From: a virus
Taxonomy: Duplodnaviria > Caudoviricetes
IMG/VR virus record: IMGVR_UViG_3300036911_000012
Span: 1 to 58,680 of that record
Reading direction: 5' to 3' (one strand)
Length of the DNA stretch: 58,680 nucleotides
This document shows positions 1-58,680 of the stretch, piece by piece. The stretch's first letter is position 1. Each line of letters opens with the position of its first letter. The translations under genes were made by a program, and so were the position numbers. The notes under the pieces were generated by a model. The model was not told the origin of the DNA, made no database searches, and saw only the letters and a program-made list of their open reading frames with translations.

Positions 1-64
1 TGCGAGGCATGTAGGGCAGTTGGTCGCATCCCCTACTCAACAAGACGACCATTGGAGATAGATC

Positions 65-1099
65 ATGGCGAAGAAGATCAAGCACCCCCTGCCGGTTGAA
101 GCCGCTACCGTTGAGGCGGAGGGGAGCGTTGTAGTGGCGGTTGAGGGGGGCGAGTACACTCAGGCTGAGGCCGAGAGCGCGCACGTTGCGGGCGTCGAGA
201 CTGTCGAGGTGTTCGACCCTAGCACGGGCAAGGTCGAGACTGTCGTCGCGACCCCCGAGATTACCCCCAAGAGTAACGCCCCCGCCGACTACGTGGAGAC
301 GGACCCGTCGATTCTGGCGGGGGCGAACTCCCAGAACGGACTAGTGCGCGACCGGGCCAAGTTGCTGACCGACGTTGGGCGCCTGGGCAAGGCGGATGGC
401 TCGGGCAAGGCGAGTAAGGTCGCTCTGGCAGAGCGTGTGGTCGAGGCTTCCGAAAATGGAATAATCGGCACGGACGATGCGGAACGCATATACGAGAAGT
501 TCCGCACGGCTTCGGCAGCGGCAGCCGGTAAGCTGGCTGCCGATGAGCAGTCCAAGGACTCAAGGGACGTGCAAGTATCGAAGCTGCGACGATTCATAGA
601 AGTCGGCAAGGCGTTCGACAATTCCTGGAATATATTTGAGACGGCTGTAGACATGCATGTGCAGGCGCTCGGCGGCGACGACAAGAAGCTACTGCGCGTC
701 CACTCGTGCTACGAGTCGCTCGTAGCCGTGGCTAGGGCTCAGTTGCGCGACCGATGGGGGATCAAGCTCTCTGAGGATGACATCCGCAAGGTACTGTTTA
801 AGGAGTACGAGGAGCCCAAGGAGACTACCGGCCTCGATCTCGTCAAGCACGCGTTAAAGAACATGGAGCAAGCAATGAGCGGCCGCAAGGCCGGCACTGA
901 CCGGCCGGCGCGTGAGCCGCTGCGACATGACAACATCCTCGAGGCTGTAGGTCACATACGCTTCGTAATATCCGAACTCGACCCGGAGTTCTTTGCCAAG
1001 GAGGAGGCGGAGCGCGCCGCCGCTGAGAAGAAGGAGTTGGCTGCGATCCAGAAAGCCGAGAAGAAAGCCGCTGGCAAGGCGGCCACGGTCGCCGCGTAA
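65..1099 (+). CDS. Hypothetical early protein (344 aa), acidic N-terminus and Lys/Ala-rich C-terminus
   Basis: Long ORF with GGAGA RBS at 53-57, followed by a terminator-like hairpin; no family recognised. Confidence 0.8.
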   Translation: MAKKIKHPLPVEAATVEAEGSVVVAVEGGEYTQAEAESAHVAGVETVEVFDPSTGKVETVVATPEITPKSNAPADYVETDPSILAGANSQNGLVRDRAKLLTDVGRLGKADGSGKASKVALAERVVEASENGIIGTDDAERIYEKFRTASAAAAGKLAADEQSKDSRDVQVSKLRRFIEVGKAFDNSWNIFETAVDMHVQALGGDDKKLLRVHSCYESLVAVARAQLRDRWGIKLSEDDIRKVLFKEYEEPKETTGLDLVKHALKNMEQAMSGRKAGTDRPAREPLRHDNILEAVGHIRFVISELDPEFFAKEEAERAAAEKKELAAIQKAEKKAAGKAATVAA

Positions 1100-1134
1100 C
1101 ATTCCTTCGCACCCTCCCACGAAGGAATACTTGG

Positions 1135-1168
1135 CCCGCGTATGTTAACTCATACGCGGGTTACTTTT
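1135..1168 (+). terminator. Intrinsic terminator
   Basis: Perfect 10-bp stem CCCGCGTATG/CATACGCGGG with a 6-nt loop, followed by TTACTTTT, which overlaps the motif copy at 1161. Confidence 0.7.
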
Positions 1169-1358
1169 GAGAGTAGGTCGCCCGCTACTCGGGCACAGCG
1201 CCGTAGGGCCAAATGCGACTGGCATCGCTCAAATCGCGGAACCTTTGCCAGAAGGTCAAGGGCGAGCGGGCGGCCTACTCCCACAAGTAACCCACAAGGG
1301 TGCTTGAACTAGCGGATAACCGAGACACTCCCTTCCACACACAACCTAGGAGCGCGAC

Positions 1359-1625
1359 ATGCGCAAGCCCAACATCAAGTCGTCGACCAAGCCGGAAGCC
1401 AACGCCGCCAAGGAGCCCGAGCATGAGTTGCCTCTCCCGGAGTTGACGTACATGGAACAGATTCGTTCGTCCATCTACAGAGCGCGCACCGCCGTCCACG
1501 CTGCGGAAGCCGACTACCGGATCGCTGACGATGACCTCTCCACCAACGAGGTGGTCGAGATCATGCGCGACCTCAAGAGCCTCGCGCGTACCGTGGCGCA
1601 GATGGCTGCGTATGTCGGCATCTGA
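1359..1625 (+). CDS. Hypothetical protein (88 aa)
   Basis: ORF with AGGAG RBS; flanked by motif copies at 1275 and 1623. Confidence 0.7.
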   Translation: MRKPNIKSSTKPEANAAKEPEHELPLPELTYMEQIRSSIYRARTAVHAAEADYRIADDDLSTNEVVEIMRDLKSLARTVAQMAAYVGI

Positions 1626-1643
1626 CTCCAAGGAGTAACCCCC

Positions 1644-1955
1644 ATGCCGAACGGCCTGTACACAGACAACGACCGCAAGCCGGTTATCGTCCGCGCTAAA
1701 GACGCGGGCGTCCATTTTGGTACGCTTGTGTCCTACGAAGGGCGCACTGTCGTACTTGAGAACTCGCATCGTTTGTGGTCGTGGAAGGCCGCAGGGGGAG
1801 TGGCGCTAAGTGGAGTAGCCGCGACGTCACTTGTGGCCAGCGAGTCCAAGGTTGACGCTCTGGTTGCGCGCATTGTGATACTGGATGCGTGCGAAATTAT
1901 TGAGTGCACACTGGATGCGGCGGCCAGCATTGCGGGGGCCTGGGCGCATGCATAG
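1644..1955 (+). CDS. DUF6948-like small phage protein
   Basis: VIVRAKDAGVHFGTL...RLWSW...LSGVA pattern of this family, which commonly sits next to Gly-rich ORFs; AGGAG RBS supplied by the motif at 1623. Confidence 0.7.
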   Translation: MPNGLYTDNDRKPVIVRAKDAGVHFGTLVSYEGRTVVLENSHRLWSWKAAGGVALSGVAATSLVASESKVDALVARIVILDACEIIECTLDAAASIAGAWAHA

Positions 1956-2250
1956 CGTTGTCCTCTCCCAAGATGGCTCTAGCTCTGGCTCTGGCTCTGG
2001 CGATGGCTCTGGCTCTGGCGATGGCTCTGGCGATGGCGATGGCTCTGGCTATGGCTCTGGCGATGGCGATGGCTCTGGCGATGGCTCTGGCTATGGCTCT
2101 GGCAGTGGCTATGGCTATGGCGATGGCGATGGCTATGGCTATGGCTCTGGCAGTGGCGATGGCGATGGCTCTGGCTATGGCGATGGCGATGGCTCTGGCG
2201 ATGGCTATGGCTCTGGCTCTGGCGATGGCTCTGGCGATGGCTCTGGCTAA
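1948..2250 (+). CDS. Gly/Ser/Asp/Tyr low-complexity protein
   Basis: ATG at 1948 overlapping the previous gene; (GS/GD/GY)n encoded by GGCTCT/GGCGAT/GGCTAT hexamers. Confidence 0.6.
   Translation: MHSVVLSQDGSSSGSGSGDGSGSGDGSGDGDGSGYGSGDGDGSGDGSGYGSGSGYGYGDGDGYGYGSGSGDGDGSGYGDGDGSGDGYGSGSGDGSGDGSG
1972..2247. repeat. Degenerate hexamer tandem repeat (GGCTCT/GGCGAT/GGCTAT)
   Basis: Directly visible in the sequence. Confidence 0.95.
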
Positions 2251-2312
2251 GAACCCAGAACTATCATGTTTTTGCGCGCGCACTTTTTGCCACGCGTAGA
2301 AAGGGAACGTGC

Positions 2313-2553
2313 AATGGACGCGAAACACAAATGGGCGAGGATAATTCGCCCGGTCGAACCCAATCAGCTCCCCGCTGGTCTCGCCGCGCACTTACTCCCA
2401 GAAGTAAACGTCGTTGAGGTTGACCGGCGCATCTTCAACCCGAGTGACGAGCCGCTTGTGCGGCAACTGTTGAACGGCGATGGTCCGTGGGGGCATGAAT
2501 ACTATGGCGGAGACATTCCTGGCGCGGGTGTGCAACCCGACGTGGCCGATTGA
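2313..2553 (+). CDS. Hypothetical protein (start uncertain)
   Basis: ORF 2266..2553, with a plausible internal ATG (MDAKHKW) near 2314 after GGGAA. Confidence 0.4.
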
Positions 2554-2672
2554 ATCTGGTCGTGAGGGCATGCCCATCGCCGAAGTCAACATACCCTGGT
2601 ACATGGCGACCAGCCCGATGTTTGGTGAGCAGTTGGACGTGACGTTCACCCTCAATCTAACAGGAGACACCA

Positions 2673-3770
2673 ATGAAACTTTCGGAAGTGGAAGCGAGAA
2701 TACCGGCATGGTACGCGGCAAGTTCTGAGCCCAAAGGGCCGAGCTTCCACCTCAAGTCCAAGCCGGGCAGGGGCAAAACTTCTGTACTGGAACTGTCGCC
2801 CGGCTTGCTCAAGCGCGCCTTTGGCGATGGCGCGTACGGCTGCGTCACGATCAACGGCGCTAACGCCACGTTGAGCACGCTCTGCGGCTATCTCTGGCCG
2901 ACCGAGCATGATGGCGTCAAGTATTCCGAGTTTACGCGCCCGTTCTGGTGGTTTACTCCCGAGGGTAAGCCTCTGGACGCGTACGTCGGGGGCGTGATTA
3001 TCATCGACGAAGAGGACAAGCTCGGCCTCGACGAGAAGAAAATATGCGGCGAGGCCGCACTGTCCAAAGTGCTGGCGGGGCATCGCCTTCCGCCCGGCTG
3101 GGTCGTCTGGTTTGCGGGTAATCTCCAGACCGACCGCTCGGGATCGACTAAGCAGTTCGATCACCTTATCAACCGCCGTAACGAGATCAACATCGACGAC
3201 GACATTTTGTCGCTTGTCAAGTGGATGACTTCGCAGAAGTGCTTGCCGGAAACCATCGCGTTCGCGGAAGAAAACCCGCAATGCGTGTTCATGGACGCGC
3301 CCAAGGAGCAGGGGCCGTGGATGACTCCCAGGAGTCTGGTGGCGCAAGACACGTATTTGCGTGCTCTTATGAGCACGTTCTCGACCGACGACATCCCGAC
3401 CGATGCAACGACTATCGAGGAAGTTGCGGGCGGCGTCGGCGCGAGCGCGGCAGCGCAATTGTTTGCGACCATACGGCTCGGCCTGGAGCTGCCCAAGTAC
3501 GAGGAGATCATCGCCCGGCCTCGCGATATCCATGTGCCCACCAAGCCTGACGCCTTGCGTTTAGCGTCGTACAAGCTGGCCTCTCGCGTCAAGGACGAAG
3601 AAGTCACGCCGGTGCTGACGTACATGACGCGAGCGCCTGACGAGTTCCAAGTCATCTTCGCCAAGATGGCGATCAAGCGCAGCCCTAGGCTGGTGATGCA
3701 CAAGGACTTCGGAGCATGGTGCAGCAAGAAAGCGAGTCTCCTAGCAGTGCTGGGTGCGTTTGGGAAGTAG
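2673..3770 (+). CDS. MoxR-like AAA+ ATPase
   Basis: Walker A PGRGKTS, Walker B IIIDEEDK, W(F)AGN sensor, LINR, TPRS motif; adjacent to a VWA gene. Confidence 0.85.
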   Translation: MKLSEVEARIPAWYAASSEPKGPSFHLKSKPGRGKTSVLELSPGLLKRAFGDGAYGCVTINGANATLSTLCGYLWPTEHDGVKYSEFTRPFWWFTPEGKPLDAYVGGVIIIDEEDKLGLDEKKICGEAALSKVLAGHRLPPGWVVWFAGNLQTDRSGSTKQFDHLINRRNEINIDDDILSLVKWMTSQKCLPETIAFAEENPQCVFMDAPKEQGPWMTPRSLVAQDTYLRALMSTFSTDDIPTDATTIEEVAGGVGASAAAQLFATIRLGLELPKYEEIIARPRDIHVPTKPDALRLASYKLASRVKDEEVTPVLTYMTRAPDEFQVIFAKMAIKRSPRLVMHKDFGAWCSKKASLLAVLGAFGK

Positions 3771-3859
3771 ATATAGTTACCCACGCAGACTTACTCGTGG
3801 AAGTAAGTCTGTACCAACGTACGCCGCCACCATACCCCACTAAAATCTGGTAGTGACAC

Positions 3860-4078
3860 ATGCGAACAGTTTTTTCGATTGACGTGAAGGTCGACATTGA
3901 CAGCGGCGACACGGAGCGCGCCCAAGTCATGCTCGAAACTATGAAGAACGCCGCGCAGCAATTGTTTGCGCAGATGACGCTTCTTGCCGGCAAGCGCCCG
4001 CCTGAGGTGGCAGTGCGTACGTCGGACAGCATGCACGGGCAGCAGGACATTGAGTTGTTCCAGGCCCCAAAAGGGTAA
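3860..4078 (+). CDS. Hypothetical protein (72 aa)
   Basis: ORF filling the gap between motif copies at 3791 and 4135. Confidence 0.6.
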   Translation: MRTVFSIDVKVDIDSGDTERAQVMLETMKNAAQQLFAQMTLLAGKRPPEVAVRTSDSMHGQQDIELFQAPKG

Positions 4079-4154
4079 GCGGTCGGCCACTACCATGTGC
4101 ACTAGACCGCCTCCAATCGGCAGATGGACGGCTATAACTCCCAGGAGTAATACC

Positions 4155-5489
4155 ATGGCATACTTGCAAGACACCGACGCCAAAGTCTCAGGCGAGCAAG
4201 GCCAGTGGCCCCGGCTCAAGCTCGATCACGTCCAACAGGCCAAGTGGAACGAGACCCGCACGGCGGTGCTGTGGTCGCAGCCCGCGTTCGCCGACATCTG
4301 GTACTCGATGATGACCGATAGCAAAGGCGAAACAGCCTGGTTTACGGATCAAGTCCCTATTGCGGCGACGGATGACCATTACCTCTACCTCAACCCTAAG
4401 ACGTTCTTCGAGTACAAGCTCGCAACTCGCGTGTTTGGGTGCTGCCACGAAATCCTGCACTGCATGTTCGCGCACTGCACGCAGCTCCATCACTTGAGCA
4501 AGAAGGGCGTGGTGAAGTACGCCGATGGCAAGGAACTCCCGTTCGACAACGAGACCTTTCAGCGCAGCATGGATGCGGTTATCAACGCGATACTCGTGGC
4601 GTCCAACGTCGGCGAGATCGACCCCGCATTCGTTCTGGACAAACGCATCCCTGCCGACATGAGCGTGCTCGACGCATACCGTGTCATGTATGTCAAGCAG
4701 CCCCCGCAGCCCAAGAGCAACAAGGGCGACGGTGGCGCCAAGAGCCAGCCTACTCCTGGGGGTAAGCCGGGTGGCTACGACGAACATCTGCGCCCCGGCC
4801 AAGCTGAGGGCAAGGACGAGAACGAAGCGGAGAGCGGGCGCAACGAGACAGAATGGCGTACGGCTGTGGCCGCTGCGATGGCGTCCGCGCGCATGCAGGG
4901 CAATCTGCCCGGCACGCTGGAACGGCTCTTTGGGAAGTTGATGACGCCAGAGGTGGACTGGACGGACTTGCTGCGCTCGGCGCTCACTCGCAAGCTCGGC
5001 GTGGGCGGCGGCTCGTGGGAACAGCTCGACCCTGCCATGGTCATCCGTGGCATCGGGTCGCCTGGGCGCGTGTCGTTTGGTGCGGGCCGCATCGAGGTCG
5101 CCGTGGACACTTCCGGGAGTATCACGCAGAGTATGATGGACAGGTTCATGTCGGAGGTCGGCGGTATCATCGACGATGTGCGCCCAAAGCGGCTCGTGCT
5201 TACGCAGTGCGACTATGTCGTGCACGAACGCGTCGAGTGCGACGATGGCGCAGACCTCCAGCGTAAAATCCTGGGCGGCGGCGGCACGGCGTTCGCGCCG
5301 GTGTTCAAGCGTATCGCCGAAGAGGATGACGAGCCCGACGTGCTTGTGTACTTCACGGACGGATACGGTTCGTTCCCGCCCAACCCCGGCTACCCAGTTA
5401 TATGGGCTAACATCACTAAGGGTATCAGCGACAGCCACTATCCTTTCGGAGAAGTGGTGTTCGTGCCCCTCACCAACTCCAAGGAGTAA
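4155..5489 (+). CDS. DUF2201-type metallopeptidase plus VWA domain protein
   Basis: HEILH zincin motif, MIDAS DTSGS, GGGGTAF, YFTDGYG; start at the MAYLQ ATG (~4155) after AGGAG. Confidence 0.85.
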   Translation: MAYLQDTDAKVSGEQGQWPRLKLDHVQQAKWNETRTAVLWSQPAFADIWYSMMTDSKGETAWFTDQVPIAATDDHYLYLNPKTFFEYKLATRVFGCCHEILHCMFAHCTQLHHLSKKGVVKYADGKELPFDNETFQRSMDAVINAILVASNVGEIDPAFVLDKRIPADMSVLDAYRVMYVKQPPQPKSNKGDGGAKSQPTPGGKPGGYDEHLRPGQAEGKDENEAESGRNETEWRTAVAAAMASARMQGNLPGTLERLFGKLMTPEVDWTDLLRSALTRKLGVGGGSWEQLDPAMVIRGIGSPGRVSFGAGRIEVAVDTSGSITQSMMDRFMSEVGGIIDDVRPKRLVLTQCDYVVHERVECDDGADLQRKILGGGGTAFAPVFKRIAEEDDEPDVLVYFTDGYGSFPPNPGYPVIWANITKGISDSHYPFGEVVFVPLTNSKE

Positions 5490-5492
5490 GCC

Positions 5493-6269
5493 ATGGGCTT
5501 CCTGCATGAGACGCTAGTACGTCGAGTCGTCTTATGGTGCGAGAACGAGCGCGACGCTATGGCGCAGGCTATCCTCACGCCCATGGATGCGCACAAGGTG
5601 TATGCTGCGCTTGTGCCCAACAAGCGCGACGCTGTGGCGTTGGCGCATGTGGGGAGCATGTACCGGGCGGGATGCAAATCGCAGTGGGGTGGCCAACTGA
5701 CGGGGATGGAGTGTGGGGTGGAGGCGCGCATTACGTTCTGTGGCGACGATATGCGGGGCCTGTTTATCTTTCCGGTCGGGAATGGGTATGAGTACATGCC
5801 TTGCCTGAATGTGCGCGACCTAGGCGAAGCCCGCCAGGACCTTGAGGCGGCGGTGAGCGCTGTAATGGAGTGGAATGCGGCGCTCCGGGCGTTCCACTGG
5901 GTCGACAGTCATGCCCAGAGTATAGACGACTTCACACATTTTACGCCGTGGGTGGCAGACTCGTTCGGTGAGGGGCGTATCAACGTGGCGGAGTTCGATG
6001 CTGGCTTCAGGCGAGACACGCACTCTTGCAAACTTGAGATCGCGCGGCTATTAAAGCGTACACCTCCTAAGAACACGCGCCCCATGCCCAAGGAGTTGCT
6101 GAGCGTTTGCCGGGGGATCAGCGCACTGCGCGGGCGTATGAAACTCTTGGAGCGCAGAGAGTTTAGAAGCCCCCAGCCGGGTATGTGCGCCGTTGAATCG
6201 TTGGACGTTAGCACTGCGGTTGACACGCGCTTTGCGGAGGTAGCTGCGGCGTGGGCGTGGGTGAGTTAG
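5493..6269 (+). CDS. Hypothetical protein (258 aa)
   Basis: ORF with AAGGAG RBS inside the motif at 5474. Confidence 0.7.
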   Translation: MGFLHETLVRRVVLWCENERDAMAQAILTPMDAHKVYAALVPNKRDAVALAHVGSMYRAGCKSQWGGQLTGMECGVEARITFCGDDMRGLFIFPVGNGYEYMPCLNVRDLGEARQDLEAAVSAVMEWNAALRAFHWVDSHAQSIDDFTHFTPWVADSFGEGRINVAEFDAGFRRDTHSCKLEIARLLKRTPPKNTRPMPKELLSVCRGISALRGRMKLLERREFRSPQPGMCAVESLDVSTAVDTRFAEVAAAWAWVS

Positions 6270-6308
6270 TAGTGCGTTGCCTTGGGCTTACTCCTGGGAG
6301 TTAACGGC

Positions 6309-6497
6309 ATGTGGGTAGTCGAGACACTACGGACAGTCGAGGAGGGGGAGTTCCCCGTGTGGGTGCCGGTTGATCCCGAGCGGCCCACGTATGACTCTTA
6401 TGCAGAGGCCGCACATGCGCACGACGATTATAGAAATTCGCACCCTCGCGCGCGCATCCGCATGGAGCGACGACGGTTTGCCCCAGGCGAAGAATGA
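6309..6497 (+). CDS. Hypothetical protein
   Basis: ATG at 6309 after GGAG in the motif at 6288. Confidence 0.55.
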   Translation: MWVVETLRTVEEGEFPVWVPVDPERPTYDSYAEAAHAHDDYRNSHPRARIRMERRRFAPGEE

Positions 6498-6537
6498 ACC
6501 GCGCATGGCGCGCAACTAGAAATGGTGGAGCGAATAA

Positions 6538-8415
6538 ATGAAGCGGGTCTTTGGCGACGCTGAAACATATTACTCCAAAGAGTATACGTTACGAGAACTG
6601 ACGCCGGTCGAGTACATCCTCGACGAACGGTGGGAAACGCATATGTGGTGCATCGTCGAGGACGACGAGCCCGATGCCAGGTGCTACGTTGGTGACGAGG
6701 TTGCAGACTACATGCGCTCGATCAAAGAGCCGTGGATGTTCGTTTCCCACAATGCACTCTTTGACGCTACCATCCTCTCACTGCGATACAACGTACAGCC
6801 TACCATCCTCATAGACACGATGGGTGTGGCTCGCGCGTTGCTCATGCACCTGCTACCAGGGGGACGGGTATCTCTTAAAAAGGTCGCGTCCTTCCTCAAT
6901 CTGGGGGCCAAGGGTAACGCACTCGTAAACGTGAGGGGCCAGCACCTCGCTGAAATCCAAGCCGACCCCTCCCTGTGGCTGCCGTACGTCGCGTATTGCA
7001 TGCAGGACGTGCTCTTGTGCAGGGGCATTTACAATACTCTCAAGAGTAAGTTTCCGGCAACGGAACATTTGATTATGGACGGCGTGTTGAAGATGGCGAC
7101 ACAACCGCAGTTCGTTTGCGACCAAGCCAAACTCTACGCGCACTTGCATGAAACTCAAGTCGAGAAAGCAAACATCCTTGCGACGTGCGGTGTGAGCAAG
7201 GAAGACCTCATGTCCAACGAAAAGTTGGCGAAGGTGCTCATGGGACTTGGAATAGCGCCGCCTCAAAAAGTGTCACCTATCACGGGTAAAACGGCGTGGG
7301 CGTTCGCCAAGACCGACAAAGCATTTACGGACTTGCAGGAGGACGACAACCCCACCGTGCAAGCTGTCGTAGCAGCACGCTTGGGGGTTAAGTCTACTCT
7401 TGAGGAGAGCCGCACATCGCGCCTCCTATCCATTGGGGCGGCCACTGAGCGGGCATACGGCGTGCCCTTGCTACCTGTGCCCCTTAGATACTCGGGGGCG
7501 CACACGCACCGCCTGTCGGGAGACTGGGGCATCAACCTACAGAACTTGCCATCGCGCAAGAGCACCGCGCTGCGCTGCGGGCTCGCTGCCGAACCAGGAC
7601 GCGTAGTGCTGGCGGTCGATGCGGCTCAGATCGAGGCGCGTTTGACGGCGTGGCTGGCTAGGCAATGGGACTTAGTGGAGGGGTTCCGCAATGGCGAAGA
7701 CATCTACTCTCTATTCGCTTCTGACATCTATGAGTACAAAGTTTCAAAGACTGACAAGCTCGAACGCTTGCTCGGTAAGATTTGTATTCTTGCCCTCGGC
7801 TTTGGGATGGGTGCGGCTAAATTCCGCGAGACTGTACGCATTCAGGCTCTTGCCGCCGGGTTTGATATCCAACTCAGCGCTGACGAGTGCGAGCGAATTG
7901 TGTATCTCTATCGCAACAAATACGCTAGCATTAAAGCTACGTGGGACTGGCTCCAATCAGCGATACCTCGCATACGCTCGGGTGAGTGCGAGGGTGAGAC
8001 TTTTGGGCCGTGCAGCCTTCATAAAGGTCGAATTGACTTACCCTCGGGATTAAGTTTGTTCTACGAAGACTTGCAGTACAGCGACGGGCAGTGGACGTTC
8101 CAGTACGGCGGCAAGCGCAAGTTCCTGTACGGCGGCAAGCTTCTCGAAAATATTGTACAGGCCCTAGACCGGGTGTTTGTGTTCGAGGCCATGCTCAAAA
8201 TCAAGCGCGAGTGCTGGGTGCAGTATGGGTACGAGCCCGTGCTCGCGCATCAAATCCACGACGAGCTGGTGTACGTGCCGCCAAACGACAAGCTCGACTT
8301 ACTCCGGGGAGTAGCGCTACGCGCCATGTCGACCCCGCCAGCGTGGGGGCTTGACCTGCCGGTGTCGGCAGAGGCGAAGGTGGGGCCGAGCTATGGGGAG
8401 TTGGTGGGATGTTAG
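6538..8415 (+). CDS. polA: Family A DNA polymerase with 3'-5' exonuclease
   Basis: Exo motifs DAETY and HNALFD; polymerase motif A DAAQIEARL, motif B RLLGKICILALGFG, motif C QIHDEL; NLQNLP. Confidence 0.93.
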   Translation: MKRVFGDAETYYSKEYTLRELTPVEYILDERWETHMWCIVEDDEPDARCYVGDEVADYMRSIKEPWMFVSHNALFDATILSLRYNVQPTILIDTMGVARALLMHLLPGGRVSLKKVASFLNLGAKGNALVNVRGQHLAEIQADPSLWLPYVAYCMQDVLLCRGIYNTLKSKFPATEHLIMDGVLKMATQPQFVCDQAKLYAHLHETQVEKANILATCGVSKEDLMSNEKLAKVLMGLGIAPPQKVSPITGKTAWAFAKTDKAFTDLQEDDNPTVQAVVAARLGVKSTLEESRTSRLLSIGAATERAYGVPLLPVPLRYSGAHTHRLSGDWGINLQNLPSRKSTALRCGLAAEPGRVVLAVDAAQIEARLTAWLARQWDLVEGFRNGEDIYSLFASDIYEYKVSKTDKLERLLGKICILALGFGMGAAKFRETVRIQALAAGFDIQLSADECERIVYLYRNKYASIKATWDWLQSAIPRIRSGECEGETFGPCSLHKGRIDLPSGLSLFYEDLQYSDGQWTFQYGGKRKFLYGGKLLENIVQALDRVFVFEAMLKIKRECWVQYGYEPVLAHQIHDELVYVPPNDKLDLLRGVALRAMSTPPAWGLDLPVSAEAKVGPSYGELVGC

Positions 8416-8541
8416 GCGGAGTACACTACTGGCAGCCACCCCATACGAATGCCCATTCCTGACGTACTGCCAGGGCCGACGTTTTTATAAATACATGAGC
8501 GAACCGTAAAATAAAAACCTTACGCGAACCTTACTTTGTGC

Positions 8542-8570
8542 TTGACACGGTTGCAAGCTCTTGTTATACC
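8542..8570 (+). promoter_or_regulatory. Sigma70-type promoter
   Basis: TTGACA-N17-TATACC in an intergenic region. Confidence 0.65.
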
Positions 8571-8586
8571 TCGCCTTACGCGAGGG

Positions 8587-9130
8587 GGCTCTCATGGACA
8601 CACCTATCGGCAAGGCGAGCGAGTCGCTGTTTATGGGGCTTTCCGTTTTTTAGCGTGGAATCGCTCCGTAGCGCGATGAAGGCAATTCCGGTTTTCAACG
8701 TGGAAAAGAAGGAACAGATACGATGAACATGCATGAATTTTCCCGCGAAAACCTGGCCCGATGCACTTCGCCGAATGGCTTCAACCACCCTCTCGCGTCG
8801 TGGTCTCTCTCGGACTGGATGACGGCGACGCTCGGCGAACTGGGGGAAGCGGCCAACGTCTTGAAAAAGCTCAATCGCGTCCGCGACGGCATCCCCGGCA
8901 ATGCGGAGACGCCGGAACAATTGCAGGAGATGTTCGCGGACGAGCTGGCCGACAGCTTTATCTATCTCGACCTGCTGGCGCAGGCTGCTGGCGTCGATCT
9001 CCCCGCCGCGATCCGCAGCAAATTCGACCGTACCAGCGGAAAGATCGGATACGGCGGCTAGCCGGATTTCCACGCTCCGAGGCTCTCATGGACACACCTA
9101 TCGGCAAGGCGAGCGAGTCGCTGTTTATGG
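8587..9130 (+). repeat. 50-bp perfect direct repeat (8587-8636 and 9081-9130) flanking the MazG-like gene
   Basis: GGCTCTCATGGACACACCTATCGGCAAGGCGAGCGAGTCGCTGTTTATGG occurs twice. Confidence 0.92.
8723..9061 (+). CDS. mazG: MazG-like nucleotide pyrophosphohydrolase
   Basis: GELGEAANVLKK and DELAD..IYLDLLA acidic motifs; AAGGA RBS. Confidence 0.8.
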   Translation: MNMHEFSRENLARCTSPNGFNHPLASWSLSDWMTATLGELGEAANVLKKLNRVRDGIPGNAETPEQLQEMFADELADSFIYLDLLAQAAGVDLPAAIRSKFDRTSGKIGYGG

Positions 9131-9324
9131 CGCAGGGCGTCCTCGTAACCGCATGCCCTTGCGGATGCCACACTGTCAAGCTGGCATTCGTCGACGCGGC
9201 GGGCGTCATTGGCGCAATGGCCTCACTTACACCTCGCAAAGCTGTAGCTCTCGGGGCCGACCTGGACACGGTGGGCTTTCAGGTTATGGCTGGGGAAGGG
9301 TCCGACCATGAACATAGAGCTTAA
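9088..9324 (+). CDS. Hypothetical protein with CPCGC motif
   Basis: ATG at 9088 after GAGG, inside the second repeat copy. Confidence 0.6.
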   Translation: MDTPIGKASESLFMAQGVLVTACPCGCHTVKLAFVDAAGVIGAMASLTPRKAVALGADLDTVGFQVMAGEGSDHEHRA

Positions 9325-9607
9325 TTCCCTGCCCTTGGGAGCCGACATAGCGGGCATGGCGGCGGCGCTGGACATATCCCGACAGCAAGCCATGCTGCTC
9401 CTGCACCTGCTCAAGCATCGCGTGGCGACCCCCTCTGAGCTAGAGGCGTTGGTGGGCTCGTACTGGACGCCCCTCTGTCGCCTGCGCAAGGCGCTAATTG
9501 TACACGATGTAACTGTGCATACTCAGCGCAAGGTCGGGTATCATCTTACTCCCGAGGGTAAGGCGAGGGTCGTAGGGTTGTACCGTGCCGCGATGCGGGA
9601 GGGGTAA
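9308..9607 (+). CDS. Winged helix-turn-helix protein (OmpR/PhoB C-terminal-like)
   Basis: LCRLRKAL...VHTQRKVGYHL resembles the wHTH recognition helix and wing. Confidence 0.65.
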   Translation: MNIELNSLPLGADIAGMAAALDISRQQAMLLLHLLKHRVATPSELEALVGSYWTPLCRLRKALIVHDVTVHTQRKVGYHLTPEGKARVVGLYRAAMREG

Positions 9608-10015
9608 ATGGCTAGTGGACCGTGGTGGCCCTCTGTCCCGGTAGGCCAGGGGTTATACTCCATCTCCCAGACGGAGCAGATGAACATCGAGCAGGCGGTG
9701 CGGGAGTACGCACAGCGGGAGTACGCAAACAGCGGGAGTACGCAAAAAATGCAAATAATGCGGTCGCCGCCTCGTGGGCTAGACATGTACGAAACATCCC
9801 CGCATGACGAAGCACAGTCGCTGCTTATGCTACGACTCCAGTGGGGCCAGAAGAACTTCAAACTTACCCCCGAGAGTACGCTCAAGGCACACGTCACACA
9901 AGACAAAGTGTTCGTGTTCTGGGTGGTCGGAGGTGCTGCGGGACACTTCGAGGACGAGATCGCTTTGTTCCCCTCAGACCAACTCGTCGCACAAATAAGG
10001 CTATTACTGCCATGA
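9608..10015 (+). CDS. Hypothetical protein (start may be 9680)
   Basis: ORF tiled between its neighbours, with an ATGA overlap with the next gene. Confidence 0.6.
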   Translation: MASGPWWPSVPVGQGLYSISQTEQMNIEQAVREYAQREYANSGSTQKMQIMRSPPRGLDMYETSPHDEAQSLLMLRLQWGQKNFKLTPESTLKAHVTQDKVFVFWVVGGAAGHFEDEIALFPSDQLVAQIRLLLP

Positions 10016-10758
10016 GCGTCAACCGTTTCGCCCCCAAAGACGCCTCGACCGAGTTCAACGCGCGCCCATTTACGTGGAGTTATTCTAAGCTCAAGAATTA
10101 TGAGTCCTGTCCGCGGAAGCATTTCCAAGTGGACTTGCTGAAAGCGTTCGAGGAACAGTCAAACCCGCAACTCGAAGACGGCAAGAAATTTCACGACTGG
10201 ATGGCGACCGTAGTGCGCCGGGGCGTCGTCTCGGGCCAATGCGCGCTGCCGCCTCAGTACGCGAAGTTCCAGCCGCTCGCTAATAAACTCATGGCGGTTA
10301 CTGCCCCCGGACAAGTCGTCAAGGTCGAGCAGCAACTTGCCATCACCCGCGACCTCAAGCCCTGCACGTACTTCGCCAAGGATGTGTGGTTCCGGGGGGT
10401 TATTGACTACATGAAGATCGTGCCGGTACGCGACCATCAAATCGTTGTGGCTATCGACTATAAAACCGGCAAGCAGACGGACGACCCTGTACAGCTTGCG
10501 TTGTTCGCGCAGCTCATTTTCTCGCACTTCCCGAACACCCTCAAAATCCGCACAGACTACTATTGGACGCAGGACGAGGTGGCGACGCGAGAAGATTTCG
10601 AGCCGAGGGACATGCTCCAGCTTTGGACGGTCCTACTTCCGAGAGTAGCCAAACTCGAAGAAAGTTACACAACCGGGCAGTACCCGGTCAAGCCATCTGG
10701 GCTGTGCAAGAAACACTGCCCGGACACATCGTGCGTGCACAATGGGGGGCGGGAGTGA
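10012..10758 (+). CDS. PD-(D/E)XK exonuclease, Cas4/AddB-like
   Basis: WSYSKL...CPR, RGVID, IDYKTGK, QLALFA, C-terminal C..HC....C Fe-S cysteine pattern. Confidence 0.85.
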   Translation: MSVNRFAPKDASTEFNARPFTWSYSKLKNYESCPRKHFQVDLLKAFEEQSNPQLEDGKKFHDWMATVVRRGVVSGQCALPPQYAKFQPLANKLMAVTAPGQVVKVEQQLAITRDLKPCTYFAKDVWFRGVIDYMKIVPVRDHQIVVAIDYKTGKQTDDPVQLALFAQLIFSHFPNTLKIRTDYYWTQDEVATREDFEPRDMLQLWTVLLPRVAKLEESYTTGQYPVKPSGLCKKHCPDTSCVHNGGRE

Positions 10759-11006
10759 AACTGTTCGGGCAAATCACTGTCACCTATGAGCACGATGCCC
10801 GCACCCCTCCCCTAGAAGGCGAACACCTCCAGGTTGCCAAGCAGCTCACCATCGAGCAAGGCAGGGCGGTCATGGGAATGCTCGTGGCCAAAGGCGTCAG
10901 GGGCCGTGTCATTGCTATGTGTACGTCGCCTAAACCTGCTCGCGGAAACCGTGGGCTGTCAACCGCGCGTAGCTCGTACCAGATCGTTTACGACAGTCGG
11001 GACTGA
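10755..11006 (+). CDS. Hypothetical protein
   Basis: GTG start overlapping the previous stop (GTGA). Confidence 0.5.
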   Translation: MKLFGQITVTYEHDARTPPLEGEHLQVAKQLTIEQGRAVMGMLVAKGVRGRVIAMCTSPKPARGNRGLSTARSSYQIVYDSRD

Positions 11007-11028
11007 CTTACTTCGAGGAGTAACGAGC

Positions 11029-11217
11029 ATGGACAATACTGAGATCAAAGTCCTCTCCGACAAGATCGCCGAGGCCGCGAAACAGTCGGTGAGCGCCGAG
11101 GAAGATGCGGCTATCGAGGCTCTTGGTAAGCTGGTGGCAAACGTGCTGTGCAACGTCAACGACATTGCGGGCGAACTCAAGCGCCTCGCCGACGCGCTGG
11201 CGGCTACTGGAGACTGA
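11029..11217 (+). CDS. Hypothetical protein (62 aa)
   Basis: ATG after GAGGAG in the motif at 11008. Confidence 0.65.
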   Translation: MDNTEIKVLSDKIAEAAKQSVSAEEDAAIEALGKLVANVLCNVNDIAGELKRLADALAATGD

Positions 11218-11219
11218 CC

Positions 11220-11534
11220 GTGGTCAAGACCCCGGAGGGCGCAATCAAGGAACAGATATCGGCGGTGCTCAACGCCCCCGATATTTACTCGTTCATGCCC
11301 GTGCAGCAGGGTTTCGGCAAGGCAGGGCTTGACTACCACTGCGCGATCCGTGTACGCGCGTATGCAATCGCGTTCTTCATCGAGGCTAAAGCTCTCGGCA
11401 AGGAGCCTACGCCCCGGCAACGCAAACTCATATCCGAACTTCGTGCTATCGACGCGAAGGTATTCGAGATATCGAGCTGGGCGGGCGTGCGCGAATTAGA
11501 GCAGTGGCTGGACCACATACGAGGACTTCGATGA
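11220..11534 (+). CDS. VRR-NUC domain nuclease
   Basis: TPEGAIK...GKAGLD...FIEAKA.GKEPTPRQ; typical position upstream of an SNF2 helicase. Confidence 0.8.
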   Translation: MVKTPEGAIKEQISAVLNAPDIYSFMPVQQGFGKAGLDYHCAIRVRAYAIAFFIEAKALGKEPTPRQRKLISELRAIDAKVFEISSWAGVRELEQWLDHIRGLR

Positions 11535-14011
11535 ACCCGCAACTCATACTCGAACACGATCCAACCCTCGAAGCGTTCCTTACGCAGTCGGGTGTGCTGG
11601 TTACTCATGAGAGTAGGGATAGCCAGCAGTTCATGCGCATCCCCCACACCCTCGAAACTACAATGTTCCTACGGTCGCAGGGTGTCTCTGCGCCCCCTCC
11701 GGTGCTTACGCAATACAAGTTCCCGGCGTCAAAGCCCGCGTTCTTCACGCAGAAAACTTCCGTGGGCATGATGACGACCGAGCCTCGAAACTACGTGCTC
11801 AACGGGATCGGGTGCGTTGACTCGGATACGGAGTACCTGACGCCTACAGGCTGGGCGCGCATAGCCGACTATAGGGCTGGGGAAGTAGCACAGTATCTTC
11901 CGAGCACGGGCGAGATTGAGTTTGTTACCCCGTCCAAATTTGTCAAGCTCCCCTGCCAGTCAATGGTGCGCTTGCAGACTAAATATGGCATCGATCAGTT
12001 GCTTTCTCCTGAGCACAGGGTGCTCTTGGCGGACGGTCGCGTCATGACGGCTTCGCATCTGTTCAATACTTACGGGAGTAGGGCAAGTCGAGAGTATAAA
12101 TTCCCCACCACATTTAAGGTGCGGGACCGTGTTGGCATGTCACTTACCGACCACCAAATTCGCGTGCAAGTCGCAGTGAATGCTGACGGGTATTATGCCC
12201 CGTTACATCGAGACGGGATTACTACCGTGCGACTGCGCAGAGACCGCAAGGTTGATAGGCTCGTTACTCTGCTCGCTAACGCGGGCATTGAGTATAAAGT
12301 TCGGCCTTGCGAGCCCGCAGGCTTCCGACGGATTACCTTCTTCGCTCCCATGAACAAGGGGTTCAATTCCGACTGGTGGAAATGCACGCAGCGTCAGTTG
12401 GAAGTCGTGGCGTCCGAACTTACGCACTGGGATGGGTCTTTCCGCAAGAAAGACGGCTGGGCGTTCTCCTCACGCGCAATCGAAGACGCAGAGTTTGCAC
12501 AGTACGCCTACAGCGCTGCCGGTCGAAGGGCCTCACTCTCAAGAGTAACCCGCAAAGATGGCGGCGTCGATTACGTGGTATTTGCCTCAGCCAACAATCC
12601 GACCCCTGGCGTGTACGGCGTAAGCAAGGGCATCGTGCGAAACAATGTTCGCATCGAGGCACCCTCGGATGGGTTCAAGTATTGCTTCATGGTGCCGTCT
12701 ACGTTCTTGTTGCTGAGGCGCAACGGCTGCATCTTCGCGACTGGCAATACGGGCAAAACCAGATGCGTGCTTTGGGCGTTCGACTACCTCCAAAGCATCG
12801 GCAAAGCAACTCGCATGCTTGTATTCGCCCCTATATCCACGTTAACCCGTGTGTGGGCACGCGAACTTATGCTGGAGTTCTCGCACCTCAAATACAACAT
12901 CATATACGGCGACAAGAAAAAACGTTTGAAGCTCCTATCCGAAGACGTGGACGTTTACATTATCAACCACGACGGGACCGCTGTAATCGCGGACGAGCTG
13001 GCTAAGCGCGACGATATCGACGTATTTGCTATCGACGAGTTGAGCGTGTACCGCAATGGCGACGCTAAGCGGACTAAACTTCTGCGCTCGCTTGCTAAGT
13101 CACGGTACTGGGTGTGGGGTCTGACCGGCTCCCCCATGCCGCGCGACGTGACGGACGTGTGGGGACAATGCACTATCGTCACCCCTCACACTGTGCCGAA
13201 ATATTATTCGCATCTTCGGCAGACGTTGTGCTACCGAGCGGGGCCGTTCAAGTGGGAAGCTCGCGACGGAGCGATTGAGAAAGCGCTCTCGTATATGTCG
13301 CCTAGCGTGCGGTTCACCCTTGACGACGTTACAGAGTTACCCCCGAAAGTAATTCAGTACGTCGAGGTTCCGATGGGGCCGAAACAAAAAGTCGTGTACG
13401 ACGCCATGCGGCGTAGCGCGCTGGCGCTGATCGACAGCCAAGAGATCGACGCGCTCAACGCTGGTGCAGTTATGAGTAAGCTGCTCCAGATCGCTCTGGG
13501 GTGGGTGTATACTCGCGACAAGCAGGCGATACAGCTCGATAACCAGGACCGCATACAGACTATTGTGGACTTCGTGGATGGCTGCCAGCGCAAAGTTATT
13601 GTATTCGTGCCGTTCAAATCTGGCATCGCGGGTATCTCGGCGGCTCTATCTGCGAACGACATAGACCATCGCGTGGTGACGGGCGACACGCCCATGTCCG
13701 AGCGCAACGAGACGTTCTCGCTGTTTCAGGACTCGGCGTTCGTAAAAGTCTTACTGGCGCATCCTCAGTGCATGGCGCACGGTCTCACCCTAACAGCCGC
13801 AGACACTATCGTCTGGGCCGGGCCGGTGACTTCGCTGGAAACGTTCATGCAGGCTAACGGCCGGATAACTCGCGTCGGCCAGATGCACAAGCAACTCATC
13901 GCCATGATCGGAGGGACGACAGTAGAGCGCAAGCTATACGAACTACTCGGGCGCAACGAGGCGGTGCAGAACAAGTTCTTGCAGCTCGTCGAGGAAGCAT
14001 CGAGAGAATAA
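11531..14011 (+). CDS. SNF2-family helicase containing an intein
   Basis: Walker A GIG|TGKT split by the intein; IDELS, LTGSP, HGLTLTAA, QANGRITRVGQ. Confidence 0.9.
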   Translation: MNPQLILEHDPTLEAFLTQSGVLVTHESRDSQQFMRIPHTLETTMFLRSQGVSAPPPVLTQYKFPASKPAFFTQKTSVGMMTTEPRNYVLNGIGCVDSDTEYLTPTGWARIADYRAGEVAQYLPSTGEIEFVTPSKFVKLPCQSMVRLQTKYGIDQLLSPEHRVLLADGRVMTASHLFNTYGSRASREYKFPTTFKVRDRVGMSLTDHQIRVQVAVNADGYYAPLHRDGITTVRLRRDRKVDRLVTLLANAGIEYKVRPCEPAGFRRITFFAPMNKGFNSDWWKCTQRQLEVVASELTHWDGSFRKKDGWAFSSRAIEDAEFAQYAYSAAGRRASLSRVTRKDGGVDYVVFASANNPTPGVYGVSKGIVRNNVRIEAPSDGFKYCFMVPSTFLLLRRNGCIFATGNTGKTRCVLWAFDYLQSIGKATRMLVFAPISTLTRVWARELMLEFSHLKYNIIYGDKKKRLKLLSEDVDVYIINHDGTAVIADELAKRDDIDVFAIDELSVYRNGDAKRTKLLRSLAKSRYWVWGLTGSPMPRDVTDVWGQCTIVTPHTVPKYYSHLRQTLCYRAGPFKWEARDGAIEKALSYMSPSVRFTLDDVTELPPKVIQYVEVPMGPKQKVVYDAMRRSALALIDSQEIDALNAGAVMSKLLQIALGWVYTRDKQAIQLDNQDRIQTIVDFVDGCQRKVIVFVPFKSGIAGISAALSANDIDHRVVTGDTPMSERNETFSLFQDSAFVKVLLAHPQCMAHGLTLTAADTIVWAGPVTSLETFMQANGRITRVGQMHKQLIAMIGGTTVERKLYELLGRNEAVQNKFLQLVEEASRE
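11813..12748 (+). mobile_element. Intein (312 aa) with LAGLIDADG-like homing endonuclease
   Basis: Starts CVDSDTEYLTPTGW, block B LSPEHRV, endonuclease blocks VAVNADG and LTHWDG, ends RRNGCIFATGN followed by Thr+1; removal restores GIGTGKT. Confidence 0.9.
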
Positions 14012-14081
14012 CTCTCAAGAGTAACCCACGCTTTACAAGCGCTTTACTTCGTGGTAACTCAAGCTCGGAAGGAATGCCCAG

Positions 14082-14603
14082 ATGGACTTTCAACTTGTCA
14101 TTGGCAAGGGGCGGGCGCTCGACGCCAAAATCAAGGAGATCGAAGACCGCCACAAGGCGGAGCTGGCTCCGTTCAAGGAAGTGCAGACCAAAATCAGGAC
14201 GCTCGTCTTGGAGGAACTTATTAAGCAGGGCACCCAGAACGTCTCCACCCCTGCCGGTGGAGCGCACAAGCACTCCCGCGTGTCGTTCTCCCTGGAGGAC
14301 CCGGAAGAGTTCAAGCGCCATGTCATCGGCACCGAGTCGTGGGACTTGCTGGACTGGAAGGCCAACGCGACGGCGGCGACGGACTTCCTCAACGAGAACC
14401 AGACCCTACCCCCAGGAGTAAAGCGGTCGGAGTTTGTGGACGTACGGTTCACCGCTCCGACGAAGGCCGCCCCCAAGGTAGCCTCGCCCAAGGCCCCTTC
14501 ACCCAAAGCCCCTTCGCCTACGGCTGCTAAGGCGGGTAAGCCTGCGCCTACGGCCCCCGGCGACGACTGGGAACAGGCTGAGGCTATGGCCGACGAACTC
14601 TGA
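14082..14603 (+). CDS. Conserved phage replication-module protein with Pro/Ala/Lys-rich and acidic tail
   Basis: ORF with AAGGA RBS between the helicase and the SSB-like gene. Confidence 0.7.
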   Translation: MDFQLVIGKGRALDAKIKEIEDRHKAELAPFKEVQTKIRTLVLEELIKQGTQNVSTPAGGAHKHSRVSFSLEDPEEFKRHVIGTESWDLLDWKANATAATDFLNENQTLPPGVKRSEFVDVRFTAPTKAAPKVASPKAPSPKAPSPTAAKAGKPAPTAPGDDWEQAEAMADEL

Positions 14604-14632
14604 GTTTACTCAACCACGTTAGGAGCGCACGC

Positions 14633-15889
14633 ATGGCACAAGATTTGGTTATCCCTGAGAATTTCGGCGCAATCTCCGCCGTCTTTCAGAACATCACGGT
14701 CGAAGACGACCTGGGTGAGGGCATCGTCGGAGGGTTTTCAGTCCTCGGATACCGGGGCAAGGTTTGGCGCGTCAAGCACAAGGGCGACGAGAACAATATT
14801 CTTGACGAGAACGGCAACCCCGTCCCTTCGGTCGAAGTGATTATTGTCAAGTCCTCGACGCATGTCTCCAAGCTGTTCTATAAGGACGGCTACCAGGACA
14901 ATTCGGAGGGCAAGCGCCCCGACTGCTTCTCCAGCAACGGCGTCTCCCCCGACGCTACGGTGCTCGCGCCCGTCGCTCCGGTGTGTGCGGCGTGCCCGAA
15001 CAACGCCTTCGGCTCTCGCGTCACTGACAACGGCAAGCCGGGCAAGGCGTGCTCGGATCACAAGCGTCTCGTTATCGTCCCGATGGACGACCCGGCGAAC
15101 GAACTGTTCGGCGGCCCCATGCTCCTGCGCGTACCGGCAGCGTCGCTTGCCGAAGTCTCCGCGTACGGAACCAAGGTCAAACAGTTGGGGTGGCCCTATT
15201 ACGCCATCGCGACTCGCGTCAAGTTCGACATCAACGAGGCGTTCCCCAAGCTGTTGTTCTCGCCCATTCGACCCTTGAACGACGACGAGGCCCGGCTTAT
15301 CATCGAGCTGCGCGAAGACCCGCGCGTGGCGCGTATCCTCAACGAGGAAGTGGAAGCTCTGCCCCCGGCTACTCCCGAGAGTAACGGCGGGTTCGAGCAG
15401 CCCCCTGCGGCGGCTCCTGCTCCTGCACGTCGTCCGCCTCCGCCGCCCGCCCAGGCCCGTCCCGCCGCCCCGGCTGCTACCCCCCCAGCCCCCCAGCCGA
15501 GGCCCGTCCAGCAGGCTCCCAAGCCCGTCCAGGCCCATCCTGCACCGCCACCTGCCCCCCAGGCTCCCAAGGCTGGGTTCAGCGGCAAGCCCGCTCCTGC
15601 GGCGGCTCCCGCCCCGGCTCCCAAGGCTGGTGGGTTCGGCCGTCCCGCTGGGGCTCCCGCCCCGGCTCCTCGTCCTGCTCCGACGACTATCGCCGGTGCG
15701 GTGGCGCAGCCCGCAGCGCGTCCTCCGACCACGCGTATGGCGCGTCCCGCCGCACCGGCCCCTGTCCATATTGAGGCCCCCGGCGAAGGCGACTACGAGG
15801 GGCCGGGAGACGGGACTTACTCCGAGGAGCAAGGCGAGGGGTTGCCTGCGGGGCTCGACGCCGAGCTGGACGGGTTGCTGAATATCTAG
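14633..15889 (+). CDS. Putative ssDNA-binding/annealing protein with long Pro/Ala linker
   Basis: PDCFS.NG, CAACPNN.FGS, GKACS..KRL, LRVPAASL motifs seen in phage SSB-like proteins; acidic C-terminus. Confidence 0.65.
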   Translation: MAQDLVIPENFGAISAVFQNITVEDDLGEGIVGGFSVLGYRGKVWRVKHKGDENNILDENGNPVPSVEVIIVKSSTHVSKLFYKDGYQDNSEGKRPDCFSSNGVSPDATVLAPVAPVCAACPNNAFGSRVTDNGKPGKACSDHKRLVIVPMDDPANELFGGPMLLRVPAASLAEVSAYGTKVKQLGWPYYAIATRVKFDINEAFPKLLFSPIRPLNDDEARLIIELREDPRVARILNEEVEALPPATPESNGGFEQPPAAAPAPARRPPPPPAQARPAAPAATPPAPQPRPVQQAPKPVQAHPAPPPAPQAPKAGFSGKPAPAAAPAPAPKAGGFGRPAGAPAPAPRPAPTTIAGAVAQPAARPPTTRMARPAAPAPVHIEAPGEGDYEGPGDGTYSEEQGEGLPAGLDAELDGLLNI

Positions 15890-15980
15890 TTCTGGCCGGT
15901 CGCACGATTTGATTGTGATGGGCGTATGAGTGTAAAAGCACCATGCGCCCATTATTTTTCGTGGTGGGGAACTATGGGAT

Positions 15981-18854
15981 ATGGACTATACGCAGGCGAG
16001 GCAATACCTCGCAAAGGTGGTTCCGTGGGACGGTCGGAACTATGTCAGCATCCATTACAAAGTTGTGGGGAAGCACGGTCGTCCTATCCTGCCAGGGGTT
16101 CCCTCCTTAAACGTCGATGGCGCCATGGGCACGGTCAAGTACCGCGCGGGCACCGACGTTTATGTTTCTATGGCCAGCCAGTCCAAGGCTGACGAACGAA
16201 CTGCCCCTACCGGGCGCAAATACCTAGTTGCGATGCGCACGCTCGAAAACGTGGCGCTGCACAAGTCCTTGTACGTTGACATTGACGTGAAGGGCAAGGG
16301 GTACGATTCGACGGCCAGCGCCAAACGCGCGCTCCGCGACTTCCTGCTATGGAGCACCCTGCCGTCGCCCACAGTCATCGTGGAGTCCGGCACGGGGGGC
16401 TTGCATGTGTATTGGACGCTCGTAGACGCCGTGTCCATGGACGTGTGGCGTCCGCTGGCGTTCGCCCTGGTGGGGCTTGCGCAACAGTTCGGGTTGAAAT
16501 TCGACAGTCAGTGCAGCGTGGACCCGGTAAGGCTACTCCGGGTTCCAGACACGTTCAACCATAAAGCTGGCGGACCCTACCCGGTCAAACTGGTGTACCT
16601 CGCCAGCCACGATATTTTTATCGACAAACTCAAAGCAGTACTCGACGCATTCGTTCCCGAGAACCTGCCTACTCTTGCGAGTAATTCCGGTGGTGACGAT
16701 CTCTCGGCAGGTATAGTGCGTAACGCTCTCCCACCCTCGGACCCTGACCGGGTGGCCACGGTGTGTCCTATGTGGGCGAACGCGTTGGCGACAGGCGGAA
16801 ACGGTATACTCCAGCCACTGTGGATGCAGCACATTCGCTTGGCGACATGCTGTGAGAATGGACGGGACGTAGCGCATAGGCTATCGTGTGGCGACCCTAG
16901 ATATTCCAAGGATGAAACTGATGAAATATATGACCGACTTGTTCAAGAGCGTGTGGACAAGCCATCGATCGGACCCCCTCGGTGTGCGACGCTTAAGACG
17001 TCTGGCGCGTATGAGTGTGATAGTTGCGGGCATCTTGGTGCGAACCTTGTTCCTCTCAATCTTCCTGGGGCTTTTGCTCAGCGGACACCTGCTGGCATCC
17101 CTGTTGGGCGTGGCGACGATCTCCTTCCAGAGGGCTACATACGCGGGCCTGACGGCCATATTTATGGCTCTGAGTTGGACGAGACCACGCAGATAGAAAA
17201 GCGTGTGCTGGTATTCCCGTACATGATAATAGACCCATACGTTGAAGGGGGGCGGGAATACGCGGTGCATTTTACGACGGTGGAAGAAGGCAACGTGTAT
17301 AAGTCGGTTCGTATACCGTTTGTCAATTTGGCGGATAGAAACTCTTCCGCCAAGTCCCTCAGCGCAGAGGGCTTACCCATGAGAGTAACCGAGAGAGTGC
17401 AGGATTTCTTGACTAGCTTCCTAAAGAAACTTCGTGACTCCTCGGGCAGCATCGTGCGGTGCGAGCCTTTGGGTTGGCACTTGAAGGACGGCGACATTGA
17501 AGGGTTCGCCTACAACGGAGTGCTGCACACAACGACAGGAGAGAAAATTGCTCAGCGGTTGGACGCCACGACTCGACCGAACTACACGCCAACGGGGACG
17601 CCAGACGCGTGGATGGCCGCAGTGCGGATCATCAACTCGCAACGACGCCCAGCGCTGGATACGCTTATCCTTAGCGCGTTCTCGTCGCCGCTCCTCGCTC
17701 TTACAAATCAAGTTGGCGTTAGTATTGGTGGATGGTCGAATGAGTCGGGGGTGGGCAAGACAACTGCGCTGCAAATTGCATTGGGCGCTTGGGGGCACCC
17801 GATCCGAACAGGCGGCGGCCTCTCGGACACTGCTAACGCAACTTTTCACAGAGCTGGTCTCATTCGACACCTCCCTTTGGTTTGGGATGAAATCAAGACT
17901 CAGAAACAAACCTCCAACTTCCTAGAGACGATTTTCACCATGACAAGCGGCCTGGAGAAGGCTCGCCTCAATCGTTCTGCCAAGGCTCAGCACCAGGGCG
18001 CGTGGCAGAGCATACTTACTTACGCGAGTAATTCGTCAATGTCGGATGCGATAATCGAGCAGTCTCGCTCGACTACGGCGGGGCATGTGCGCGTTTTCGA
18101 GTTCCAAGTTCCGCGTGTCGACAACGTGGTGGCAGTCTCGACCATGGCGCGGTGCATGGACAAGCTGCGCGGCAACTACGGCCATGCCGGCGCAATCTAT
18201 GCGAAGTGGCTGGGGGCCAACCATGTATCGGCACGGGGGATTGTTGATAGAATATTTATGGACTTCGAGACCAAGCTCGTCGTCAAGGAAGATGAACGGT
18301 TGTGGAATGCCGCCATGGCCGCGACGCTGGCGGGCGGGTTCTTCGCCAACAAGCTCGGGCTGACGCAAGTCGATCTTCCCCTGCTGAGGGCATGGCTGGT
18401 ATCCGAGTTTCAGCGTATGCGCACGGCGAAGAATGTAGCGCCTAACGACTTCTCGAAGGAAATGAGCATCCTCAACGCGCTCGGCCAGTTCCTCAATGAG
18501 AAGCGCCCCGTCAACACCATACGAACTAACACCATACCCCCAGGCAAGGGCAAACCCCCGCCGAACAGCGTGCTCATTCTCAACGAGGGCACGTCTGCGG
18601 ATCGGCTCGGGGACCTGCATGTGCAGATCGCAGTCGGCCTCAAGGTCATACGTATCGCAGACTACGCGCTGACGGCGTGGTGCAAGAAAGAGAATATCCC
18701 CAAGAGTGCGATGGTTGAGGGCATGCGCTCTAAGCTGTCCGCGCGGTGGACTAGCTGCCGCTTGGGGTCGGGTACGCGGTTAGCCGGTTCGACGGTTCCA
18801 TGTTGGGAGCTATTGGTGGCTGGCACGCCGATTGACGATATCGTGGACTGGTGA
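15981..18854 (+). CDS. Primase-helicase (RepB/AEP-like primase plus DUF927 helicase)
   Basis: YVDID, SGTGGLHVYW, RLLRVPDTFNHK primase motifs; Walker A SGVGKTT and Walker B LVWDE. Confidence 0.85.
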   Translation: MDYTQARQYLAKVVPWDGRNYVSIHYKVVGKHGRPILPGVPSLNVDGAMGTVKYRAGTDVYVSMASQSKADERTAPTGRKYLVAMRTLENVALHKSLYVDIDVKGKGYDSTASAKRALRDFLLWSTLPSPTVIVESGTGGLHVYWTLVDAVSMDVWRPLAFALVGLAQQFGLKFDSQCSVDPVRLLRVPDTFNHKAGGPYPVKLVYLASHDIFIDKLKAVLDAFVPENLPTLASNSGGDDLSAGIVRNALPPSDPDRVATVCPMWANALATGGNGILQPLWMQHIRLATCCENGRDVAHRLSCGDPRYSKDETDEIYDRLVQERVDKPSIGPPRCATLKTSGAYECDSCGHLGANLVPLNLPGAFAQRTPAGIPVGRGDDLLPEGYIRGPDGHIYGSELDETTQIEKRVLVFPYMIIDPYVEGGREYAVHFTTVEEGNVYKSVRIPFVNLADRNSSAKSLSAEGLPMRVTERVQDFLTSFLKKLRDSSGSIVRCEPLGWHLKDGDIEGFAYNGVLHTTTGEKIAQRLDATTRPNYTPTGTPDAWMAAVRIINSQRRPALDTLILSAFSSPLLALTNQVGVSIGGWSNESGVGKTTALQIALGAWGHPIRTGGGLSDTANATFHRAGLIRHLPLVWDEIKTQKQTSNFLETIFTMTSGLEKARLNRSAKAQHQGAWQSILTYASNSSMSDAIIEQSRSTTAGHVRVFEFQVPRVDNVVAVSTMARCMDKLRGNYGHAGAIYAKWLGANHVSARGIVDRIFMDFETKLVVKEDERLWNAAMAATLAGGFFANKLGLTQVDLPLLRAWLVSEFQRMRTAKNVAPNDFSKEMSILNALGQFLNEKRPVNTIRTNTIPPGKGKPPPNSVLILNEGTSADRLGDLHVQIAVGLKVIRIADYALTAWCKKENIPKSAMVEGMRSKLSARWTSCRLGSGTRLAGSTVPCWELLVAGTPIDDIVDW

Positions 18855-19168
18855 GCGGTATGGGACGCAGAGACGACATGCGGGCGTATATCCTATCTCG
18901 CGTTTTGGTTATGCCCAACGGGTGTGGCATATGGCAGGGACGCAGTTCTGGGACAGGACGAGGCGGCGGATACCCCCGCTTTGACTACGACGGGGGTACT
19001 ATGGCCGTCCATCGCGCGTGGTGGATATTGGAGAATGGCCCGATCCCCCCACGCAAGCAACTGGACCACACATGCCGAACGCGCATGTGCATATTTTGCA
19101 CTGAACTGGTCACGCATAAGCAGAACCAGAGACGACGTGCAAAGTTTTCATGTAACTCCAAGGAGTAA
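18851..19168 (+). CDS. HNH endonuclease
   Basis: GC.IWQG, GYP, VHR..W, LDHTC...C, HKQN. Confidence 0.8.
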   Translation: MSGMGRRDDMRAYILSRVLVMPNGCGIWQGRSSGTGRGGGYPRFDYDGGTMAVHRAWWILENGPIPPRKQLDHTCRTRMCIFCTELVTHKQNQRRRAKFSCNSKE

Positions 19169-19171
19169 GTT

Positions 19172-19372
19172 ATGGACGATGAGCCCGATAGGGTTGTGTT
19201 TGGCGGTTCCCTTGCAGGCAACCGCCAAATGGAGGGCGTGGAGAACGTACCGCTGAAAGAGGCGATACGGGTAGTTTGGGCGGCGGCGGATCGCGCCTTT
19301 GCGCCCGAGGAAATACGCGCGCTGATTGTCATAGTCGGGCACGCGTTTGCAGCAACCAACTCCGGGGAGTAG
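19172..19372 (+). CDS. Hypothetical protein (66 aa)
   Basis: Bounded by the motif at 19153 (supplies RBS) and the motif at 19357 (supplies stop). Confidence 0.6.
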   Translation: MDDEPDRVVFGGSLAGNRQMEGVENVPLKEAIRVVWAAADRAFAPEEIRALIVIVGHAFAATNSGE

Positions 19373-19375
19373 GGC

Positions 19376-19588
19376 ATGTCCCGTCGCAATATACCTGCGA
19401 GGCTCTATGAGACGTCTATGCACTGGCATAGAGAAACGCAGGACGCCATATGCGTGTCTGAGAATGGCGACACCAAGGAAGCTGTCTGGTTGCCCAAATC
19501 CATGGTAGTCGAGTATTCGCGCGAGCCTGACGGCTCCGTAGTTGTCGTGCTTGAAGAGTGGTTCGCTAAGAAAAAGGGGTTGGTATGA
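19376..19588 (+). CDS. Hypothetical phage protein
   Basis: ET.DAI...VWLPKS...EWFAKKKGL pattern common in small phage proteins. Confidence 0.65.
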   Translation: MSRRNIPARLYETSMHWHRETQDAICVSENGDTKEAVWLPKSMVVEYSREPDGSVVVVLEEWFAKKKGLV

Positions 19589-19839
19589 GCGCCGTGGAGG
19601 TCACGCTCACGCAGCATTGTTGCAGGGCGTGTGGCGGTACGGGTAGTTTGCGCACCCCCTATCCGCAATACTGGCTTGCGCCTTGCTATGAGTGTGACGG
19701 GTCGGGAGAGCCTGCCCTAGTCATAGCCCGTTTTGCCCTTCCGCCACGCTCTGTTTTCCGACGCTGGCTTGACCTGGGTATTGCCCGGCGCATTCGTGCC
19801 ACCCTTGCGAAGTGGCTTCTTGTGATCCACGTCGGCTGA
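19585..19839 (+). CDS. Small zinc-finger protein (CxxCxGxG twice)
   Basis: CRACGGTG and CYECDGSG; ATGA overlap with the previous gene. Confidence 0.55.
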   Translation: MSAVEVTLTQHCCRACGGTGSLRTPYPQYWLAPCYECDGSGEPALVIARFALPPRSVFRRWLDLGIARRIRATLAKWLLVIHVG

Positions 19840-19965
19840 TATCTTGTGCCCCGCCCGCTTCTCGGCTTGAGCGTGTGCCGCGTTGCGGGTGGCGCGCTTC
19901 TTGATCTCTTCGGGCTTACCGTGAAAGTCCCGGTACTCCTTCTTGTAGTCGCGCGCTTTGGTCAT
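19717..19965 (-). CDS. Small HNH-type protein
   Basis: RDYKKEY...DVDHKKPLRKGGTN...N...NR. Confidence 0.75.
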   Translation of the reverse strand: MTKARDYKKEYRDFHGKPEEIKKRATRNAAHAQAEKRAGHKISADVDHKKPLRKGGTNAPGNTQVKPASENRAWRKGKTGYD

Positions 19966-20138
19966 TTGCGCCTCCGCTTGTCCACCGAGTCAACGTTCAG
20001 GTATTTCTGACGTGCGACAATGGTTGCACTGTTGCGCCCAAGCCGCTGCGCAAGCAACCCAGTTCGATAGCCTTTCTCCGCCCACTCTAAGATGAGCTTG
20101 TCCTCGTCGGGCGTAAACTTTCGCGGAAGCGCTCTCAT
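19962..20138 (-). CDS. Small Myb/GcrA-like HTH protein (58 aa; not in the ORF track)
   Basis: My translation: MRALPRKFTPDEDKLILEWAEKGYRTGLLAQRLGRNSATIVARQKYLNVDSVDKRRRK; ATGA overlap with the HNH gene. Confidence 0.65.
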   Translation of the reverse strand: MRALPRKFTPDEDKLILEWAEKGYRTGLLAQRLGRNSATIVARQKYLNVDSVDKRRRK

Positions 20139-20168
20139 GTGCCTTGTTCCCCCTACTCCCAGAAGTAA

Positions 20169-23100
20169 CTACTGCACATTGTACATCGACTTATACTCGT
20201 CGAGCAAGCGCTTACTTCTATTGGTCACTCGCTGCCCCAGCTCATATGTGGCAGGCTTGCCCGCGTTTTGCAAAGTTCCAGAGCTGATCCGCTGGTCCGC
20301 AGGCACGCCAGCATTGAACGCTGATATAGCTTGCATGGCTTTGGCCTTGGCCGCGCCTGTGGCCCCCACCCACCCCTGTATCAGGGTTGCTCTTTCTTGG
20401 GATAGATTTTTTGCGGCTTTCTCGGATGCCCATCGGGCCGCGTTGTACTGCGCAGCGTTGGCGGGGTTGAAGCCAAGGGCCTGTGTAGTAATCTCGGCAG
20501 GGCCGACCGGAGCCATGCCCGGCTTATCGCTCCGTGTGGGTTTGCCGTAGACCCCAAGGCGAGCAGCTTTAAGTAAATCTGCAAGTGCTTTAACGGGCGT
20601 CGCTTTTTCAAAGGCCCCCTCCCAGTCTCCGTGCATGGCGGATTGCGACGCGTCGAGCGTGTCAGTCAGCATCGACCCCGGAGCCCCCGCCACGGTATCG
20701 AGCATATAGTTTAGTGTGTCTTGGGGCTTGTTGGAGGAGGGCTCTCCGAAGGTCAGCAAGCTACCAAGTCCGAGCCTGTGGTGTACGTCCACGCTCAAAG
20801 GTCCCAGAGCACGCGATAGGCCGTGCATGACGATCTCGCCCATCTGCGGACCAACAAGCGCAGACATTTCCTGTTGTGCCTTGTTCTCCAAATCATCCCA
20901 GTTTGTATTCGTCACGCCTAGGGCATTTGCCAGCATGACGGGAGCCTTGATAAGCTCTGTCGGCAGCCCGAGCACGCCCGCCATGGCCGCGTGAGTGGCG
21001 ACAACGCCTGCAAAGCTCCTCGCGGCTTGCGCCCTTACTTCGGGAGTATCCCCCTTGAACGCTTGATACAAGTTGCGTCCGAGCAGGTGGTATATCATCT
21101 GCGGGAACTGTTTGAACTGTAGGAAAGGCCGCAGCGACTGGTTGCGGAAAATAGGCGCAGCGTTGGTTGCCGAGTACAGCCCTTGCGTGTTGGCGAGGGT
21201 GTCCTTGGCGTAGCGCACAGCGGCTTGGTGGTTGCCGCCATTCTTGCGCAGCTCCAAGCGATACGCCGCGACCGCTTCGGCTACACGGTTGATACTCTCC
21301 GTGGCGCTGGTCAGCTCTCGAAACGCCCGGTCAACGCGCTCCATACCCGCTTGCACGCGGGTAGCATTCTCACCGAAGTGCCCAACCTCGAACCCCGCGT
21401 CGGGGTGGATATGCCCCGTCGCTTCGAGGTCCTTAATCATCGCGAGCACGCCAGACGAGTCTTTTACGTCCGCCAACTTACTCTTGAAGTAACCCAAGAA
21501 ATTGGTTGGCGAGGTGTCGTTCTTGAACACCTGCGCCATGCCCGCGACGCCCTTGGCGAGCGCAGGCGACACGCCTCCCATGTCTCGGTATGAGCGGTAC
21601 AGCTCGCGATACGCTTGCCCGAATCCGTGGCGAGCCCCTAGCACTGGTCCCGAGATCATGCCGGGGTGGGTCAAATGCAGCAGCAAATGCGCAGGCGACA
21701 TCATTCGTTTCCAGAATGACACGGCCATAACTTTCTGCCAGAACGGCGCAAGTCGCCCCGAATACTCTGGCGAGCCGAACCCGTAGATGCGCGACTCAAG
21801 TTCCTGGTGAGCGGTGCGCCGTGTAAAGGTCAGACCGTCTAAGCGGTTGGCCTCGATCTTGTCTTTCATCTTCGACATGTTCGTGTCGATAACGTCATTG
21901 AAGTCGGCGCGCGACCGTGCGGCGGCTGACGCCCGAGAGTAAGACGTGAGCGTGCGGATGATATCATCCGAAGCGCCTGCGACGTTGCGACGCTTGAGAT
22001 AGTGGGGCTCAAGCCGGTTGCCCGCGCGCATAGTTATGCTGGCCTCTGCCAGGGACTTGGCAAGGAGCGCCTTCGCCGGGTCGCTGAGGTCCTTGCGGCG
22101 GTTCACGGCGTCGATAAGCGTCTTGACCTGCGGCGACGACAACGAGTAGTCCACGTCTGGGTTGAGTCGTCTCTTGTCGATACCCGAAACGTTCTTGAGT
22201 CCTGAGTCGATCATCGCTTGTCGGATCGCTTTGATTTCGCGTGGCGTGTCCGCAAACTCGACATGGCTTCGCTCGACGCGCACTTGGTACTTGGCGACTG
22301 GCGAGCCGGCAGTGCTGATGGCGTCTTTCAACGCGACCCGCTCGCCTGTCAGTGGGTCGTAGTGTACGATCTTGGAACTGGTGGGCAGGTCTTGCGAAGC
22401 CGCGTATTTGTGCGCCTCCTCGCGCGTGCCGAACTCCACCGTGTCTTTGCCAATCTGCTTGGCGTTGGCGGGTACGTTCAACTCGTGCTCGCCTGTCACC
22501 ACGTAATCCCCGAAGCGTTTCATGGGGGCGTAGAACCCTTGCTGCTTCTGAAACTCAGTGGCGTCCTTGAGCGCCTTGCCAATCCCAAGCGCTTCGTAGT
22601 GGTTGCTGTCTTCCTCAGTCAGCTTGCCATCGAGCGCCCGCTGCACCACATCGTCGACCGTGGAACCCTTGGGGGCGTCATGCCCTTTCAGGACGGCCTC
22701 TAGGATCGCTTGGGAGCGCTCCTCATGCTCATTCTTGTAGTAGTCGCGCAGCTGGGCCCAGAGGTCTTTGAGGTCTTGTGGTAGGCTCTCATAAAGGGCC
22801 GCAAGTTCGGGGTGCTTGGCCCGCGCCGCCCAGTTATGCATGGCCCCCTCGGACTCGTCTTTTACGCCTTGTGCCAAACGTAGGTGGCTGTTGGCTTTCG
22901 AGTCAAGCGCTTGGTCAGGATGCAAATTGTACGCGGCTGAGTCGCGGAGGAGCTTGATAAAGGTGTACCACCCCTTGGCTCCCTCGTACTGGCGGCGGGC
23001 GACATAGAGCGCCTTGGCGAGATCGTTGGCCGGTTGCAGGTACGCGCGCATCCGCATACCCATCTTCTCGATGGCGTCGGTGACTTTGCGCATCGGATTG

Positions 23101-26100
23101 GTTTCGTCAACCGGCCCGAAATGCTTCTCCCACATTTGGCGCATTTGATCGTTCGCCAGGAACTTGACGCCCTTCTCGATAAAACCTTCCTGCGTGGGAG
23201 CCGACGCCATAATCTTCTGCACCCCCTTACTCGCAAGAGTAAGGGCTGCATGGCGAGCGCCTGCCTCTTGGCGGGGGCGTGTTACGGCGTTGTCGTCTTC
23301 GGACATACTTGCGCGAAGGGGGCGGGTAGCCCTGTTGAGCCGGTCGGCGTACTGCATCCCCGAGAGCGGGTCTTTGCTCCACGACAAACGCTCAGCGGTC
23401 GCCAGCGCCGCCTCAAGCACGTTTGAAAAGTGCGGAGGGAGGCCGATGGCCATACGCGCCATGGCGACTACGCCCGACCACAGCGACGCCCTACGAAATT
23501 CTTTGATCCCGAACTGCTCTGCCAGCTCTTGCGAGATTGGCGTCTTGTTTGCGATAGCTTGCAACTCCGGGTTGGATAGCATTTCCGCCAAAAACTCGTG
23601 TTCGTCAGTCATGGCGTACATCCCCGCCACATCTGGACGCGCCGTCAACAGCTCTCGCATGAGCCCCTGCAACTGCAACGTCGTCACCGTATCGCGCTCT
23701 AGAGCATCCGATATGGCGGCGTGTACGGCTTCGTGCATGACAGTGTGCATACGCCCACTTTCAGGAACTTCCGCGTTCATAACGATATGCCGCATGGCAG
23801 AATCATAGAACCCATACACACGCTGCCCCGGTAGGCTAGGAGGATGCAGTTCGTGGATGGTATCTTGGTCCACCCAATGCACAGGAACGTCGCCCACCAG
23901 GGCGTTGAGTTTCCGCGTGAGAAATGGGAGTAACCTGCTGGAGGTACGGTTGGTTGGAGGGAGATATTTCGTATCGAGGATATCTCCAACCCGACTCGTT
24001 TCGATAGGAGAGAACTTCTTGCCGTCCCAGGCCGTCACTGTGCCCGGCACCTCTGGCAGGGGGGCGCGGGTGGCGGTGTGATCGTCGAGAAACTCCACGA
24101 GCTGCGCTCGCGGCATGGCGACTATAGACTCGCGACGTGACGGGCCGGACCCGTCCGAGAACTGCTTGTCATAGAGCGCCGTAGCTTCCTCTGGAGACTT
24201 GACGCCCAGGATGACCTTATGCTCGTCAAACGCGCCGGTCTTAGGGTCGTGCTGGTTGATGACGTAGCCCGTGCCTGTCTCGCCTTTGGGGCCTACGAGC
24301 ACGTCAACGTGGTCGCCGTCAGCGCCTTTGGTGCCACGGATGTAGCCGTAGTCTCCGGGCATTTCGCTAGCCCAAGTCTTACCTTTGGGAGTAACCCCAA
24401 CGCGCTCTGCTCGGTCTCCTAGACCTAGCTCGTCGATCATGCGTTGTGCATCGATCTGGCGTATGCCCAAGTGCTCGGAAATTTGGTACGGCCACGGTTT
24501 CACGCCGCCGTTTTCAATGGCATCCTTTACGAGTGCTAGTGCCTTGTCGTGGGGCACGGGTTGGTTATTATGTCCCCAGAGAATATCTCCGGGTTGCGGT
24601 TTTCCACTGGGGCGTACCGCATCGCGCACCTGGTTATACCGTTCCATAGTGCGCCAAGACGCGTCGGAACCGGGCGCGGGTTTACTCTCGGGAGCAATTG
24701 TGCCAGTGCGGATCGACCCTTTCGGGTTTTCAATGCTTATCGGCAGCCCGTCTAGCGTCACTTTGCCCTTGGCGTAGTTGCCTGCGAGCTTCTGTGCTTC
24801 CGTTGGTTCGGTGTTTGTGGCCTTGCGGGCGGCGGCTATTTTGTCTTTGATGGCTTGACCGCGCGTCTTTTTGGCTTCGACCTTAAAGCCTGTGGCCTGC
24901 TTGCCCGCCACAAACGTGTCGCCCTCGATCTTGGGGGCCGGGCGCTCGCGCCCCTCGCCCTGCATGGGGGGTTCAACATCCTCACCCTGCGCGGCTTCGT
25001 CGCCGAGATTGACAACCGCCCCCTCGTGCTCACTATCTCCGCCCATACCCGCCAAGCTGTCGGCTGTTACCTTATCGCCGCGTATAGCATCACCCTCGCC
25101 GAACGACGCTTCTTTGTTGGCAACCGCACCCGAATGCTCAATGGCGTCGTAGTTCTCGGGATTGGCGCTCTTGCCCCAGTCCGGTACGCTCATTTTATCG
25201 ATGGCGTCGGATGCCGTTTGTTTTTTGCGGGCGTCACCCTCAGCCCGTCGCTCGGCTAAAACTTCCTTCTTATACCCAGCACGCAGGTCAAACTCGCGCT
25301 TCATAAACTTGGCGATATGCTCCGTTTCCAATTCTGGTTTCTTTGCGATGCTGCGCATAAGGTCGCGCGCTTCGGCGAGCAGTACCGCGCCAGTGCTGTG
25401 CTCGCGAGCCTCATCGTTGTTGTCACGCAGCCCGCCAGATATCTTAACGCCGGCCTCTTTCGCACGTTCCAGCATTGCTTTGGCGCGGTTTAACAGTGCC
25501 GTGCGTGCGCCAATACCCCCTTTAACCGTGGGGTTGACAGCGCGTGCTTCCGAAGGGGCGGGGGGAAGTTCCGCCATGATCTTGTCTGCGGCTAGGTTAT
25601 CCGAAGCCCGCTTGGCCTTTTCGGGTATGGTCCGATGCCCTGCGGCGGGCGGCGGGGGCGGCTCGGCGGCCTTGAGTCTGGCCGCAACTTGTGCTTGTGC
25701 TTCCGCGATACCACTCTCGCGCGCTGCCCGTCCTTGGGGGCTAACATCTTCCAATACCCTGCCAATGGGTGCGGGGCTACTTCCAGGAGCGGGCGCACGC
25801 GAAGCTGCGCTCTCAGTGGGCGAGAACGTCTGAGCCAGTGCGCCCGCAACCGGGGGAGCGTTGGGCACCAACTCATCCTCGGGGCCTTTAGTCCCTGGAG
25901 GCGTCTGCGCTGCTACGCGATCAGCCACAACCTTGGCCGGGTCCTCAACCTGTACCGTGCTATCGGGAGCCTTCCCCGCCTCCAACACTTGAGTCTGCAC
26001 AGGCGCAGTTTCAGTCGTCCCCGCTGCCGCCTTAAGCTCGGTGCCGTCCGGGGCGCGCTCTGTAACCGCAACGGGGGTCTCACCGGCAGCGATGCGGGCA

Positions 26101-27551
26101 GTGGCGTCGTTCTTGGTAACGGGTCCTAGCCCAAGGAGGCCCCCGAGGGTATCATCCTTGACGGCTTTCTTGATGGCCGGAAGCCCTATCAGCTCGGGGT
26201 TGTACTGAATAATGTCGTCGCCGAGCTTGGTCTGTCGCATGCCTGCGGGCTTAGGCAGCACGCCCTCGCCGCCCTTGTAAATCATAACCGGGCGCTTGCC
26301 GTCGACAAGCTCTTGCTGCTGCGCCTTGAGCGTGGCGTTGGCCTCGGGTACAGCGGTGTCCGTGGCAGGCGTGGGGGCGCTGGGGGCCTTACTTGCGGGA
26401 GTAGGCGTTTGGTCCTTGGGGGCGAGCGCCGCCGCTATGGCCGGGTCCACGGGTGACGGGGTGGGGGGCGCAGACGTATCCGTAGCGTCAGGCGTCGTCT
26501 TGGGCGGCGCGGCGCGTGAGGATGTGCCTGTGTCAGGAGCCAGCTCGTCAGGCTTGGGATACGAGCGTTCACTGCCAACGGCGTTGGACTGGCCGGGTAC
26601 TGGCTTGCGGGTGCTCTCGGGCCTAGTAATGAGCCCGTGAGCCGCCCCCAGCAAGGCCCCAAGCCCCATCTGCCCGAGCGTGTCCACTGCCCACGCATAC
26701 GCGTCAACGTTTGGCTGCACACCGGCTTGGGTTAACGCTTGCTGCTCGTCAAGGTCCACGCCACCAGCGTACACCCCCATACCAACAGCACCCTCCACCG
26801 CGTTAATGCCTGCGTTGGCGAGCCTGCCCCCCGTGCCCGTCGCACCACGCGCCACTTGACCTGCGATACCGCCTGCACCCCCGATAGCCCCGACGAGGGC
26901 TGCGATGGCCACGCGTCCATCGCCCATGACGTATTGTATAAGATCGTCTTTAGCTTGCGTCTCAGTGAAACCCGCTTCGCGTAGGTTGCGATAATTGAGC
27001 GCGCTTTTTTGCAAGACCAAGTCGGGGGTATCTTTTATCCGGCTGGATACGTCCCCCACAACCTGCGAAACGCTGAGTCCTGCCCCCATACCCATTGCCG
27101 TCGTCGTACCGGCTACTTCCCCAAGCGCGGCGCCGACAATACCTGCGGGTAGGGCCGCTGCTACGAGCGCGGGGGCCATGGGAGCTGCCTTGAGCAATGC
27201 TCCCGACAAAGGATGCTGCAAAAACGTACCCGACATAATTGACGAGTTTACGGTGTCGGCAGCGCTGGGGGTTAGTCCAGACATCAGGTCTGACGTGCTG
27301 TTGTTGAGACTGTTCTGCGCAGCGCTGAACTGTGCGTGGGCGACTGGGTCCGAGTCTGGGCTCGACGTAAAATACGCCCCCGTCCCCGCCAACCCCGAGG
27401 CCAGCCCCGTTACCCCCGTACCGAGCATGCGCCCATAGTCAGAAAGTGTAGGGGGTTCATATGGCTGGTTGAGCGCCTTGAGCGTGTCGCTGGGGTTGGA
27501 CGAAGATGCGTCCGGGTCAGCAAACCCCAGTACCGATATACTGTCAGCCAT
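20169..27551 (-). CDS. Large polyvalent internal virion/ejection protein (2460 aa)
   Basis: Inorganic pyrophosphatase-like domain (AGNYAKG, IENPKGS, DYGYIRGTKGADGDHVDV, FDEHKV), zincin HEAVH...EFLAE, PLxRFG-like PMKRFGDY; last of a series of internal proteins. Confidence 0.85.
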   Translation of the reverse strand: MADSISVLGFADPDASSSNPSDTLKALNQPYEPPTLSDYGRMLGTGVTGLASGLAGTGAYFTSSPDSDPVAHAQFSAAQNSLNNSTSDLMSGLTPSAADTVNSSIMSGTFLQHPLSGALLKAAPMAPALVAAALPAGIVGAALGEVAGTTTAMGMGAGLSVSQVVGDVSSRIKDTPDLVLQKSALNYRNLREAGFTETQAKDDLIQYVMGDGRVAIAALVGAIGGAGGIAGQVARGATGTGGRLANAGINAVEGAVGMGVYAGGVDLDEQQALTQAGVQPNVDAYAWAVDTLGQMGLGALLGAAHGLITRPESTRKPVPGQSNAVGSERSYPKPDELAPDTGTSSRAAPPKTTPDATDTSAPPTPSPVDPAIAAALAPKDQTPTPASKAPSAPTPATDTAVPEANATLKAQQQELVDGKRPVMIYKGGEGVLPKPAGMRQTKLGDDIIQYNPELIGLPAIKKAVKDDTLGGLLGLGPVTKNDATARIAAGETPVAVTERAPDGTELKAAAGTTETAPVQTQVLEAGKAPDSTVQVEDPAKVVADRVAAQTPPGTKGPEDELVPNAPPVAGALAQTFSPTESAASRAPAPGSSPAPIGRVLEDVSPQGRAARESGIAEAQAQVAARLKAAEPPPPPAAGHRTIPEKAKRASDNLAADKIMAELPPAPSEARAVNPTVKGGIGARTALLNRAKAMLERAKEAGVKISGGLRDNNDEAREHSTGAVLLAEARDLMRSIAKKPELETEHIAKFMKREFDLRAGYKKEVLAERRAEGDARKKQTASDAIDKMSVPDWGKSANPENYDAIEHSGAVANKEASFGEGDAIRGDKVTADSLAGMGGDSEHEGAVVNLGDEAAQGEDVEPPMQGEGRERPAPKIEGDTFVAGKQATGFKVEAKKTRGQAIKDKIAAARKATNTEPTEAQKLAGNYAKGKVTLDGLPISIENPKGSIRTGTIAPESKPAPGSDASWRTMERYNQVRDAVRPSGKPQPGDILWGHNNQPVPHDKALALVKDAIENGGVKPWPYQISEHLGIRQIDAQRMIDELGLGDRAERVGVTPKGKTWASEMPGDYGYIRGTKGADGDHVDVLVGPKGETGTGYVINQHDPKTGAFDEHKVILGVKSPEEATALYDKQFSDGSGPSRRESIVAMPRAQLVEFLDDHTATRAPLPEVPGTVTAWDGKKFSPIETSRVGDILDTKYLPPTNRTSSRLLPFLTRKLNALVGDVPVHWVDQDTIHELHPPSLPGQRVYGFYDSAMRHIVMNAEVPESGRMHTVMHEAVHAAISDALERDTVTTLQLQGLMRELLTARPDVAGMYAMTDEHEFLAEMLSNPELQAIANKTPISQELAEQFGIKEFRRASLWSGVVAMARMAIGLPPHFSNVLEAALATAERLSWSKDPLSGMQYADRLNRATRPLRASMSEDDNAVTRPRQEAGARHAALTLASKGVQKIMASAPTQEGFIEKGVKFLANDQMRQMWEKHFGPVDETNPMRKVTDAIEKMGMRMRAYLQPANDLAKALYVARRQYEGAKGWYTFIKLLRDSAAYNLHPDQALDSKANSHLRLAQGVKDESEGAMHNWAARAKHPELAALYESLPQDLKDLWAQLRDYYKNEHEERSQAILEAVLKGHDAPKGSTVDDVVQRALDGKLTEEDSNHYEALGIGKALKDATEFQKQQGFYAPMKRFGDYVVTGEHELNVPANAKQIGKDTVEFGTREEAHKYAASQDLPTSSKIVHYDPLTGERVALKDAISTAGSPVAKYQVRVERSHVEFADTPREIKAIRQAMIDSGLKNVSGIDKRRLNPDVDYSLSSPQVKTLIDAVNRRKDLSDPAKALLAKSLAEASITMRAGNRLEPHYLKRRNVAGASDDIIRTLTSYSRASAAARSRADFNDVIDTNMSKMKDKIEANRLDGLTFTRRTAHQELESRIYGFGSPEYSGRLAPFWQKVMAVSFWKRMMSPAHLLLHLTHPGMISGPVLGARHGFGQAYRELYRSYRDMGGVSPALAKGVAGMAQVFKNDTSPTNFLGYFKSKLADVKDSSGVLAMIKDLEATGHIHPDAGFEVGHFGENATRVQAGMERVDRAFRELTSATESINRVAEAVAAYRLELRKNGGNHQAAVRYAKDTLANTQGLYSATNAAPIFRNQSLRPFLQFKQFPQMIYHLLGRNLYQAFKGDTPEVRAQAARSFAGVVATHAAMAGVLGLPTELIKAPVMLANALGVTNTNWDDLENKAQQEMSALVGPQMGEIVMHGLSRALGPLSVDVHHRLGLGSLLTFGEPSSNKPQDTLNYMLDTVAGAPGSMLTDTLDASQSAMHGDWEGAFEKATPVKALADLLKAARLGVYGKPTRSDKPGMAPVGPAEITTQALGFNPANAAQYNAARWASEKAAKNLSQERATLIQGWVGATGAAKAKAMQAISAFNAGVPADQRISSGTLQNAGKPATYELGQRVTNRSKRLLDEYKSMYNVQ

Positions 27552-27572
27552 AGCGCTTACTCTCGGGGGTAA

Positions 27573-30500
27573 TTACCAAGTGGGGATGGCGCTTGTTGCG
27601 GGGCGGTTCATCGGCGATATACCCGATACCCCTCCTGGCACGTATAAACCCGGAGGGCGTGAGAGCGTGCGGTTGCCTGGACGTTCCGCAGCAAAATCTC
27701 TTGCGTTGACTGCGCTTCGGGCGTCCGTGATGGCTTTTTCGTCTGCGGCGGATTTTGCGTCCCGTTCGGCCTTAGCCGCAACCTTTGCTTGTATTTTGGA
27801 TGATAGGTCGGAGCGCACGGCTAGGATTTGCTTAAACCTCGCAGTAGGAACCGTGATCGGCGCAACGTGGTCGTCGTTGAACGTAATGAGCGTTCTCCCG
27901 CCAACCCCATCCATCCACGGCGTAGCCTCGAACGGTAGTTTGCCGTCAGGGCTCTGCCCGGCGACCATCTTGTACACCGCACTCGCGGCTTCGTCCGGGT
28001 CTATTTGGTTGTGTCTGGCAACGTCTACGATAGCCCCACGCAGCGCCGTGGCGTTTTGCGCAGGCACTACTTCTGAAAAAGCGTTCTTCGCCTCCGTCGT
28101 AGGAGCGCCGGACGGGTCCACCATCGTGGGGTTGAATACTTTGAACATGGCGTTCGTTGCGTCTGTTGTCTCGTCTGGACTGACGGGCTTGTCCACCATA
28201 GCGCGCAACTCCGCCGCCTTCTCTCGGTTACTCTCAAGTGTAGCCGCCGCCTTCTCTCGGTTACTCTCAAGTGTAGCCGCCGCCTCCCGATCCCGAGCTG
28301 CGCGCACCTCTGCCGACGCATCCGAGTGCTGCTGGGTGTCTTTCTGCGCAGCCGCTCGAAACTGCTCAGTCTGTCCCATATTTAGCGCCTGCCGCGCACC
28401 CGTCAGGCTGTCCTGGTAGCCCTTTTGCGCGTTGGATACCATTTCACCGTACATCTTTTGTGCGGGCGCATAGACGGTTTGGTTCCAGTCGTTGAGCTCG
28501 TCCTTGTACTTCTGTTCATATATTTTGCGACGCGGATCGTTGGCCGGCAGGGCATCGTAATACGTTCTGTCGGGCTCAGGGCGTTGCGCGAGCGCCGGGT
28601 CGAGTATCTGCGCCTTGTACCCTGCGATCTCTTGGTTGAGCTGCGCCTGATGCGCGTTGACAATGCGCGGGTCAATGTCCGCCATGCCCGGCTGCGGCGA
28701 GCCGTCGAGCGACACAGCTTGCGCGGGGGGTTGCGCAGGAGCCTGTGGCATGGGCGGAGGAGCCGGTGCGGGGGGCGCAGACGGCGGGGGAGTGGGAGCG
28801 TGGCCAGCCCCCGCACCGCTCTGAGCCTGGACCGGGATAGCCTGCGGGCCGCTACTCCCAGGAGTAACCGGGGGCGCAGGTCCGTTAACGGGCACTGCCT
28901 GCGGGGGTTGCCCTTGCGCAGGAGCTTGTCCATTCGTACGCCAGTTGCTGAGTTTGCCGAGCGCCGCTTGGTCAGCCGGGGTCATCTGCGCAGCTTGCGC
29001 CGCCCCCTGCGGATCATACTTCGCAGCCGCCTCGCTGTACAGCTTCCAAACCATTGTCCCGTCTTTGAGGCCAAGAGCCGCCTGCATGATCTCTTGCGGT
29101 GCAACTTCTTTCTGCCACACCGCTCGGTTCTGCATGTTGAGCTGGGTAACAGTGTAGTTGTCGCCCGGCCCTTTTTTGGCCTGGACTGTGTTGCCATCGA
29201 TCACGCTATCGTATCCCTTGACGATGGCCTTGACGGCCCCATCCGGGTCGCCCTTGTAGAACATCTTTATAGCTTCGTCGCCATGATGCGCAGCGGCGTC
29301 CCGCGACGCCATGAGGATGCTCGCGGCGGCCTTGTCGGCTTCCTGCGGCATGCCGTGCTGAATGTACCACTGGTGCATGCCCTCAAGGCCAGCGATATCC
29401 GCCATGTCGCTTCTGAGCGTGCCCGTGGGGTCCTCTGCCTTACGCAACGCCTGCATTTCTTCAGGGGTCGCGCTGTGATTGTGCATCACATCGAGCGAGC
29501 CGGTGGGCACTGCGCCATTTTGCGCTTGAGCCCCGCCGAGCATCTTCGCAATATACGACATGCCTCCCTGGATCGCTGCGGCGGCGGTGGAGGCGAGATT
29601 GCCGTGTTCATCCGCAATCTGCGGAGTCTCCGGGTCGGGCTCTTGACTGGGGTCGTGGTTCATTCCCGCGTAGTAGCTAGAGGGGCCTCCCGTTCCACCC
29701 CTCCCACCCCTACCCGTGGGGCCGCCACCGCCGCCCATGCGCATCCCAGAGCCTCCCAGGCCCGCTCCAATGCGGGGGAGGCCCCCCATCAGGTATGGGT
29801 TGCTGGACGCAACTTGAGGGCCTTGCGCAGCGGCCTGCTGGTCCTGTGCCCCCGTGGGAATAGCGCCCTGCGGGGGTTGAATCAGCGCGGGAGGCGTACC
29901 TTGGGGAGGGGCCACGCCCGCAAGTTCGGGGTTGCCCGTATTGCCACCCGCGCGGGCGTCTTCGTAGTCCGCTGAATTGGCCTCGTTATCGAACTGCGCG
30001 TCCTCACTCTCGTCGTCGGTAGGGCCGCCCAAATCGAACGCTTTGACAACGCCCCCTTTGGCCATGCGCTGTACAACGCCGCCCTTGGCAGCGGCGTACA
30101 CATCGCTCTGATCGCTCTGATCGTTCTGAGCCACAGGGATTGCCTGGGGCTCCACTTGGGGGTCTGCTTGCGCGTGATCCTTGGGGATGACGATAGGCGG
30201 AACCGCAGGAGTATTCTGCGGGTTACTCTGGGGAGTAGCCGCGCCGGGGGTTGGGTTCGCAGGGACAGACGGCGGCGCGTCATGCACAGGCAGCGCACTG
30301 GTAAGGTCTGCGGGTTTAGTGGGGGGCACCGGAGGCAGCGCCAGGGGCTGCGTTGCGGGGTGCAGAGCCATGGGCGCACTTGCCGCCACTGGAGCCGCCT
30401 GCCCAATAGGGACAAAGCTCTTGCCCGCAGAACCATCCGCGTTTTCAGTCGTAGCGATTGCCGCCGAGATCTTGGCGCGCACAGCCGGGTCCGACATATC

Positions 30501-30998
30501 AATCTTCGCCGTGGGCGCTACACCCAACGCCTTGGCGATATTCCCGCCATACGCCGTAGGGTCGTTAGCCCCATCCCCAGCGGGAGCCCACTTCTGCGCG
30601 ATGCTGAGTGGCGTGTTTATACCCTGTTGTCCGTACCCCTGCAAGTTCCGGTCGAGCGCCGCCGCGCCATTCTCAGGCGTGTCGAATGTGGCAAATCTAC
30701 CGTTCTTCCCGGTGTACCCCGGCAGCGACTGCGTCCACGCGTTGCTTTCCAAATTGCCGGGGTTGTTTCCTCCCTTGTGGGCCTCGCCGGAACCTGCCCC
30801 CGACTGCAAAAAAGCATCGTGCGCCCGTTGAGCGGCGGCGGCGGGAGTATTTTTGGGGTCGGAGTTGCCGCCGTGCATGAGCCAATCGTAGTATTTGGCT
30901 CGGGACTCGTAAAACTCGCGTTGCATACGCAAGCGTTGCGCGGCCAGAAAGGCGGTCATAAACCCGCCCGCCGCCGACCCGAAAGTATTGAATGCCAT
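27573..30998 (-). CDS. Internal virion protein with lysozyme-like domain
   Basis: NNPGNL...FATFDTPENG...INT..IAQKWAP..ND...Y pattern; Pro/Ala/Gln-rich linkers. Confidence 0.75.
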   Translation of the reverse strand: MAFNTFGSAAGGFMTAFLAAQRLRMQREFYESRAKYYDWLMHGGNSDPKNTPAAAAQRAHDAFLQSGAGSGEAHKGGNNPGNLESNAWTQSLPGYTGKNGRFATFDTPENGAAALDRNLQGYGQQGINTPLSIAQKWAPAGDGANDPTAYGGNIAKALGVAPTAKIDMSDPAVRAKISAAIATTENADGSAGKSFVPIGQAAPVAASAPMALHPATQPLALPPVPPTKPADLTSALPVHDAPPSVPANPTPGAATPQSNPQNTPAVPPIVIPKDHAQADPQVEPQAIPVAQNDQSDQSDVYAAAKGGVVQRMAKGGVVKAFDLGGPTDDESEDAQFDNEANSADYEDARAGGNTGNPELAGVAPPQGTPPALIQPPQGAIPTGAQDQQAAAQGPQVASSNPYLMGGLPRIGAGLGGSGMRMGGGGGPTGRGGRGGTGGPSSYYAGMNHDPSQEPDPETPQIADEHGNLASTAAAAIQGGMSYIAKMLGGAQAQNGAVPTGSLDVMHNHSATPEEMQALRKAEDPTGTLRSDMADIAGLEGMHQWYIQHGMPQEADKAAASILMASRDAAAHHGDEAIKMFYKGDPDGAVKAIVKGYDSVIDGNTVQAKKGPGDNYTVTQLNMQNRAVWQKEVAPQEIMQAALGLKDGTMVWKLYSEAAAKYDPQGAAQAAQMTPADQAALGKLSNWRTNGQAPAQGQPPQAVPVNGPAPPVTPGSSGPQAIPVQAQSGAGAGHAPTPPPSAPPAPAPPPMPQAPAQPPAQAVSLDGSPQPGMADIDPRIVNAHQAQLNQEIAGYKAQILDPALAQRPEPDRTYYDALPANDPRRKIYEQKYKDELNDWNQTVYAPAQKMYGEMVSNAQKGYQDSLTGARQALNMGQTEQFRAAAQKDTQQHSDASAEVRAARDREAAATLESNREKAAATLESNREKAAELRAMVDKPVSPDETTDATNAMFKVFNPTMVDPSGAPTTEAKNAFSEVVPAQNATALRGAIVDVARHNQIDPDEAASAVYKMVAGQSPDGKLPFEATPWMDGVGGRTLITFNDDHVAPITVPTARFKQILAVRSDLSSKIQAKVAAKAERDAKSAADEKAITDARSAVNARDFAAERPGNRTLSRPPGLYVPGGVSGISPMNRPATSAIPTW
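28211..28285. repeat. 33-bp tandem duplication (AAATLESNREK) containing a degenerate motif copy
   Basis: CCGCCGCCTTCTCTCGGTTACTCTCAAGTGTAG twice, plus a partial third copy. Confidence 0.9.
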
Positions 30999-31027
30999 TG
31001 CGGTGTCCCCTTACTCTTGGGAGTAGC

Positions 31028-32137
31028 TTACGCTGCCACGGCCTGTTGCGGGCGAGACACGAACGTAGGCGTTGTGGGTACGGCCTGTTTGGTCTGGCCC
31101 CCCACATCGGTGCGCTGCGAAAACTGCTGTTGCTCTTGGCGGGCCTTGTCGATCTGCACTGCGAAGTGCTTCTGCCCAAGCCAGCCCACAACGTCCTTGG
31201 GCGTGACAAACTCGCCAGCGGTAAGCGCCGCAGGCACGTCGTCGACCGCCTTGCCCTGGGATGGTGACGCGCTCGCGGGCACGCTCCCACCCGGAGTGCC
31301 CCCTGCGGGTATGGCCTGGACAGGACCGCCCTGTGCCAATGTGATCGACCCAAGAATACCGCCAAGCGCCGACCCCAACCCGGCAGCGCCAGTCTGCGAA
31401 GCGGTATACCCTTGCTCCATGGCCGTGTTGAACCCGTTCACGGCGCTAACATCCGTGTTCATGGCGTTCGTGCCAGCGTTGGTAAACGCCGTTGAATTGG
31501 TCGCCGCGTTGGAACCCGCCGTGAGATTGTTCGCCGTCGCCCCCGTAGACGCCGAGCCCGAACCCGTGGATGAATTGTTGAGCGCCGCCGAGTTGCCTGG
31601 GAGTCCTTGCCCCATGGCGACAGCGTTGGCCTCCAGGCCGAGCCCTTGGAGCTTTGTGTTCTGGAGGGCCGTAGTGCCCGCGCCTGCCTCAGCCGCGCCC
31701 GTTGCCGCGTTGTAGCCGTAGTCGAGCCCTGCATAGCGCGTCGAGGTCGGGTCAACTCCGTAACCTTCGAGTTGCGTCTGTGCAGCCTGCTTTTGCGCCG
31801 CCATGCTGTCGGCCACGTTGGCCTCAGCCGCGCCAGAGTTGACGGCGAGCTGATTAGGGCTCGCCCAGTCCTGCGCTTGCTGCGCATACGTTTGTTCAAG
31901 GGGCGCAAACGTACTCGTGTAGAGCTGTTGCTGCTCATTCGAGAAGTTCGTCGCCGAGTTCTGAGCGGCGGCCTCCGCAGAGGTGACTTGGTTGACGAGC
32001 GGCTGCTCTTGGTTCCACTGGGTCTGCGCCCACTGCAACTGGTCTTCGCCCAAATTATAATTGGCCTGTGCGGCGGTAGCCGACGCCTGCGCCGCGATGA
32101 CCGCACTGTTATCGGGAGTCGGTGCGCTCTTGCCCAT
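31028..32137 (-). CDS. Internal virion (DNA ejection/pilot) protein
   Basis: MGKSAP start, Ala/Gln/Asn-rich, DDVPAALTAGEFV motif; follows the GNAT gene as in podoviruses. Confidence 0.7.
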   Translation of the reverse strand: MGKSAPTPDNSAVIAAQASATAAQANYNLGEDQLQWAQTQWNQEQPLVNQVTSAEAAAQNSATNFSNEQQQLYTSTFAPLEQTYAQQAQDWASPNQLAVNSGAAEANVADSMAAQKQAAQTQLEGYGVDPTSTRYAGLDYGYNAATGAAEAGAGTTALQNTKLQGLGLEANAVAMGQGLPGNSAALNNSSTGSGSASTGATANNLTAGSNAATNSTAFTNAGTNAMNTDVSAVNGFNTAMEQGYTASQTGAAGLGSALGGILGSITLAQGGPVQAIPAGGTPGGSVPASASPSQGKAVDDVPAALTAGEFVTPKDVVGWLGQKHFAVQIDKARQEQQQFSQRTDVGGQTKQAVPTTPTFVSRPQQAVAA

Positions 32138-32570
32138 AGTTACTCTCAGGAGTCAGAGGAGGCCGCATACGGAGGTATTTGCAATCATCCCGATACATGC
32201 CAAGTACGAGCATGTCCCCATCGGGAAACACATCTGTTACTCGGCACTCTAGCACGAACCCAAGCCCAAAAGCAAGCCCCAAAGAGGGCTCATTGGTTGT
32301 AGGGATCGTGAGGATGAGTTTGCGTACGTCGAGCTTCACGAAGGGGTAATCGAACGTATGCCACAGTAACTCGCGATTGAGCCAGTTGGGGCGGAAAGAC
32401 GCCACATGGAGCTGCATGCTGGCAACGTTATAATCTGTAAAAAGTACCCCGCCCAGCAGCACATCATCACGTCCGTACCGTGCAACGCACTGGTGGTGGC
32501 TATTGACGAATGGGACCTTCGTGGCTTTGGATATTAGGTTTATTGCGTGGGGGTCGTTAAACCGGAGCAT
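32109..32570 (-). CDS. GNAT-family acetyltransferase-like protein (DUF2824-like)
   Basis: GGVLF.DY, FDYPF..L.V.K, N..SL.L...LGF..E, D...LGM....C. Confidence 0.75.
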   Translation of the reverse strand: MLRFNDPHAINLISKATKVPFVNSHHQCVARYGRDDVLLGGVLFTDYNVASMQLHVASFRPNWLNRELLWHTFDYPFVKLDVRKLILTIPTTNEPSLGLAFGLGFVLECRVTDVFPDGDMLVLGMYRDDCKYLRMRPPLTPESNYGQERTDSR

Positions 32571-32573
32571 ATG

Positions 32574-33092
32574 TTATCTCATAAGCGCGAAAGCGACTAT
32601 GGACACATCGTTGAGATATGTCGGCCCTGTAGAAAACACCGCCCGAGCTGTAAACGTATGCACGCCAGCCGACAGCGCGGGAGCTAAGCAGAACCCTGTC
32701 GCCGGTATCACATTACCCCCTACCGAGCTAAGCGGTATCGCATTTACAGGTGAGCCGTCCACATAAATAACCAGCTCCCCCGTGCCGGCAGGTGTGGCGT
32801 CAGTCGTGCCAGTATACGACGCTATGGCGATGACGTCTCCACTTACTCCGAGAGTAAGCGTGCAAGCCGCAGTGGATGTCGCGGACACTTGTCCGCCGTC
32901 ATCGGTGACGGCGTGTTGGGCGATGTTATTACTAGCGACCGCCCCCGAACCTACCGACAGTGTTTGGGGGGTACTGGATTGTGCGTTGATCGACAGGAGG
33001 CGCACGACTTGGATTATCGCCTCAACCGAGGTCAACAACTGGGGCAGTGTATTCCCAGGAGCGGGAATGGATGGGTACGGAGTGCGCGCCAT
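32574..33092 (-). CDS. Hypothetical virion protein
   Basis: ORF tightly tiled in the tail module. Confidence 0.65.
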   Translation of the reverse strand: MARTPYPSIPAPGNTLPQLLTSVEAIIQVVRLLSINAQSSTPQTLSVGSGAVASNNIAQHAVTDDGGQVSATSTAACTLTLGVSGDVIAIASYTGTTDATPAGTGELVIYVDGSPVNAIPLSSVGGNVIPATGFCLAPALSAGVHTFTARAVFSTGPTYLNDVSIVAFALMR

Positions 33093-33093
33093 A

Positions 33094-34905
33094 CTACACC
33101 TTGCGCAGTGTTTTTACAGAGCTGCCAAATTGCGCATATTTGATCTCCACCTGCCCCTCAAATTGAAACGACCAATACATGGCCTTGAACCCTCCAGGGA
33201 ACAACACCAACTCGCCAGAAGACTGTATCTCGCGCACAAGCACCTCAACACCATCCGCGAATACTCTCAGGAGTAAGTATTGCTTGGTGGGGTCAAACGT
33301 CTGCGTCTGGCTCGTGTTCCTAGTAGCCGGGGTAGGCGTCGGGATTGTCACACCCGGAGGGATGTCAAAATGCACTATAGCTGCCGCAAACTGCTGCGGG
33401 AACGGAAACCTGTAGTCCTTAGACCGCCAAATATATGGAAGCTCTACCGCTGATGTTTCCGGGTTCCATTGATATACATTCCCATTGGCAATAAAAAACA
33501 ACTGCCCAGATAGCTCGTCATTGTACATGTTGACGACTGGGTTTGGAAGCTCTAGCCATGAAAACGGCGTGTTGAGTTTAGCGGGCATATATGTGGCAAG
33601 CGCATACGCACCGTGGTCAATTATAAGCCCATTTTCTGCAAGGTTACTATTTTTTATGACCGCGACATACGCCATGGAATACTTGCCTGCGGCGTGGTCG
33701 TACGGGTCCGTGCCTATCCAATCCTCTTTCTGCAAAATATTCTGGGTGACACTCGACGTACCCGAGCTGTTGGCGAGGATCAACCCATTCGGAGACGCAT
33801 AGTACACCCCCTCGCCTGCGGCCACAATGGACCCACGCGATATGCACGGTTCATTGGCGGCAAGGGAGCCGAGAGTCATGGTTCCGGGTGTAACGCCGGT
33901 AGCGATCGACGGAGGCCCTTCGGTCAGAATAACAAGCGAAGACCCGACTGCTCCGAGTCCAACAATGGGGTACGGCACCGTCAGCGCGTACGTGGCAGGC
34001 CACGCATGCGGCTGGTATGCCTCGGAGAACCAGATTTCTTTCTGGTTAGCCCACCCCGCCATGATGCCATTAGCCATCTGCACCACACCCTGCAAATCGC
34101 TAGGCGGGGGCGTCCAAGCAGCGCTGGGAAGTTGCACGTTGTTGGTTATAGCGGCGTCCAGTGCGGAGTCCGCATACGCAGTCACCGAGATGGGGACGTT
34201 AGCAACCAGATAATACGAAGTGTTGCCCGATGAGTCCGTCACAGTGCGATATATGTTCGCGCTTGTAATGTCCCGGTTTAATAGATCGACGGGGAGCGGG
34301 GGCGTAAGTGTAACCCCCCATGTGCCAACAGATGCCCCCATAGGCGTAAGCGTCGGAGGACTCGGAGGTCCCTCCTCGAAAAAATTATTAACCCACGTAT
34401 ACACGTAGGTCCGTGCCTCGTCCGTACCTACGGCAGGGGCGATACCAGGAGCTGTTTCTGGAGCTGGCACCCCGAGCAGCCACCCTTGGGCGGAGGTGCC
34501 TTGCCCAGGCGCACCCGTTTGTGGGGCGATTGATTTTAGATTGGCGAGAGTGTTAAAATACGCTCCACCAGTGGACGGAAAGAAGTAATACCGCCCGTAT
34601 TGATCTTCAATCATCGGGGCGCGCAACGCCGAAATGTATTGGTCGGGAAACTCAAACCAATATGAAGTGCTAAAATTCTGCTTTACATCCGTAGTGGACG
34701 GTATGCGGTATATTTGCTTGGCAGCCCCGCTCACTAGTGCGTATACACTGGCGCTATTGCGGAAGCCGCGCACCGTGCCACGGTATAGGAACGCGTTCAC
34801 GCAATACTGCGAGTACCCGTCGTCAAGCAACGAGGGCGCTCGCAGCGGAACCATGCCGCTGAAATTGGATATGGCGATGGCGACGCCACCAGGATCAGCG
34901 GCCAT
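33094..34905 (-). CDS. Tail tube/nozzle (stabilization) protein
   Basis: RTYVYTWVN...EEGPPSPP, FSEAYQPHAWP, YYASPNGL, WRSK motifs typical of podovirus nozzle proteins. Confidence 0.75.
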   Translation of the reverse strand: MAADPGGVAIAISNFSGMVPLRAPSLLDDGYSQYCVNAFLYRGTVRGFRNSASVYALVSGAAKQIYRIPSTTDVKQNFSTSYWFEFPDQYISALRAPMIEDQYGRYYFFPSTGGAYFNTLANLKSIAPQTGAPGQGTSAQGWLLGVPAPETAPGIAPAVGTDEARTYVYTWVNNFFEEGPPSPPTLTPMGASVGTWGVTLTPPLPVDLLNRDITSANIYRTVTDSSGNTSYYLVANVPISVTAYADSALDAAITNNVQLPSAAWTPPPSDLQGVVQMANGIMAGWANQKEIWFSEAYQPHAWPATYALTVPYPIVGLGAVGSSLVILTEGPPSIATGVTPGTMTLGSLAANEPCISRGSIVAAGEGVYYASPNGLILANSSGTSSVTQNILQKEDWIGTDPYDHAAGKYSMAYVAVIKNSNLAENGLIIDHGAYALATYMPAKLNTPFSWLELPNPVVNMYNDELSGQLFFIANGNVYQWNPETSAVELPYIWRSKDYRFPFPQQFAAAIVHFDIPPGVTIPTPTPATRNTSQTQTFDPTKQYLLLRVFADGVEVLVREIQSSGELVLFPGGFKAMYWSFQFEGQVEIKYAQFGSSVKTLRKV

Positions 34906-34908
34906 AAC

Positions 34909-35391
34909 TCAGAAACGCCGGTCGTGGCGGTTGGGGAAATTCGGGTTGGGAGCCATCGATTCATTCTCTGCTTCGGGCGTGCGCATGGGAGGACGCGTCG
35001 AGCGAGCTACGTGATGCGCCACCATCTTACGGCCCAACGCATGCTCGTGCGACGAGCTTGCCTTGGCGGCCTCTATGGCCGCCCGCCCGGCCAATATCTC
35101 AGCGCGAGACGCTTCGGGAAGATGCGCAAATTCGTCGGCGTCTTCGGAGGGGGGTTCGATCTCGGTAAGCGGCTGCGCAACACCAGGGATGACAAGCTGC
35201 ACGCCCTCATTGACTTCGGACACGCCAACTTCCGGGGCCGGATGCGCGGGGGGCTGCTCAAACGCAAACGTCTCGTCGACGCCAGCGCCAAGCTCGTCAT
35301 CTTCTGGGGGGTTACTCGCTGGAGTAGGACGTACGCCACGGTGAGGCGGGGTGGGGGCACGGCGCAGTACAACTTTCGATGGGACGATCAT
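34909..35391 (-). CDS. Hypothetical protein
   Basis: AGGAG RBS; tiled ORF. Confidence 0.6.
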   Translation of the reverse strand: MIVPSKVVLRRAPTPPHRGVRPTPASNPPEDDELGAGVDETFAFEQPPAHPAPEVGVSEVNEGVQLVIPGVAQPLTEIEPPSEDADEFAHLPEASRAEILAGRAAIEAAKASSSHEHALGRKMVAHHVARSTRPPMRTPEAENESMAPNPNFPNRHDRRF

Positions 35392-35420
35392 GGATATCTC
35401 CTAGGGTTCCTGTGCCCCCA

Positions 35421-36017
35421 CTATACCACACTATTCGGCGCATACCAAGTGGGTAGCCCATATGACGCTTGCGCCGGCCACACACCGCCCGCCTGGGGGC
35501 CGTAGAGTGCTTGGGTATACGGGTCCAGGAAGTAGTCTCCTGGCTGCCCTAGGCCCTCCCAAGGCTGCCCTTCCCCTATCCAGCATGAAGGCAAGGGGGC
35601 CACCCCAGACGGCTCGCCTATGGGGTATCCCCCAGCGGGTGCGCTATTGGCATTGGCCGCCACGTTCAGATATAGCGTGTCTGTCCGTGTACGGCCTCCG
35701 CTTGTAGTGATCCCAGCAGCAAACGCGTACGTGCCCCCCGCCAAACCTGCGGACACGTTGAACACGGCCATAGCAGCGGGCGCACCCTCATTGCTGGAAA
35801 CAATGGCCCCCATATCGGCCACTATGGCCGGGACCGTGACGGGTGTCATGGCCAGCGTTGCTCCCGTCAGGGTCTCCCCGGCAGCGAGCCAGCGACTGTA
35901 ATCAAGCACGAGATTGAGTACGTCAGATTGCAGCTTGAACGCCGCGTTGAGGGGCATCCCCGCCACACCCGTAATGCCGTACGTGAGCTTGAGATCGTAG
36001 GGTGCGTTAGAGCCCAT
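35421..36017 (-). CDS. Putative fibre-tail adaptor
   Basis: DVLNLVLDYSRWLAAGETL...TTSGGRT pattern; TAATG overlap with the upstream gene. Confidence 0.6.
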   Translation of the reverse strand: MGSNAPYDLKLTYGITGVAGMPLNAAFKLQSDVLNLVLDYSRWLAAGETLTGATLAMTPVTVPAIVADMGAIVSSNEGAPAAMAVFNVSAGLAGGTYAFAAGITTSGGRTRTDTLYLNVAANANSAPAGGYPIGEPSGVAPLPSCWIGEGQPWEGLGQPGDYFLDPYTQALYGPQAGGVWPAQASYGLPTWYAPNSVV

Positions 36018-36841
36018 TAGACCGACCTCTGAGTACGCGCCCTGAACTGTTGGGGATACGCCCAACGCTGGCCGCCATAGTTCGCCCCATGGCGAGCATC
36101 GAGCCTAGCCGCTGAAACCCCCGACATATATTTGCGTCCGTGGTACGCCGCCGCCTCTTTGTTGGTGTACGGCTTGCCTGGATGGACCATTACTCTTGAG
36201 AGTAGCCCACTCGTAATGGCGTCCTGGTATTTCTGCACAATCCAATCCGGTACAAACGGCAAGCCGTCACCATCCGTAGGGTCGCTGACGGTCAGCGCAA
36301 CATCTGCGATCCATAACTCTGGGGACGCGGGCAGATCGAACACTCGTAATATGGCATCGGGGCCGCCAGAGGCGATGAGCGCTCCACGGCGGGGGGACTT
36401 TTCCATGACTGCACGATTGTACGCCGTGGGGGTGTATTGCGCAGCGTATGCAGCCTGAGACGCCGAAGTGCTCAAATCCGCATTGACGTCATTGTTGAAG
36501 TCGCCACTCGCCTGCCCAGTGGGGTTCGCAACTACCGTACCGGGCGCAGGTGGTGACGCCTCTACTACCGGCGTGCCAAATTCTGAGGTGACAGGGATGA
36601 AAGGAGAATTTGGTCTGCCCAGCCCCATGAGCATGAAAACTACGCCCTTGGAGTCCGTCACCAAGTCATAGTCATAGCAGTTGGGGTCGATATAGATGTT
36701 CAGAAATTCTTTCCAGATTGTCGTCTGCGATAGGAAATCTTTCATGGTGTTAAAAAATTCCAGGCGCATGGTCCCATCGAGCGCGCCCGAAGCATTGACG
36801 CGCGCCGTGTCCAGTATGCGCATTACTGTAGGAGAGGCCAT
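36017..36841 (-). CDS. Putative head-tail adaptor / tail tubular protein
   Basis: Position after the capsid gene; Y.DAI..G.L.R.M..PGKPYTN pattern. Confidence 0.65.
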   Translation of the reverse strand: MASPTVMRILDTARVNASGALDGTMRLEFFNTMKDFLSQTTIWKEFLNIYIDPNCYDYDLVTDSKGVVFMLMGLGRPNSPFIPVTSEFGTPVVEASPPAPGTVVANPTGQASGDFNNDVNADLSTSASQAAYAAQYTPTAYNRAVMEKSPRRGALIASGGPDAILRVFDLPASPELWIADVALTVSDPTDGDGLPFVPDWIVQKYQDAITSGLLSRVMVHPGKPYTNKEAAAYHGRKYMSGVSAARLDARHGANYGGQRWAYPQQFRARTQRSV

Positions 36842-37224
36842 TATGGAGCCCCCATGGCGGCTTTGAACATACTCATGAACGCCACACCGCGTGCGTCCGT
36901 CGTATCCTCAACATCGATCATCTGGGTAAACCCGGCGATATAGAATGTCACCGCCATCTTGTACTGCGGCCCCACGGGAACGATTTGCGTCTCGGTCGCG
37001 CTTGTAAACATCGGGGGCACGTTATCGGTAATATTATACGCCGGGTTCAGCCGGGTCTGATATTTGCTATCCATAAGAATATCAGGGCGCAGCCTAGAAA
37101 TTTCCAGCATGGCAGCGTTTATCGATGTCAAGAGGACATCGTCGGTGTACCTGTACGGGGGCACCGTGTCTTGTAGAAGCGTTCGGGCCTCGCCCATGTA
37201 GTCGCTTACCAGAAACAACTGCAT
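36841..37224 (-). CDS. Putative head-tail connector
   Basis: ARTLLQD...RYTD..LL..IN.A..EI..LRPD pattern; directly after the capsid gene. Confidence 0.6.
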   Translation of the reverse strand: MQLFLVSDYMGEARTLLQDTVPPYRYTDDVLLTSINAAMLEISRLRPDILMDSKYQTRLNPAYNITDNVPPMFTSATETQIVPVGPQYKMAVTFYIAGFTQMIDVEDTTDARGVAFMSMFKAAMGAP

Positions 37225-37282
37225 AGCGAGGCCCGTCCTACTCTCAGAAGTAACCCGCGCCTACTACTTACGCGACAAACGC

Positions 37283-38287
37283 TTACGCGCCGCCCTGCGT
37301 AATGACCGCCTGCGCGAGGGCTTTGCTGTCGAGAATCTGCCGTCCGTAGATTTGGAGGCCGCGGAAAATCTGGCCGAAGGTGCGCTCCGAACGAATCGTC
37401 TCCACGTTGGTCATCTGGCTCGCGAAGGTGAGCGCGTGGGGGTGGCCCGCGTAGATCGGGAAACAACCCGCCGCCAAACCGCCCGCAACACCGTTGGGGA
37501 GCAAGTTGCTGGCGTAGATCGTGAACCGATCCACCTGCCCAAAACGCCCATTGCGCAGAATGGTAACTTGGTCGCCGGACAGGAACACTTGGCGCAACTC
37601 GGAACGCTTGATCTGGAACGTCGCCCAGGTGGGCATGACGACCCAGCGGCCCGTCTCCGGGATATTCAGCTCGTCGAGCGCCTGCCCAAGACGAAGTAGC
37701 ACGTCCACGATCTCGACCTGCCCCGTACCGGGGTTGCGGCCGACAGTCGCCACAGGCGAAGCACTCGTGCCGAGATTGATGTTGCCTGAAATCGCACCCG
37801 CCGTCAGACCCTGGTTGGACGCGTTAGCGCCGCCGAGCATGAAGCTGAGAACGTCAGTATCCACCGCGATCTTCATCTGCTCCGACGCGTCGTCAGCCCA
37901 CATGGAGAGCTGGTTGATATCGGACTGCTTCTCGATGATATCGTCGAGGATCATCGAGAAATACTTTGCTTGACTGATCGTCAGCTCGATATTGCCACCC
38001 ATCGGACGGTCAAGCGTCAAGTCGCCGTCGACCAAATAGTTGTTGATGACGATGGTCGGCTTGGTGCGGATTTTCACCCGATCACCGTGCGACTTGATCT
38101 CGCCCTCGTAGTCGGTATTCGAGATAGCCGCGAGAACCGTCGCCGCGTAGAATTTTTCGATCAGTTTACCCGACCAGATTTCAGGAATAAACCCGCCAGT
38201 CTGGTAATCGGGAGCGGGGGAGCCCGCAGGATACAGTACCGGGCTAGTTCCAGCGCCCGCAATTCCGATGCCCGTAGTCATTTGCAC
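37283..38287 (-). CDS. Major capsid protein
   Basis: FIPEIWSGKL, NTDYEGEI...GD.VKI, GRWVV, NGRFG.VDRF.IY.SN, RGLQIYG. Confidence 0.9.
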   Translation of the reverse strand: MQMTTGIGIAGAGTSPVLYPAGSPAPDYQTGGFIPEIWSGKLIEKFYAATVLAAISNTDYEGEIKSHGDRVKIRTKPTIVINNYLVDGDLTLDRPMGGNIELTISQAKYFSMILDDIIEKQSDINQLSMWADDASEQMKIAVDTDVLSFMLGGANASNQGLTAGAISGNINLGTSASPVATVGRNPGTGQVEIVDVLLRLGQALDELNIPETGRWVVMPTWATFQIKRSELRQVFLSGDQVTILRNGRFGQVDRFTIYASNLLPNGVAGGLAAGCFPIYAGHPHALTFASQMTNVETIRSERTFGQIFRGLQIYGRQILDSKALAQAVITQGGA

Positions 38288-38306
38288 ACCTCAGAGAGCA
38301 GCCTAG

Positions 38307-39323
38307 TTATTGTATGCGCCCCTCAGCACTGGCCTGCAAGATTGCTTTTTCGATGGCCAGCTTCTCCGCGTCGCGTCCAGCATATGCGCCCTGGTTTACG
38401 GCTCGGTAGAAGTCTCTGATTTGCGCACGGGTAATCACTGGCTTCTCAGCGGGGGGAGGAGTGCCGCCCGTCTGTCTAGCTCGGCCCGGAGCTGCCAAGG
38501 ACTCCAAGGAAACTTTGGGGGCTTCAGCGCCCGAAATTTCACTCGCAGTTCCCGCAGGACGAGGGGTCGCCTCATTAGCGAGGAAGCCTTTGAAGAACGC
38601 AAGCACCCGCGAAGTCTGGTTTTGCGCGAACGCCTGGGTTAACAACGAGTGACGTATAGCACCAGAATACTCGTCTGGCAAGCCCAGCCACGAAATAAAA
38701 TTCTGGTCGTTGTTTTGGACCCGCCAAGACGGCAGCGCCGCGTCGAGGTCCGCAAACATTTTCTGTCTCGCGTCCTGCACAATGACATTCGAGACGCCCC
38801 CGATTTGACGTTTCAGACCCTCGATCTCGGCCTTGAGCGTCTGCACTTCAGGGGACAGAACTTCCTTGGCGCGGCGACCGATAACGTCGATCATTTCCGC
38901 GCCGTACTCCGTCTCTTCAACGGGGGTAATGAGTCGGGCCTGCGGGGCGGTAGGTTCGGGCTGCGAGGGCGCGGCCTGCATGGTCGCAAAAAGCCGCTCG
39001 ACTTCGGCCAACCGCGTGCGCAGAGCATTCGCATTACGCTGCTCGGCGTCGAACCGGCCCTTCATCGAGAGATATTCGTTGGTCTCTTGGACCCTACTCG
39101 TAGAAGTAACCTCGGGCGCTGTATGCGCTGTGGGGGTTGTGGGGGTTATGGGAGCCGGAACGGGGGGCGCTACGGTAATGGGAACTGGCGCAGGCTTGGG
39201 AGCCGCCTGGAGCGAGGCTTTCTTGGCAGCCTGCTCGGCCACAAGAGCCGCCACCCGGTCTGCGTTGCGCTTGACAGCGGGGGGCACTACAGTGTTCGTC
39301 TCTAACTCTTGGGCAGTCGCCAT
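38307..39323 (-). CDS. Capsid scaffolding protein
   Basis: Upstream of the capsid gene; helical, F.SWL...D motif, C-terminal A.AEGRI. Confidence 0.75.
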   Translation of the reverse strand: MATAQELETNTVVPPAVKRNADRVAALVAEQAAKKASLQAAPKPAPVPITVAPPVPAPITPTTPTAHTAPEVTSTSRVQETNEYLSMKGRFDAEQRNANALRTRLAEVERLFATMQAAPSQPEPTAPQARLITPVEETEYGAEMIDVIGRRAKEVLSPEVQTLKAEIEGLKRQIGGVSNVIVQDARQKMFADLDAALPSWRVQNNDQNFISWLGLPDEYSGAIRHSLLTQAFAQNQTSRVLAFFKGFLANEATPRPAGTASEISGAEAPKVSLESLAAPGRARQTGGTPPPAEKPVITRAQIRDFYRAVNQGAYAGRDAEKLAIEKAILQASAEGRIQ

Positions 39324-39368
39324 TTCATGTCTCCATCTGCGCGTGGTTTTTACGGCACGGGCGGGGGT

Positions 39369-39623
39369 TTATTTTACGCGTTTGTTTTCGCGTTCTTCTA
39401 TCTTGCGGTACGTGGCCTCAAGGTTTCGGAAATCGTCACGAAGGGACATGAGTGCCTGCGCTTTGCCGTGGGCGACAAGTGCGTCAGGGACAGGGGCCTT
39501 GATGGCGTCCTCGAATTGCTTGGCGGCGTACAACTCAAAAGCGTTCTGGAACTCATTCCAAAGAGGCGTCGAGACCCGCGAGAGTCTGAACGCCTCCACT
39601 ACGAATTTTTCCTGCGGGGTCAT
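39369..39623 (-). CDS. Hypothetical protein
   Basis: Tiled ORF upstream of the scaffold gene, GAGG RBS. Confidence 0.65.
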   Translation of the reverse strand: MTPQEKFVVEAFRLSRVSTPLWNEFQNAFELYAAKQFEDAIKAPVPDALVAHGKAQALMSLRDDFRNLEATYRKIEERENKRVK

Positions 39624-39632
39624 GCCTCGCTC

Positions 39633-39860
39633 CTACGCGCCAAACACGATGCGGCGAGCAGCGGCGTCCGAAGTATCCGGGAACGGATCGGGCGGAGCGT
39701 TGTGGGCGGCCTTGCCGTACTCGCGCTCGAACCGACGCTGCATGAGCGAGCCGCCCGTCATAGTAATAAACGCCGAACCCGTTGGAAGCGACTCTCGCTT
39801 GCAGCCGATACCGCCCTCGGGGCAATCATGCCCCCCGGAGGGGTCTTTGGGGTTGCTCAT
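39633..39860 (-). CDS. Hypothetical protein
   Basis: ATG at 39860 after GGAGGA. Confidence 0.55.
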   Translation of the reverse strand: MSNPKDPSGGHDCPEGGIGCKRESLPTGSAFITMTGGSLMQRRFEREYGKAAHNAPPDPFPDTSDAAARRIVFGA

Positions 39861-39871
39861 AGGGTCCTCCG

Positions 39872-40933
39872 TTAGGTGAAGGTGCAACCGAGCGCATACG
39901 CCACGACCCACTTGCCATTGTATGCCATGAGCGTCACTCCCGCACCTGCGAAAGCAGCAAAGGTGGCGACGTTAACAGCCGCCGAGCCGGTCTGCAACAA
40001 GCCGGTAGCCGTCAACGTGTGGGCAAAAGCGGTACTCGACGAAATTGAGATTATAAGACCGTCATCCACACCCGCCGTAGGGGCCGCCAGAGTCATCGCC
40101 GCCGCCGAACCAGCCGTAACCATATACTCGTGTGCGACATGCGGCGGGAGCGCCCCGGAAGCAGCAATCAATGCCGGGGTCGTAGACCACAGCATGTTGA
40201 TCGGGACTTCCCAGTTACCCGCCACAGTGCAGGTATATAGGGCCTCAGTGGCCACGCCCTGCGAGACACCAGTAGCTGTCGCTATGCCGTTGACAGTGTC
40301 AGTGCCGCTGCCGAACACCTGTACGGGGTTCGCGCCACGGTTAATAACGAACACATCAAGCCCGGCAACGGCAGGGGGCAACTTCACTGAGTCACCCTGC
40401 GACGCGACAACCGAGATACGGTTGATTTCTGCTGCTAGCAGCGTAGCGCTGGCTTGGCCGCCGCCAGCGTGCGCCGTGTAGTTTGGGCAAAACAGCGAGG
40501 TCGTCAACTGGCCAGACGCCCCAAAGCCGCCCTCGAAGTTGTACCCACCAACAGCGGGGGCTTTGAATATCTCGGTCGCCCCCGGAGCGATAGACACGCC
40601 GGTAGCGGCGGCAACACCGTTGATGGTATCCGCCCCCGTACCATATACCGTAATCGGGTATACGGTATTGTTGACAACCGTAACATTCTGCCCCGCCACA
40701 GACGCGGGTAGTTTGACGCCATCGCCAACAACGGAGCCTGCGGAAGGCGCAGTAGCCGTGTCAACGCGGTTCACGCCTGCGGTGAGCGCCGTAGCCCCCG
40801 CCTGCGTTCGCGTGGTGCCCGCGACGATGCCGACCATGGACGACTCGCTGAACACTTGAAGCGCAGCAACGAGCTGGTTGAGCGCCGACGTGATGTAATT
40901 TATATCAACGTCAACAAACGGGACAATGGACAT
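39872..40933 (-). CDS. Putative capsid decoration/fibre protein with internal domain duplication
   Basis: Two copies of Q..AT.L.A..NR...GD.VKLP..VAG..V.V.N...V.G.G.DT.NG.A.ATGVS. Confidence 0.65.
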   Translation of the reverse strand: MSIVPFVDVDINYITSALNQLVAALQVFSESSMVGIVAGTTRTQAGATALTAGVNRVDTATAPSAGSVVGDGVKLPASVAGQNVTVVNNTVYPITVYGTGADTINGVAAATGVSIAPGATEIFKAPAVGGYNFEGGFGASGQLTTSLFCPNYTAHAGGGQASATLLAAEINRISVVASQGDSVKLPPAVAGLDVFVINRGANPVQVFGSGTDTVNGIATATGVSQGVATEALYTCTVAGNWEVPINMLWSTTPALIAASGALPPHVAHEYMVTAGSAAAMTLAAPTAGVDDGLIISISSSTAFAHTLTATGLLQTGSAAVNVATFAAFAGAGVTLMAYNGKWVVAYALGCTFT

Positions 40934-41004
40934 GACAGCCTCTTACTTTCAGGAGTAGCCCCACCGGACAGTTCCGGGGGGCCGTTTGCTGACGTTGCGG
41001 TGGC

Positions 41005-41511
41005 TCAATACGGCGTGCAACCGCCAATGAGCACGTCACTGCCCAGCCAAGTGAGCGCGACGCCGGTCGTACGAGTGTAGTTCGTGAACTGCACGGAGGT
41101 GGTCGAGGCCGCTGCGCTCTGGTCTTCGTAGGTGCCCGGAGTCGTGATATCATGCAGATGACACGCCCACCCATGCGCCGCCGCAGGCAGCGTCAGCACG
41201 AGCGTGCTACCCGAACATCCAGTAGCGCCGTTGGTAAACTTGAACGAGTACGGGTTGCCTGCGATAACCGGCGTGGTCGAGCACCCGCCCGACGCATACA
41301 CAGGCGGGGCAACCTGAGACGCGTCCTGCACCTGCGACGCGGCGGGGCCGGCGACGATGGGGTTGTACGGCACCGAGACGACGGGCTGGCCGTCCATAAC
41401 CAAACCCATATACGGGAAGGGGGTGGTAATCTGCGCCGTGGCGAGCCCCGCCCCCACAACGAGAACGGCGGCCATCGCAAAGAGCGCGTTCAACAAACCA
41501 AACTTCTTCAT
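41005..41511 (-). CDS. Exported protein (Sec signal peptide), 4 Cys
   Basis: MKKFGLLNALFAMAAVLVVGAGLATA|Q; GAGG RBS. Confidence 0.75.
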   Translation of the reverse strand: MKKFGLLNALFAMAAVLVVGAGLATAQITTPFPYMGLVMDGQPVVSVPYNPIVAGPAASQVQDASQVAPPVYASGGCSTTPVIAGNPYSFKFTNGATGCSGSTLVLTLPAAAHGWACHLHDITTPGTYEDQSAAASTTSVQFTNYTRTTGVALTWLGSDVLIGGCTPY

Positions 41512-41544
41512 AGCGACCTCGTTATGTCTGTCCCCGCAGGGGGG

Positions 41545-41772
41545 TTACTGGGAATTTTTGGCGGACTGGCCGGCCTCGGCCCTATTCGCGTGCCCCTTGC
41601 CGAACATCTTGGTCTTGCCGCCCGCCGCGAACTTCGCGTCGGAGCCGCCATTGGCCTCCTTGCCAGACTGGCCAGGGACAACCGGATGTGCAGTACCGCG
41701 TTCGAGCATCTTCGACGAGCCGCCCTGAGCGAAGAACTCCGGTCGGTCGCCTTTTTTGATAACTTTACCCAT
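41545..41772 (-). CDS. Small basic Gly-rich protein
   Basis: GGAG RBS; FAQGG and FAAGG repeats. Confidence 0.65.
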   Translation of the reverse strand: MGKVIKKGDRPEFFAQGGSSKMLERGTAHPVVPGQSGKEANGGSDAKFAAGGKTKMFGKGHANRAEAGQSAKNSQ

Positions 41773-41810
41773 CGAAGCTCTCCATCTAACGTCTGAATAT
41801 TTGGACGCGC

Positions 41811-41990
41811 CTACTTTTTACCCTTCGGCTTCTTGACGACGCCACCCTTCTTGAACGCCCCCATAGGACTGCCAGGAGGCCCCCCAGGAGCGCTACCGCC
41901 GCCGATAGGGCCGGGGGCGGGAGGCAACGGCTTTTTGCCAGGACCGCCCATCTTCTTCGCACCAGGGCCGAAGCCCGCACCTTTTGCCAT
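41811..41990 (-). CDS. Small basic Gly/Pro/Lys-rich protein (59 aa; not in the ORF track)
   Basis: My translation MAKGAGFGPGAKKMGG...MGAFKKGGVVKKPKGKK; GGAG RBS. Confidence 0.6.
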   Translation of the reverse strand: MAKGAGFGPGAKKMGGPGKKPLPPAPGPIGGGSAPGGPPGSPMGAFKKGGVVKKPKGKK

Positions 41991-42051
41991 ACTATTGCTC
42001 CATTTGCAAGCTGTTTTTGCCTAGGAGGGTGCTTGCGGTTACTCCTGGGAG

Positions 42052-42174
42052 TTAGTTATGGCACGGAGCATCGAAATGCTTCAACTGCCTTCGTTGTAGC
42101 CGACTCGCCGAGCCCAAACAAAGCGACACCCAAGCGAGCGCCGCAGCGCTGCGCCAAAACATGCGATGGATCAT
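42052..42174 (-). pseudogene. Possible remnant of a signal-peptide gene (40 aa)
   Basis: GAGG RBS; MIHRMFWRSAAALAWVSLCLGSAS then an early stop that lies in the motif at 42039. Confidence 0.3.
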
Positions 42175-42183
42175 TAGAATACC

Positions 42184-44508
42184 TCAGTTTCCAAAACACT
42201 GCCAATTGACGACTGCCGTATCCGTTCCGAGCGACGACGCCGGGGTGACGGTGGTCGTCGTGGACGGCACTTTCAGAGCGCCGGTCAACGTTCCGGCCCC
42301 CGTCCATGAGGCGACGCATATTGGCGCAGCCGAATATGTCCCACTCAAACTCTGCGCCGCGCACGTCCCGCTCGACATTGTACACGCGCCTTTGTCAGCG
42401 ATATTGACGCGAGCGCTGAACACTGATGGCTCTGCGGTGGTGCAGGCCGTCGTGGTGCAGTTGACTTCGTTGACGCCATTAACGGTAAGATTGACCGACG
42501 CCTTACCTTGAATGGACACAAGCCCGCCTGATCCAGTTGCCTGGACCGCCAACTGTCCACTTGCGGCGTTGTTGTTGAGATAGCTATACGTGCCACTATA
42601 CGCTAAAGTGTTCGTCCCATTCCATGTAAGTGTTCCTCCACTATTGTACCACTCGAAGAATTGCGACGGGGAGACTCCCGGCGGGCACCCCCAGCATATT
42701 TGCCCTACGTTGTTGTATTGTGTCTGAGCTGTTCCGCCAGCGACGAAAACCTTTCCGGTAGACGACTTGATACCCCCCGGCCAGTCAACCGACGTCCCGA
42801 TGTCGAGCGACGACAACGCGCCTGCCACGCCGGATGATGGATAGGCTGAAGGTTGAACCGTTGACGTCCCGGTCAAAATCGACACGCCTGCCGCAGTATT
42901 CTTGGCGCGAATTTGGCTGGCGCACCAATACGAATTGTGAGCAGAGAAAAATTCGGACTTGGTTGTTCCGTCAGCCGTAAGGCAACTCCAGGCCCCCGCG
43001 TCGGCGACGCCATTCGAAAAAAAGTCCCCATTGCTCTTGTCAAGATAGATGTCGTCGGACCATTGGAGAAAGTTGTAATCGGATACAATATTCCCGCCAC
43101 ATGCTGTTGTAACCTGATTGTTGCAATCGATAGAAATTCCCACACCGCCATAAGTGAAGTACGTGGCAACGATAGCCGCACTCAAAGTCGGAGCAACGGC
43201 AAAGGTAATCCCGAGCCCGTTGGTATTGATGGTATAATTGGTTCCAAGCGACTGAGTTACGCCGCCAACTGTGACAGACGACATTTCTCGTGTCAGATTG
43301 AGAAAATATTTCAGCGCAAAGACAGTTTGTGATCCCGTGCCGGTGAAACTGTCAACTTGATTCCAGCCTCCTGTGATCTGCGGAACAGCAATCGTCTCAG
43401 TTTGGACGTTGCGGCCGAGCGATATCCCGAACATGCTGCCCCCCGTTGCGCCAGGACGCGTCAGAGTACCGTAGTTTACGCCTTTGTACGTGTCGGACCC
43501 GGCGCTCGGGTCATCGAAGTTGAAACAACCCCATGCGCCATTGCACCTCACGTCGTCGATTGCCGAACGGTTCGCGTTGGTCACATACACCGTACCGAAA
43601 GTTGCCCAGAAGGGAGCACTCGAGACGACAGGAACGTCCGGCCCATCGGAAATCGCGACCGTATTCCCCGCGACCCCCGTAACGAACCCGCTCTTGTAGG
43701 CCCCGTTGCTTTCTTGGAGTTGATAACGCTGGCCGACGATAATGCCGGGACCGTTGGCGGCGCTCGCGACGGTGACGCTTGTCGGCCCGGTCATGTCAAA
43801 CGCGAGCGTAACACCGGCCAACGATCCACAACTAGTCGCTACGACGGGCTCTACCTGATAGTTGGTCGGGTTTGCCGAGTATGCTCCCGCCGTCCCAATC
43901 GTTACTGATGCGCCAGCGGTCAGTGATGCGCCTGAGTTGACAATTGTGCCGACGAAAACAGTTCCGGTTCCCGTCGTCCCCGTTAGAGTGCACGTGCCGG
44001 CAGAGCCGCCAGAGCCGCCGCTGACGACAGTTGCCTTTGAAACCGAGGTCGCCAGGGCCCCCGACACGGTTGTTTGTGAAACCGTCGCCCCGGCGTCATT
44101 GATGTAGAAGCCGCGTAAATGCGGCTGGAATCCTTCGACCTTAATACCGTACTGCGATCCCGCAGCAATTGTAAGCGACGCGCCGTTGGTTTCGAACGTC
44201 TGACCCGAACCGGAATTGAAATCGACGTTTCCGACGACGCAATTTACGCCAGAAGGTACGACGATATTGTTGCCAGAGTTGAGTGCGCTTTGAAAAGGTG
44301 TCGAATCATTAGTCGCCCCGTCGCATTTTGCGCCGAAATCCATCACTGTCAGTTGCCACCCCATGCGGGTGGCTATGCCGATGGCGGTATTGCCGCCGAT
44401 CGCAATAAATGGAGCTAAGATACCGGGGTAATAACCGTCCGCGAGCACAAACTGCGCCCCAAGAGCAAGCGCAATAATCGACGCGATGACAGCGAGAGTT
44501 CTTTTCAT
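42184..44508 (-). CDS. Tailspike-like beta-helix protein with Sec signal peptide
   Basis: MKRTLAVIASIIALALGAQFVLA|DG; TVMDFGAKCDGATNDSTPFQSALN pectate-lyase-3-type start; GGAGA RBS and TGATG overlap at 44508. Confidence 0.8.
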   Translation of the reverse strand: MKRTLAVIASIIALALGAQFVLADGYYPGILAPFIAIGGNTAIGIATRMGWQLTVMDFGAKCDGATNDSTPFQSALNSGNNIVVPSGVNCVVGNVDFNSGSGQTFETNGASLTIAAGSQYGIKVEGFQPHLRGFYINDAGATVSQTTVSGALATSVSKATVVSGGSGGSAGTCTLTGTTGTGTVFVGTIVNSGASLTAGASVTIGTAGAYSANPTNYQVEPVVATSCGSLAGVTLAFDMTGPTSVTVASAANGPGIIVGQRYQLQESNGAYKSGFVTGVAGNTVAISDGPDVPVVSSAPFWATFGTVYVTNANRSAIDDVRCNGAWGCFNFDDPSAGSDTYKGVNYGTLTRPGATGGSMFGISLGRNVQTETIAVPQITGGWNQVDSFTGTGSQTVFALKYFLNLTREMSSVTVGGVTQSLGTNYTINTNGLGITFAVAPTLSAAIVATYFTYGGVGISIDCNNQVTTACGGNIVSDYNFLQWSDDIYLDKSNGDFFSNGVADAGAWSCLTADGTTKSEFFSAHNSYWCASQIRAKNTAAGVSILTGTSTVQPSAYPSSGVAGALSSLDIGTSVDWPGGIKSSTGKVFVAGGTAQTQYNNVGQICWGCPPGVSPSQFFEWYNSGGTLTWNGTNTLAYSGTYSYLNNNAASGQLAVQATGSGGLVSIQGKASVNLTVNGVNEVNCTTTACTTAEPSVFSARVNIADKGACTMSSGTCAAQSLSGTYSAAPICVASWTGAGTLTGALKVPSTTTTVTPASSLGTDTAVVNWQCFGN

Positions 44509-44891
44509 CACCATGTCTCCCACCCGGTCATAAGGCCCGATCCGACGCAGTAGACCGCGCTCGTCGTAGCCATGGACGCGCTTGCGCCGACTTGGATCAC
44601 AACGCCGGTTGAAGATGTCACGCCTGACGTAGACCCGCATTCAGCCGAAGCCGAACCCTCATTGACGAGCACGGCGGCTATGCGGCCAGTCCCAGGTGCG
44701 CCGGCCCTGGCAGCAACGACAAGCGAAGCCGAACCGCTCAATGTTGCCTGGAAGGGAGTGAAGTTCGCGCCGCCGGTGGGGTTGTTTTGCACCCCCCCTC
44801 CACCACTCGATGAGATTCCGTCGGCAAGGGCACCGCTCGCTCCAAGAACGACTGCGGCGACGGTGGAGAGAAGCTTACTGCGAATCGACAT
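44508..44891 (-). CDS. Small exported beta-rich protein, 2 Cys
   Basis: MSIRSKLLSTVAAVVLGASGALA|DG. Confidence 0.7.
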   Translation of the reverse strand: MSIRSKLLSTVAAVVLGASGALADGISSSGGGGVQNNPTGGANFTPFQATLSGSASLVVAARAGAPGTGRIAAVLVNEGSASAECGSTSGVTSSTGVVIQVGASASMATTSAVYCVGSGLMTGWETW

Positions 44892-45249
44892 AGAGCGTGT
44901 CCGAAGTTATGGCGCACGTCGCCTGGATTGCATCGGAGGGGATGAACGGGGAGTACCTCGTGTAGGAGCCGCCCGGCTGTAGGAGAATCGCAGTGCCCTT
45001 CGTTGCGACCCCAGACCCAACATACACCCAGCAATTATCGCTTGTGTTGTTGTTCTCGATGGTTATAGATCGTCGAGGAGCCGCTGGATACGCTGCGACA
45101 GCCGCCAGTACAGTTTGAAACGTATTCCCTGCGGCTATACTCACAGACGCATTTGTCGTAGGTGCGGGAGCCACAGCCACTTCAGCCGTTGCGACAGCGG
45201 GCGCACTCAATAGTGCTACCGCCACCAGTGCCTGCCTAATGTACCACAT
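44875..45249 (-). CDS. Small exported beta-rich protein, 2 Cys
   Basis: MWYIRQALVAVALLSAPAVATA|EV; RRSITIEN...VG...G..ILLQPG pattern seen in small phage beta-sandwich proteins. Confidence 0.7.
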   Translation of the reverse strand: MWYIRQALVAVALLSAPAVATAEVAVAPAPTTNASVSIAAGNTFQTVLAAVAAYPAAPRRSITIENNNTSDNCWVYVGSGVATKGTAILLQPGGSYTRYSPFIPSDAIQATCAITSDTLYVDSQ

Positions 45250-45289
45250 GCGAACCTCTTACTTCCAGGAGTAGGCTGGTAGTGCGTAG

Positions 45290-47389
45290 CTAGTGGGGGC
45301 CGCCCTGTATTGTAGGTTGGACGACGTTCGTAACGGGGCCTTGGTTGCCATTGACCGGCGACCCCTGCTGATTGCCCTGCGCTTGTTGGGGGGCTTGTCC
45401 CGTGGCATGCCCTGGGACGCCCTGTGCCTGCGCAGCGCGAGCCGCCAACTGCTGTTGCTCGTTGAGCTGCTCGTCTGTCGGGACGATATCGTCGCCGGGC
45501 AACCCCAAACCATCCGCAACAGGGCGGAGCACCTTCGCACGCCCCTTGGGGCCGATGATCTGCATGTCGATGGGGTTTGCGGTCGCTTGCAGAAACTCCA
45601 ATTGGCGGGCTCGCTGCGTTTCTTTCTGCACGGCCACGTTGACGCCAAGCACCTTCACTTCTTCATCGCCTGTCAGGAGCCCCGTTGTGTCGGTAAGCAT
45701 GACAAGGTCATACAGCCCACCGAGCACGCCCTCCATAACGTCACGGTCCACATTGGCCGCCACTGTCTGCAATATCTTGGAGCTGTTGCTCATAAGCATC
45801 GAAAGCCCCGATGCGGTGCGCCCAATAGAGCCCGTCTGCGCCCCCGTCATATATCGGGGGATCGCGCTCATTTCATCGGCAAGCTCGGTCCACGCCGAGT
45901 ACACCGCCATCATTTCTTGCGAATTGTTGGTGGGCATAAAAAACGAAATGGCCGGTTCGGTGTTGTTTCCGAAGGGGTCCGACTTCACATGCCAGCGCTT
46001 CCACGGGTATAGGTCCTCTCCATCCTCGCCGGGTGCAAGCCTGTCGTCATTGACAGTAACTTGAGGACCGGAGGCGATGCTCAAGTTGTTGACCATGGCC
46101 CGCAGCGTGGCATTGCACACGTTCTGGATATCGGAGAGGATGTCGGGGAGACCGTTGCCCACAGGGGTGCCCGGAACCTTTTCAAAGCTCGTTATGTAGT
46201 ATTGGTGACGCTTACGAGGAGACGCCGCCATCTGAACCTTAATGACGTGCGAGCCAATCAACCACGCCTGCACAAAGTAATCACGCAACGGGTCCGATAT
46301 CTGCGCCGGGTCCATGCCCTGCTCTAGGAGAAACCTACCCTGCGCGGTTCCCTGAAACTCAAGGCAATCGATCATCCCCGACTGATTGAACCTCGGATTC
46401 TCGCGGTTCTCCAGGACAGACCGCTCGTTATCCGTTTGGTCCCAGGTATCCGAGATACCCCCGCGTCCATATTCTTCGAGGACAGCACGGACCTCCTCAA
46501 CATCGTACCCTGGAATATCCAGCAAGTCGTTGATCTCGGCGCGGGTGAACCTGGACCGCTCGATGACGCATGCGTCCGCGATATCCGATACACCAGGAGT
46601 CCAATATAAGTCGAAGGGCGATACCCGCGCCCATGTAAGTTTGGGTCTGGTGCGCGTGATCGCCTTACCCTTCACCCACTCCACATCCGTGCGGAGCCTA
46701 ACACTCGGCCCCTTAATGCACGCATATGGGAAAAGGGGAAGGTCCGTAAGAAACTCTGCGAGCGCGTGGTAAAACCCACCTTCATCAAGAATCTCTTCGA
46801 GCTTGTCTTCGGCGATCTTGGCGCGCTTGGACGCGTTGGCCTTTGCCGCTTGGCGCGCAGCTTCCAACAAGTCTGTTTGTCGATCACGAATTGCGTTGGG
46901 GTCGGGGAGCTTGCCCCCCTTCTGCATGAGCGCCGCAATCTCGCCGTGTATAAGCTGCGAAATGCTCTGACTTACTTCCGGGGGTATGTCGGGATTCGCA
47001 TCGGGAACAAGCCCCCACGCACGATCCGCCCCAAGGTAGACATCGCGCAAAAGCGAAGTTGTGCCCCTACACTTCATCGCGATAATGCGGGCGTAGACGG
47101 TAGACCCACCGAATTTTTTTATTTCTGCCAACTGATACGGGTCGTATTGTCCGTTGAAGGCGCGAAGCGCCACCAGTAGTCTTTCAGACCATCCACGAGC
47201 CGCATCGTCTCGATGCCGCCGCATCATAGTGTACTGGTCGTAGATAAATCCAGCGAGCGACGAACTCTGCGCAGCCGGGGGCGGCTGCATCTGGGCAGCC
47301 TTGCCCTGCGCGGCTTGGTCAAACTGGGCAGCGGTGTCCGTACTGTTTACCGCACGGAGCGCCCCTATAGCGCCGCCATTAGTTGCCAT
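45290..47389 (-). CDS. Portal protein
   Basis: 699 aa in the head module; RVSPFD.YW.P, G.GLPDIL.D.Q...NA..RA.VNN..IASGPQ, RTASGLSMLM. Confidence 0.85.
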   Translation of the reverse strand: MATNGGAIGALRAVNSTDTAAQFDQAAQGKAAQMQPPPAAQSSSLAGFIYDQYTMMRRHRDDAARGWSERLLVALRAFNGQYDPYQLAEIKKFGGSTVYARIIAMKCRGTTSLLRDVYLGADRAWGLVPDANPDIPPEVSQSISQLIHGEIAALMQKGGKLPDPNAIRDRQTDLLEAARQAAKANASKRAKIAEDKLEEILDEGGFYHALAEFLTDLPLFPYACIKGPSVRLRTDVEWVKGKAITRTRPKLTWARVSPFDLYWTPGVSDIADACVIERSRFTRAEINDLLDIPGYDVEEVRAVLEEYGRGGISDTWDQTDNERSVLENRENPRFNQSGMIDCLEFQGTAQGRFLLEQGMDPAQISDPLRDYFVQAWLIGSHVIKVQMAASPRKRHQYYITSFEKVPGTPVGNGLPDILSDIQNVCNATLRAMVNNLSIASGPQVTVNDDRLAPGEDGEDLYPWKRWHVKSDPFGNNTEPAISFFMPTNNSQEMMAVYSAWTELADEMSAIPRYMTGAQTGSIGRTASGLSMLMSNSSKILQTVAANVDRDVMEGVLGGLYDLVMLTDTTGLLTGDEEVKVLGVNVAVQKETQRARQLEFLQATANPIDMQIIGPKGRAKVLRPVADGLGLPGDDIVPTDEQLNEQQQLAARAAQAQGVPGHATGQAPQQAQGNQQGSPVNGNQGPVTNVVQPTIQGGPH

Positions 47390-47443
47390 AACGCCCCGAG
47401 TGTGCTATCTGAGGTAGTCCCCCAGCCATTAGGACCATACACT

Positions 47444-47953
47444 ATGGCGATACCCATGTCAAACCCCAAAATACGGGTTGATAACCCCAGCATAGGCGAC
47501 GACGAAGAACGCGCTATGCGCATGCTTGCAACCGAGCTGGCGCGGGACATACGAGACCCCCTAGATATCATCGCTGGCTTCGGGCTCACCGAACGAGACT
47601 ACGACGCGCTATCCAAGACGCGACGATTTCAAGCTATGCTCGCAGGAGCTAGTAAAGACTGGGCGGCTGCTGAGAATACGCCCGAACGCATCAAGCTGCA
47701 AAGTATGGTGCTAATTGAAGAGGCCCTTCCAAAATTATTTCAGGAACTCACAAACAAAGAAAATACACTGACAAGCCGCGCCGATTTATTTGGCAGGATC
47801 GCCAAAATTGGCGGCCTGGGGAACGCTCCCCCCGCCAAAGACCACAGCGGCGAACAATTCTCCATTGTCATCAACTTAGGGTCCGACAAAGCCCCCGTCA
47901 TCATCCAACAAGACTTACCCCCCAGAGTAACCGACGACTACGAGGATTTATAA
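47444..47953 (+). CDS. Terminase small subunit (putative)
   Basis: Directly upstream of TerL with a TAATG overlap; C-terminal FSIVINLG; start at 47444 or 47456. Confidence 0.65.
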   Translation: MAIPMSNPKIRVDNPSIGDDEERAMRMLATELARDIRDPLDIIAGFGLTERDYDALSKTRRFQAMLAGASKDWAAAENTPERIKLQSMVLIEEALPKLFQELTNKENTLTSRADLFGRIAKIGGLGNAPPAKDHSGEQFSIVINLGSDKAPVIIQQDLPPRVTDDYEDL

Positions 47954-49404
47954 TGGGCGCGCTCGTATATAATGCCCCGCCAACATGCGCCGCACTAATG
48001 AAATCGGAATCGTTTGGCAGGCTCATAGCGGGGCCTGTAGGCTCTGGCAAGACCACGGCGATGATTATGGAGCTGCTACGTAGAGCATGCGAGCAAGCCC
48101 CCGGCGACGACGGTTTACGCCACACGCGGTTCGCCATCGTGCGACAGACCCTATCTCAGCTCAAACTCACCATCCTCAAAGATATACACCTCTGGTTGGC
48201 GGGAGTGCATGAATGGCGCGTGTCCGAGAGCACAATCTTCGTTCGTTTCGGTAGTGTGCGCTCGGAATGGCTGCTCATCCCTCTGGAGGAAATGGAAGAC
48301 CAGCGCAGACTTCTATCGTCGCAGTTGACCGGCGCATGGATTTCTGAGGCCATCGAAATCGACCTCGACCTTGTGTCCCCCCTAGCGGGACGTTGCGGGC
48401 GCTTCCCCTCTGGAAGATACGGGGTTCCGACGTGGCGGGGCATCATCGCCGACACCAATTTTCCAACTATAGGTAGCGCGTGGCAGGTATTTATGGAAAA
48501 CCCGCCGCCCATGTTTCAGATATTCAAACAGCCTGGGGGGCGCACGGCTGGCGCTGAGAACTTGGAATGGCTCAACCAGACAGCCGACACCATTAACCTA
48601 GACCCAACTGACCCAATCCGTATCCAACGTGGGCGAGACTTCTACGCGCTCAACGCCCAAAACACCAATATCGACTGGGTGCATAGGTATGTGGACGCCC
48701 AATACGGCGCAGACCCCAGCGGCACAGCCGTATTCAAAGCTAGCTTCCGCCGAGCGTTCCATGTCGTACGTGACCTGGAGCCGACAGCCAATCGGATGAT
48801 TTTAATTGGACAGGACTTTGGTCGGCAGCCGTGGAGTTTGATAACGCAGCTCGACCATAAGGGGCGGCTCCTAGTGTTAGAGGAAGTCGATGGGACCGAC
48901 ACGGGGCTTGAACAGCACATCAAGACCTCCCTGCGCCCGGCGATCATGCAAGAACAGTACATGGGGCACCCTGTCGCCGTGGTCGGAGACCCTGCGGGGC
49001 GCAACAGATCAAGCCTGTTTGAGATGAACGAATACGACTTGTTTCGGACGATGGGGTTTACCGCGTTCCCCGCCCCCACGAACGACCTAGACCCCCGGTT
49101 GCGCGCCGTCGAGAGCTTCCTGCTCATGCAGCGAGAGGGGGGTCCGGCTATCTTGATAGACGAGGACAAGTGCCCGAGACTGATTGAGGGGCTGGGCGGG
49201 CAATACCGCTTTGCAAACACCCGAGGCGGCGTGTCAAAGCCGACTCCCGACAAAAATAAATGGTCTCATGTATGCGACACGCTGCAATATGTGTGCTTGG
49301 TAGCGAGCAACGCCGGCGCATATGGGATGATCTATGGGCGAGTTATGGGGCCAATAGGTCCAAGGAACACTGGCCCCAAATTCTCAAGCCGCGCGTGGAC
49401 GTAG
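47953..49404 (+). CDS. terL: Terminase large subunit
   Basis: Walker A GPVGSGKTT, Walker B AWISE, DTN coupling motif, nuclease GQDFG, GDPAG, SHVCDTLQY. Confidence 0.9.
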   Translation: MGALVYNAPPTCAALMKSESFGRLIAGPVGSGKTTAMIMELLRRACEQAPGDDGLRHTRFAIVRQTLSQLKLTILKDIHLWLAGVHEWRVSESTIFVRFGSVRSEWLLIPLEEMEDQRRLLSSQLTGAWISEAIEIDLDLVSPLAGRCGRFPSGRYGVPTWRGIIADTNFPTIGSAWQVFMENPPPMFQIFKQPGGRTAGAENLEWLNQTADTINLDPTDPIRIQRGRDFYALNAQNTNIDWVHRYVDAQYGADPSGTAVFKASFRRAFHVVRDLEPTANRMILIGQDFGRQPWSLITQLDHKGRLLVLEEVDGTDTGLEQHIKTSLRPAIMQEQYMGHPVAVVGDPAGRNRSSLFEMNEYDLFRTMGFTAFPAPTNDLDPRLRAVESFLLMQREGGPAILIDEDKCPRLIEGLGGQYRFANTRGGVSKPTPDKNKWSHVCDTLQYVCLVASNAGAYGMIYGRVMGPIGPRNTGPKFSSRAWT

Positions 49405-49424
49405 CCTACTCTTGGGAGTAGTCA

Positions 49425-49688
49425 TCACGACTTCCACTGCCAATGCTGCGTTATATACGTTCCGACCGTGGCGGCTACCGCGACTGCGCCAGCATACCAG
49501 TGTTGTCGTTGTTCAACGTTGCGTATTCGGTCCTCAAGTTTATTACTTCGTACGTCGAACCGCATGTCCAGAGCATTATGCCGATCATCCTGGATTTTTC
49601 CTTGGTCCAACAGCATTTCGACTTTACCCTCGATCCGCCCGAGCGCCATGTGTATATCGTCAACTGAGGGCACGAGTCCAACTCCCAA
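49425..49688 (-). CDS. Membrane-anchored coiled-coil protein (holin/antiholin-like)
   Basis: LGRIEGKV coiled coil plus a C-terminal hydrophobic segment; in the lysis cluster. Confidence 0.55.
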   Translation of the reverse strand: MGVGLVPSVDDIHMALGRIEGKVEMLLDQGKIQDDRHNALDMRFDVRSNKLEDRIRNVEQRQHWYAGAVAVAATVGTYITQHWQWKS

Positions 49689-49747
49689 GCATCACTTATA
49701 TAATGAAAGCGCCGCACGTATGCGACGCTCATGCGGGGCGCTCGTCC

Positions 49748-49966
49748 TCACTTGGGAACGAGGTCGCACCCCATGCCGATCCACCAGAAATGGGCGGCTA
49801 GAAAGCCGACGACTACTCCCACAACCCAGGGCAGCGGCGGCCACGCCTTGGAAAATTCCCACACCGTACGTGAGAGCGTCGCTCTACCCGTGTGAAGCGC
49901 CCACCACTCGAAGCCGCCGAAACTGACGGCGATCACGAGAATCCATACTACCCAGACCACCTGCAT
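49748..49966 (-). CDS. Small two-TM membrane protein
   Basis: Two hydrophobic segments; GGAG RBS. Confidence 0.6.
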   Translation of the reverse strand: MQVVWVVWILVIAVSFGGFEWWALHTGRATLSRTVWEFSKAWPPLPWVVGVVVGFLAAHFWWIGMGCDLVPK

Positions 49967-49977
49967 AGGCTACTCCG

Positions 49978-50565
49978 TTAGTTCCCAGGCATCGGTTGCT
50001 GCGCGGTCGGCGCAACCAACTGGAGTGTTGGCACGTTCGCGCATGCCTGCGCAAACAGATTGATCGGCGTCGCGTTGACGCTGATGCTGATCGGCAGGTT
50101 GCCGATGAACTTTTGCGCCATCACGGCTTCTTCGGTGAAGACCGTGTTGCAGGCCACATTGTCGCAGAGATGGCGCGCGGCGATGATGGCGAGACGCTTC
50201 GCCTCGATGTCCGTGGCGAGCTTACCCGTGAACACGCCAGGATGCGCCTTGAGGACTTCGCCGAGCGGAGCGAATGCCGTCCAGCAAGCTGCTCCATTGC
50301 CGTCCTTGATGCTCGTATTCGTGGCCAACGTTTCCGCTGCGGAAAAGTCGGATGCGAATAGGTCAGCGAGGCCAGCGAGAGGACCCGCCTGGGCCGCCCC
50401 CGTCGCATCGGTGGACGGCTGCACAGTGGGAAGATCGCTTGGCGTTGAGCGAAGCGCCATCACCATCGCAGGCGTCATCTTCGTCAGGTTTGTACCCAGC
50501 GGCTCCGCCGCATGCGCCGCCCCCGCAAACAACAAGAGCGCCGCCAGGGCGCTACCCCAGCGCAC
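49978..50565 (-). CDS. Exported protein (Sec signal peptide), 4 Cys
   Basis: GTG at 50565 overlapping the upstream TAG; MRWGSALAALLLFAGAAHA|AE. Confidence 0.65.
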   Translation of the reverse strand: MRWGSALAALLLFAGAAHAAEPLGTNLTKMTPAMVMALRSTPSDLPTVQPSTDATGAAQAGPLAGLADLFASDFSAAETLATNTSIKDGNGAACWTAFAPLGEVLKAHPGVFTGKLATDIEAKRLAIIAARHLCDNVACNTVFTEEAVMAQKFIGNLPISISVNATPINLFAQACANVPTLQLVAPTAQQPMPGN

Positions 50566-50756
50566 TATTTGCCCCCTGCCGGGATCGTCGTCCCCGGCTT
50601 GTTCGTAATGGCGGACCACACAGCCACAGCGCACGTCGCCACAGCGGTGGCAATAATCGTGTCCTGATCCGTGGTCCCGAACCCGTAGTGCGTGGCAGCC
50701 GCCACAACACCGGGGATCAACGCGCGAAGGATACCGCCAAACTGGTCAATGTTCAC
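50565..50756 (-). CDS. Putative holin
   Basis: 63 aa with two hydrophobic segments, GAGGAG RBS, right after the endolysin. Confidence 0.6.
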   Translation of the reverse strand: MNIDQFGGILRALIPGVVAAATHYGFGTTDQDTIIATAVATCAVAVWSAITNKPGTTIPAGGK

Positions 50757-50787
50757 TGTTCTCTCCTCATGCTAAGGCGTCACACGC

Positions 50788-51633
50788 CTATTCGGTAAGT
50801 GCTTTGATCGTTTCTGCGCTCAGGATGCCATTGTCGACGGGCAGCCCTTTGGAGGTCTCGAAGTCGTTGAGCGCCTTGCGCGAGTTCGGCCCCCACCAGC
50901 CGTCAACGCCGTACGTGTCGAACCCAGCCTTGGTCAACTCATATTGCGCCCACTTGACGGTCCCGACTGCGTACCCACTGGAAGTAGCCGGCCCCTCTGA
51001 ATAGCCTATTCCTGCCCTTTGGAGGGCCGCCAGAGCCTGTTGGTGGTTCCCCAGGTTGATGACTGGCCCATTGGCGCGACCCGAGCCCACGAGCGCCCAA
51101 ACGGCCTGCCAGTCGCCCTCGTCGCAGTACGCCAAAATCTCCGGGTATTGCACAAACAGCGCCACCGAGCATTCAAGCATATGATCGGCGCTTGTTACCA
51201 TTGATGGCGTATCGAGAAGGGGTAATCCAGTCAGCCTTGCCAACATCGCGAAGTTGTCATGCCCCGTAATTTGGATGAGCCCCTGCCCTCGGAAACGCCA
51301 CCCATCGTCGGGACCAACATTGCCCATGCGCCCGCCGTAGACGCGATCCGCGAACTTCTCAGGTTGAAACGCGTACGGCGCTGCACTCTCGACGGTCGGA
51401 AACTTGCCGGGGAAAATCTGACATGCGCGCTCGGCGCTGTAATTGAGGTTTTCCATGAGCGCAGTGAACCCGCCCGACTCTTCAAGCGCGGTCGAGAGAA
51501 ACCCCAAAACGCGGTTCGGCGTAACAACGCCATACTTCGCGAAGACTGCATCGGCACGGTCAACGATACCCGCAACGATCTCCGAGTGCGCACGGGGTGC
51601 GGCGGCAAGGAGCTGTTGTGCTGTAATGGTCAT
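50788..51633 (-). CDS. Endolysin: GH19 domain plus peptidoglycan-binding domain
   Basis: EESGGF..L.ENLNYS, YGGRMGN...DGWRFRGQGLIQITG.DN, VDGWWGPNS..AL..F....GL.VD.G. Confidence 0.9.
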   Translation of the reverse strand: MTITAQQLLAAAPRAHSEIVAGIVDRADAVFAKYGVVTPNRVLGFLSTALEESGGFTALMENLNYSAERACQIFPGKFPTVESAAPYAFQPEKFADRVYGGRMGNVGPDDGWRFRGQGLIQITGHDNFAMLARLTGLPLLDTPSMVTSADHMLECSVALFVQYPEILAYCDEGDWQAVWALVGSGRANGPVINLGNHQQALAALQRAGIGYSEGPATSSGYAVGTVKWAQYELTKAGFDTYGVDGWWGPNSRKALNDFETSKGLPVDNGILSAETIKALTE

Positions 51634-51688
51634 ATGATTACTCCCAAGAGTCACCTGACGGAGCACCCCTCCCCCAGGATGCTCATGC

Positions 51689-54100
51689 TCAACCTCCGTA
51701 GGCCCATTGATACGTGCCTGAAACGTTCGTGCAACCCACGCGCTGCGAACTCGTGCCGGTCGAGGAAGGCACCCCAAGATACGTCGGCGAAGCCGGGGCG
51801 TTGCTTACGAACGCTTGCAACCCGACCAAATAAGCCAAGCACGAAGGCAGGGTTCCTCCAATTGTATAAGTTGGGTATATTGGAAGCGCAAAGCCTCCGC
51901 CGGCCTGATTGTAGTTGTTCTGCCCTGTTACCGTCGTTGTCGTGCCGGGCAGGAAATTGCTGTTATACGCTTCGTTGTTTACGAACACACTATTGCCAAA
52001 CGTCGCACTGGAAAACGTCTCATCTGGGCTGTTGGACCATGTGTTGTTTATAAACTGTAGATAGTTATTCGAACCGCTAAATGCAATTTGTTGATTGGCC
52101 GCATTCTCAAAGTCCGACGACTGCACAACGCCATTCGACGTTCCTACGAACGACAAGTTGTTGTAATTACCTTCTATATCAGCGCCAATTATCGACCACG
52201 CTTGCCCCCCGCCAATCGCGATAGCCGCACCTGCCAACTGATTCCCGCTATTAAAGATCCCATCTCCCCATATACGCGCCGCGTTACAACTGCTACCAGT
52301 TGAGCAATCAATCGCATTCCCGTTGGTGTTAACTATCAAATTGTTGGTGATATACGGTGCGTAGGATGATGAAATAGCCAGTCCAACGTTCCATCTACCA
52401 TCTATCGTGACGCGATCGACCACGAAATCGCTATTGTTCCCGACGCGGATTGCGATACCACTTGCCGCACCGTACTGATCCAGCCGCATGTTCATTACCG
52501 AGAAACTCGTATATGCGGCGTAGTTTTGTGCGGGGGATACATACTTAATGCCTGTTGTTTGCGTAGGAGCTTCCCATCGGAGTGCCGTGCAGCCGCCTTG
52601 ACCGGAAATATTATACAGCCCGTAGTCGCTCTCTAGTAGCGTAGCAGTCAACAGCGCCGTCCCGCACGGGAGTTGCAGTTTCGTTCCCGACGAAGCCGTG
52701 AGCGCGGCCTGAAGCGCCACAGTGTCATCGTGCGTCGCCAGTCCGCCGGAGAGGGTCTGACTTGATGCGTTCGCCAACACGAGAGTGTTCGTGCCGCCGC
52801 CAGAAACGATAGTCGAGAGCAAAAACCCATTCGTCGCCGTCGCGCTCGGCGCTAGCGCCAGCCAATCCGGGCGGTGTGAATCGTTTTCATTGTTGTCTTT
52901 CCATGTCGAGGTCGAAGTGACCCCGACGAATTGCATGAGGTTTAGCGCAGCGCCGCTGGAGACTGTCGTCAGGTTGAACGTGGCGCCGGTGCCCGCCCCT
53001 GACGAACTGGCTTGTCCGACTGTCGATGCCGCAGGTTCCCAATAGTACCCCGGAGCCGTTACCGTCACCGTCGCGACCGCAGAGCCCGAGAGCGTCGCTA
53101 CAGTCAGCACCGTGCCATCTGTGAGCGTTATGGTGTCCCCGACCGCGTACCCGGAGCCCCCCGCCGCCACGTTCGCCGCGCTCACGACGAAAATGCTGCG
53201 TGACACGACGTAACTCGACGGAATCGTCCCCGTCCCTGGGGGGTTCCACGAAATTGTATTATAGTTTGTCGGTGACAGCAGAGCGTTGCCCGTCGAGACG
53301 CTGACCGGCGTTATCGCAGGCCCGACTCCGCCGTAAGCATCGACGGCTTGCACGGTATAATAATACGTCGTGCTACCTGTCGCCCCCGTTGGCGTTATCG
53401 TCAGCCCTGTTGGCGGGTTGAGCGAGAATGTCGGACCGCAGCCATTGACGCGAACCCCCTCGCCGGTCACAAAATCAATCGCGGCGCTGAGCGATATGTT
53501 CGCCGAGCCCGAGGCGCACGTTGCCGACACGCTTTGACCCGACATAGAGACGTTGGTCAGTGCGACCGGGAGCGGCTGGTAGAGCGCTGCGCCACCCAAA
53601 GGCGTCGCCCATGTGCCGTCGCCGCGCCAAAACGTCGTCGATGCAGCCCCCGTCCCACTGTTGAGATTGGCGACCGGAAGATTGCCGGTGACCTGTGTCC
53701 CGAGGTTGACGGTCGCAGCCGTCGCCAGCGCGCCGAATGCAACCCCGCCGGTTTTTGTGCATGCCAGCGCCAATGATCCTGATGAGTTTGTGCAATCTCC
53801 GGTATGAGCGGGTTCCTGCGCGGCCTGTAGCGTGCCCGTCGCCTGCGTCGACAGGTTGACCGTGGTCTGCGTCCCTGCATATATCTGGGCATCCAGGGTC
53901 GTTAAATTCGTCAGGATGCTGTTGAACGTCGCGCCCGGCACGCGCCCGAGCCCGTTCGTCCAGGGCACAGCATTGATCTGGTTCTGCACCGACGTGGGGG
54001 TGACCTGCGCCTGTGCGCAGAGGCTACTCCCAAGAGTAAGCGCCAGGGCCGCCACAAGCGCCATAACACGCGCCAATATTTCAGTCACGAACGAGCCCAT
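51689..54100 (-). CDS. Tailspike/fibre-like beta-helix protein with Sec signal peptide
   Basis: ATG at 54100 after GGAG; [31 protein letters not shown]|Q; [21 protein letters not shown], Asn-rich beta-helix rungs. Confidence 0.8.
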
Positions 54101-54119
54101 CCGCCTACTCCGAGGCTTC

Positions 54120-54167
54120 ATCACAGTTTTTAGCATAGTTTTTATCACAGTTTTTATCACAGTTTTT
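54120..54167. repeat. 12-bp tandem repeat, four copies (ATCACAGTTTTT, one degenerate)
   Basis: Visible between the two fibre genes, overlapping the stop at 54157. Confidence 0.85.
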
Positions 54168-55467
54168 GGCACGCCAGAAGAACGACACTCGCCGCACGAG
54201 TTTCCGTCGTGCAGTTCGAGCACGCCACGCCAACAGCACTTGTAGGCTGTTGTTGATACGATGTTCCTGTAAGCCCCAGAGAAGCGCCACCTCCACTACC
54301 TGCCGTGGCGACAAAGCTGTACGACCCCGTAATACCAAGCGTGACAGGGCCAACCGCACTGCTCTCACCACCAGCCAGCACAGTTCCAGTTGGGTCGCGC
54401 CCAGCGCCACTGTCTATACCGCGCAGCACGCGCCCACGCGCGTCTGCGATTCCGCTCGCCCCGTTCGCGGCAGCCCACCCGTTCGGACACGTGGCGAGAT
54501 TAAACATGGCCACTTCCCCCGGAGGCGCAGTTGGTCCGGTCGACGTAAGCACAAACTCAACTCCGTCAAACGTAGCCGCCGCAATCTGCCCTGGAACCAG
54601 CTCACCCCCTGCCATAGGAGCTACCCCAGCGGGGGTTTGTCGGTACAAGTTTTCAATCGAGGCCGCCCCTACAGCTATGGTCGTAGGCCCTGTGTTGAGC
54701 GTGGCCGGGGTGAACACAATACTCGTGCCATATGTATTGGTAAACCCCGTGGGGACGGTAGCCCCCACAGTTATGGCGTTGGCCGCCCCGCCTATAGAAC
54801 TTCCAGTAAAAACGTATGACCCAAGCCCAGGTGGCGGGTACGCGAGCCCCAGCATGGACGCCGTAACGCTGGCGGGGCCTAAATTGCCCGCCGCTGCGCC
54901 ACTGGCAAGCATGGACGCCGTAACGCTGGCTGGGCCTAAATTGCCCGCCGCTGCGCCACTGGCAAGCATGGACGCCGTAACGCTGGCGTGGCCTAAATTG
55001 CCCGCCGCTGCGCCACTGGCAAGCATGGACGCCGTAACGCTGGCGGGGCCTAAATTGCCCGCCGCTGCGCCACTGGCCATTTTCGACGACGTAACTGCAC
55101 CGGGAGATATGACCGTCGCAAACGACCCCAAACTTGTTAGCACGTCCCCCGTAAGCACGGGAGCTTGCGCAGATTGAAGGGTGCCAAGGAGCGAGGTGGT
55201 CTGTACTTGTCCTGTGGCAAATATACTGGCCCCAGGAGCAGTTATGGTCGCGCTGTATACCTGCCCAAGCACTACGGTCAGGTTCGTCAGGATGCTGTTG
55301 AACGTCGCGCCCGGCACGCGCCCGAGCCCGTTCGTCCAGGGCACAGCATTGATCTGGTTCTGCACCGACGAGGGGGTGACCTGCGCCTGTGCGCAGAGGC
55401 TACTCCCAAGAGTAAGCGCCAGGGCCGCCACTCTGGCAACGTTGCGAAGTCGTAATAGTCGCAGCAT
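54157..55467 (-). CDS. Tail-fibre-like protein with tail-collar domain and Sec signal peptide
   Basis: [28 protein letters not shown]|Q; collar motif [17 protein letters not shown]...[16 protein letters not shown]. Confidence 0.8.
54851..55077. repeat. 57-bp coding tandem repeat, four copies ([19 protein letters not shown])
   Basis: Units start at 54851, 54908, 54965 and 55022. Confidence 0.92.
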
Positions 55468-55496
55468 CGAAACGGCCCCCGTGTAGCGTGCGCGAT

Positions 55497-55525
55497 ACTA
55501 TACACGCACGCTACGAGCGTGTCAA
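55497..55525 (-). promoter_or_regulatory. Near-consensus sigma70 promoter upstream of the fibre genes
   Basis: TTGACA-N17-TATAGT on the minus strand, 30 bp upstream of the ATG at 55467. Confidence 0.75.
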
Positions 55526-55544
55526 GCTCGTATCGGCCCCCGCT

Positions 55545-55808
55545 TTATTCGCCGCCGAATGGCAGCTCCGGGTCTTCGGCTGGAACGGCGGTCAGTTCAC
55601 TGTGCGGCACTTCGGGCTCCGGCTTCTCGACCGACACCCACTGCCCGTCTGGGTGTTTCCACATAATCCAGCCATCGAACAGGCCGCCGATGCAGACGCC
55701 GTGGTCGTCGCTGAACGGGATGATGCGGCTTTCGACGATCTCGCCCCTGACCCCCTTGCGCTTGTCGTCGCTTGCGACCGTAAATTTCTTACCCACCGTA
55801 CCCCCCAT
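55545..55808 (-). CDS. Hypothetical protein
   Basis: Tiled ORF. Confidence 0.55.
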   Translation of the reverse strand: MGGTVGKKFTVASDDKRKGVRGEIVESRIIPFSDDHGVCIGGLFDGWIMWKHPDGQWVSVEKPEPEVPHSELTAVPAEDPELPFGGE

Positions 55809-55817
55809 AGACCTGAA

Positions 55818-56012
55818 TTACTTTTTCTTGCCGAAATTCTCGGCGAACACCGCCCGCTTGCGCTCCGCAGGGTTGGACGAGTTCCTGGCCTGCGCGAGTT
55901 TACTCGCCGGTATTTTCTGCCCCTGGGGCACCCCCAGCTCCTTATGCAGGAACCCCTTGTGCGACGGTTTAATTTTTATCGGCTTGAGCTTACTCTCGGA
56001 AGTAGCTTTCAC
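55818..56012 (-). CDS. Small basic phage protein
   Basis: IKPSHKG.LHKELGVPQGQKIP..KL...RKRA.FA pattern common in phage late regions. Confidence 0.65.
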   Translation of the reverse strand: MKATSESKLKPIKIKPSHKGFLHKELGVPQGQKIPASKLAQARNSSNPAERKRAVFAENFGKKK

Positions 56013-56177
56013 GAGTAACCCCTCTTACACCCGCCAGCTCGCCATACTTGCCGGCTCACCCCCCATTACAGCGGCAGCCCCGAACCCTGCGTCGTAGGTT
56101 CGGGGCTGCCTTTCCAAACGTCGAGGGGGTGGGGCCGTCTGGAGGAGTCTTGCGCATAGCACGTTTGACGCGGGTAG

Positions 56178-56513
56178 TCAACCCCCAAGTACGGCCCGGC
56201 TGACTGTCGTAGTAGACTGCGTAGGCGGCACGTGCTCGGGCCACGAGGCGAAGCCCCCTTCGCGCTTCTGGTCGTTGTCGGGGTGTCCTATGGCAAGCAT
56301 GCGGGCGAGCACCGCATACTGTCGACCGTCATGGTCGAACACCGACAGATTCACGGTGTGCTCGTTGTGAACGTACGTGATGATGGCGGCATGGGGGAGG
56401 ATTGCCCCGTCCTTGCGCATCACTTGTCGCACCTTCTGCGCTCGGTCGTTCTTCTCGTCGAAGTACGGCCAGTAATGCACGACTCGACCAATGGCGGGTT
56501 CGCTGAGCAACAT
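56178..56513 (-). CDS. Hypothetical phage protein
   Basis: PAIGRVVHY...AAIITYV....VNLSVF pattern. Confidence 0.65.
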   Translation of the reverse strand: MLLSEPAIGRVVHYWPYFDEKNDRAQKVRQVMRKDGAILPHAAIITYVHNEHTVNLSVFDHDGRQYAVLARMLAIGHPDNDQKREGGFASWPEHVPPTQSTTTVSRAVLGG

Positions 56514-56559
56514 GTAAGGGTCTCTCTTTTATAACGCCCCAGTATTTTGGGGTGGAGGT

Positions 56560-56588
56560 GTTTTATAGGGGAGGGGTTTTTGTGTCAA
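56560..56588 (-). promoter_or_regulatory. Possible sigma70 promoter
   Basis: TTGACA-N17-TAAAAC on the minus strand upstream of 56513. Confidence 0.45.
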
Positions 56589-56809
56589 GGTGTTTTATCG
56601 TTTTTCGGTGTGGGTGTTTAAGGATGTAAGGGAATTGGAAAATCCGGGTCATATGGTTGAAGGGTCCCTAAAGGCGAGGTCCCCCTGCCCCTACCCCGGT
56701 CCAGGCGCCCCGCCGACCCTGGGGGGTACATTCCCCCTCCCTAGGACAGAGAGACGGTCTGCGCCTACTCGCAAGAGTAAGCTCCCCCTCCCTCTGGTAG
56801 ACACCGGAC

Positions 56810-57206
56810 GGTCCCCGCTGCAATCGGGACTGGCGCCAGACAAAGGCGTCCCCAGACTGACCAAGCCTAAGGGTGAGCTAAGACGCTCAGGCAGTCGCCC
56901 GTAAAAGCTGATGAAGTGCAGCAGGGGGAAACTAGAACGGAGCGCGGACAAGTGGCGCTTTCTCCCACAAGGAAGGTTAAGACCTTCCGGGAGCCGAACC
57001 CCGGAAGGTCAAACTGAAAAGGCGCCAAAGTCTGCAAAAACTCGATATGGCACGGCGAAGCAAGCCTACCCCTGCAACGCCCCTAATCGCATCCCGCGAG
57101 CCGCTAACAATCGAGAGAACACGAATGACCTGAGCGGAAGCCTGGGGAACAATGCACAACAAAGACCCAACATGAAAGCCGGGGGCCTAGCAAGCTCCCG
57201 GCCTTT
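56810..57206 (+). ncRNA. Candidate structured non-coding RNA
   Basis: Several nested stems with G-U pairs on the plus strand, ending in a terminator-like hairpin; no convincing CDS. Confidence 0.4.
57178..57206 (+). terminator. Terminator-like hairpin
   Basis: GCCGGGGGC/GCTCCCGGC stem followed by CTTT. Confidence 0.45.
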
Positions 57207-57250
57207 ACATAGTAAGCCTTACTCTTGGAGTAAGGCTTACTATGTAAAGG
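57202..57250. repeat. Perfect inverted repeat, 23-bp arms and 3-nt loop
   Basis: CCTTTACATAGTAAGCCTTACTC-TTG-GAGTAAGGCTTACTATGTAAAGG. Confidence 0.95.
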
Positions 57251-57258
57251 AGAACGTC

Positions 57259-57534
57259 ATGAAAAAGCTTTATGGAGAACAAGACTACCTCGCCAAGACG
57301 CTAAAAAGCGTCGAGCCGGTCGAAGTCACGCGCAACGCGCGCAAAGTGCGCGCTTGCGGCGTTATCTCGACTGCCCAGCATACTGGGCATGTGATGTTTG
57401 CGCGCGCGATCAAGGTCGCGCCGCGCACGCTCAAAAACGCCAAGAATGCGTCGTCCAAGGGGGCGGCGTCGGAAGTGAGGAAAATTTCTATAGAGGAGTA
57501 CCGCGCAACATCCATCTGGGCCTCTTGGGAGTAA
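57259..57534 (+). CDS. Hypothetical basic protein (91 aa)
   Basis: AAGGAG RBS; the stop codon lies in the motif copy at 57519. Confidence 0.6.
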   Translation: MKKLYGEQDYLAKTLKSVEPVEVTRNARKVRACGVISTAQHTGHVMFARAIKVAPRTLKNAKNASSKGAASEVRKISIEEYRATSIWASWE

Positions 57535-58158
57535 GTCAAGAAACCCTCCTATGCGGCGTACGAAAACGAGACGCAAAGCCTTCGGATGAACTGAGCGCGC
57601 CAGCCAAATATGTAATGGAGTGCGAACCTTACATATTTAACGGGTACACTCGTTTGGCACAAAAAAGCCACAATTGGGCATCGCAACATTACAAGTTGCG
57701 TCAACCTTGCGTGCTTGAAGTTGATTGTGGCAAAAGTGCGGCCGTAAGGGCGGCAGCGCTGTGCTAAGTCGTTGTCTTTGTTATCTTGTATATGTTATTC
57801 TTATTAGTAATTAATAAATTCATACTGTTTCTATACGAAGTTCGTGATAAGCTCGTACGAGCTGGTTGATAGCGCACCTTACCGCCCTTATGTGTGTTTT
57901 TCGGTCTTAGAATAAACAATTAAAAATTCCCCTGCAACATCAAACACTTGCAAAATCTTATTCTAAACCCCCTCTGACCATCGCATGGTAAAACCGTGAC
58001 AAGCCACGACATGCGCACGGTTTGCGCAACCTTTTCGCACGCAAAAGTAAAACACTTGTACCCCCTTGACATGCCTCTCTTGCCTGTTTATGTATAAAAC
58101 CATAAGCAGGGGCCATCACGGCGTACGCCGAGCGTACACCTTCCGCGAGAGACATACC

Positions 58159-58650
58159 ATGAGCGTACGGGAAACGCTAGTAACGCGTGCATACGTTGCG
58201 GAATGCTTAGGCGTTTCGCAACAAACGATTGCGAGATGGGAACGCAGCGGCGTATCACCCATACGAGCGAGGCGCACAGTTCGTACGAAGCAACTGCGCT
58301 ACACCCTTGCCGACATCGAAGCCTACAAAGAGTGGCTGGCGACCGAGCAGCTTGAGGAAATTCCCCTGCCGCCCAAACCCGCCACGTCGGCCAAGGCAAA
58401 GCCCGCAACCTTACAAGTTGCAAGCGCTCCCGCCGACTTGTCGGCTGTGTTAGACTATCCCGTTGAACTATTAACAGATGAACAACGTGGATTGTTTGAC
58501 ACGAAGATGAACTGGTCGATCTCGCAAGGCGACTCCCAAGAGTCGGCTTGGAACTGGGCGCGTAACTTCGTGTGCGCGCAATTCCTGCTGGGCGAATACG
58601 CTGGCGGGGTATACAATTCGCCCGACGAAGACTTAGCTGCGTATGAGTAG
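58159..58650 (+). CDS. MerR/excisionase-like HTH protein
   Basis: TRAYVAECLGVSQQTIARWERSG...RYTLADI; TTGACA at 58066 upstream. Confidence 0.7.
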   Translation: MSVRETLVTRAYVAECLGVSQQTIARWERSGVSPIRARRTVRTKQLRYTLADIEAYKEWLATEQLEEIPLPPKPATSAKAKPATLQVASAPADLSAVLDYPVELLTDEQRGLFDTKMNWSISQGDSQESAWNWARNFVCAQFLLGEYAGGVYNSPDEDLAAYE

Positions 58651-58680
58651 AAATACTCATTCCGCACGGCTTGACTTTTA

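Follow-up and report, generated by a model that had tools for sequence, protein, structure and literature searches.

The window analyzed here, a stretch of 58,680 nt (IMG/VR record IMGVR_UViG_3300036911_000012, positions 1 to 58,680), is a whole podophage genome. Its closest cultured relatives are the Rhizobium phage RHph_TM27A and its kin, and IMG/VR holds more than 500 relatives of its family. The question raised by this genome is why a short palindrome, YTACTC-N4-GAGTAR, recurs along its length, and what might read it.

Abundance, spacer and spacing of the palindrome

With up to two mismatches allowed, the palindrome occurs 63 times between positions 261 and 58545, compared to 3.59 ± 1.83 expected copies; dinucleotide shuffles gave at most 9, and 63 was reached in none of 100. 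The exact core TACTC-N4-GAGTA is present 17 times against 0.01 expected (maximum of one in 100 dinucleotide shuffles). The array of about 60 copies originally predicted, with an exact core expected well under once by chance, is therefore real. Since 3.59 copies are expected at this threshold, about three to four of the 63 may have arisen by chance, and the two-mismatch sites at 31931-31946 and 57795-57810, the latter in an AT-rich stretch, look like such matches and probably are. As a correction to the earlier description, the palindrome is rarely a perfect 16-mer: TTACTC-N4-GAGTAA is exact only in the copy at 23227-23242 (2460-aa gene), while 36 copies deviate at one position and 21 at two.

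When TTACTC and GAGTAA were allowed at most one mismatch, a gap of 4 was found 37 times, a gap of 3 three times, and each of the other gaps from 0 to 10 at most once. The spacer had been described as a fixed 4 bp biased toward YYRR. The bias was borne out at each position (Y in 49, Y in 45, R in 52 and R in 47 of 54 copies) and the gap of 4 clearly dominates, but three N3-spacer copies exist in the window, at 21478-21492 (one mismatch, 2460-aa gene), 32843-32857 and 57219-57233 (both without mismatches). The early arm, counted as positions 1-20200, contains 29 copies with at most one mismatch (mean spacing 710 bp) and 33 with at most two, or about one per 0.6 kb; in the late arm, from 20200 to 47400, 20 copies were counted, with a mean spacing of 1252 bp. 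These values match the predicted densities of about one per 0.6 kb and one per 1.3 kb. The copies are spaced more evenly than by chance (CV 0.63, P = 0.0002; CV 0.47 in the early arm), with only 3 gaps shorter than 250 bp where 12 were expected, and even spacing is also found in TM27A and in the related genomes G001 and G002 (CV 0.60-0.71, P ≤ 0.007).

Location of the copies and selection within genes

Based on the ORF calls made in this analysis, 35 of the 63 copies lie deep in coding sequences, in agreement with the earlier estimate of about half, 11 lie in coding sequences at most 60 nt from a gene end, and the remaining 17 fall between genes. In the following, mismatches are counted against YTACTC-N4-GAGTAR, copies have one mismatch unless stated otherwise, and no strand is assigned to them. 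In the early arm, intergenic copies are located at 1161-1176, 1275-1290, 2392-2407, 3791-3806 (after the ATPase gene) and 6288-6303. Several others are fitted to gene boundaries: the first TGA of 1623-1638 is the stop codon of ORF 1359-1625, with a GGAG upstream of the ATG at 1644; 4135-4150 ends shortly before the in-frame ATG at 4155, the likely start of the VWA gene, and the final TAA of 5474-5489 is the stop codon of that gene; the helicase gene terminates at the first TAA of 14009-14024; 19153-19168 ends ORF 18851-19168, with the ATG at 19172 following 3 nt later; 19357-19372 provides the stop codon of ORF 19172-19372; and 20153-20168 adjoins the stop of the 2460-aa gene. The remaining early copies lie within gene 65-1099 (261-276), the ATPase gene (2953-2968), the VWA gene (4750-4765), polA (6570-6585 at its 5′ end, with TAT for TAR in frame 2; 7034-7049; 8038-8053, two mismatches; 8299-8314, none), ORF 9308-9607 near its 3′ end (9546-9561), the exonuclease gene (9864-9879 at the 5′ end of the ORF, two mismatches, with TAC for TAR in frame 2; 10633-10648), ORF 10834-11217 (11008-11023), the SNF2 helicase gene (11601-11616, no mismatches; 12066-12081, two; 12533-12548; 13337-13352, two), ORF 14082-14603 (14406-14421), ORF 14633-15889 (15369-15384, none; 15817-15832, with CAA for TAA in frame 2) and the DUF927 primase gene (16669-16684, none; 17373-17388; 18016-18031).

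Further to the right, the 2460-aa gene also carries 21927-21942 (weak, two mismatches), 24379-24394 (two), 24682-24697 and 26389-26404, and the copy at 27557-27572 fills the gap between this gene and the 1141-aa gene. The latter contains 28228-28243 and 28261-28276, one in each unit of a 33-nt tandem duplicate, as well as 28852-28867 and 30223-30238, both without mismatches. An intergenic junction holds 31011-31026 (none), and 32140-32155 is located 3 nt upstream of the start of gene 31028-32137. Other in-gene copies were found in gene 33094-34905 (33261-33276), ORF 34909-35391 (35312-35327, none), ORF 36017-36841 (36190-36205, none), gene 38307-39323 (39094-39109), an endolysin-like gene (51638-51653), gene 51689-54223 (54024-54039, none), gene 54157-55467 (55400-55415, none, with the same 40-nt context as the copy at 54024) and the 5′ end of ORF 55818-56012 (55990-56005). 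Intergenic copies are present downstream of the capsid gene (37238-37253), at 40943-40958 and 42039-42054, downstream of the portal gene (45259-45274) and, without mismatches, in a divergent intergenic region (56765-56780). The places of two copies, at the 3′ end of the TerS-like ORF (47915-47930) and 1 nt past the TerL stop (49406-49421, none), are kept in a relative (L005). The rightmost copy, at 58530-58545, is a variant with two mismatches, CGACTC-N4-GAGTCG.

The enrichment within genes withstood the codon-preserving control: 35 in-gene copies with at most one mismatch were observed compared to a mean of 1.27 (maximum 4) in 300 synonymous-codon shuffles, and 43 with at most two mismatches compared to 7.5 (maximum 14). 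The reading frame of 45 in-gene copies is 0 or 1 in 37 cases and 2 in the other 8, of which two supply the stop codon of the gene and six have a changed TAR triplet. Where motifs overlap codons, the encoded residues of the window show below-average conservation (identity 0.25 versus 0.39), and in-gene sites occupy common alignment positions across genomes in 62 pairs compared to 16.8 ± 4.0. These data support the view that the array is a selected cis-element.

Arrays in related phages and restriction to phage DNA

As the original prediction had proposed, analogous motifs were sought in related phages, and lineage-specific versions were found family-wide. The arrays of the relatives are of the same kind, with half-sites such as TTACCT, TTACCC, TTACCG, TTACTG, TTACAG and TCACTA, and both arms of the palindrome have changed together. 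A T(T/C)AC-type palindrome was detected in a first pass in 35 of 52 loci of at least 9 kb anchored on the MCP gene, and in more when 4-mers were used; 25 of 27 family loci anchored on the ATPase gene carry such a palindrome, as do 16 of 19 assembled genomes, the half-sites being unlike between lineages. In three host assemblies the motif is limited to phage DNA. In an 8.7-Mb Bradyrhizobium assembly, five of six copies of TTACC-N6-GGTAA are on a 60.6-kb phage contig, in a second assembly all nine are on a pair of contigs with phage genes, and in a Pseudolabrys MAG all six fall within two prophage copies. Of the 37 occurrences of the looser TTAC-N6-8-GTAA in the Pseudolabrys MAG, 28 are in the prophage regions, and a Xanthobacteraceae MAG has 12 of its 23 there. 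The consensus had not been recognized at first reading, and no characterized operator matching it was found among what was searched.

Symmetry of the sites

The palindromes could be read either as duplex DNA or as RNA hairpins. The 63 copies have six Watson-Crick pairs in 3 cases, five in 39 and four in 21. Non-pairs on the sense strand comprise 24 G-U, 35 A-C (p = 0.19) and 22 others, that is, without a G-U bias, and a compensated inner pair was seen only once, in the copy at 58530. The half-sites vary independently of each other and their defects are not compensated. The sense-oriented position matrix is close to its own mirror image, deviating only at spacer position 1 (p = 0.003), and there is almost no strand bias relative to transcription. 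Calculated hairpin energies of 16 sampled copies ranged from 0 to −10.1 kcal/mol, with 4 of the 16 at −1.8 or weaker. The inner half-site positions are unlike between the arms in G001 (TTACCY..RGGTAA) and G028 (TTACCC..GAGTAA). A hairpin would more easily tolerate one-base changes of the spacer than a rigid dimer, and such variation occurs in the relatives (gap 6 in 38 and gap 5 in 17 copies of TM27A; gap 5 in 14 and gap 6 in 7 copies of G002). Nonetheless, because the half-sites are independent and uncompensated, G-U pairs are not favored and many of the hairpins are weak, we favor a symmetric protein that reads duplex DNA. The statistics fit the dimeric binder along the chromosome that had been proposed originally, but most of the proteins named for this role were not supported.

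Candidate binders and the early gene module

The HTH genes at 9308, 19962-20138 and 58159 had been put forward as binders. The HTH_17/MerR-like protein encoded at 58066-58650 has a homologue in none of the 15 relatives searched and was a singleton in profile iteration; the 9308-9607 protein was likewise a singleton and gave no HTH match; and the 19962-20138 ORF had no family match. The 2460-aa protein, suggested on account of an HTH-like insert, is also encoded by G017, a genome without an array.

The arrays co-occur with a module of four early genes, all on the plus strand: p65 (65-1099), encoding an all-helical protein of 344 aa from no known family; a MoxR-like AAA+ ATPase gene (phrog_1297; 2673-3770); p72 (3860-4078), which lies between the ATPase and VWA genes and encodes a conserved acidic 72-aa protein; and a gene for a DUF2201 metallopeptidase-like and VWA-like protein (longest ORF 3984-5489, likely start 4155). 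Among the 12 array-bearing genomes in which the early region is covered, p65 is present in all 12, and the ATPase, p72 and VWA genes are each present in 10 or 11. Three further module-positive genomes (G021, G022 and G024) have 21, 20 and 22 homogeneous sites compared to 2, 1 and 4 in controls, and both of two prophages that carry the ATPase gene have arrays. The module link has only two solid negative genomes, G013 and G015, both 100% complete, which lack all four module genes and a homogeneous array; G017, with a completeness of 81%, has a contig that begins at polA, the expected place of the module. Module and array could be two independent ancestral traits that were lost along with a larger early region. 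G013 is the sister of the array-bearing G012, and at least two concordant changes are therefore needed. Genomes with the module differ ten-fold in the density of their arrays. Homologues of the ATPase were also found in N4-like phages and in CRP-7; as CRP-7 has no array, possession of the ATPase is not enough by itself.

The original prediction had also listed the 65-1099 protein, and it is the only candidate that co-occurs with the arrays; however, no DNA-binding fold or family was found for it, and the motif class is not reflected in its residues. There was no match for p65 in Pfam, NCBIfam or PADLOC, nor in a Foldseek search of the PDB. Its best VIA-align score was with membrane helices (Z 8.2), and the scores with TetR and SlmA (Z 5.4-6.3) are within the noise for helical proteins. 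The expected co-variation of the motif with residues of its binder was not seen in p65, whose alignment has no column that separates the T5 from the C5 motif class. The fold search with p72 gave no match (best Z 3.9).

A possible role for the array

The copies are most likely docking sites for a phage protein, that is, recognition sites on double-stranded phage DNA for a phage-encoded symmetric dimer, each subunit of which would read one half-site (TTACTC), about one helical turn apart. Selection would hold approximately one usable site per 0.6-1.3 kb, tolerating up to one or two defects per site, and would place the sites at gene junctions and, through codon choice, inside genes, so that the whole chromosome would bear a phage-specific mark that is absent from the host chromosome. 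The array may depend on the early gene module or serve it; our best guess is that p65 reads the sites, with the ATPase/VWA pair serving to load, remodel or remove p65. We infer the binding by a protein, its dimeric state, the part of p65 and any effect of occupancy from these patterns, and we give the reading as a whole, a duplex-DNA site array for a phage-encoded symmetric dimer tied to the early module, slightly better than an even chance. Its output would be genome-wide occupancy of the phage DNA, which could act as a roadblock or timing device for transcription or replication, organize the chromosome, or distinguish phage from host DNA. Silencing, protection and packaging, which had also been put forward originally, are candidate functions as well. 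The closest precedent for the array comes from Cluster O mycobacteriophages, which carry a published but unexplained 17-bp repeat.

The palindrome array exceeds codon-preserving expectation and is fitted into genes

The original prediction described about 60 copies of the palindrome YTACTC-N4-GAGTAR along the window, and the counts bear this out. With up to two mismatches allowed, 63 copies were found between positions 261 and 58545 where 3.59 ± 1.83 were expected, and the core TACTC-N4-GAGTA occurs 17 times against an expectation of 0.01. When the gap between the arms was scanned from 0 to 10 at no more than one mismatch, gap 4 gave 37 copies, gap 3 gave 3, and every other gap gave 0 or 1; the spacer has the composition YYRR. 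A codon-preserving control has now been run as well, in which synonymous codons were shuffled while every protein and the codon usage of each gene were kept (n = 300). The window contains 35 in-gene copies with at most one mismatch, compared with a mean of 1.27 and a maximum of 4 in the shuffled sequences. The array is real, and neither codon usage nor amino-acid usage accounts for it.

Our own ORF calls place 35 of the 63 copies well inside coding sequence, another 11 in coding sequence but less than 60 nt from a gene end, and 17 between genes; 37% of the copies are located within 60 nt of a gene boundary, compared with 17% of the genome. The 45 in-gene copies are distributed unequally over the reading frames, with 26 in frame 1, 11 in frame 0 and 8 in frame 2. 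Frame 2 is the frame that would bring the TAA or TAG of the motif into register, and here two of the eight copies (5474 and 19357) serve as the stop codon of their gene, while the triplet is altered in the other six. At the junction copies 1623 and 14009, the upstream gene is closed by a TAA or TGA at the 5′ end of the motif, and junction copies place the GGAG of the 3′ arm 3–9 nt ahead of the next ATG. The window residues encoded by motif codons show an identity of 0.25 among orthologues, compared with an average of 0.39, which implies either that sites are placed where the protein tolerates them or that the sites force changes in the protein. A REP- or MITE-like repeat does not match this picture: 46 of the 63 copies lie in ORFs whose reading frame is kept open, the 16-bp unit is not a multiple of three, and orthologues carry copies at identical alignment columns.

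Sequence repetition was noted around four individual copies. Those at 28228 and 28261 lie within an exact tandem duplication (28216–28288, 33-nt period), which is in frame (11 codons) inside the gene for a 1141-aa virion protein. The copies at 54024 and 55400 have identical 40-nt contexts (54012–54051 and 55388–55427) and are located near the 5′ ends of the adjacent tail-fibre-like genes 51689–54223 and 54157–55467; this identity points to an N-terminal module common to both genes, or else to recombination at the motif.

The copies are spaced evenly along the chromosome

The copies are over-dispersed, the coefficient of variation (CV) of the gaps being 0.63 in the window compared with 0.97 in simulations (P = 0.0002); taken separately, the early arm has a CV of 0.47 and the late arm one of 0.56. 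Gaps shorter than 250 bp number 3, where 12 were expected. Over-dispersion was likewise observed in the cultured Rhizobium phage RHph_TM27A (hereafter TM27A) and in two further related genomes, G001 and G002. Sites are spread evenly over the whole genome at about one per kb, their density is maximal in the early arm, and copies inside long genes recur every 0.5–1.5 kb. Each site behaves as if it served a territory of about 1 kb.

A widespread, lineage-specific element in a mostly uncultured phage family

The window, a whole IMG/VR record with an estimated completeness of 96%, belongs to a podophage by Pfam and PHROGs. Its early arm encodes, on the plus strand, a family A DNA polymerase (polA, 6538–8415), a PD-(D/E)XK exonuclease and a VRR-NUC nuclease, an SNF2 helicase (11504–14011) and a DUF927 primase-helicase (15981–18854). 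A polyvalent virion protein of 2460 aa (20169–27551), the major capsid protein (37283–38287) and an SU10-like portal (45290–47389) are encoded on the minus strand, and the large terminase TerL lies at 47953–49404; portal, capsid and terminase were assigned with Pfam and PHROGs. No RNA polymerase, integrase, repressor or Cro-like family was recognised in the window by Pfam, PHROGs or family searches. The closest cultured relatives are the four Rhizobium phages RHph_TM27A, TM27B, TM29 and TM3_14A, with identities of 59.9% for the portal and 63.7% for the capsid. A DNA-level search with the window gave no match, IMG/VR contains more than 505 relatives of the capsid protein, and our literature search returned no paper naming RHph_TM27A.

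Several features of these genomes may be mentioned here. The Roseobacter phage CRP-7 has a two-arm layout like that of the window, with a T7-like RNA polymerase gene after the primase. The 2460-aa protein includes an inorganic-pyrophosphatase-like domain (residues 1049–1153) and a hint of LPD39, and its C-terminal region matches DarB-like antirestriction PHROGs. Upstream of an HTH gene, positions 57534–58066 are non-coding and AT-rich, as in TTATTCTTATTAGTAATTAATAAATTCA at 57795, and may be a promoter or origin region; a promoter and terminator scan of 55000–58680 gave nothing exceeding shuffled sequences. Positions 1904–2299 (about 2000–2670) are repetitive, with Gly/Tyr-codon repeats in loose contig ends and a contig depth of up to 2688 from an unrelated freshwater run (X3), and probably represent a low-complexity Gly-rich protein repeat common to many organisms. 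In the TM27A record (MN988461.1), the depositors annotate attL and attR within the phage genome (24636–24649 of locus L002 and 25780–25793 of locus L003); the label 'putative integrase' that they give to the DUF927 primase-helicase is apparently a mis-annotation.

The array is an instance of a widespread, lineage-specific type of cis-element in a large, mostly uncultured phage family, and the arrays of this element are apparently co-evolving. TM27A carries the motif GTTACC(T)-N6/N5-(A)GGTAAC in 44 and 20 copies at up to two mismatches. Of 52 loci of at least 9 kb submitted to a de novo palindrome scan, 35 had a T(T/C)AC-type motif in the first pass, and the use of 4-mers raised this number. 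Among 19 genomes assembled from fetched stretches, 16 contain a homogeneous array with a lineage-dependent half-site: TTACTC (N4 or N3), TTACTG, TTACT, TTACC(T), TTACCC, GTTACCG, TCACTA or TCACTC. Additional loci contributed TTACTT, CTTACC, TGTTCC and TTACAG. The outer TTAC...GTAA, 7–8 bases apart, is widely kept, and the inner two or three positions shift jointly on both arms. In-gene sites occur at shared alignment columns in 62 pairs, compared with 16.8 ± 4.0 in 500 permutations (maximum 35). These shared columns span the motif classes, which differ at the fifth base of the half-site; column 228 of polA, for example, is occupied in G006, G007, G020 and G010. This shows that sites stay in place while their sequence follows the motif of the lineage. 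Likewise, the junction copy that follows TerL and the one located where a TerS-like gene ends are kept between the window and a related locus with about 70% DNA identity (L005).

Two late-region loci (L052 and L072) were motif-free in the first-pass scan because this 5-mer scan was too insensitive; their whole genomes carry arrays. The expectation that they would lack the gene module described below was refuted, both having its first protein and its ATPase. A CCGG-N5-CCGG element in G012–G015 was considered as a second array and rejected, as it is a 9-nt periodic coding repeat with a spacing CV of 2.4. In G013 it amounts to 48 copies, arranged in runs within a collagen-like coding repeat.

Members of the family also occur in bacterial assemblies. 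They form separate contigs of 60.6 and 61.0 kb in two Bradyrhizobium isolates, a 465-kb contig of a Pseudolabrys MAG contains two of them in tandem, and one lies in a Xanthobacteraceae MAG on a contig of 239 kb. Part of the family is temperate or persists in cultures, a statement that covers these relatives and not the window phage. The two Pseudolabrys copies (L177 and L178; contig C4 of assembly G028, about 22–146 kb) are offset by 61,893 bp, and their sites are hybrids, TTACCC-N4-GAGTAA, with one half from each motif class.

A four-gene early module accompanies the array

The HTH genes that had been proposed as binders did not hold up. The HTH_17/MerR-like gene 58066–58650 has a homologue in none of 15 relatives, and 9308–9607 is, like 58066–58650, a singleton in profile iteration. 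We drew a phylogenetic profile over 19 genomes for families that are present with the array and absent from the array-less genomes G013, G015 and G017. This profile yielded only four families: a 344-aa protein (p65; 65–1099, plus strand) in 12 of the 12 array-bearing genomes, a MoxR-like AAA+ ATPase (2673–3770) in 11 of 12, a 72-aa protein (p72; 3860–4078, plus strand) in 10 of 12 plus G001, and a DUF2201/VWA protein (ending at 5489) in 11 of 12 plus G001. G013 and G015 have a completeness rating of 100%; G017 is uninformative on the module because it is 81% complete with a contig that begins at polA. In a four-protein tree, G013 is the sister of the array-bearing G012 and G015 branches beside them, so that module and array must have changed in concert at least twice. 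About ten TTAC-N6-8-GTAA sites of heterogeneous sequence are left in G013 and resemble the remnants of a decaying array.

Further loci agree with the profile. Three genomes with p65 and the ATPase (G021, G022 and G024) have 21, 20 and 22 homogeneous sites, compared with 2, 1 and 4 for the reversed pattern, and the ATPase is present in both array-bearing prophages. Of 27 family loci anchored on the ATPase, 25 have a TTAC-type palindrome; p65 was found in 21, and the six loci without it have short upstream flanks. CRP-7 has an ATPase homologue and is array-free over 50 kb, so the ATPase alone is insufficient, and homologues of the MoxR-like ATPase were also found in N4-like phages, in which p65 is apparently absent. 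RNA-library contigs match short pieces of the p65, ATPase, VWA, exonuclease and primase genes, although such a match does not equal transcription. The link between module and array is correlative.

The p65 family has 826 cluster representatives at E ≤ 0.001, none of them annotated. In the structural model of p65 (pLDDT 75.8), the N-terminus is acidic and disordered, the core is all-helical, and the tail is helical and charged. Foldseek against the PDB gave no match at E ≤ 0.001, BFVD gave two uncharacterised phage proteins and nothing else, no named family emerged from the ESM Atlas at ≥ 0.85, and tblastn against cultured phages gave no match. VIA-align scores of p65 (best Z 8.2 with ABC-transporter helices; 5.4–6.3 with TetR/SlmA) were set aside as lying within the noise for helical models, and no TetR family member was detected among the conserved genes. 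A search of relatives for analogous motifs co-varying with the recognition helix of one protein had been proposed; the analogous motifs are there, but none of the p65 alignment columns separates the motif classes. The model of p72 is confident (pLDDT 87.8) and shows an arm, a long helix and a beta-hairpin. Its top Foldseek matches were MADS-box DNA complexes with E-values of 1.3–7, but their VIA-align Z of 3.2–3.4 falls under that of unrelated structures at 3.9. We rejected these matches as evidence that p72, which is moreover acidic, binds DNA. The proteins encoded at 14082–14603 (173 aa) and 14633–15889 (418 aa), which gave no Pfam, family, PDB or Atlas lead, were dropped as binders, array-less genomes having both. 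They lie between the helicase and the primase in all 15 genomes covering 14082–15889. PADLOC gave two weak matches only, PglX for the ATPase (E 0.005) and mad1 for the HTH protein (E 0.0008), neither of which was taken as meaningful.

Within the module, p65 is a tentative candidate for the reader of the sites, and we name it as a guess. A broader reading, which we regard as rather unlikely, would see in the array a lineage-specific palindromic 'barcode' placed about once per kb along the phage's own chromosome and read by an early-expressed machine. In such a machine, p65 would be a new helical site-reader worked by the MoxR-type AAA+ ATPase with the VWA protein as a metalloprotease-like adaptor, and the machine would find, coat or organise phage DNA and separate it from host DNA. 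Barcode and reader would co-evolve, and both would decay together once the module is lost. The phages concerned would make up a large, almost uncultured podophage family with hosts among Alphaproteobacteria and other soil and water bacteria.

The sites resemble paired half-sites on duplex DNA more than stem-loops

A palindrome may be read on duplex DNA or as a stem-loop in single-stranded DNA or mRNA. As DNA, on the lagging-strand template or extruded, a stem-loop could mark where the DUF927 primase-helicase primes or is loaded in each Okazaki-sized interval, or be a hairpin promoter as in N4; as mRNA, it could be a hairpin for processing, stability or masking of ribosome sites that is read by a sequence-specific protein. 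The geometry would suit this, with a stem of 5–7 bp and a loop of 3–6 nt, and the arms have changed jointly among lineages (CTC/GAG, CCT/AGG, CCC/GGG, CCG/CGG, CTG/CAG, CAG/CTG). The spacing of 0.6–1.3 kb with few short gaps is close to the length of bacterial Okazaki fragments, the GGAG of junction copies precedes an ATG, and the ATPase and VWA genes are common to N4-like phages, the early promoters of which are hairpins. Moreover, spacers that differ by one base coexist in a genome: TM27A combines 38 copies at gap 6 with 17 at gap 5, and in G002 gap 5 (14 copies) is commoner than gap 6 (7 copies). A loop tolerates such a change better than a rigid dimer, and we retain the stem-loop as a rather improbable alternative.

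The pairing itself argues against it. Six Watson-Crick pairs between the arms are formed in 3 of the 63 copies, five in 39 and four in 21, so that the 6-bp stem has at least one non-Watson-Crick pair in 60 copies, and a compensated inner pair was found in 1 of the 63. The non-pairs on the sense strand comprise 24 G-U, 35 A-C (p = 0.19) and 22 others, and thus show no preference for G-U. For 16 sampled copies, the folding energies predicted for the RNA hairpin lie between 0 and −10.1 kcal/mol with a median of about −3.9, 4 of the 16 being at −1.8 kcal/mol or weaker. The transcription-oriented matrix mirrors itself, including the YYRR loops, and is nearly free of strand bias; the exceptions are spacer position 1 (p = 0.003) and, at position 2, the stop-codon variants. 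The inner arm positions are non-complementary in G001 (TTACCY...RGGTAA) and in the Pseudolabrys prophage (TTACCC...GAGTAA). The array-less G013 and G015 retain primase, helicase and polymerase. A structure dependent on pairing fits the data poorly, and the evidence favours two half-sites that are read independently on duplex DNA, with centres about 10 bp apart.

The promoters of N4 deserve separate mention. This phage has about three early hairpin promoters, which are oriented, read by the virion RNA polymerase, and composed of a short stem with conserved sequence and a 3-nt loop. The window sites share the short stem with conserved sequence, and the MoxR-like ATPase is shared with N4-like phages. 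Unlike the N4 promoters, however, the sites are symmetric and number about 60, with more than half of them deep in genes, and no phage RNA polymerase gene was recognised in the window. The best-supported mechanism is a symmetric phage protein that would recognise duplex DNA and be tied to the early module of p65, MoxR-like ATPase, p72 and VWA protein.

Comparison with known dispersed sites

Genome-wide arrays of a single palindrome have been reported before in phages, and left unexplained, for the Cluster O mycobacteriophages (Corndog and its kin) in 2015. As far as the available sections of that report go (PMC4351075), their 17-bp dyad repeat TGTTCGG-N3-CCGAACA, present in 34 copies in Corndog, lies to about a third in coding regions and often in short intergenic gaps, is denser in one arm, unoriented, without a tie to promoters and missing from the host genome; its authors expect a dimeric protein to bind it and leave the function unexplained. 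A 2019 genome note, in the portion available, still terms the repeat unique to Cluster O. The likeness is clear: dozens of one short palindrome genome-wide, more than 30 dyad copies both intergenic and coding (17 and 46 here), in a phage that is not obviously temperate (as the available sections of PMC4351075 also have it for Cluster O). The site is also absent from the rest of the relatives' host assemblies, apart from the few copies counted below. In contrast, Corndog is a siphovirus of Actinobacteria, an unrelated phage with an unrelated sequence, and its arms are invariant according to the same sections (PMC4351075), whereas most copies here have one defect. The consensus differs, ATPase and p65 searches gave no Mycobacterium phage match, and the capsid is less than 28% identical to mycobacteriophage capsids, none of which, among the matches listed, is from Cluster O. 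The two arrays are analogous, not homologous. The motif TGTTCC-N2-GGAACA of one family locus (L166) resembles the Corndog half-site, probably by chance. In the literature on palindromic and dyad repeats that we covered in part, Cluster O was the sole close analogue found, and a description elsewhere is possible; an equally partial search found no paper on repeats in the family of the window phage.

The available account of Cluster O (PMC4351075) has no lineage variants, spacing statistics or linked gene module. To it the present data add the size of a family, with more than 500 capsid relatives in IMG/VR and the p65 cluster representatives, a motif that varies by lineage under a constant architecture, selection within genes and even spacing, a four-gene module that comes and goes with the array, and a culturable member, TM27A. 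Together, these make the reader and the purpose of such arrays directly testable. If the reader were a protein linked to MoxR and VWA, this would be the first function for an ATPase/VWA pair conserved in N4-like phages. If the barcode reading were true, it would represent a new kind of viral self-marking system, and by analogy the Cluster O arrays might be explained too.

Protein binding with a named function, as a special case, would be an array like the stoperators, with which a temperate phage uses its immunity repressor to halt transcription along the prophage. The stoperators of Cluster A phages are 13-bp, asymmetric, transcription-oriented sites of a monomeric immunity repressor, and share with the window sites that there are tens of them genome-wide, intergenic and coding, acting beyond promoters (available sections of PMC9283540 and PMC4351075). 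The density and the intergenic and in-gene mix are indeed like those of stoperators and of Cluster O repeats (PMC4351075, same sections). Arrays are retained in the prophages found in large bacterial contigs, and the early arm is the most dense. The stoperator motif co-evolves with its protein between Cluster A subclusters. Unlike stoperators, the window sites are symmetric, the sense-oriented matrix being mirror-symmetric except at one spacer position. Moreover, no repressor, integrase or Cro-like gene was recognised in the window, the sole HTH protein is not conserved, and the genes that co-occur with the array are an AAA+/VWA module and no immunity cassette. We consider a stoperator function unlikely, although relatives do occur as prophages.

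Dispersed palindromic operators are also known from KorB (the OB sites of RK2), ParB/parS, Noc, SlmA and the conserved inverted repeats of phiC31. These are palindromes of 12–17 bp, read by a dimer at many places per replicon, that serve silencing, partition or occlusion and set one replicon or region apart from the rest. The window array differs from ParB- and KorB-type sites, which are few and lie near the origin or in promoters, in its much higher number of sites per kb, in the many copies inside genes, and in an even spread in place of clustering near an origin. The ParB, KorB and HTH family gave no match among 56 ORFs (Pfam/PHROGs) or 25 ORFs, by profiles that can miss distant members. 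The likeness to the ParB/KorB, SlmA/Noc and phiC31 systems, whose protein families all went undetected, would be one of functional analogy.

It is very unlikely that the sites are targets of a nickase or nuclease (HNH, VRR-NUC and endonuclease VII-like genes are present in the window) or of a modification enzyme. For a nicking enzyme, such as would account for the sequence-specific nicks that some podophages carry, a single defect per site would secure nicking instead of double-strand cleavage. Exactly one defect is present in 39 of the 63 copies, the window has 1 perfect sequence and 36 single-mismatch copies, and a T..A outer pair is found in 1 of 17 exact-core copies compared with 26 of 46 inexact-core copies (Fisher p = 0.0004), as if perfect sites were avoided. 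This rarity is explained, without any enzyme, by a functional threshold of about one mismatch together with mutational entropy, and avoidance is not general because TM27A has 15 perfect 18-mers. Furthermore, VRR-NUC and the PD-(D/E)XK exonuclease also occur in the array-less G013, G015 and G017, the HNH-like ORF occurs in 5 sources only, several array-bearing genomes have no endonuclease VII-like gene, and Pfam and PHROGs detected no methyltransferase in the window. Contigs of four public runs, aligned to positions 1–20000, revealed no ends, nicks or joints at the sites, although contigs are a form of data in which ends are not readable. With respect to restriction, the site is enriched, the opposite of avoidance.

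The motif is almost confined to phage DNA

A scan of host genomes had been proposed with the original prediction, and in assemblies from the hosts of relatives, not of the window phage, the motif is almost confined to phage DNA. Of the TTACC-N6-GGTAA sites, 5 of 6 in an 8.7-Mb Bradyrhizobium assembly lie on the 60.6-kb phage contig and 1 lies outside; all 9 in a 7.9-Mb assembly lie on two contigs bearing phage genes, and all 6 in the 4.0-Mb Pseudolabrys MAG lie in the prophage copies. The looser TTAC-N6-8-GTAA falls in prophage regions in 28 of 37 cases in the Pseudolabrys MAG and in 12 of 23 cases in the Xanthobacteraceae MAG; the 9 and 11 sites outside compare with 66 for a reversed-pattern control. 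This makes a site for a host factor unlikely. Recognition by a host protein, or imitation of a host signal, with lineage versions following different hosts, could account by a host switch for close relatives that differ in motif (TTACTC in G006, TTACCC in G007), but is highly improbable with 1 of 6, 0 of 9 and 0 of 6 sites outside phage DNA. A second contig of the Bradyrhizobium sp. 139 assembly (G027:C166) has 7 TTACC-N6-GGTAA sites in 24 kb together with the family ATPase, and is probably the early half of the same phage or a second phage.

Follow-up and report, generated by a model that had tools for sequence, protein, structure and literature searches.

Polyvalent virion proteins are thought to bring enzymes into the host alongside the phage DNA. 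What the pyrophosphatase-like domain found in them does is a prediction so far. In the passages of Iyer et al. (2017, PMC5512222) that concern the pyrophosphatase fold, the polyvalent-type InPase clade is described without a hairpin between strands 1 and 2, and the classical pyrophosphatases are described with an extra β-hairpin in the strand 1-2 loop. According to passages of the same source on domain content, polyvalent proteins rarely contain an FtsK wHTH or another HTH domain (Iyer et al., PMC5512222).

Here, we analysed an InPase domain of this kind that carries a long insert and lies in a genome rich in copies of a 16-bp palindrome. The window, i.e., the whole stretch of 58,680 nt that was analysed, can be related to two further systems. 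Rickettsia palindromic elements are multi-copy, and mycobacteriophage stoperators and start-associated sequences are phage-group-specific sets of dozens of 13-17-bp sites per genome. The locus resembles the Rickettsia elements in that a palindrome-associated short segment sits in frame in a surface loop of a conserved protein; unlike there, the cargo is single-copy and only the 16-bp palindrome is repeated. As best explanation, with a probability of roughly 0.55, we propose a lineage-specific accessory domain that is nested in the InPase loop and acts as an adaptor, with junction palindromes that arose in place as members of a maintained family.

InPase domain and its insert

The carrier gene (20169..27551, minus strand) was delimited by its open reading frame and translation and encodes a polyvalent virion protein of 2460 aa including the InPase domain. 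Its PHROG matches include phrog_37402 (E 4e-199) and the DarB-like phrog_10089, and its neighbours encode an internal virion protein and a 1141-aa protein bearing a transglycosylase. The product is probably an ejected protein.

With regard to the domain itself, PF18823 (InPase) matches with 136.5 bits (gathering cut-off 26.8, E 6.6e-40) in two stretches, and the score is 145.1 bits for the domain excised from the protein. The N-terminal part (24702..24809, minus strand, aa ~915-950, ...PTEAQKLAGNY...ISIENPKGSIRTG) provides strand 1 and the first PF18823 stretch and contains invariant columns in the alignments A1 and A2. The C-terminal part (24093..24395, minus strand, aa 1053-1153) carries DYGY, DGDHVDV and FDEHK and aligns with portal gp19 (PDB entry 9b41, E 6e-13); the second Pfam stretch (aa 1049-1153) covers profile positions 30-132. 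In solved pyrophosphatases, the aligned counterpart of DGDHVDV is DGDPIDV, i.e., the DGDPxDV metal site of the classical enzymes. Both the metal-binding acids and the DYGY tyrosine are kept, as seen from the invariant Y, D-x-D-x-x-D and F-D-E-H-K columns of A1 and A2.

That is, the domain agrees with the polyvalent InPase family in its strong profile match, in DYGY, DGDxxDV and DEHK, and in its location within a giant virion protein whose gene is surrounded by ejection and structural genes. It differs, as far as the published account of the clade extends, in that the strand 1-2 loop holds a folded domain of 102 aa. Family I pyrophosphatases (PF00719, e.g., the E. coli enzyme) share the OB-fold core, the metal-binding aspartates and the presence of extra strand 1-2 structure, although this structure is a short β-hairpin in the account cited above and a helical module of ~100 aa here; their sequence similarity to the domain is marginal (E 0.0045 to 0.05).

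The insert (24396..24701, minus strand) comprises 102 codons in frame (aa 951-1052) in the β1-β2 loop of the InPase fold. According to the original prediction, the IENPKGS and DYGY motifs are normally close together and about 100 aa intervene here, which agrees well with the homologues. Among 119 listed homologues (P0005-P0123), a regular expression scored the spacing in 96, the remaining 23 being not scorable. It is 25 residues in 91 of the 96 and 27-28 in 4, compared to 123 in P0005 and 127 in the window protein. The short, hairpin-less strand 1-2 connection typical of the InPase clade is therefore absent here. Judged from the sequences, the long loop is a derived state within the clade, because L007 (63% identity) has the short loop, and it is no argument against membership.

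The insert is rare, as was anticipated. P0005 alone has it among the 119 listed homologues; it is absent from all six aligned phage homologues and from L007, and none of 462 phage records covers at least 80% of the domain. No relative was found by word search at near lengths, by comparing a profile of the two inserts with longer proteins (197-2000 aa), or by searching Pfam (E <= 10), PDB sequences, the ESM Atlas, IMG/VR, JGI metagenomes and 185,579 genomes. A phmmer search of 1.84 billion representatives returned only the protein itself and two false matches (low-complexity or RCC1-repeat), and blastn and six-frame tblastn within the window found no second copy besides self. The GC3 of the insert is 0.57, compared to a gene mean of 0.69, and falls into the lowest 3.4% of the gene's windows, a composition compatible with foreign origin.

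Several known kinds of inserted element were considered and rejected. An intein would start with Cys, Ser or Thr, finish with His-Asn before a further Cys, Ser or Thr, and carry Hint-domain motifs, but the last residues of the insert are ...AERVG with V next to them, and Pfam at E <= 10 shows neither a Hint nor an intein family. An intron or translational bypass was rejected on sequence grounds. For a captured small gene, an in-frame ATG exists 34 nt after the upstream motif copy described below, which is not conserved in P0005, and the frame of the downstream copy differs from the one in which intergenic copies give a TAA stop. A multi-copy mobile insertion element (RPE/MITE type) was dropped given that the insert is single in the genome and that the P0005 copy occupies the same site.

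Conservation and fold of the insert

The insert of P0005 is 98 aa long and homologous to that of the window (41% identity); the C-terminal half is nearly invariant, the N-terminal half poorly conserved. Both inserts contain VKPWPYQ and LGIRQI unchanged, followed by A.RMI with one variable residue. Over the C-terminal 45 residues, identity is ~60%, compared to 54% overall for the two proteins. The best-conserved block is an HTH-like three-helix core (24429..24551, minus strand, aa ~1001-1041, DKALALVKDAIENGGVKPWPYQISEHLGIRQIDAQRMIDEL).

For structure prediction, AF2 on the whole domain from the single sequence gave a mean pLDDT of only 51, i.e., too poor for use. When the P0005 row was included, the model shows helices at aa 1001-1013, 1021-1028 and 1032-1041 with a pLDDT of 76-81 over aa 985-1044, in line with the helical segment that had been expected at the end of the insert. 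The insert is a conserved domain, predicted by this model to consist of a helix, a β-hairpin and a three-helix HTH-like bundle.

The conservation and the compact model both stand against reading the insert as a neutral filler, i.e., a tolerated loop expansion without function of its own. Such a filler would fit the observations that the same loop takes insertions across the wider pyrophosphatase family, that homologues are restricted to two phages, that the N-terminal half varies, and that the ESM Atlas recognition score of the insert stays below the level reached by most known families. Neither the identity of the C-terminal 45 residues nor the shared peptides of seven and six residues would be expected from it, and we consider it improbable.

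The original prediction further likened the helical end to winged-helix and FtsK-gamma folds, of which an HTH-like bundle is seen in the model with weak fold matches, while a sequence link to FtsK-gamma does not appear. VIA-align matches of the insert model are mostly HTH/wHTH proteins, all weak (Z 4.0-5.7, under 8). The top rows are FapR, KorB, Z-alpha, sigma-54 RpoN, ArgR, FtsK-gamma and ScpB. FtsK-gamma (2ve8_A) reaches Z 4.5 (rmsd 3.0 Å over 52 residues), is tied with many other HTH proteins and stays below what the tool rates as a specific match. Foldseek of the model against PDB and BFVD returned nothing at E <= 0.001, and PF09397 (FtsK-gamma) does not match the insert in Pfam at E <= 10. 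An hhalign comparison of alignment A3 with P0009, which is listed with PF09397, gave a probability of 0.4% with the alignment falling elsewhere. P0009 also combines InPase with a wHTH, but there the wHTH is a separate module after InPase, whereas the module of the window is nested inside it. Finally, the HTH-like core is slightly acidic (5 K+R vs 7 D+E), a composition that would be unusual for a DNA-binding domain.

Palindrome family and junction copies

The 16-bp palindrome TTACTC-N4-GAGTAA occurs 58 times in the window when up to 2 mismatches are allowed, compared to 1-2 times in each of 5 shuffles; a count by motif pattern is also clear (45 matches, whereas 100 shuffles averaged 0.42). Copies are found about once per kb, both in genes and in spacers, and their spacing is more even than random (CV 0.63 vs 0.98, with none of 5000 simulations as low). 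Based on heuristic gene calls, ~36 of the 58 copies lie inside coding sequence. About 14 of the 58 directly precede a start codon, with the Shine-Dalgarno sequence falling within the motif. Position counts render the motif almost fully symmetric (TTACTC-YYRR-GAGTAA), and we thus dropped the idea that it is oriented with transcription. A perfect 33-nt tandem duplication at 28211-28276 contains a motif copy.

Related phages show variants of the palindrome. TTACC-N6-GGTAA is present in 70 copies in each of G001 and G003, and the core TTAC-N8-GTAA is matched 32 times in Rhizobium phage RHph_TM3_14A, mostly as TTACCT-N4-AGGTAA, vs 4 in the control. From one related phage to another, changes in the palindrome arms compensate each other. 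The exact motif 15-mer was found at 79 loci in IMG/VR with a single copy each, which is chance level. Where conserved sequence could be compared, motif copies lie in ungapped regions, i.e., all four copies in the DNA polymerase as well as those at aa 1437 and 1870 of the polyvalent protein. Altogether, the behaviour of the palindromes is that of sites maintained across the genome rather than of recombination scars. The dozens of copies, the restriction to a phage group and the many sites that contain a Shine-Dalgarno sequence directly before a start codon are reminiscent of stoperators and start-associated sequences, from which the family differs by its full 16-bp palindrome, its mostly intragenic location, its even spacing and its compensatory arms.

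Two copies mark the insert. The upstream one (on the N-terminal side of the protein; 24682-24697, plus strand, TTACTCTCGGGAGCAA) has one mismatch to TTACTC-N4-GAGTAA and encodes IAPESK (aa 952-957) on the minus strand, while the downstream one (24379-24394, plus strand, TTACCTTTGGGAGTAA) has two mismatches and is read as VTPKGK (aa 1053-1058). As had been noted originally, the copies are 303 nt apart and share one frame of the carrier gene. They have the same orientation, and homologue alignments place both insert junctions within 1-2 codons of a copy. Sharing a frame is unremarkable as such, given that 23 of 36 intragenic copies use the same one (heuristic gene calls). For a pre-specified insert, the chance of copies at both junctions is ~0.028 squared, and it is still roughly 0.02 when allowing for ~25 window-specific indels.

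The downstream copy is located inside the ancestral InPase loop residues G-V-x-P-x-G-K-x-W (consensus of ~96 homologues). In seven homologues, DNA of the ancestral-type loop has 6-8 mismatches to the 12 fixed motif positions. The downstream copy thus needed several directed changes, such that a predisposition of the loop to the motif holds at the peptide level only.

Origin and meaning of the insert

The coincidence of motif and junctions had been taken as a hint that the motif mediates recombination. Here, the wider comparison gives no support: among 98 other indel boundaries, 5 are at most 20 nt from a motif copy, which corresponds to the chance rate (5.5-6.8% expected). The boundaries belong to 49 indels, each 10 aa or longer, in 44 of 47 ortholog pairs (the 3 pairs under 30% identity were dropped), and the InPase insert is the only indel seen with motif copies at both ends. 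Motif-mediated recombination beyond the case of the InPase insert is therefore not supported.

For the insert itself, the respective scenario is that a ~300-nt palindrome-flanked segment, or a one-copy circular cassette, recombined into the copy in the InPase loop and left the arrangement motif-cargo-motif, with the palindromes serving as shuffling sites like boundary sequences or integron attC. The direct, in-frame copies at both junctions and their nominally unlikely coincidence speak for it, as do the low GC3 of the insert, the short G-V/T-x-P/A peptide repeated at both insert ends in both insert-bearing proteins, and the tandem duplication mentioned above when read as local instability around the motif. 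The copies themselves fit it less well, since they agree at only 12 of 16 bases, no stretch of identity exceeds 5 bases and their flanks show no homology. In P0005, the junction peptides VAPPAN and VAAGGK are not motif-like, a comparison at the protein level that decayed DNA copies could escape, and only one motif-like peptide position is common to the two proteins. The large inserts specific to P0005 (73 and 129 aa) likewise have flanks without motif-like peptides, and the entire InPase module (aa ~787-1170), which is missing from L087-L090 (loci found with P0005 as query), has no motif copy at its edges. Adding that most copies lie in conserved ungapped sequence, that no search yielded a donor copy of the insert and that no motif-linked recombinase was identified, we regard motif-mediated acquisition as unlikely.

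More far-reaching is the idea that the palindromes are cassette-shuffling sites throughout and that the InPase insert is a motif-flanked module caught after being dropped in frame. If true, the motif would help to build giant multi-domain polyvalent proteins; we hold this to be a long shot. In a bolder sub-variant, the nested HTH would recognise the palindrome and thereby tether the pyrophosphatase, after its ejection, to the phage genome entering the cell.

The direct copies could also allow precise DNA excision or RNA bypass, which would yield InPase isoforms with and without the insert. This draws on the exact 101-codon spacing, and deleting between the copies would indeed restore near-normal spacing as had been predicted, i.e., 26 instead of the typical 25 residues. 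On the other hand, the 303-nt deletion joint does not occur among the Logan contigs, a set in which rare variants and uncovered parts are invisible; in three further studies, near-identical contigs (X3, X4, X5) cover the insert interior or the upstream junction, none joining across the insert. Furthermore, the copies are too little alike for homologous recombination, and the insert protein is conserved in P0005 despite differing junction peptides. A switchable insert is accordingly very hard to believe.

We thus return to the nested accessory domain. Here, the insert would be a folded, selected module in the β1-β2 loop of InPase within a polyvalent protein that is packaged into the virion. After delivery into the host, the insert may act as an adaptor that keeps the still-intact pyrophosphatase beside nucleic acid or a partner protein. 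The palindrome family would be maintained by the phage group for a purpose at the DNA level, the simplest being to bind a dimeric protein. For the junction copies, the most likely origin is in situ, in a change-tolerant linker rich in Pro, Ser and Gly; the event that brought in the insert probably did not leave them behind as scars.

For the InPase family, this means that a complete domain can be accommodated between strands 1 and 2. With regard to the enzyme, a nested, conserved and possibly nucleic-acid-binding module provides a handle on what it is brought close to. Considering the palindromes as maintained sites, attention shifts to what binds them.

An insert in the pyrophosphatase-like domain

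The 2460-aa protein is encoded on the minus strand (20169..27551) of a 58,680-nt virus record with a completeness rating of 96%. It shows PHROG matches to phrog_37402 and to a DarB-like C-terminus, and genes nearby encode a 1141-aa protein bearing a transglycosylase region as well as an internal virion protein, the portal and the major head protein, which places the gene in the virion/ejection-protein block of a podovirus-like genome. Its InPase domain (Pfam PF18823, E 6.6e-40, 136.5 bits vs. a cut-off of 26.8) keeps the catalytic signature, i.e., DGDHVDV aligns to DGDPIDV in solved enzymes, with DYGY and FDEHK retained across the homologue alignments. The Pfam match is split into two stretches, the second covering aa 1049-1153 (profile positions 30-132). 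The C-terminal half of the domain (24093-24377) matches the C-terminus (aa 660-733) of PDB 9b41 chain L, 'gp19 Portal', with E 6e-13, such that a solved experimental structure exists for this InPase clade.

The in-frame insert that the original prediction placed in this domain (aa 951-1052, 24396-24701) is real and rare. In six phage homologues as well as in the nearest IMG/VR match to the domain (63% identical), IENPKGSxR(S/T) passes directly to G-V-x-P-x-G-K-x-W...DYGY, while the window carries ~102 additional residues in between. The respective IENPKGS-to-DYGY distance is 127 in the window, compared to 25 in 91, 27-28 in four and 123 in one (P0005) of 96 scored homologues, i.e., those of the 119 listed out of 1367 matches that fitted a simple spacing pattern; the other 23 each cover at most 45% of the query. 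In the phage collection, none of 462 matching records spans at least 80% of the domain.

P0005, the sole insert-bearing relative among the scored homologues, is a 2583-aa protein on a 61.6-kb contig with 54% overall identity to the window protein. Its insert of 98 aa sits at the identical site and is 41% identical to that of the window. Conservation is strong in the C-terminal half, where VKPWPYQ and LGIRQI are identical and the latter is followed by A.RMI with one variable residue. A phmmer search of 1.84 billion representatives with the insert returned only its own protein and two spurious repeat proteins. No relative was found by word searches, in Pfam, PDB sequences, the Atlas, IMG/VR, JGI metagenomes or 185,579 genomes, and the window, searched in all frames, holds no second copy.

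The whole InPase module (aa ~787-1170; 24020-25190) is absent in four related IMG/VR phages (L087-L090) with otherwise collinear orthologous proteins, and P0005 carries, besides the shared insert, two of its own (73 and 129 aa). Judged from these alignments, the polyvalent protein is a mosaic whose modules were gained and lost among relatives. Two metagenome runs from peat, possibly the source, contain sequence identical to 23900-25200, and nearly identical fragments turn up in peat and freshwater runs from other studies. Among named sequences, the nearest homologues of the 2460-aa protein come from Methylocystis and Methylobacterium, a hint of an alphaproteobacterial host.

Predicted fold and role of the insert

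An AlphaFold2 model, built from a two-row alignment of the window insert and P0005, shows pLDDT values of 76-81 over aa 985-1044. It predicts a helix (aa 969-978), a beta-hairpin (aa 990-999) and three helices (aa 1001-1013, 1021-1028, 1032-1041). The top VIA-align rows are nearly all HTH or winged-helix DNA binders, i.e., FapR (Z 5.7), KorB (5.4) and FtsK-gamma (4.5) as well as Z-alpha, sigma-54 RpoN, ArgR and ScpB, all below the tool's specific level; Foldseek gave zero matches at E <= 0.001 in PDB and BFVD. Thus, of the winged-helix/FtsK-gamma resemblance proposed for the helical end, the HTH-like fold holds up weakly, while a sequence link to FtsK-gamma is unsupported by Pfam and by comparison with P0009. 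In the latter polyvalent protein, the InPase is followed by a closely adjoining segment listed as FtsK_gamma (PF09397). There, the winged helix is a neighbour domain without sequence similarity to the insert, and the arrangement suggests that InPase/winged-helix pairing recurs.

The insert is conserved and, as modelled, a folded domain; we consider functionless filler quite improbable and a switchable insert hardly credible. Given the weak HTH fold matches, the slightly acidic net charge of the core and the missing FtsK-gamma link, an HTH-like adaptor is a reasonable reading, while binding of DNA is hypothetical. According to Iyer et al. 2017 (PMC5512222), solved classical pyrophosphatases carry an additional beta-hairpin between strands 1 and 2, which the polyvalent-protein InPase clade lacks; the insert thus occupies a loop already known to tolerate added structure. 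After ejection, such an adaptor would presumably keep the active pyrophosphatase close to nucleic acid or to a binding partner. The idea agrees with the suggestion, in the same paper (PMC5512222), that InPase domains act early in infection, either removing PPi or processing nucleotide-like substrates.

Origin of the insert and its junctions

Copies of the palindromic motif TTACTC-N4-GAGTAA lie at 24379-24394 and 24682-24697, exactly as predicted and 303 nt apart. Translated in the gene frame, they give VTPKGK (aa 1053-1058) and IAPESK (aa 952-957), and each is within 1-2 codons of an insert junction (chance ~0.028 per boundary). This coincidence had been taken as a hint that the motif mediates recombination. 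Motif-mediated acquisition would also agree with the short peptide G-V/T-x-P/A repeated at each insert end in both insert-bearing proteins, with an insert GC3 of 0.57 (lowest 3.4% of windows along the gene) and with the 6-8 mismatches to the motif in ancestral-type loop DNA of seven homologues, from which the downstream copy needed several directed changes. However, judged from the protein sequence, the P0005 junction peptides VAPPAN and VAAGGK would each need at least three mismatches to the motif, and motif-like peptides turn over fast between the two proteins, with one position in common. The junction copies themselves agree at 12/16 bases, at most 5 of them consecutive, and their flanks are dissimilar.

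Other indel boundaries show no enrichment either. Among the 49 indels that span 10 aa or more, some being fragmented alignments over the InPase module missing from the compared genomes, 5/98 boundaries have a motif copy no farther than 20 nt away, with 5.5-6.8% expected; this covers 44 of 47 ortholog pairs with the syntenic genomes G001 and G003 (three were dropped for <30% identity). The InPase module edges hold no motif copy, and the two large P0005-specific inserts are flanked by no motif-like peptides. All four copies in the DNA polymerase are in ungapped conserved sequence, and the same holds for the copies at aa 1437 and aa 1870 of the 2460-aa protein. Three other studies yielded contigs that match the insert's interior or its upstream junction at high identity, and no contig links the two sides of the insert directly, i.e., 303-bp deletion variants do not appear among contigs, where rare variants would escape. 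We thus regard motif-mediated acquisition as unlikely.

We favour, with a probability of about 0.55, a nested accessory domain that would have entered the InPase once, ahead of the divergence of the window phage and P0005's phage. The junction palindromes would then have formed or been renewed in situ within the Pro/Ser/Gly-rich linker, as part of a genome-wide upkeep of the motif.

A genome-wide palindrome family

With up to two mismatches, the window contains 58 copies of TTACTC-N4-GAGTAA (e.g., 5474-5489, 19153-19168, 23227-23242, 27557-27572) vs. 1-2 in shuffles; a stricter pattern yields 45 vs. 0.42 matches. Position counts reveal a nearly symmetric 16-bp palindrome, TTACTC-YYRR-GAGTAA. 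Based on heuristic gene calls, on which all frame and location counts rest, 36 copies are within coding sequence (23 reading x-T-(P/L)-x-S-(K/N), nine in the second open frame and four in the third, all four with altered TAA). About 14 copies, with AGGAG inside, end 2-22 nt ahead of a start codon, and start-proximal copies often also hold the TAA of the upstream gene. Spacing is more even than random (CV 0.63 vs. 0.98; 0/5000 simulations as low).

Some copies fall within larger repeats. In the gene of the 1141-aa virion protein, 33 nt (11 codons) are duplicated perfectly in tandem (28211-28276), with one palindrome per unit. A 176-nt direct repeat (53880-54055 / 55256-55431; 92% identity, 1376 nt apart) has a copy at the identical place in either unit and appears to be an N-terminal segment common to two large minus-strand ORFs; its units enclose a tandem array of five 57-nt units and a set of 12-nt repeats (54794-55135; 54117-54176). 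Elsewhere, a 62-nt direct repeat (8578-8639 / 9072-9133; 92% identity, 494 nt apart) comprises ATG and ~15 codons, which suggests an identical start of two adjoining small genes. An extended tract with 6-, 12- and 18-nt periodicity (GGCTCTGGCGATGGCTAT-like, 1931-2308) lies in a 131-aa ORF, predicted to encode a Gly/Ser/Asp/Tyr repeat protein.

The family extends to G001 and G003 (L094-L100) and MN988472.1. In G001 and G003, the site takes the variant form TTACC-N6-GGTAA; each genome has 70 copies, and these too are spaced evenly (CV 0.71 and 0.73, P 0.002 and 0.003). In the cultured Rhizobium phage RHph_TM3_14A, for whose name a literature search found no paper, the core TTAC-N8-GTAA is matched 32 times vs. 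4 in the control, mostly as TTACCT-N4-AGGTAA. Some copies occupy homologous protein positions in relatives; at one such column, TTACTCTTGCGAGTAA in the window corresponds to TTACCCAGATGGGTAA in the relative locus L089, i.e., the site is retained while both arms co-change. The palindrome family thus behaves like a site that is kept up across the genome, in the simplest case a putative binding site for a dimeric protein, and seems of greater interest than the insert.
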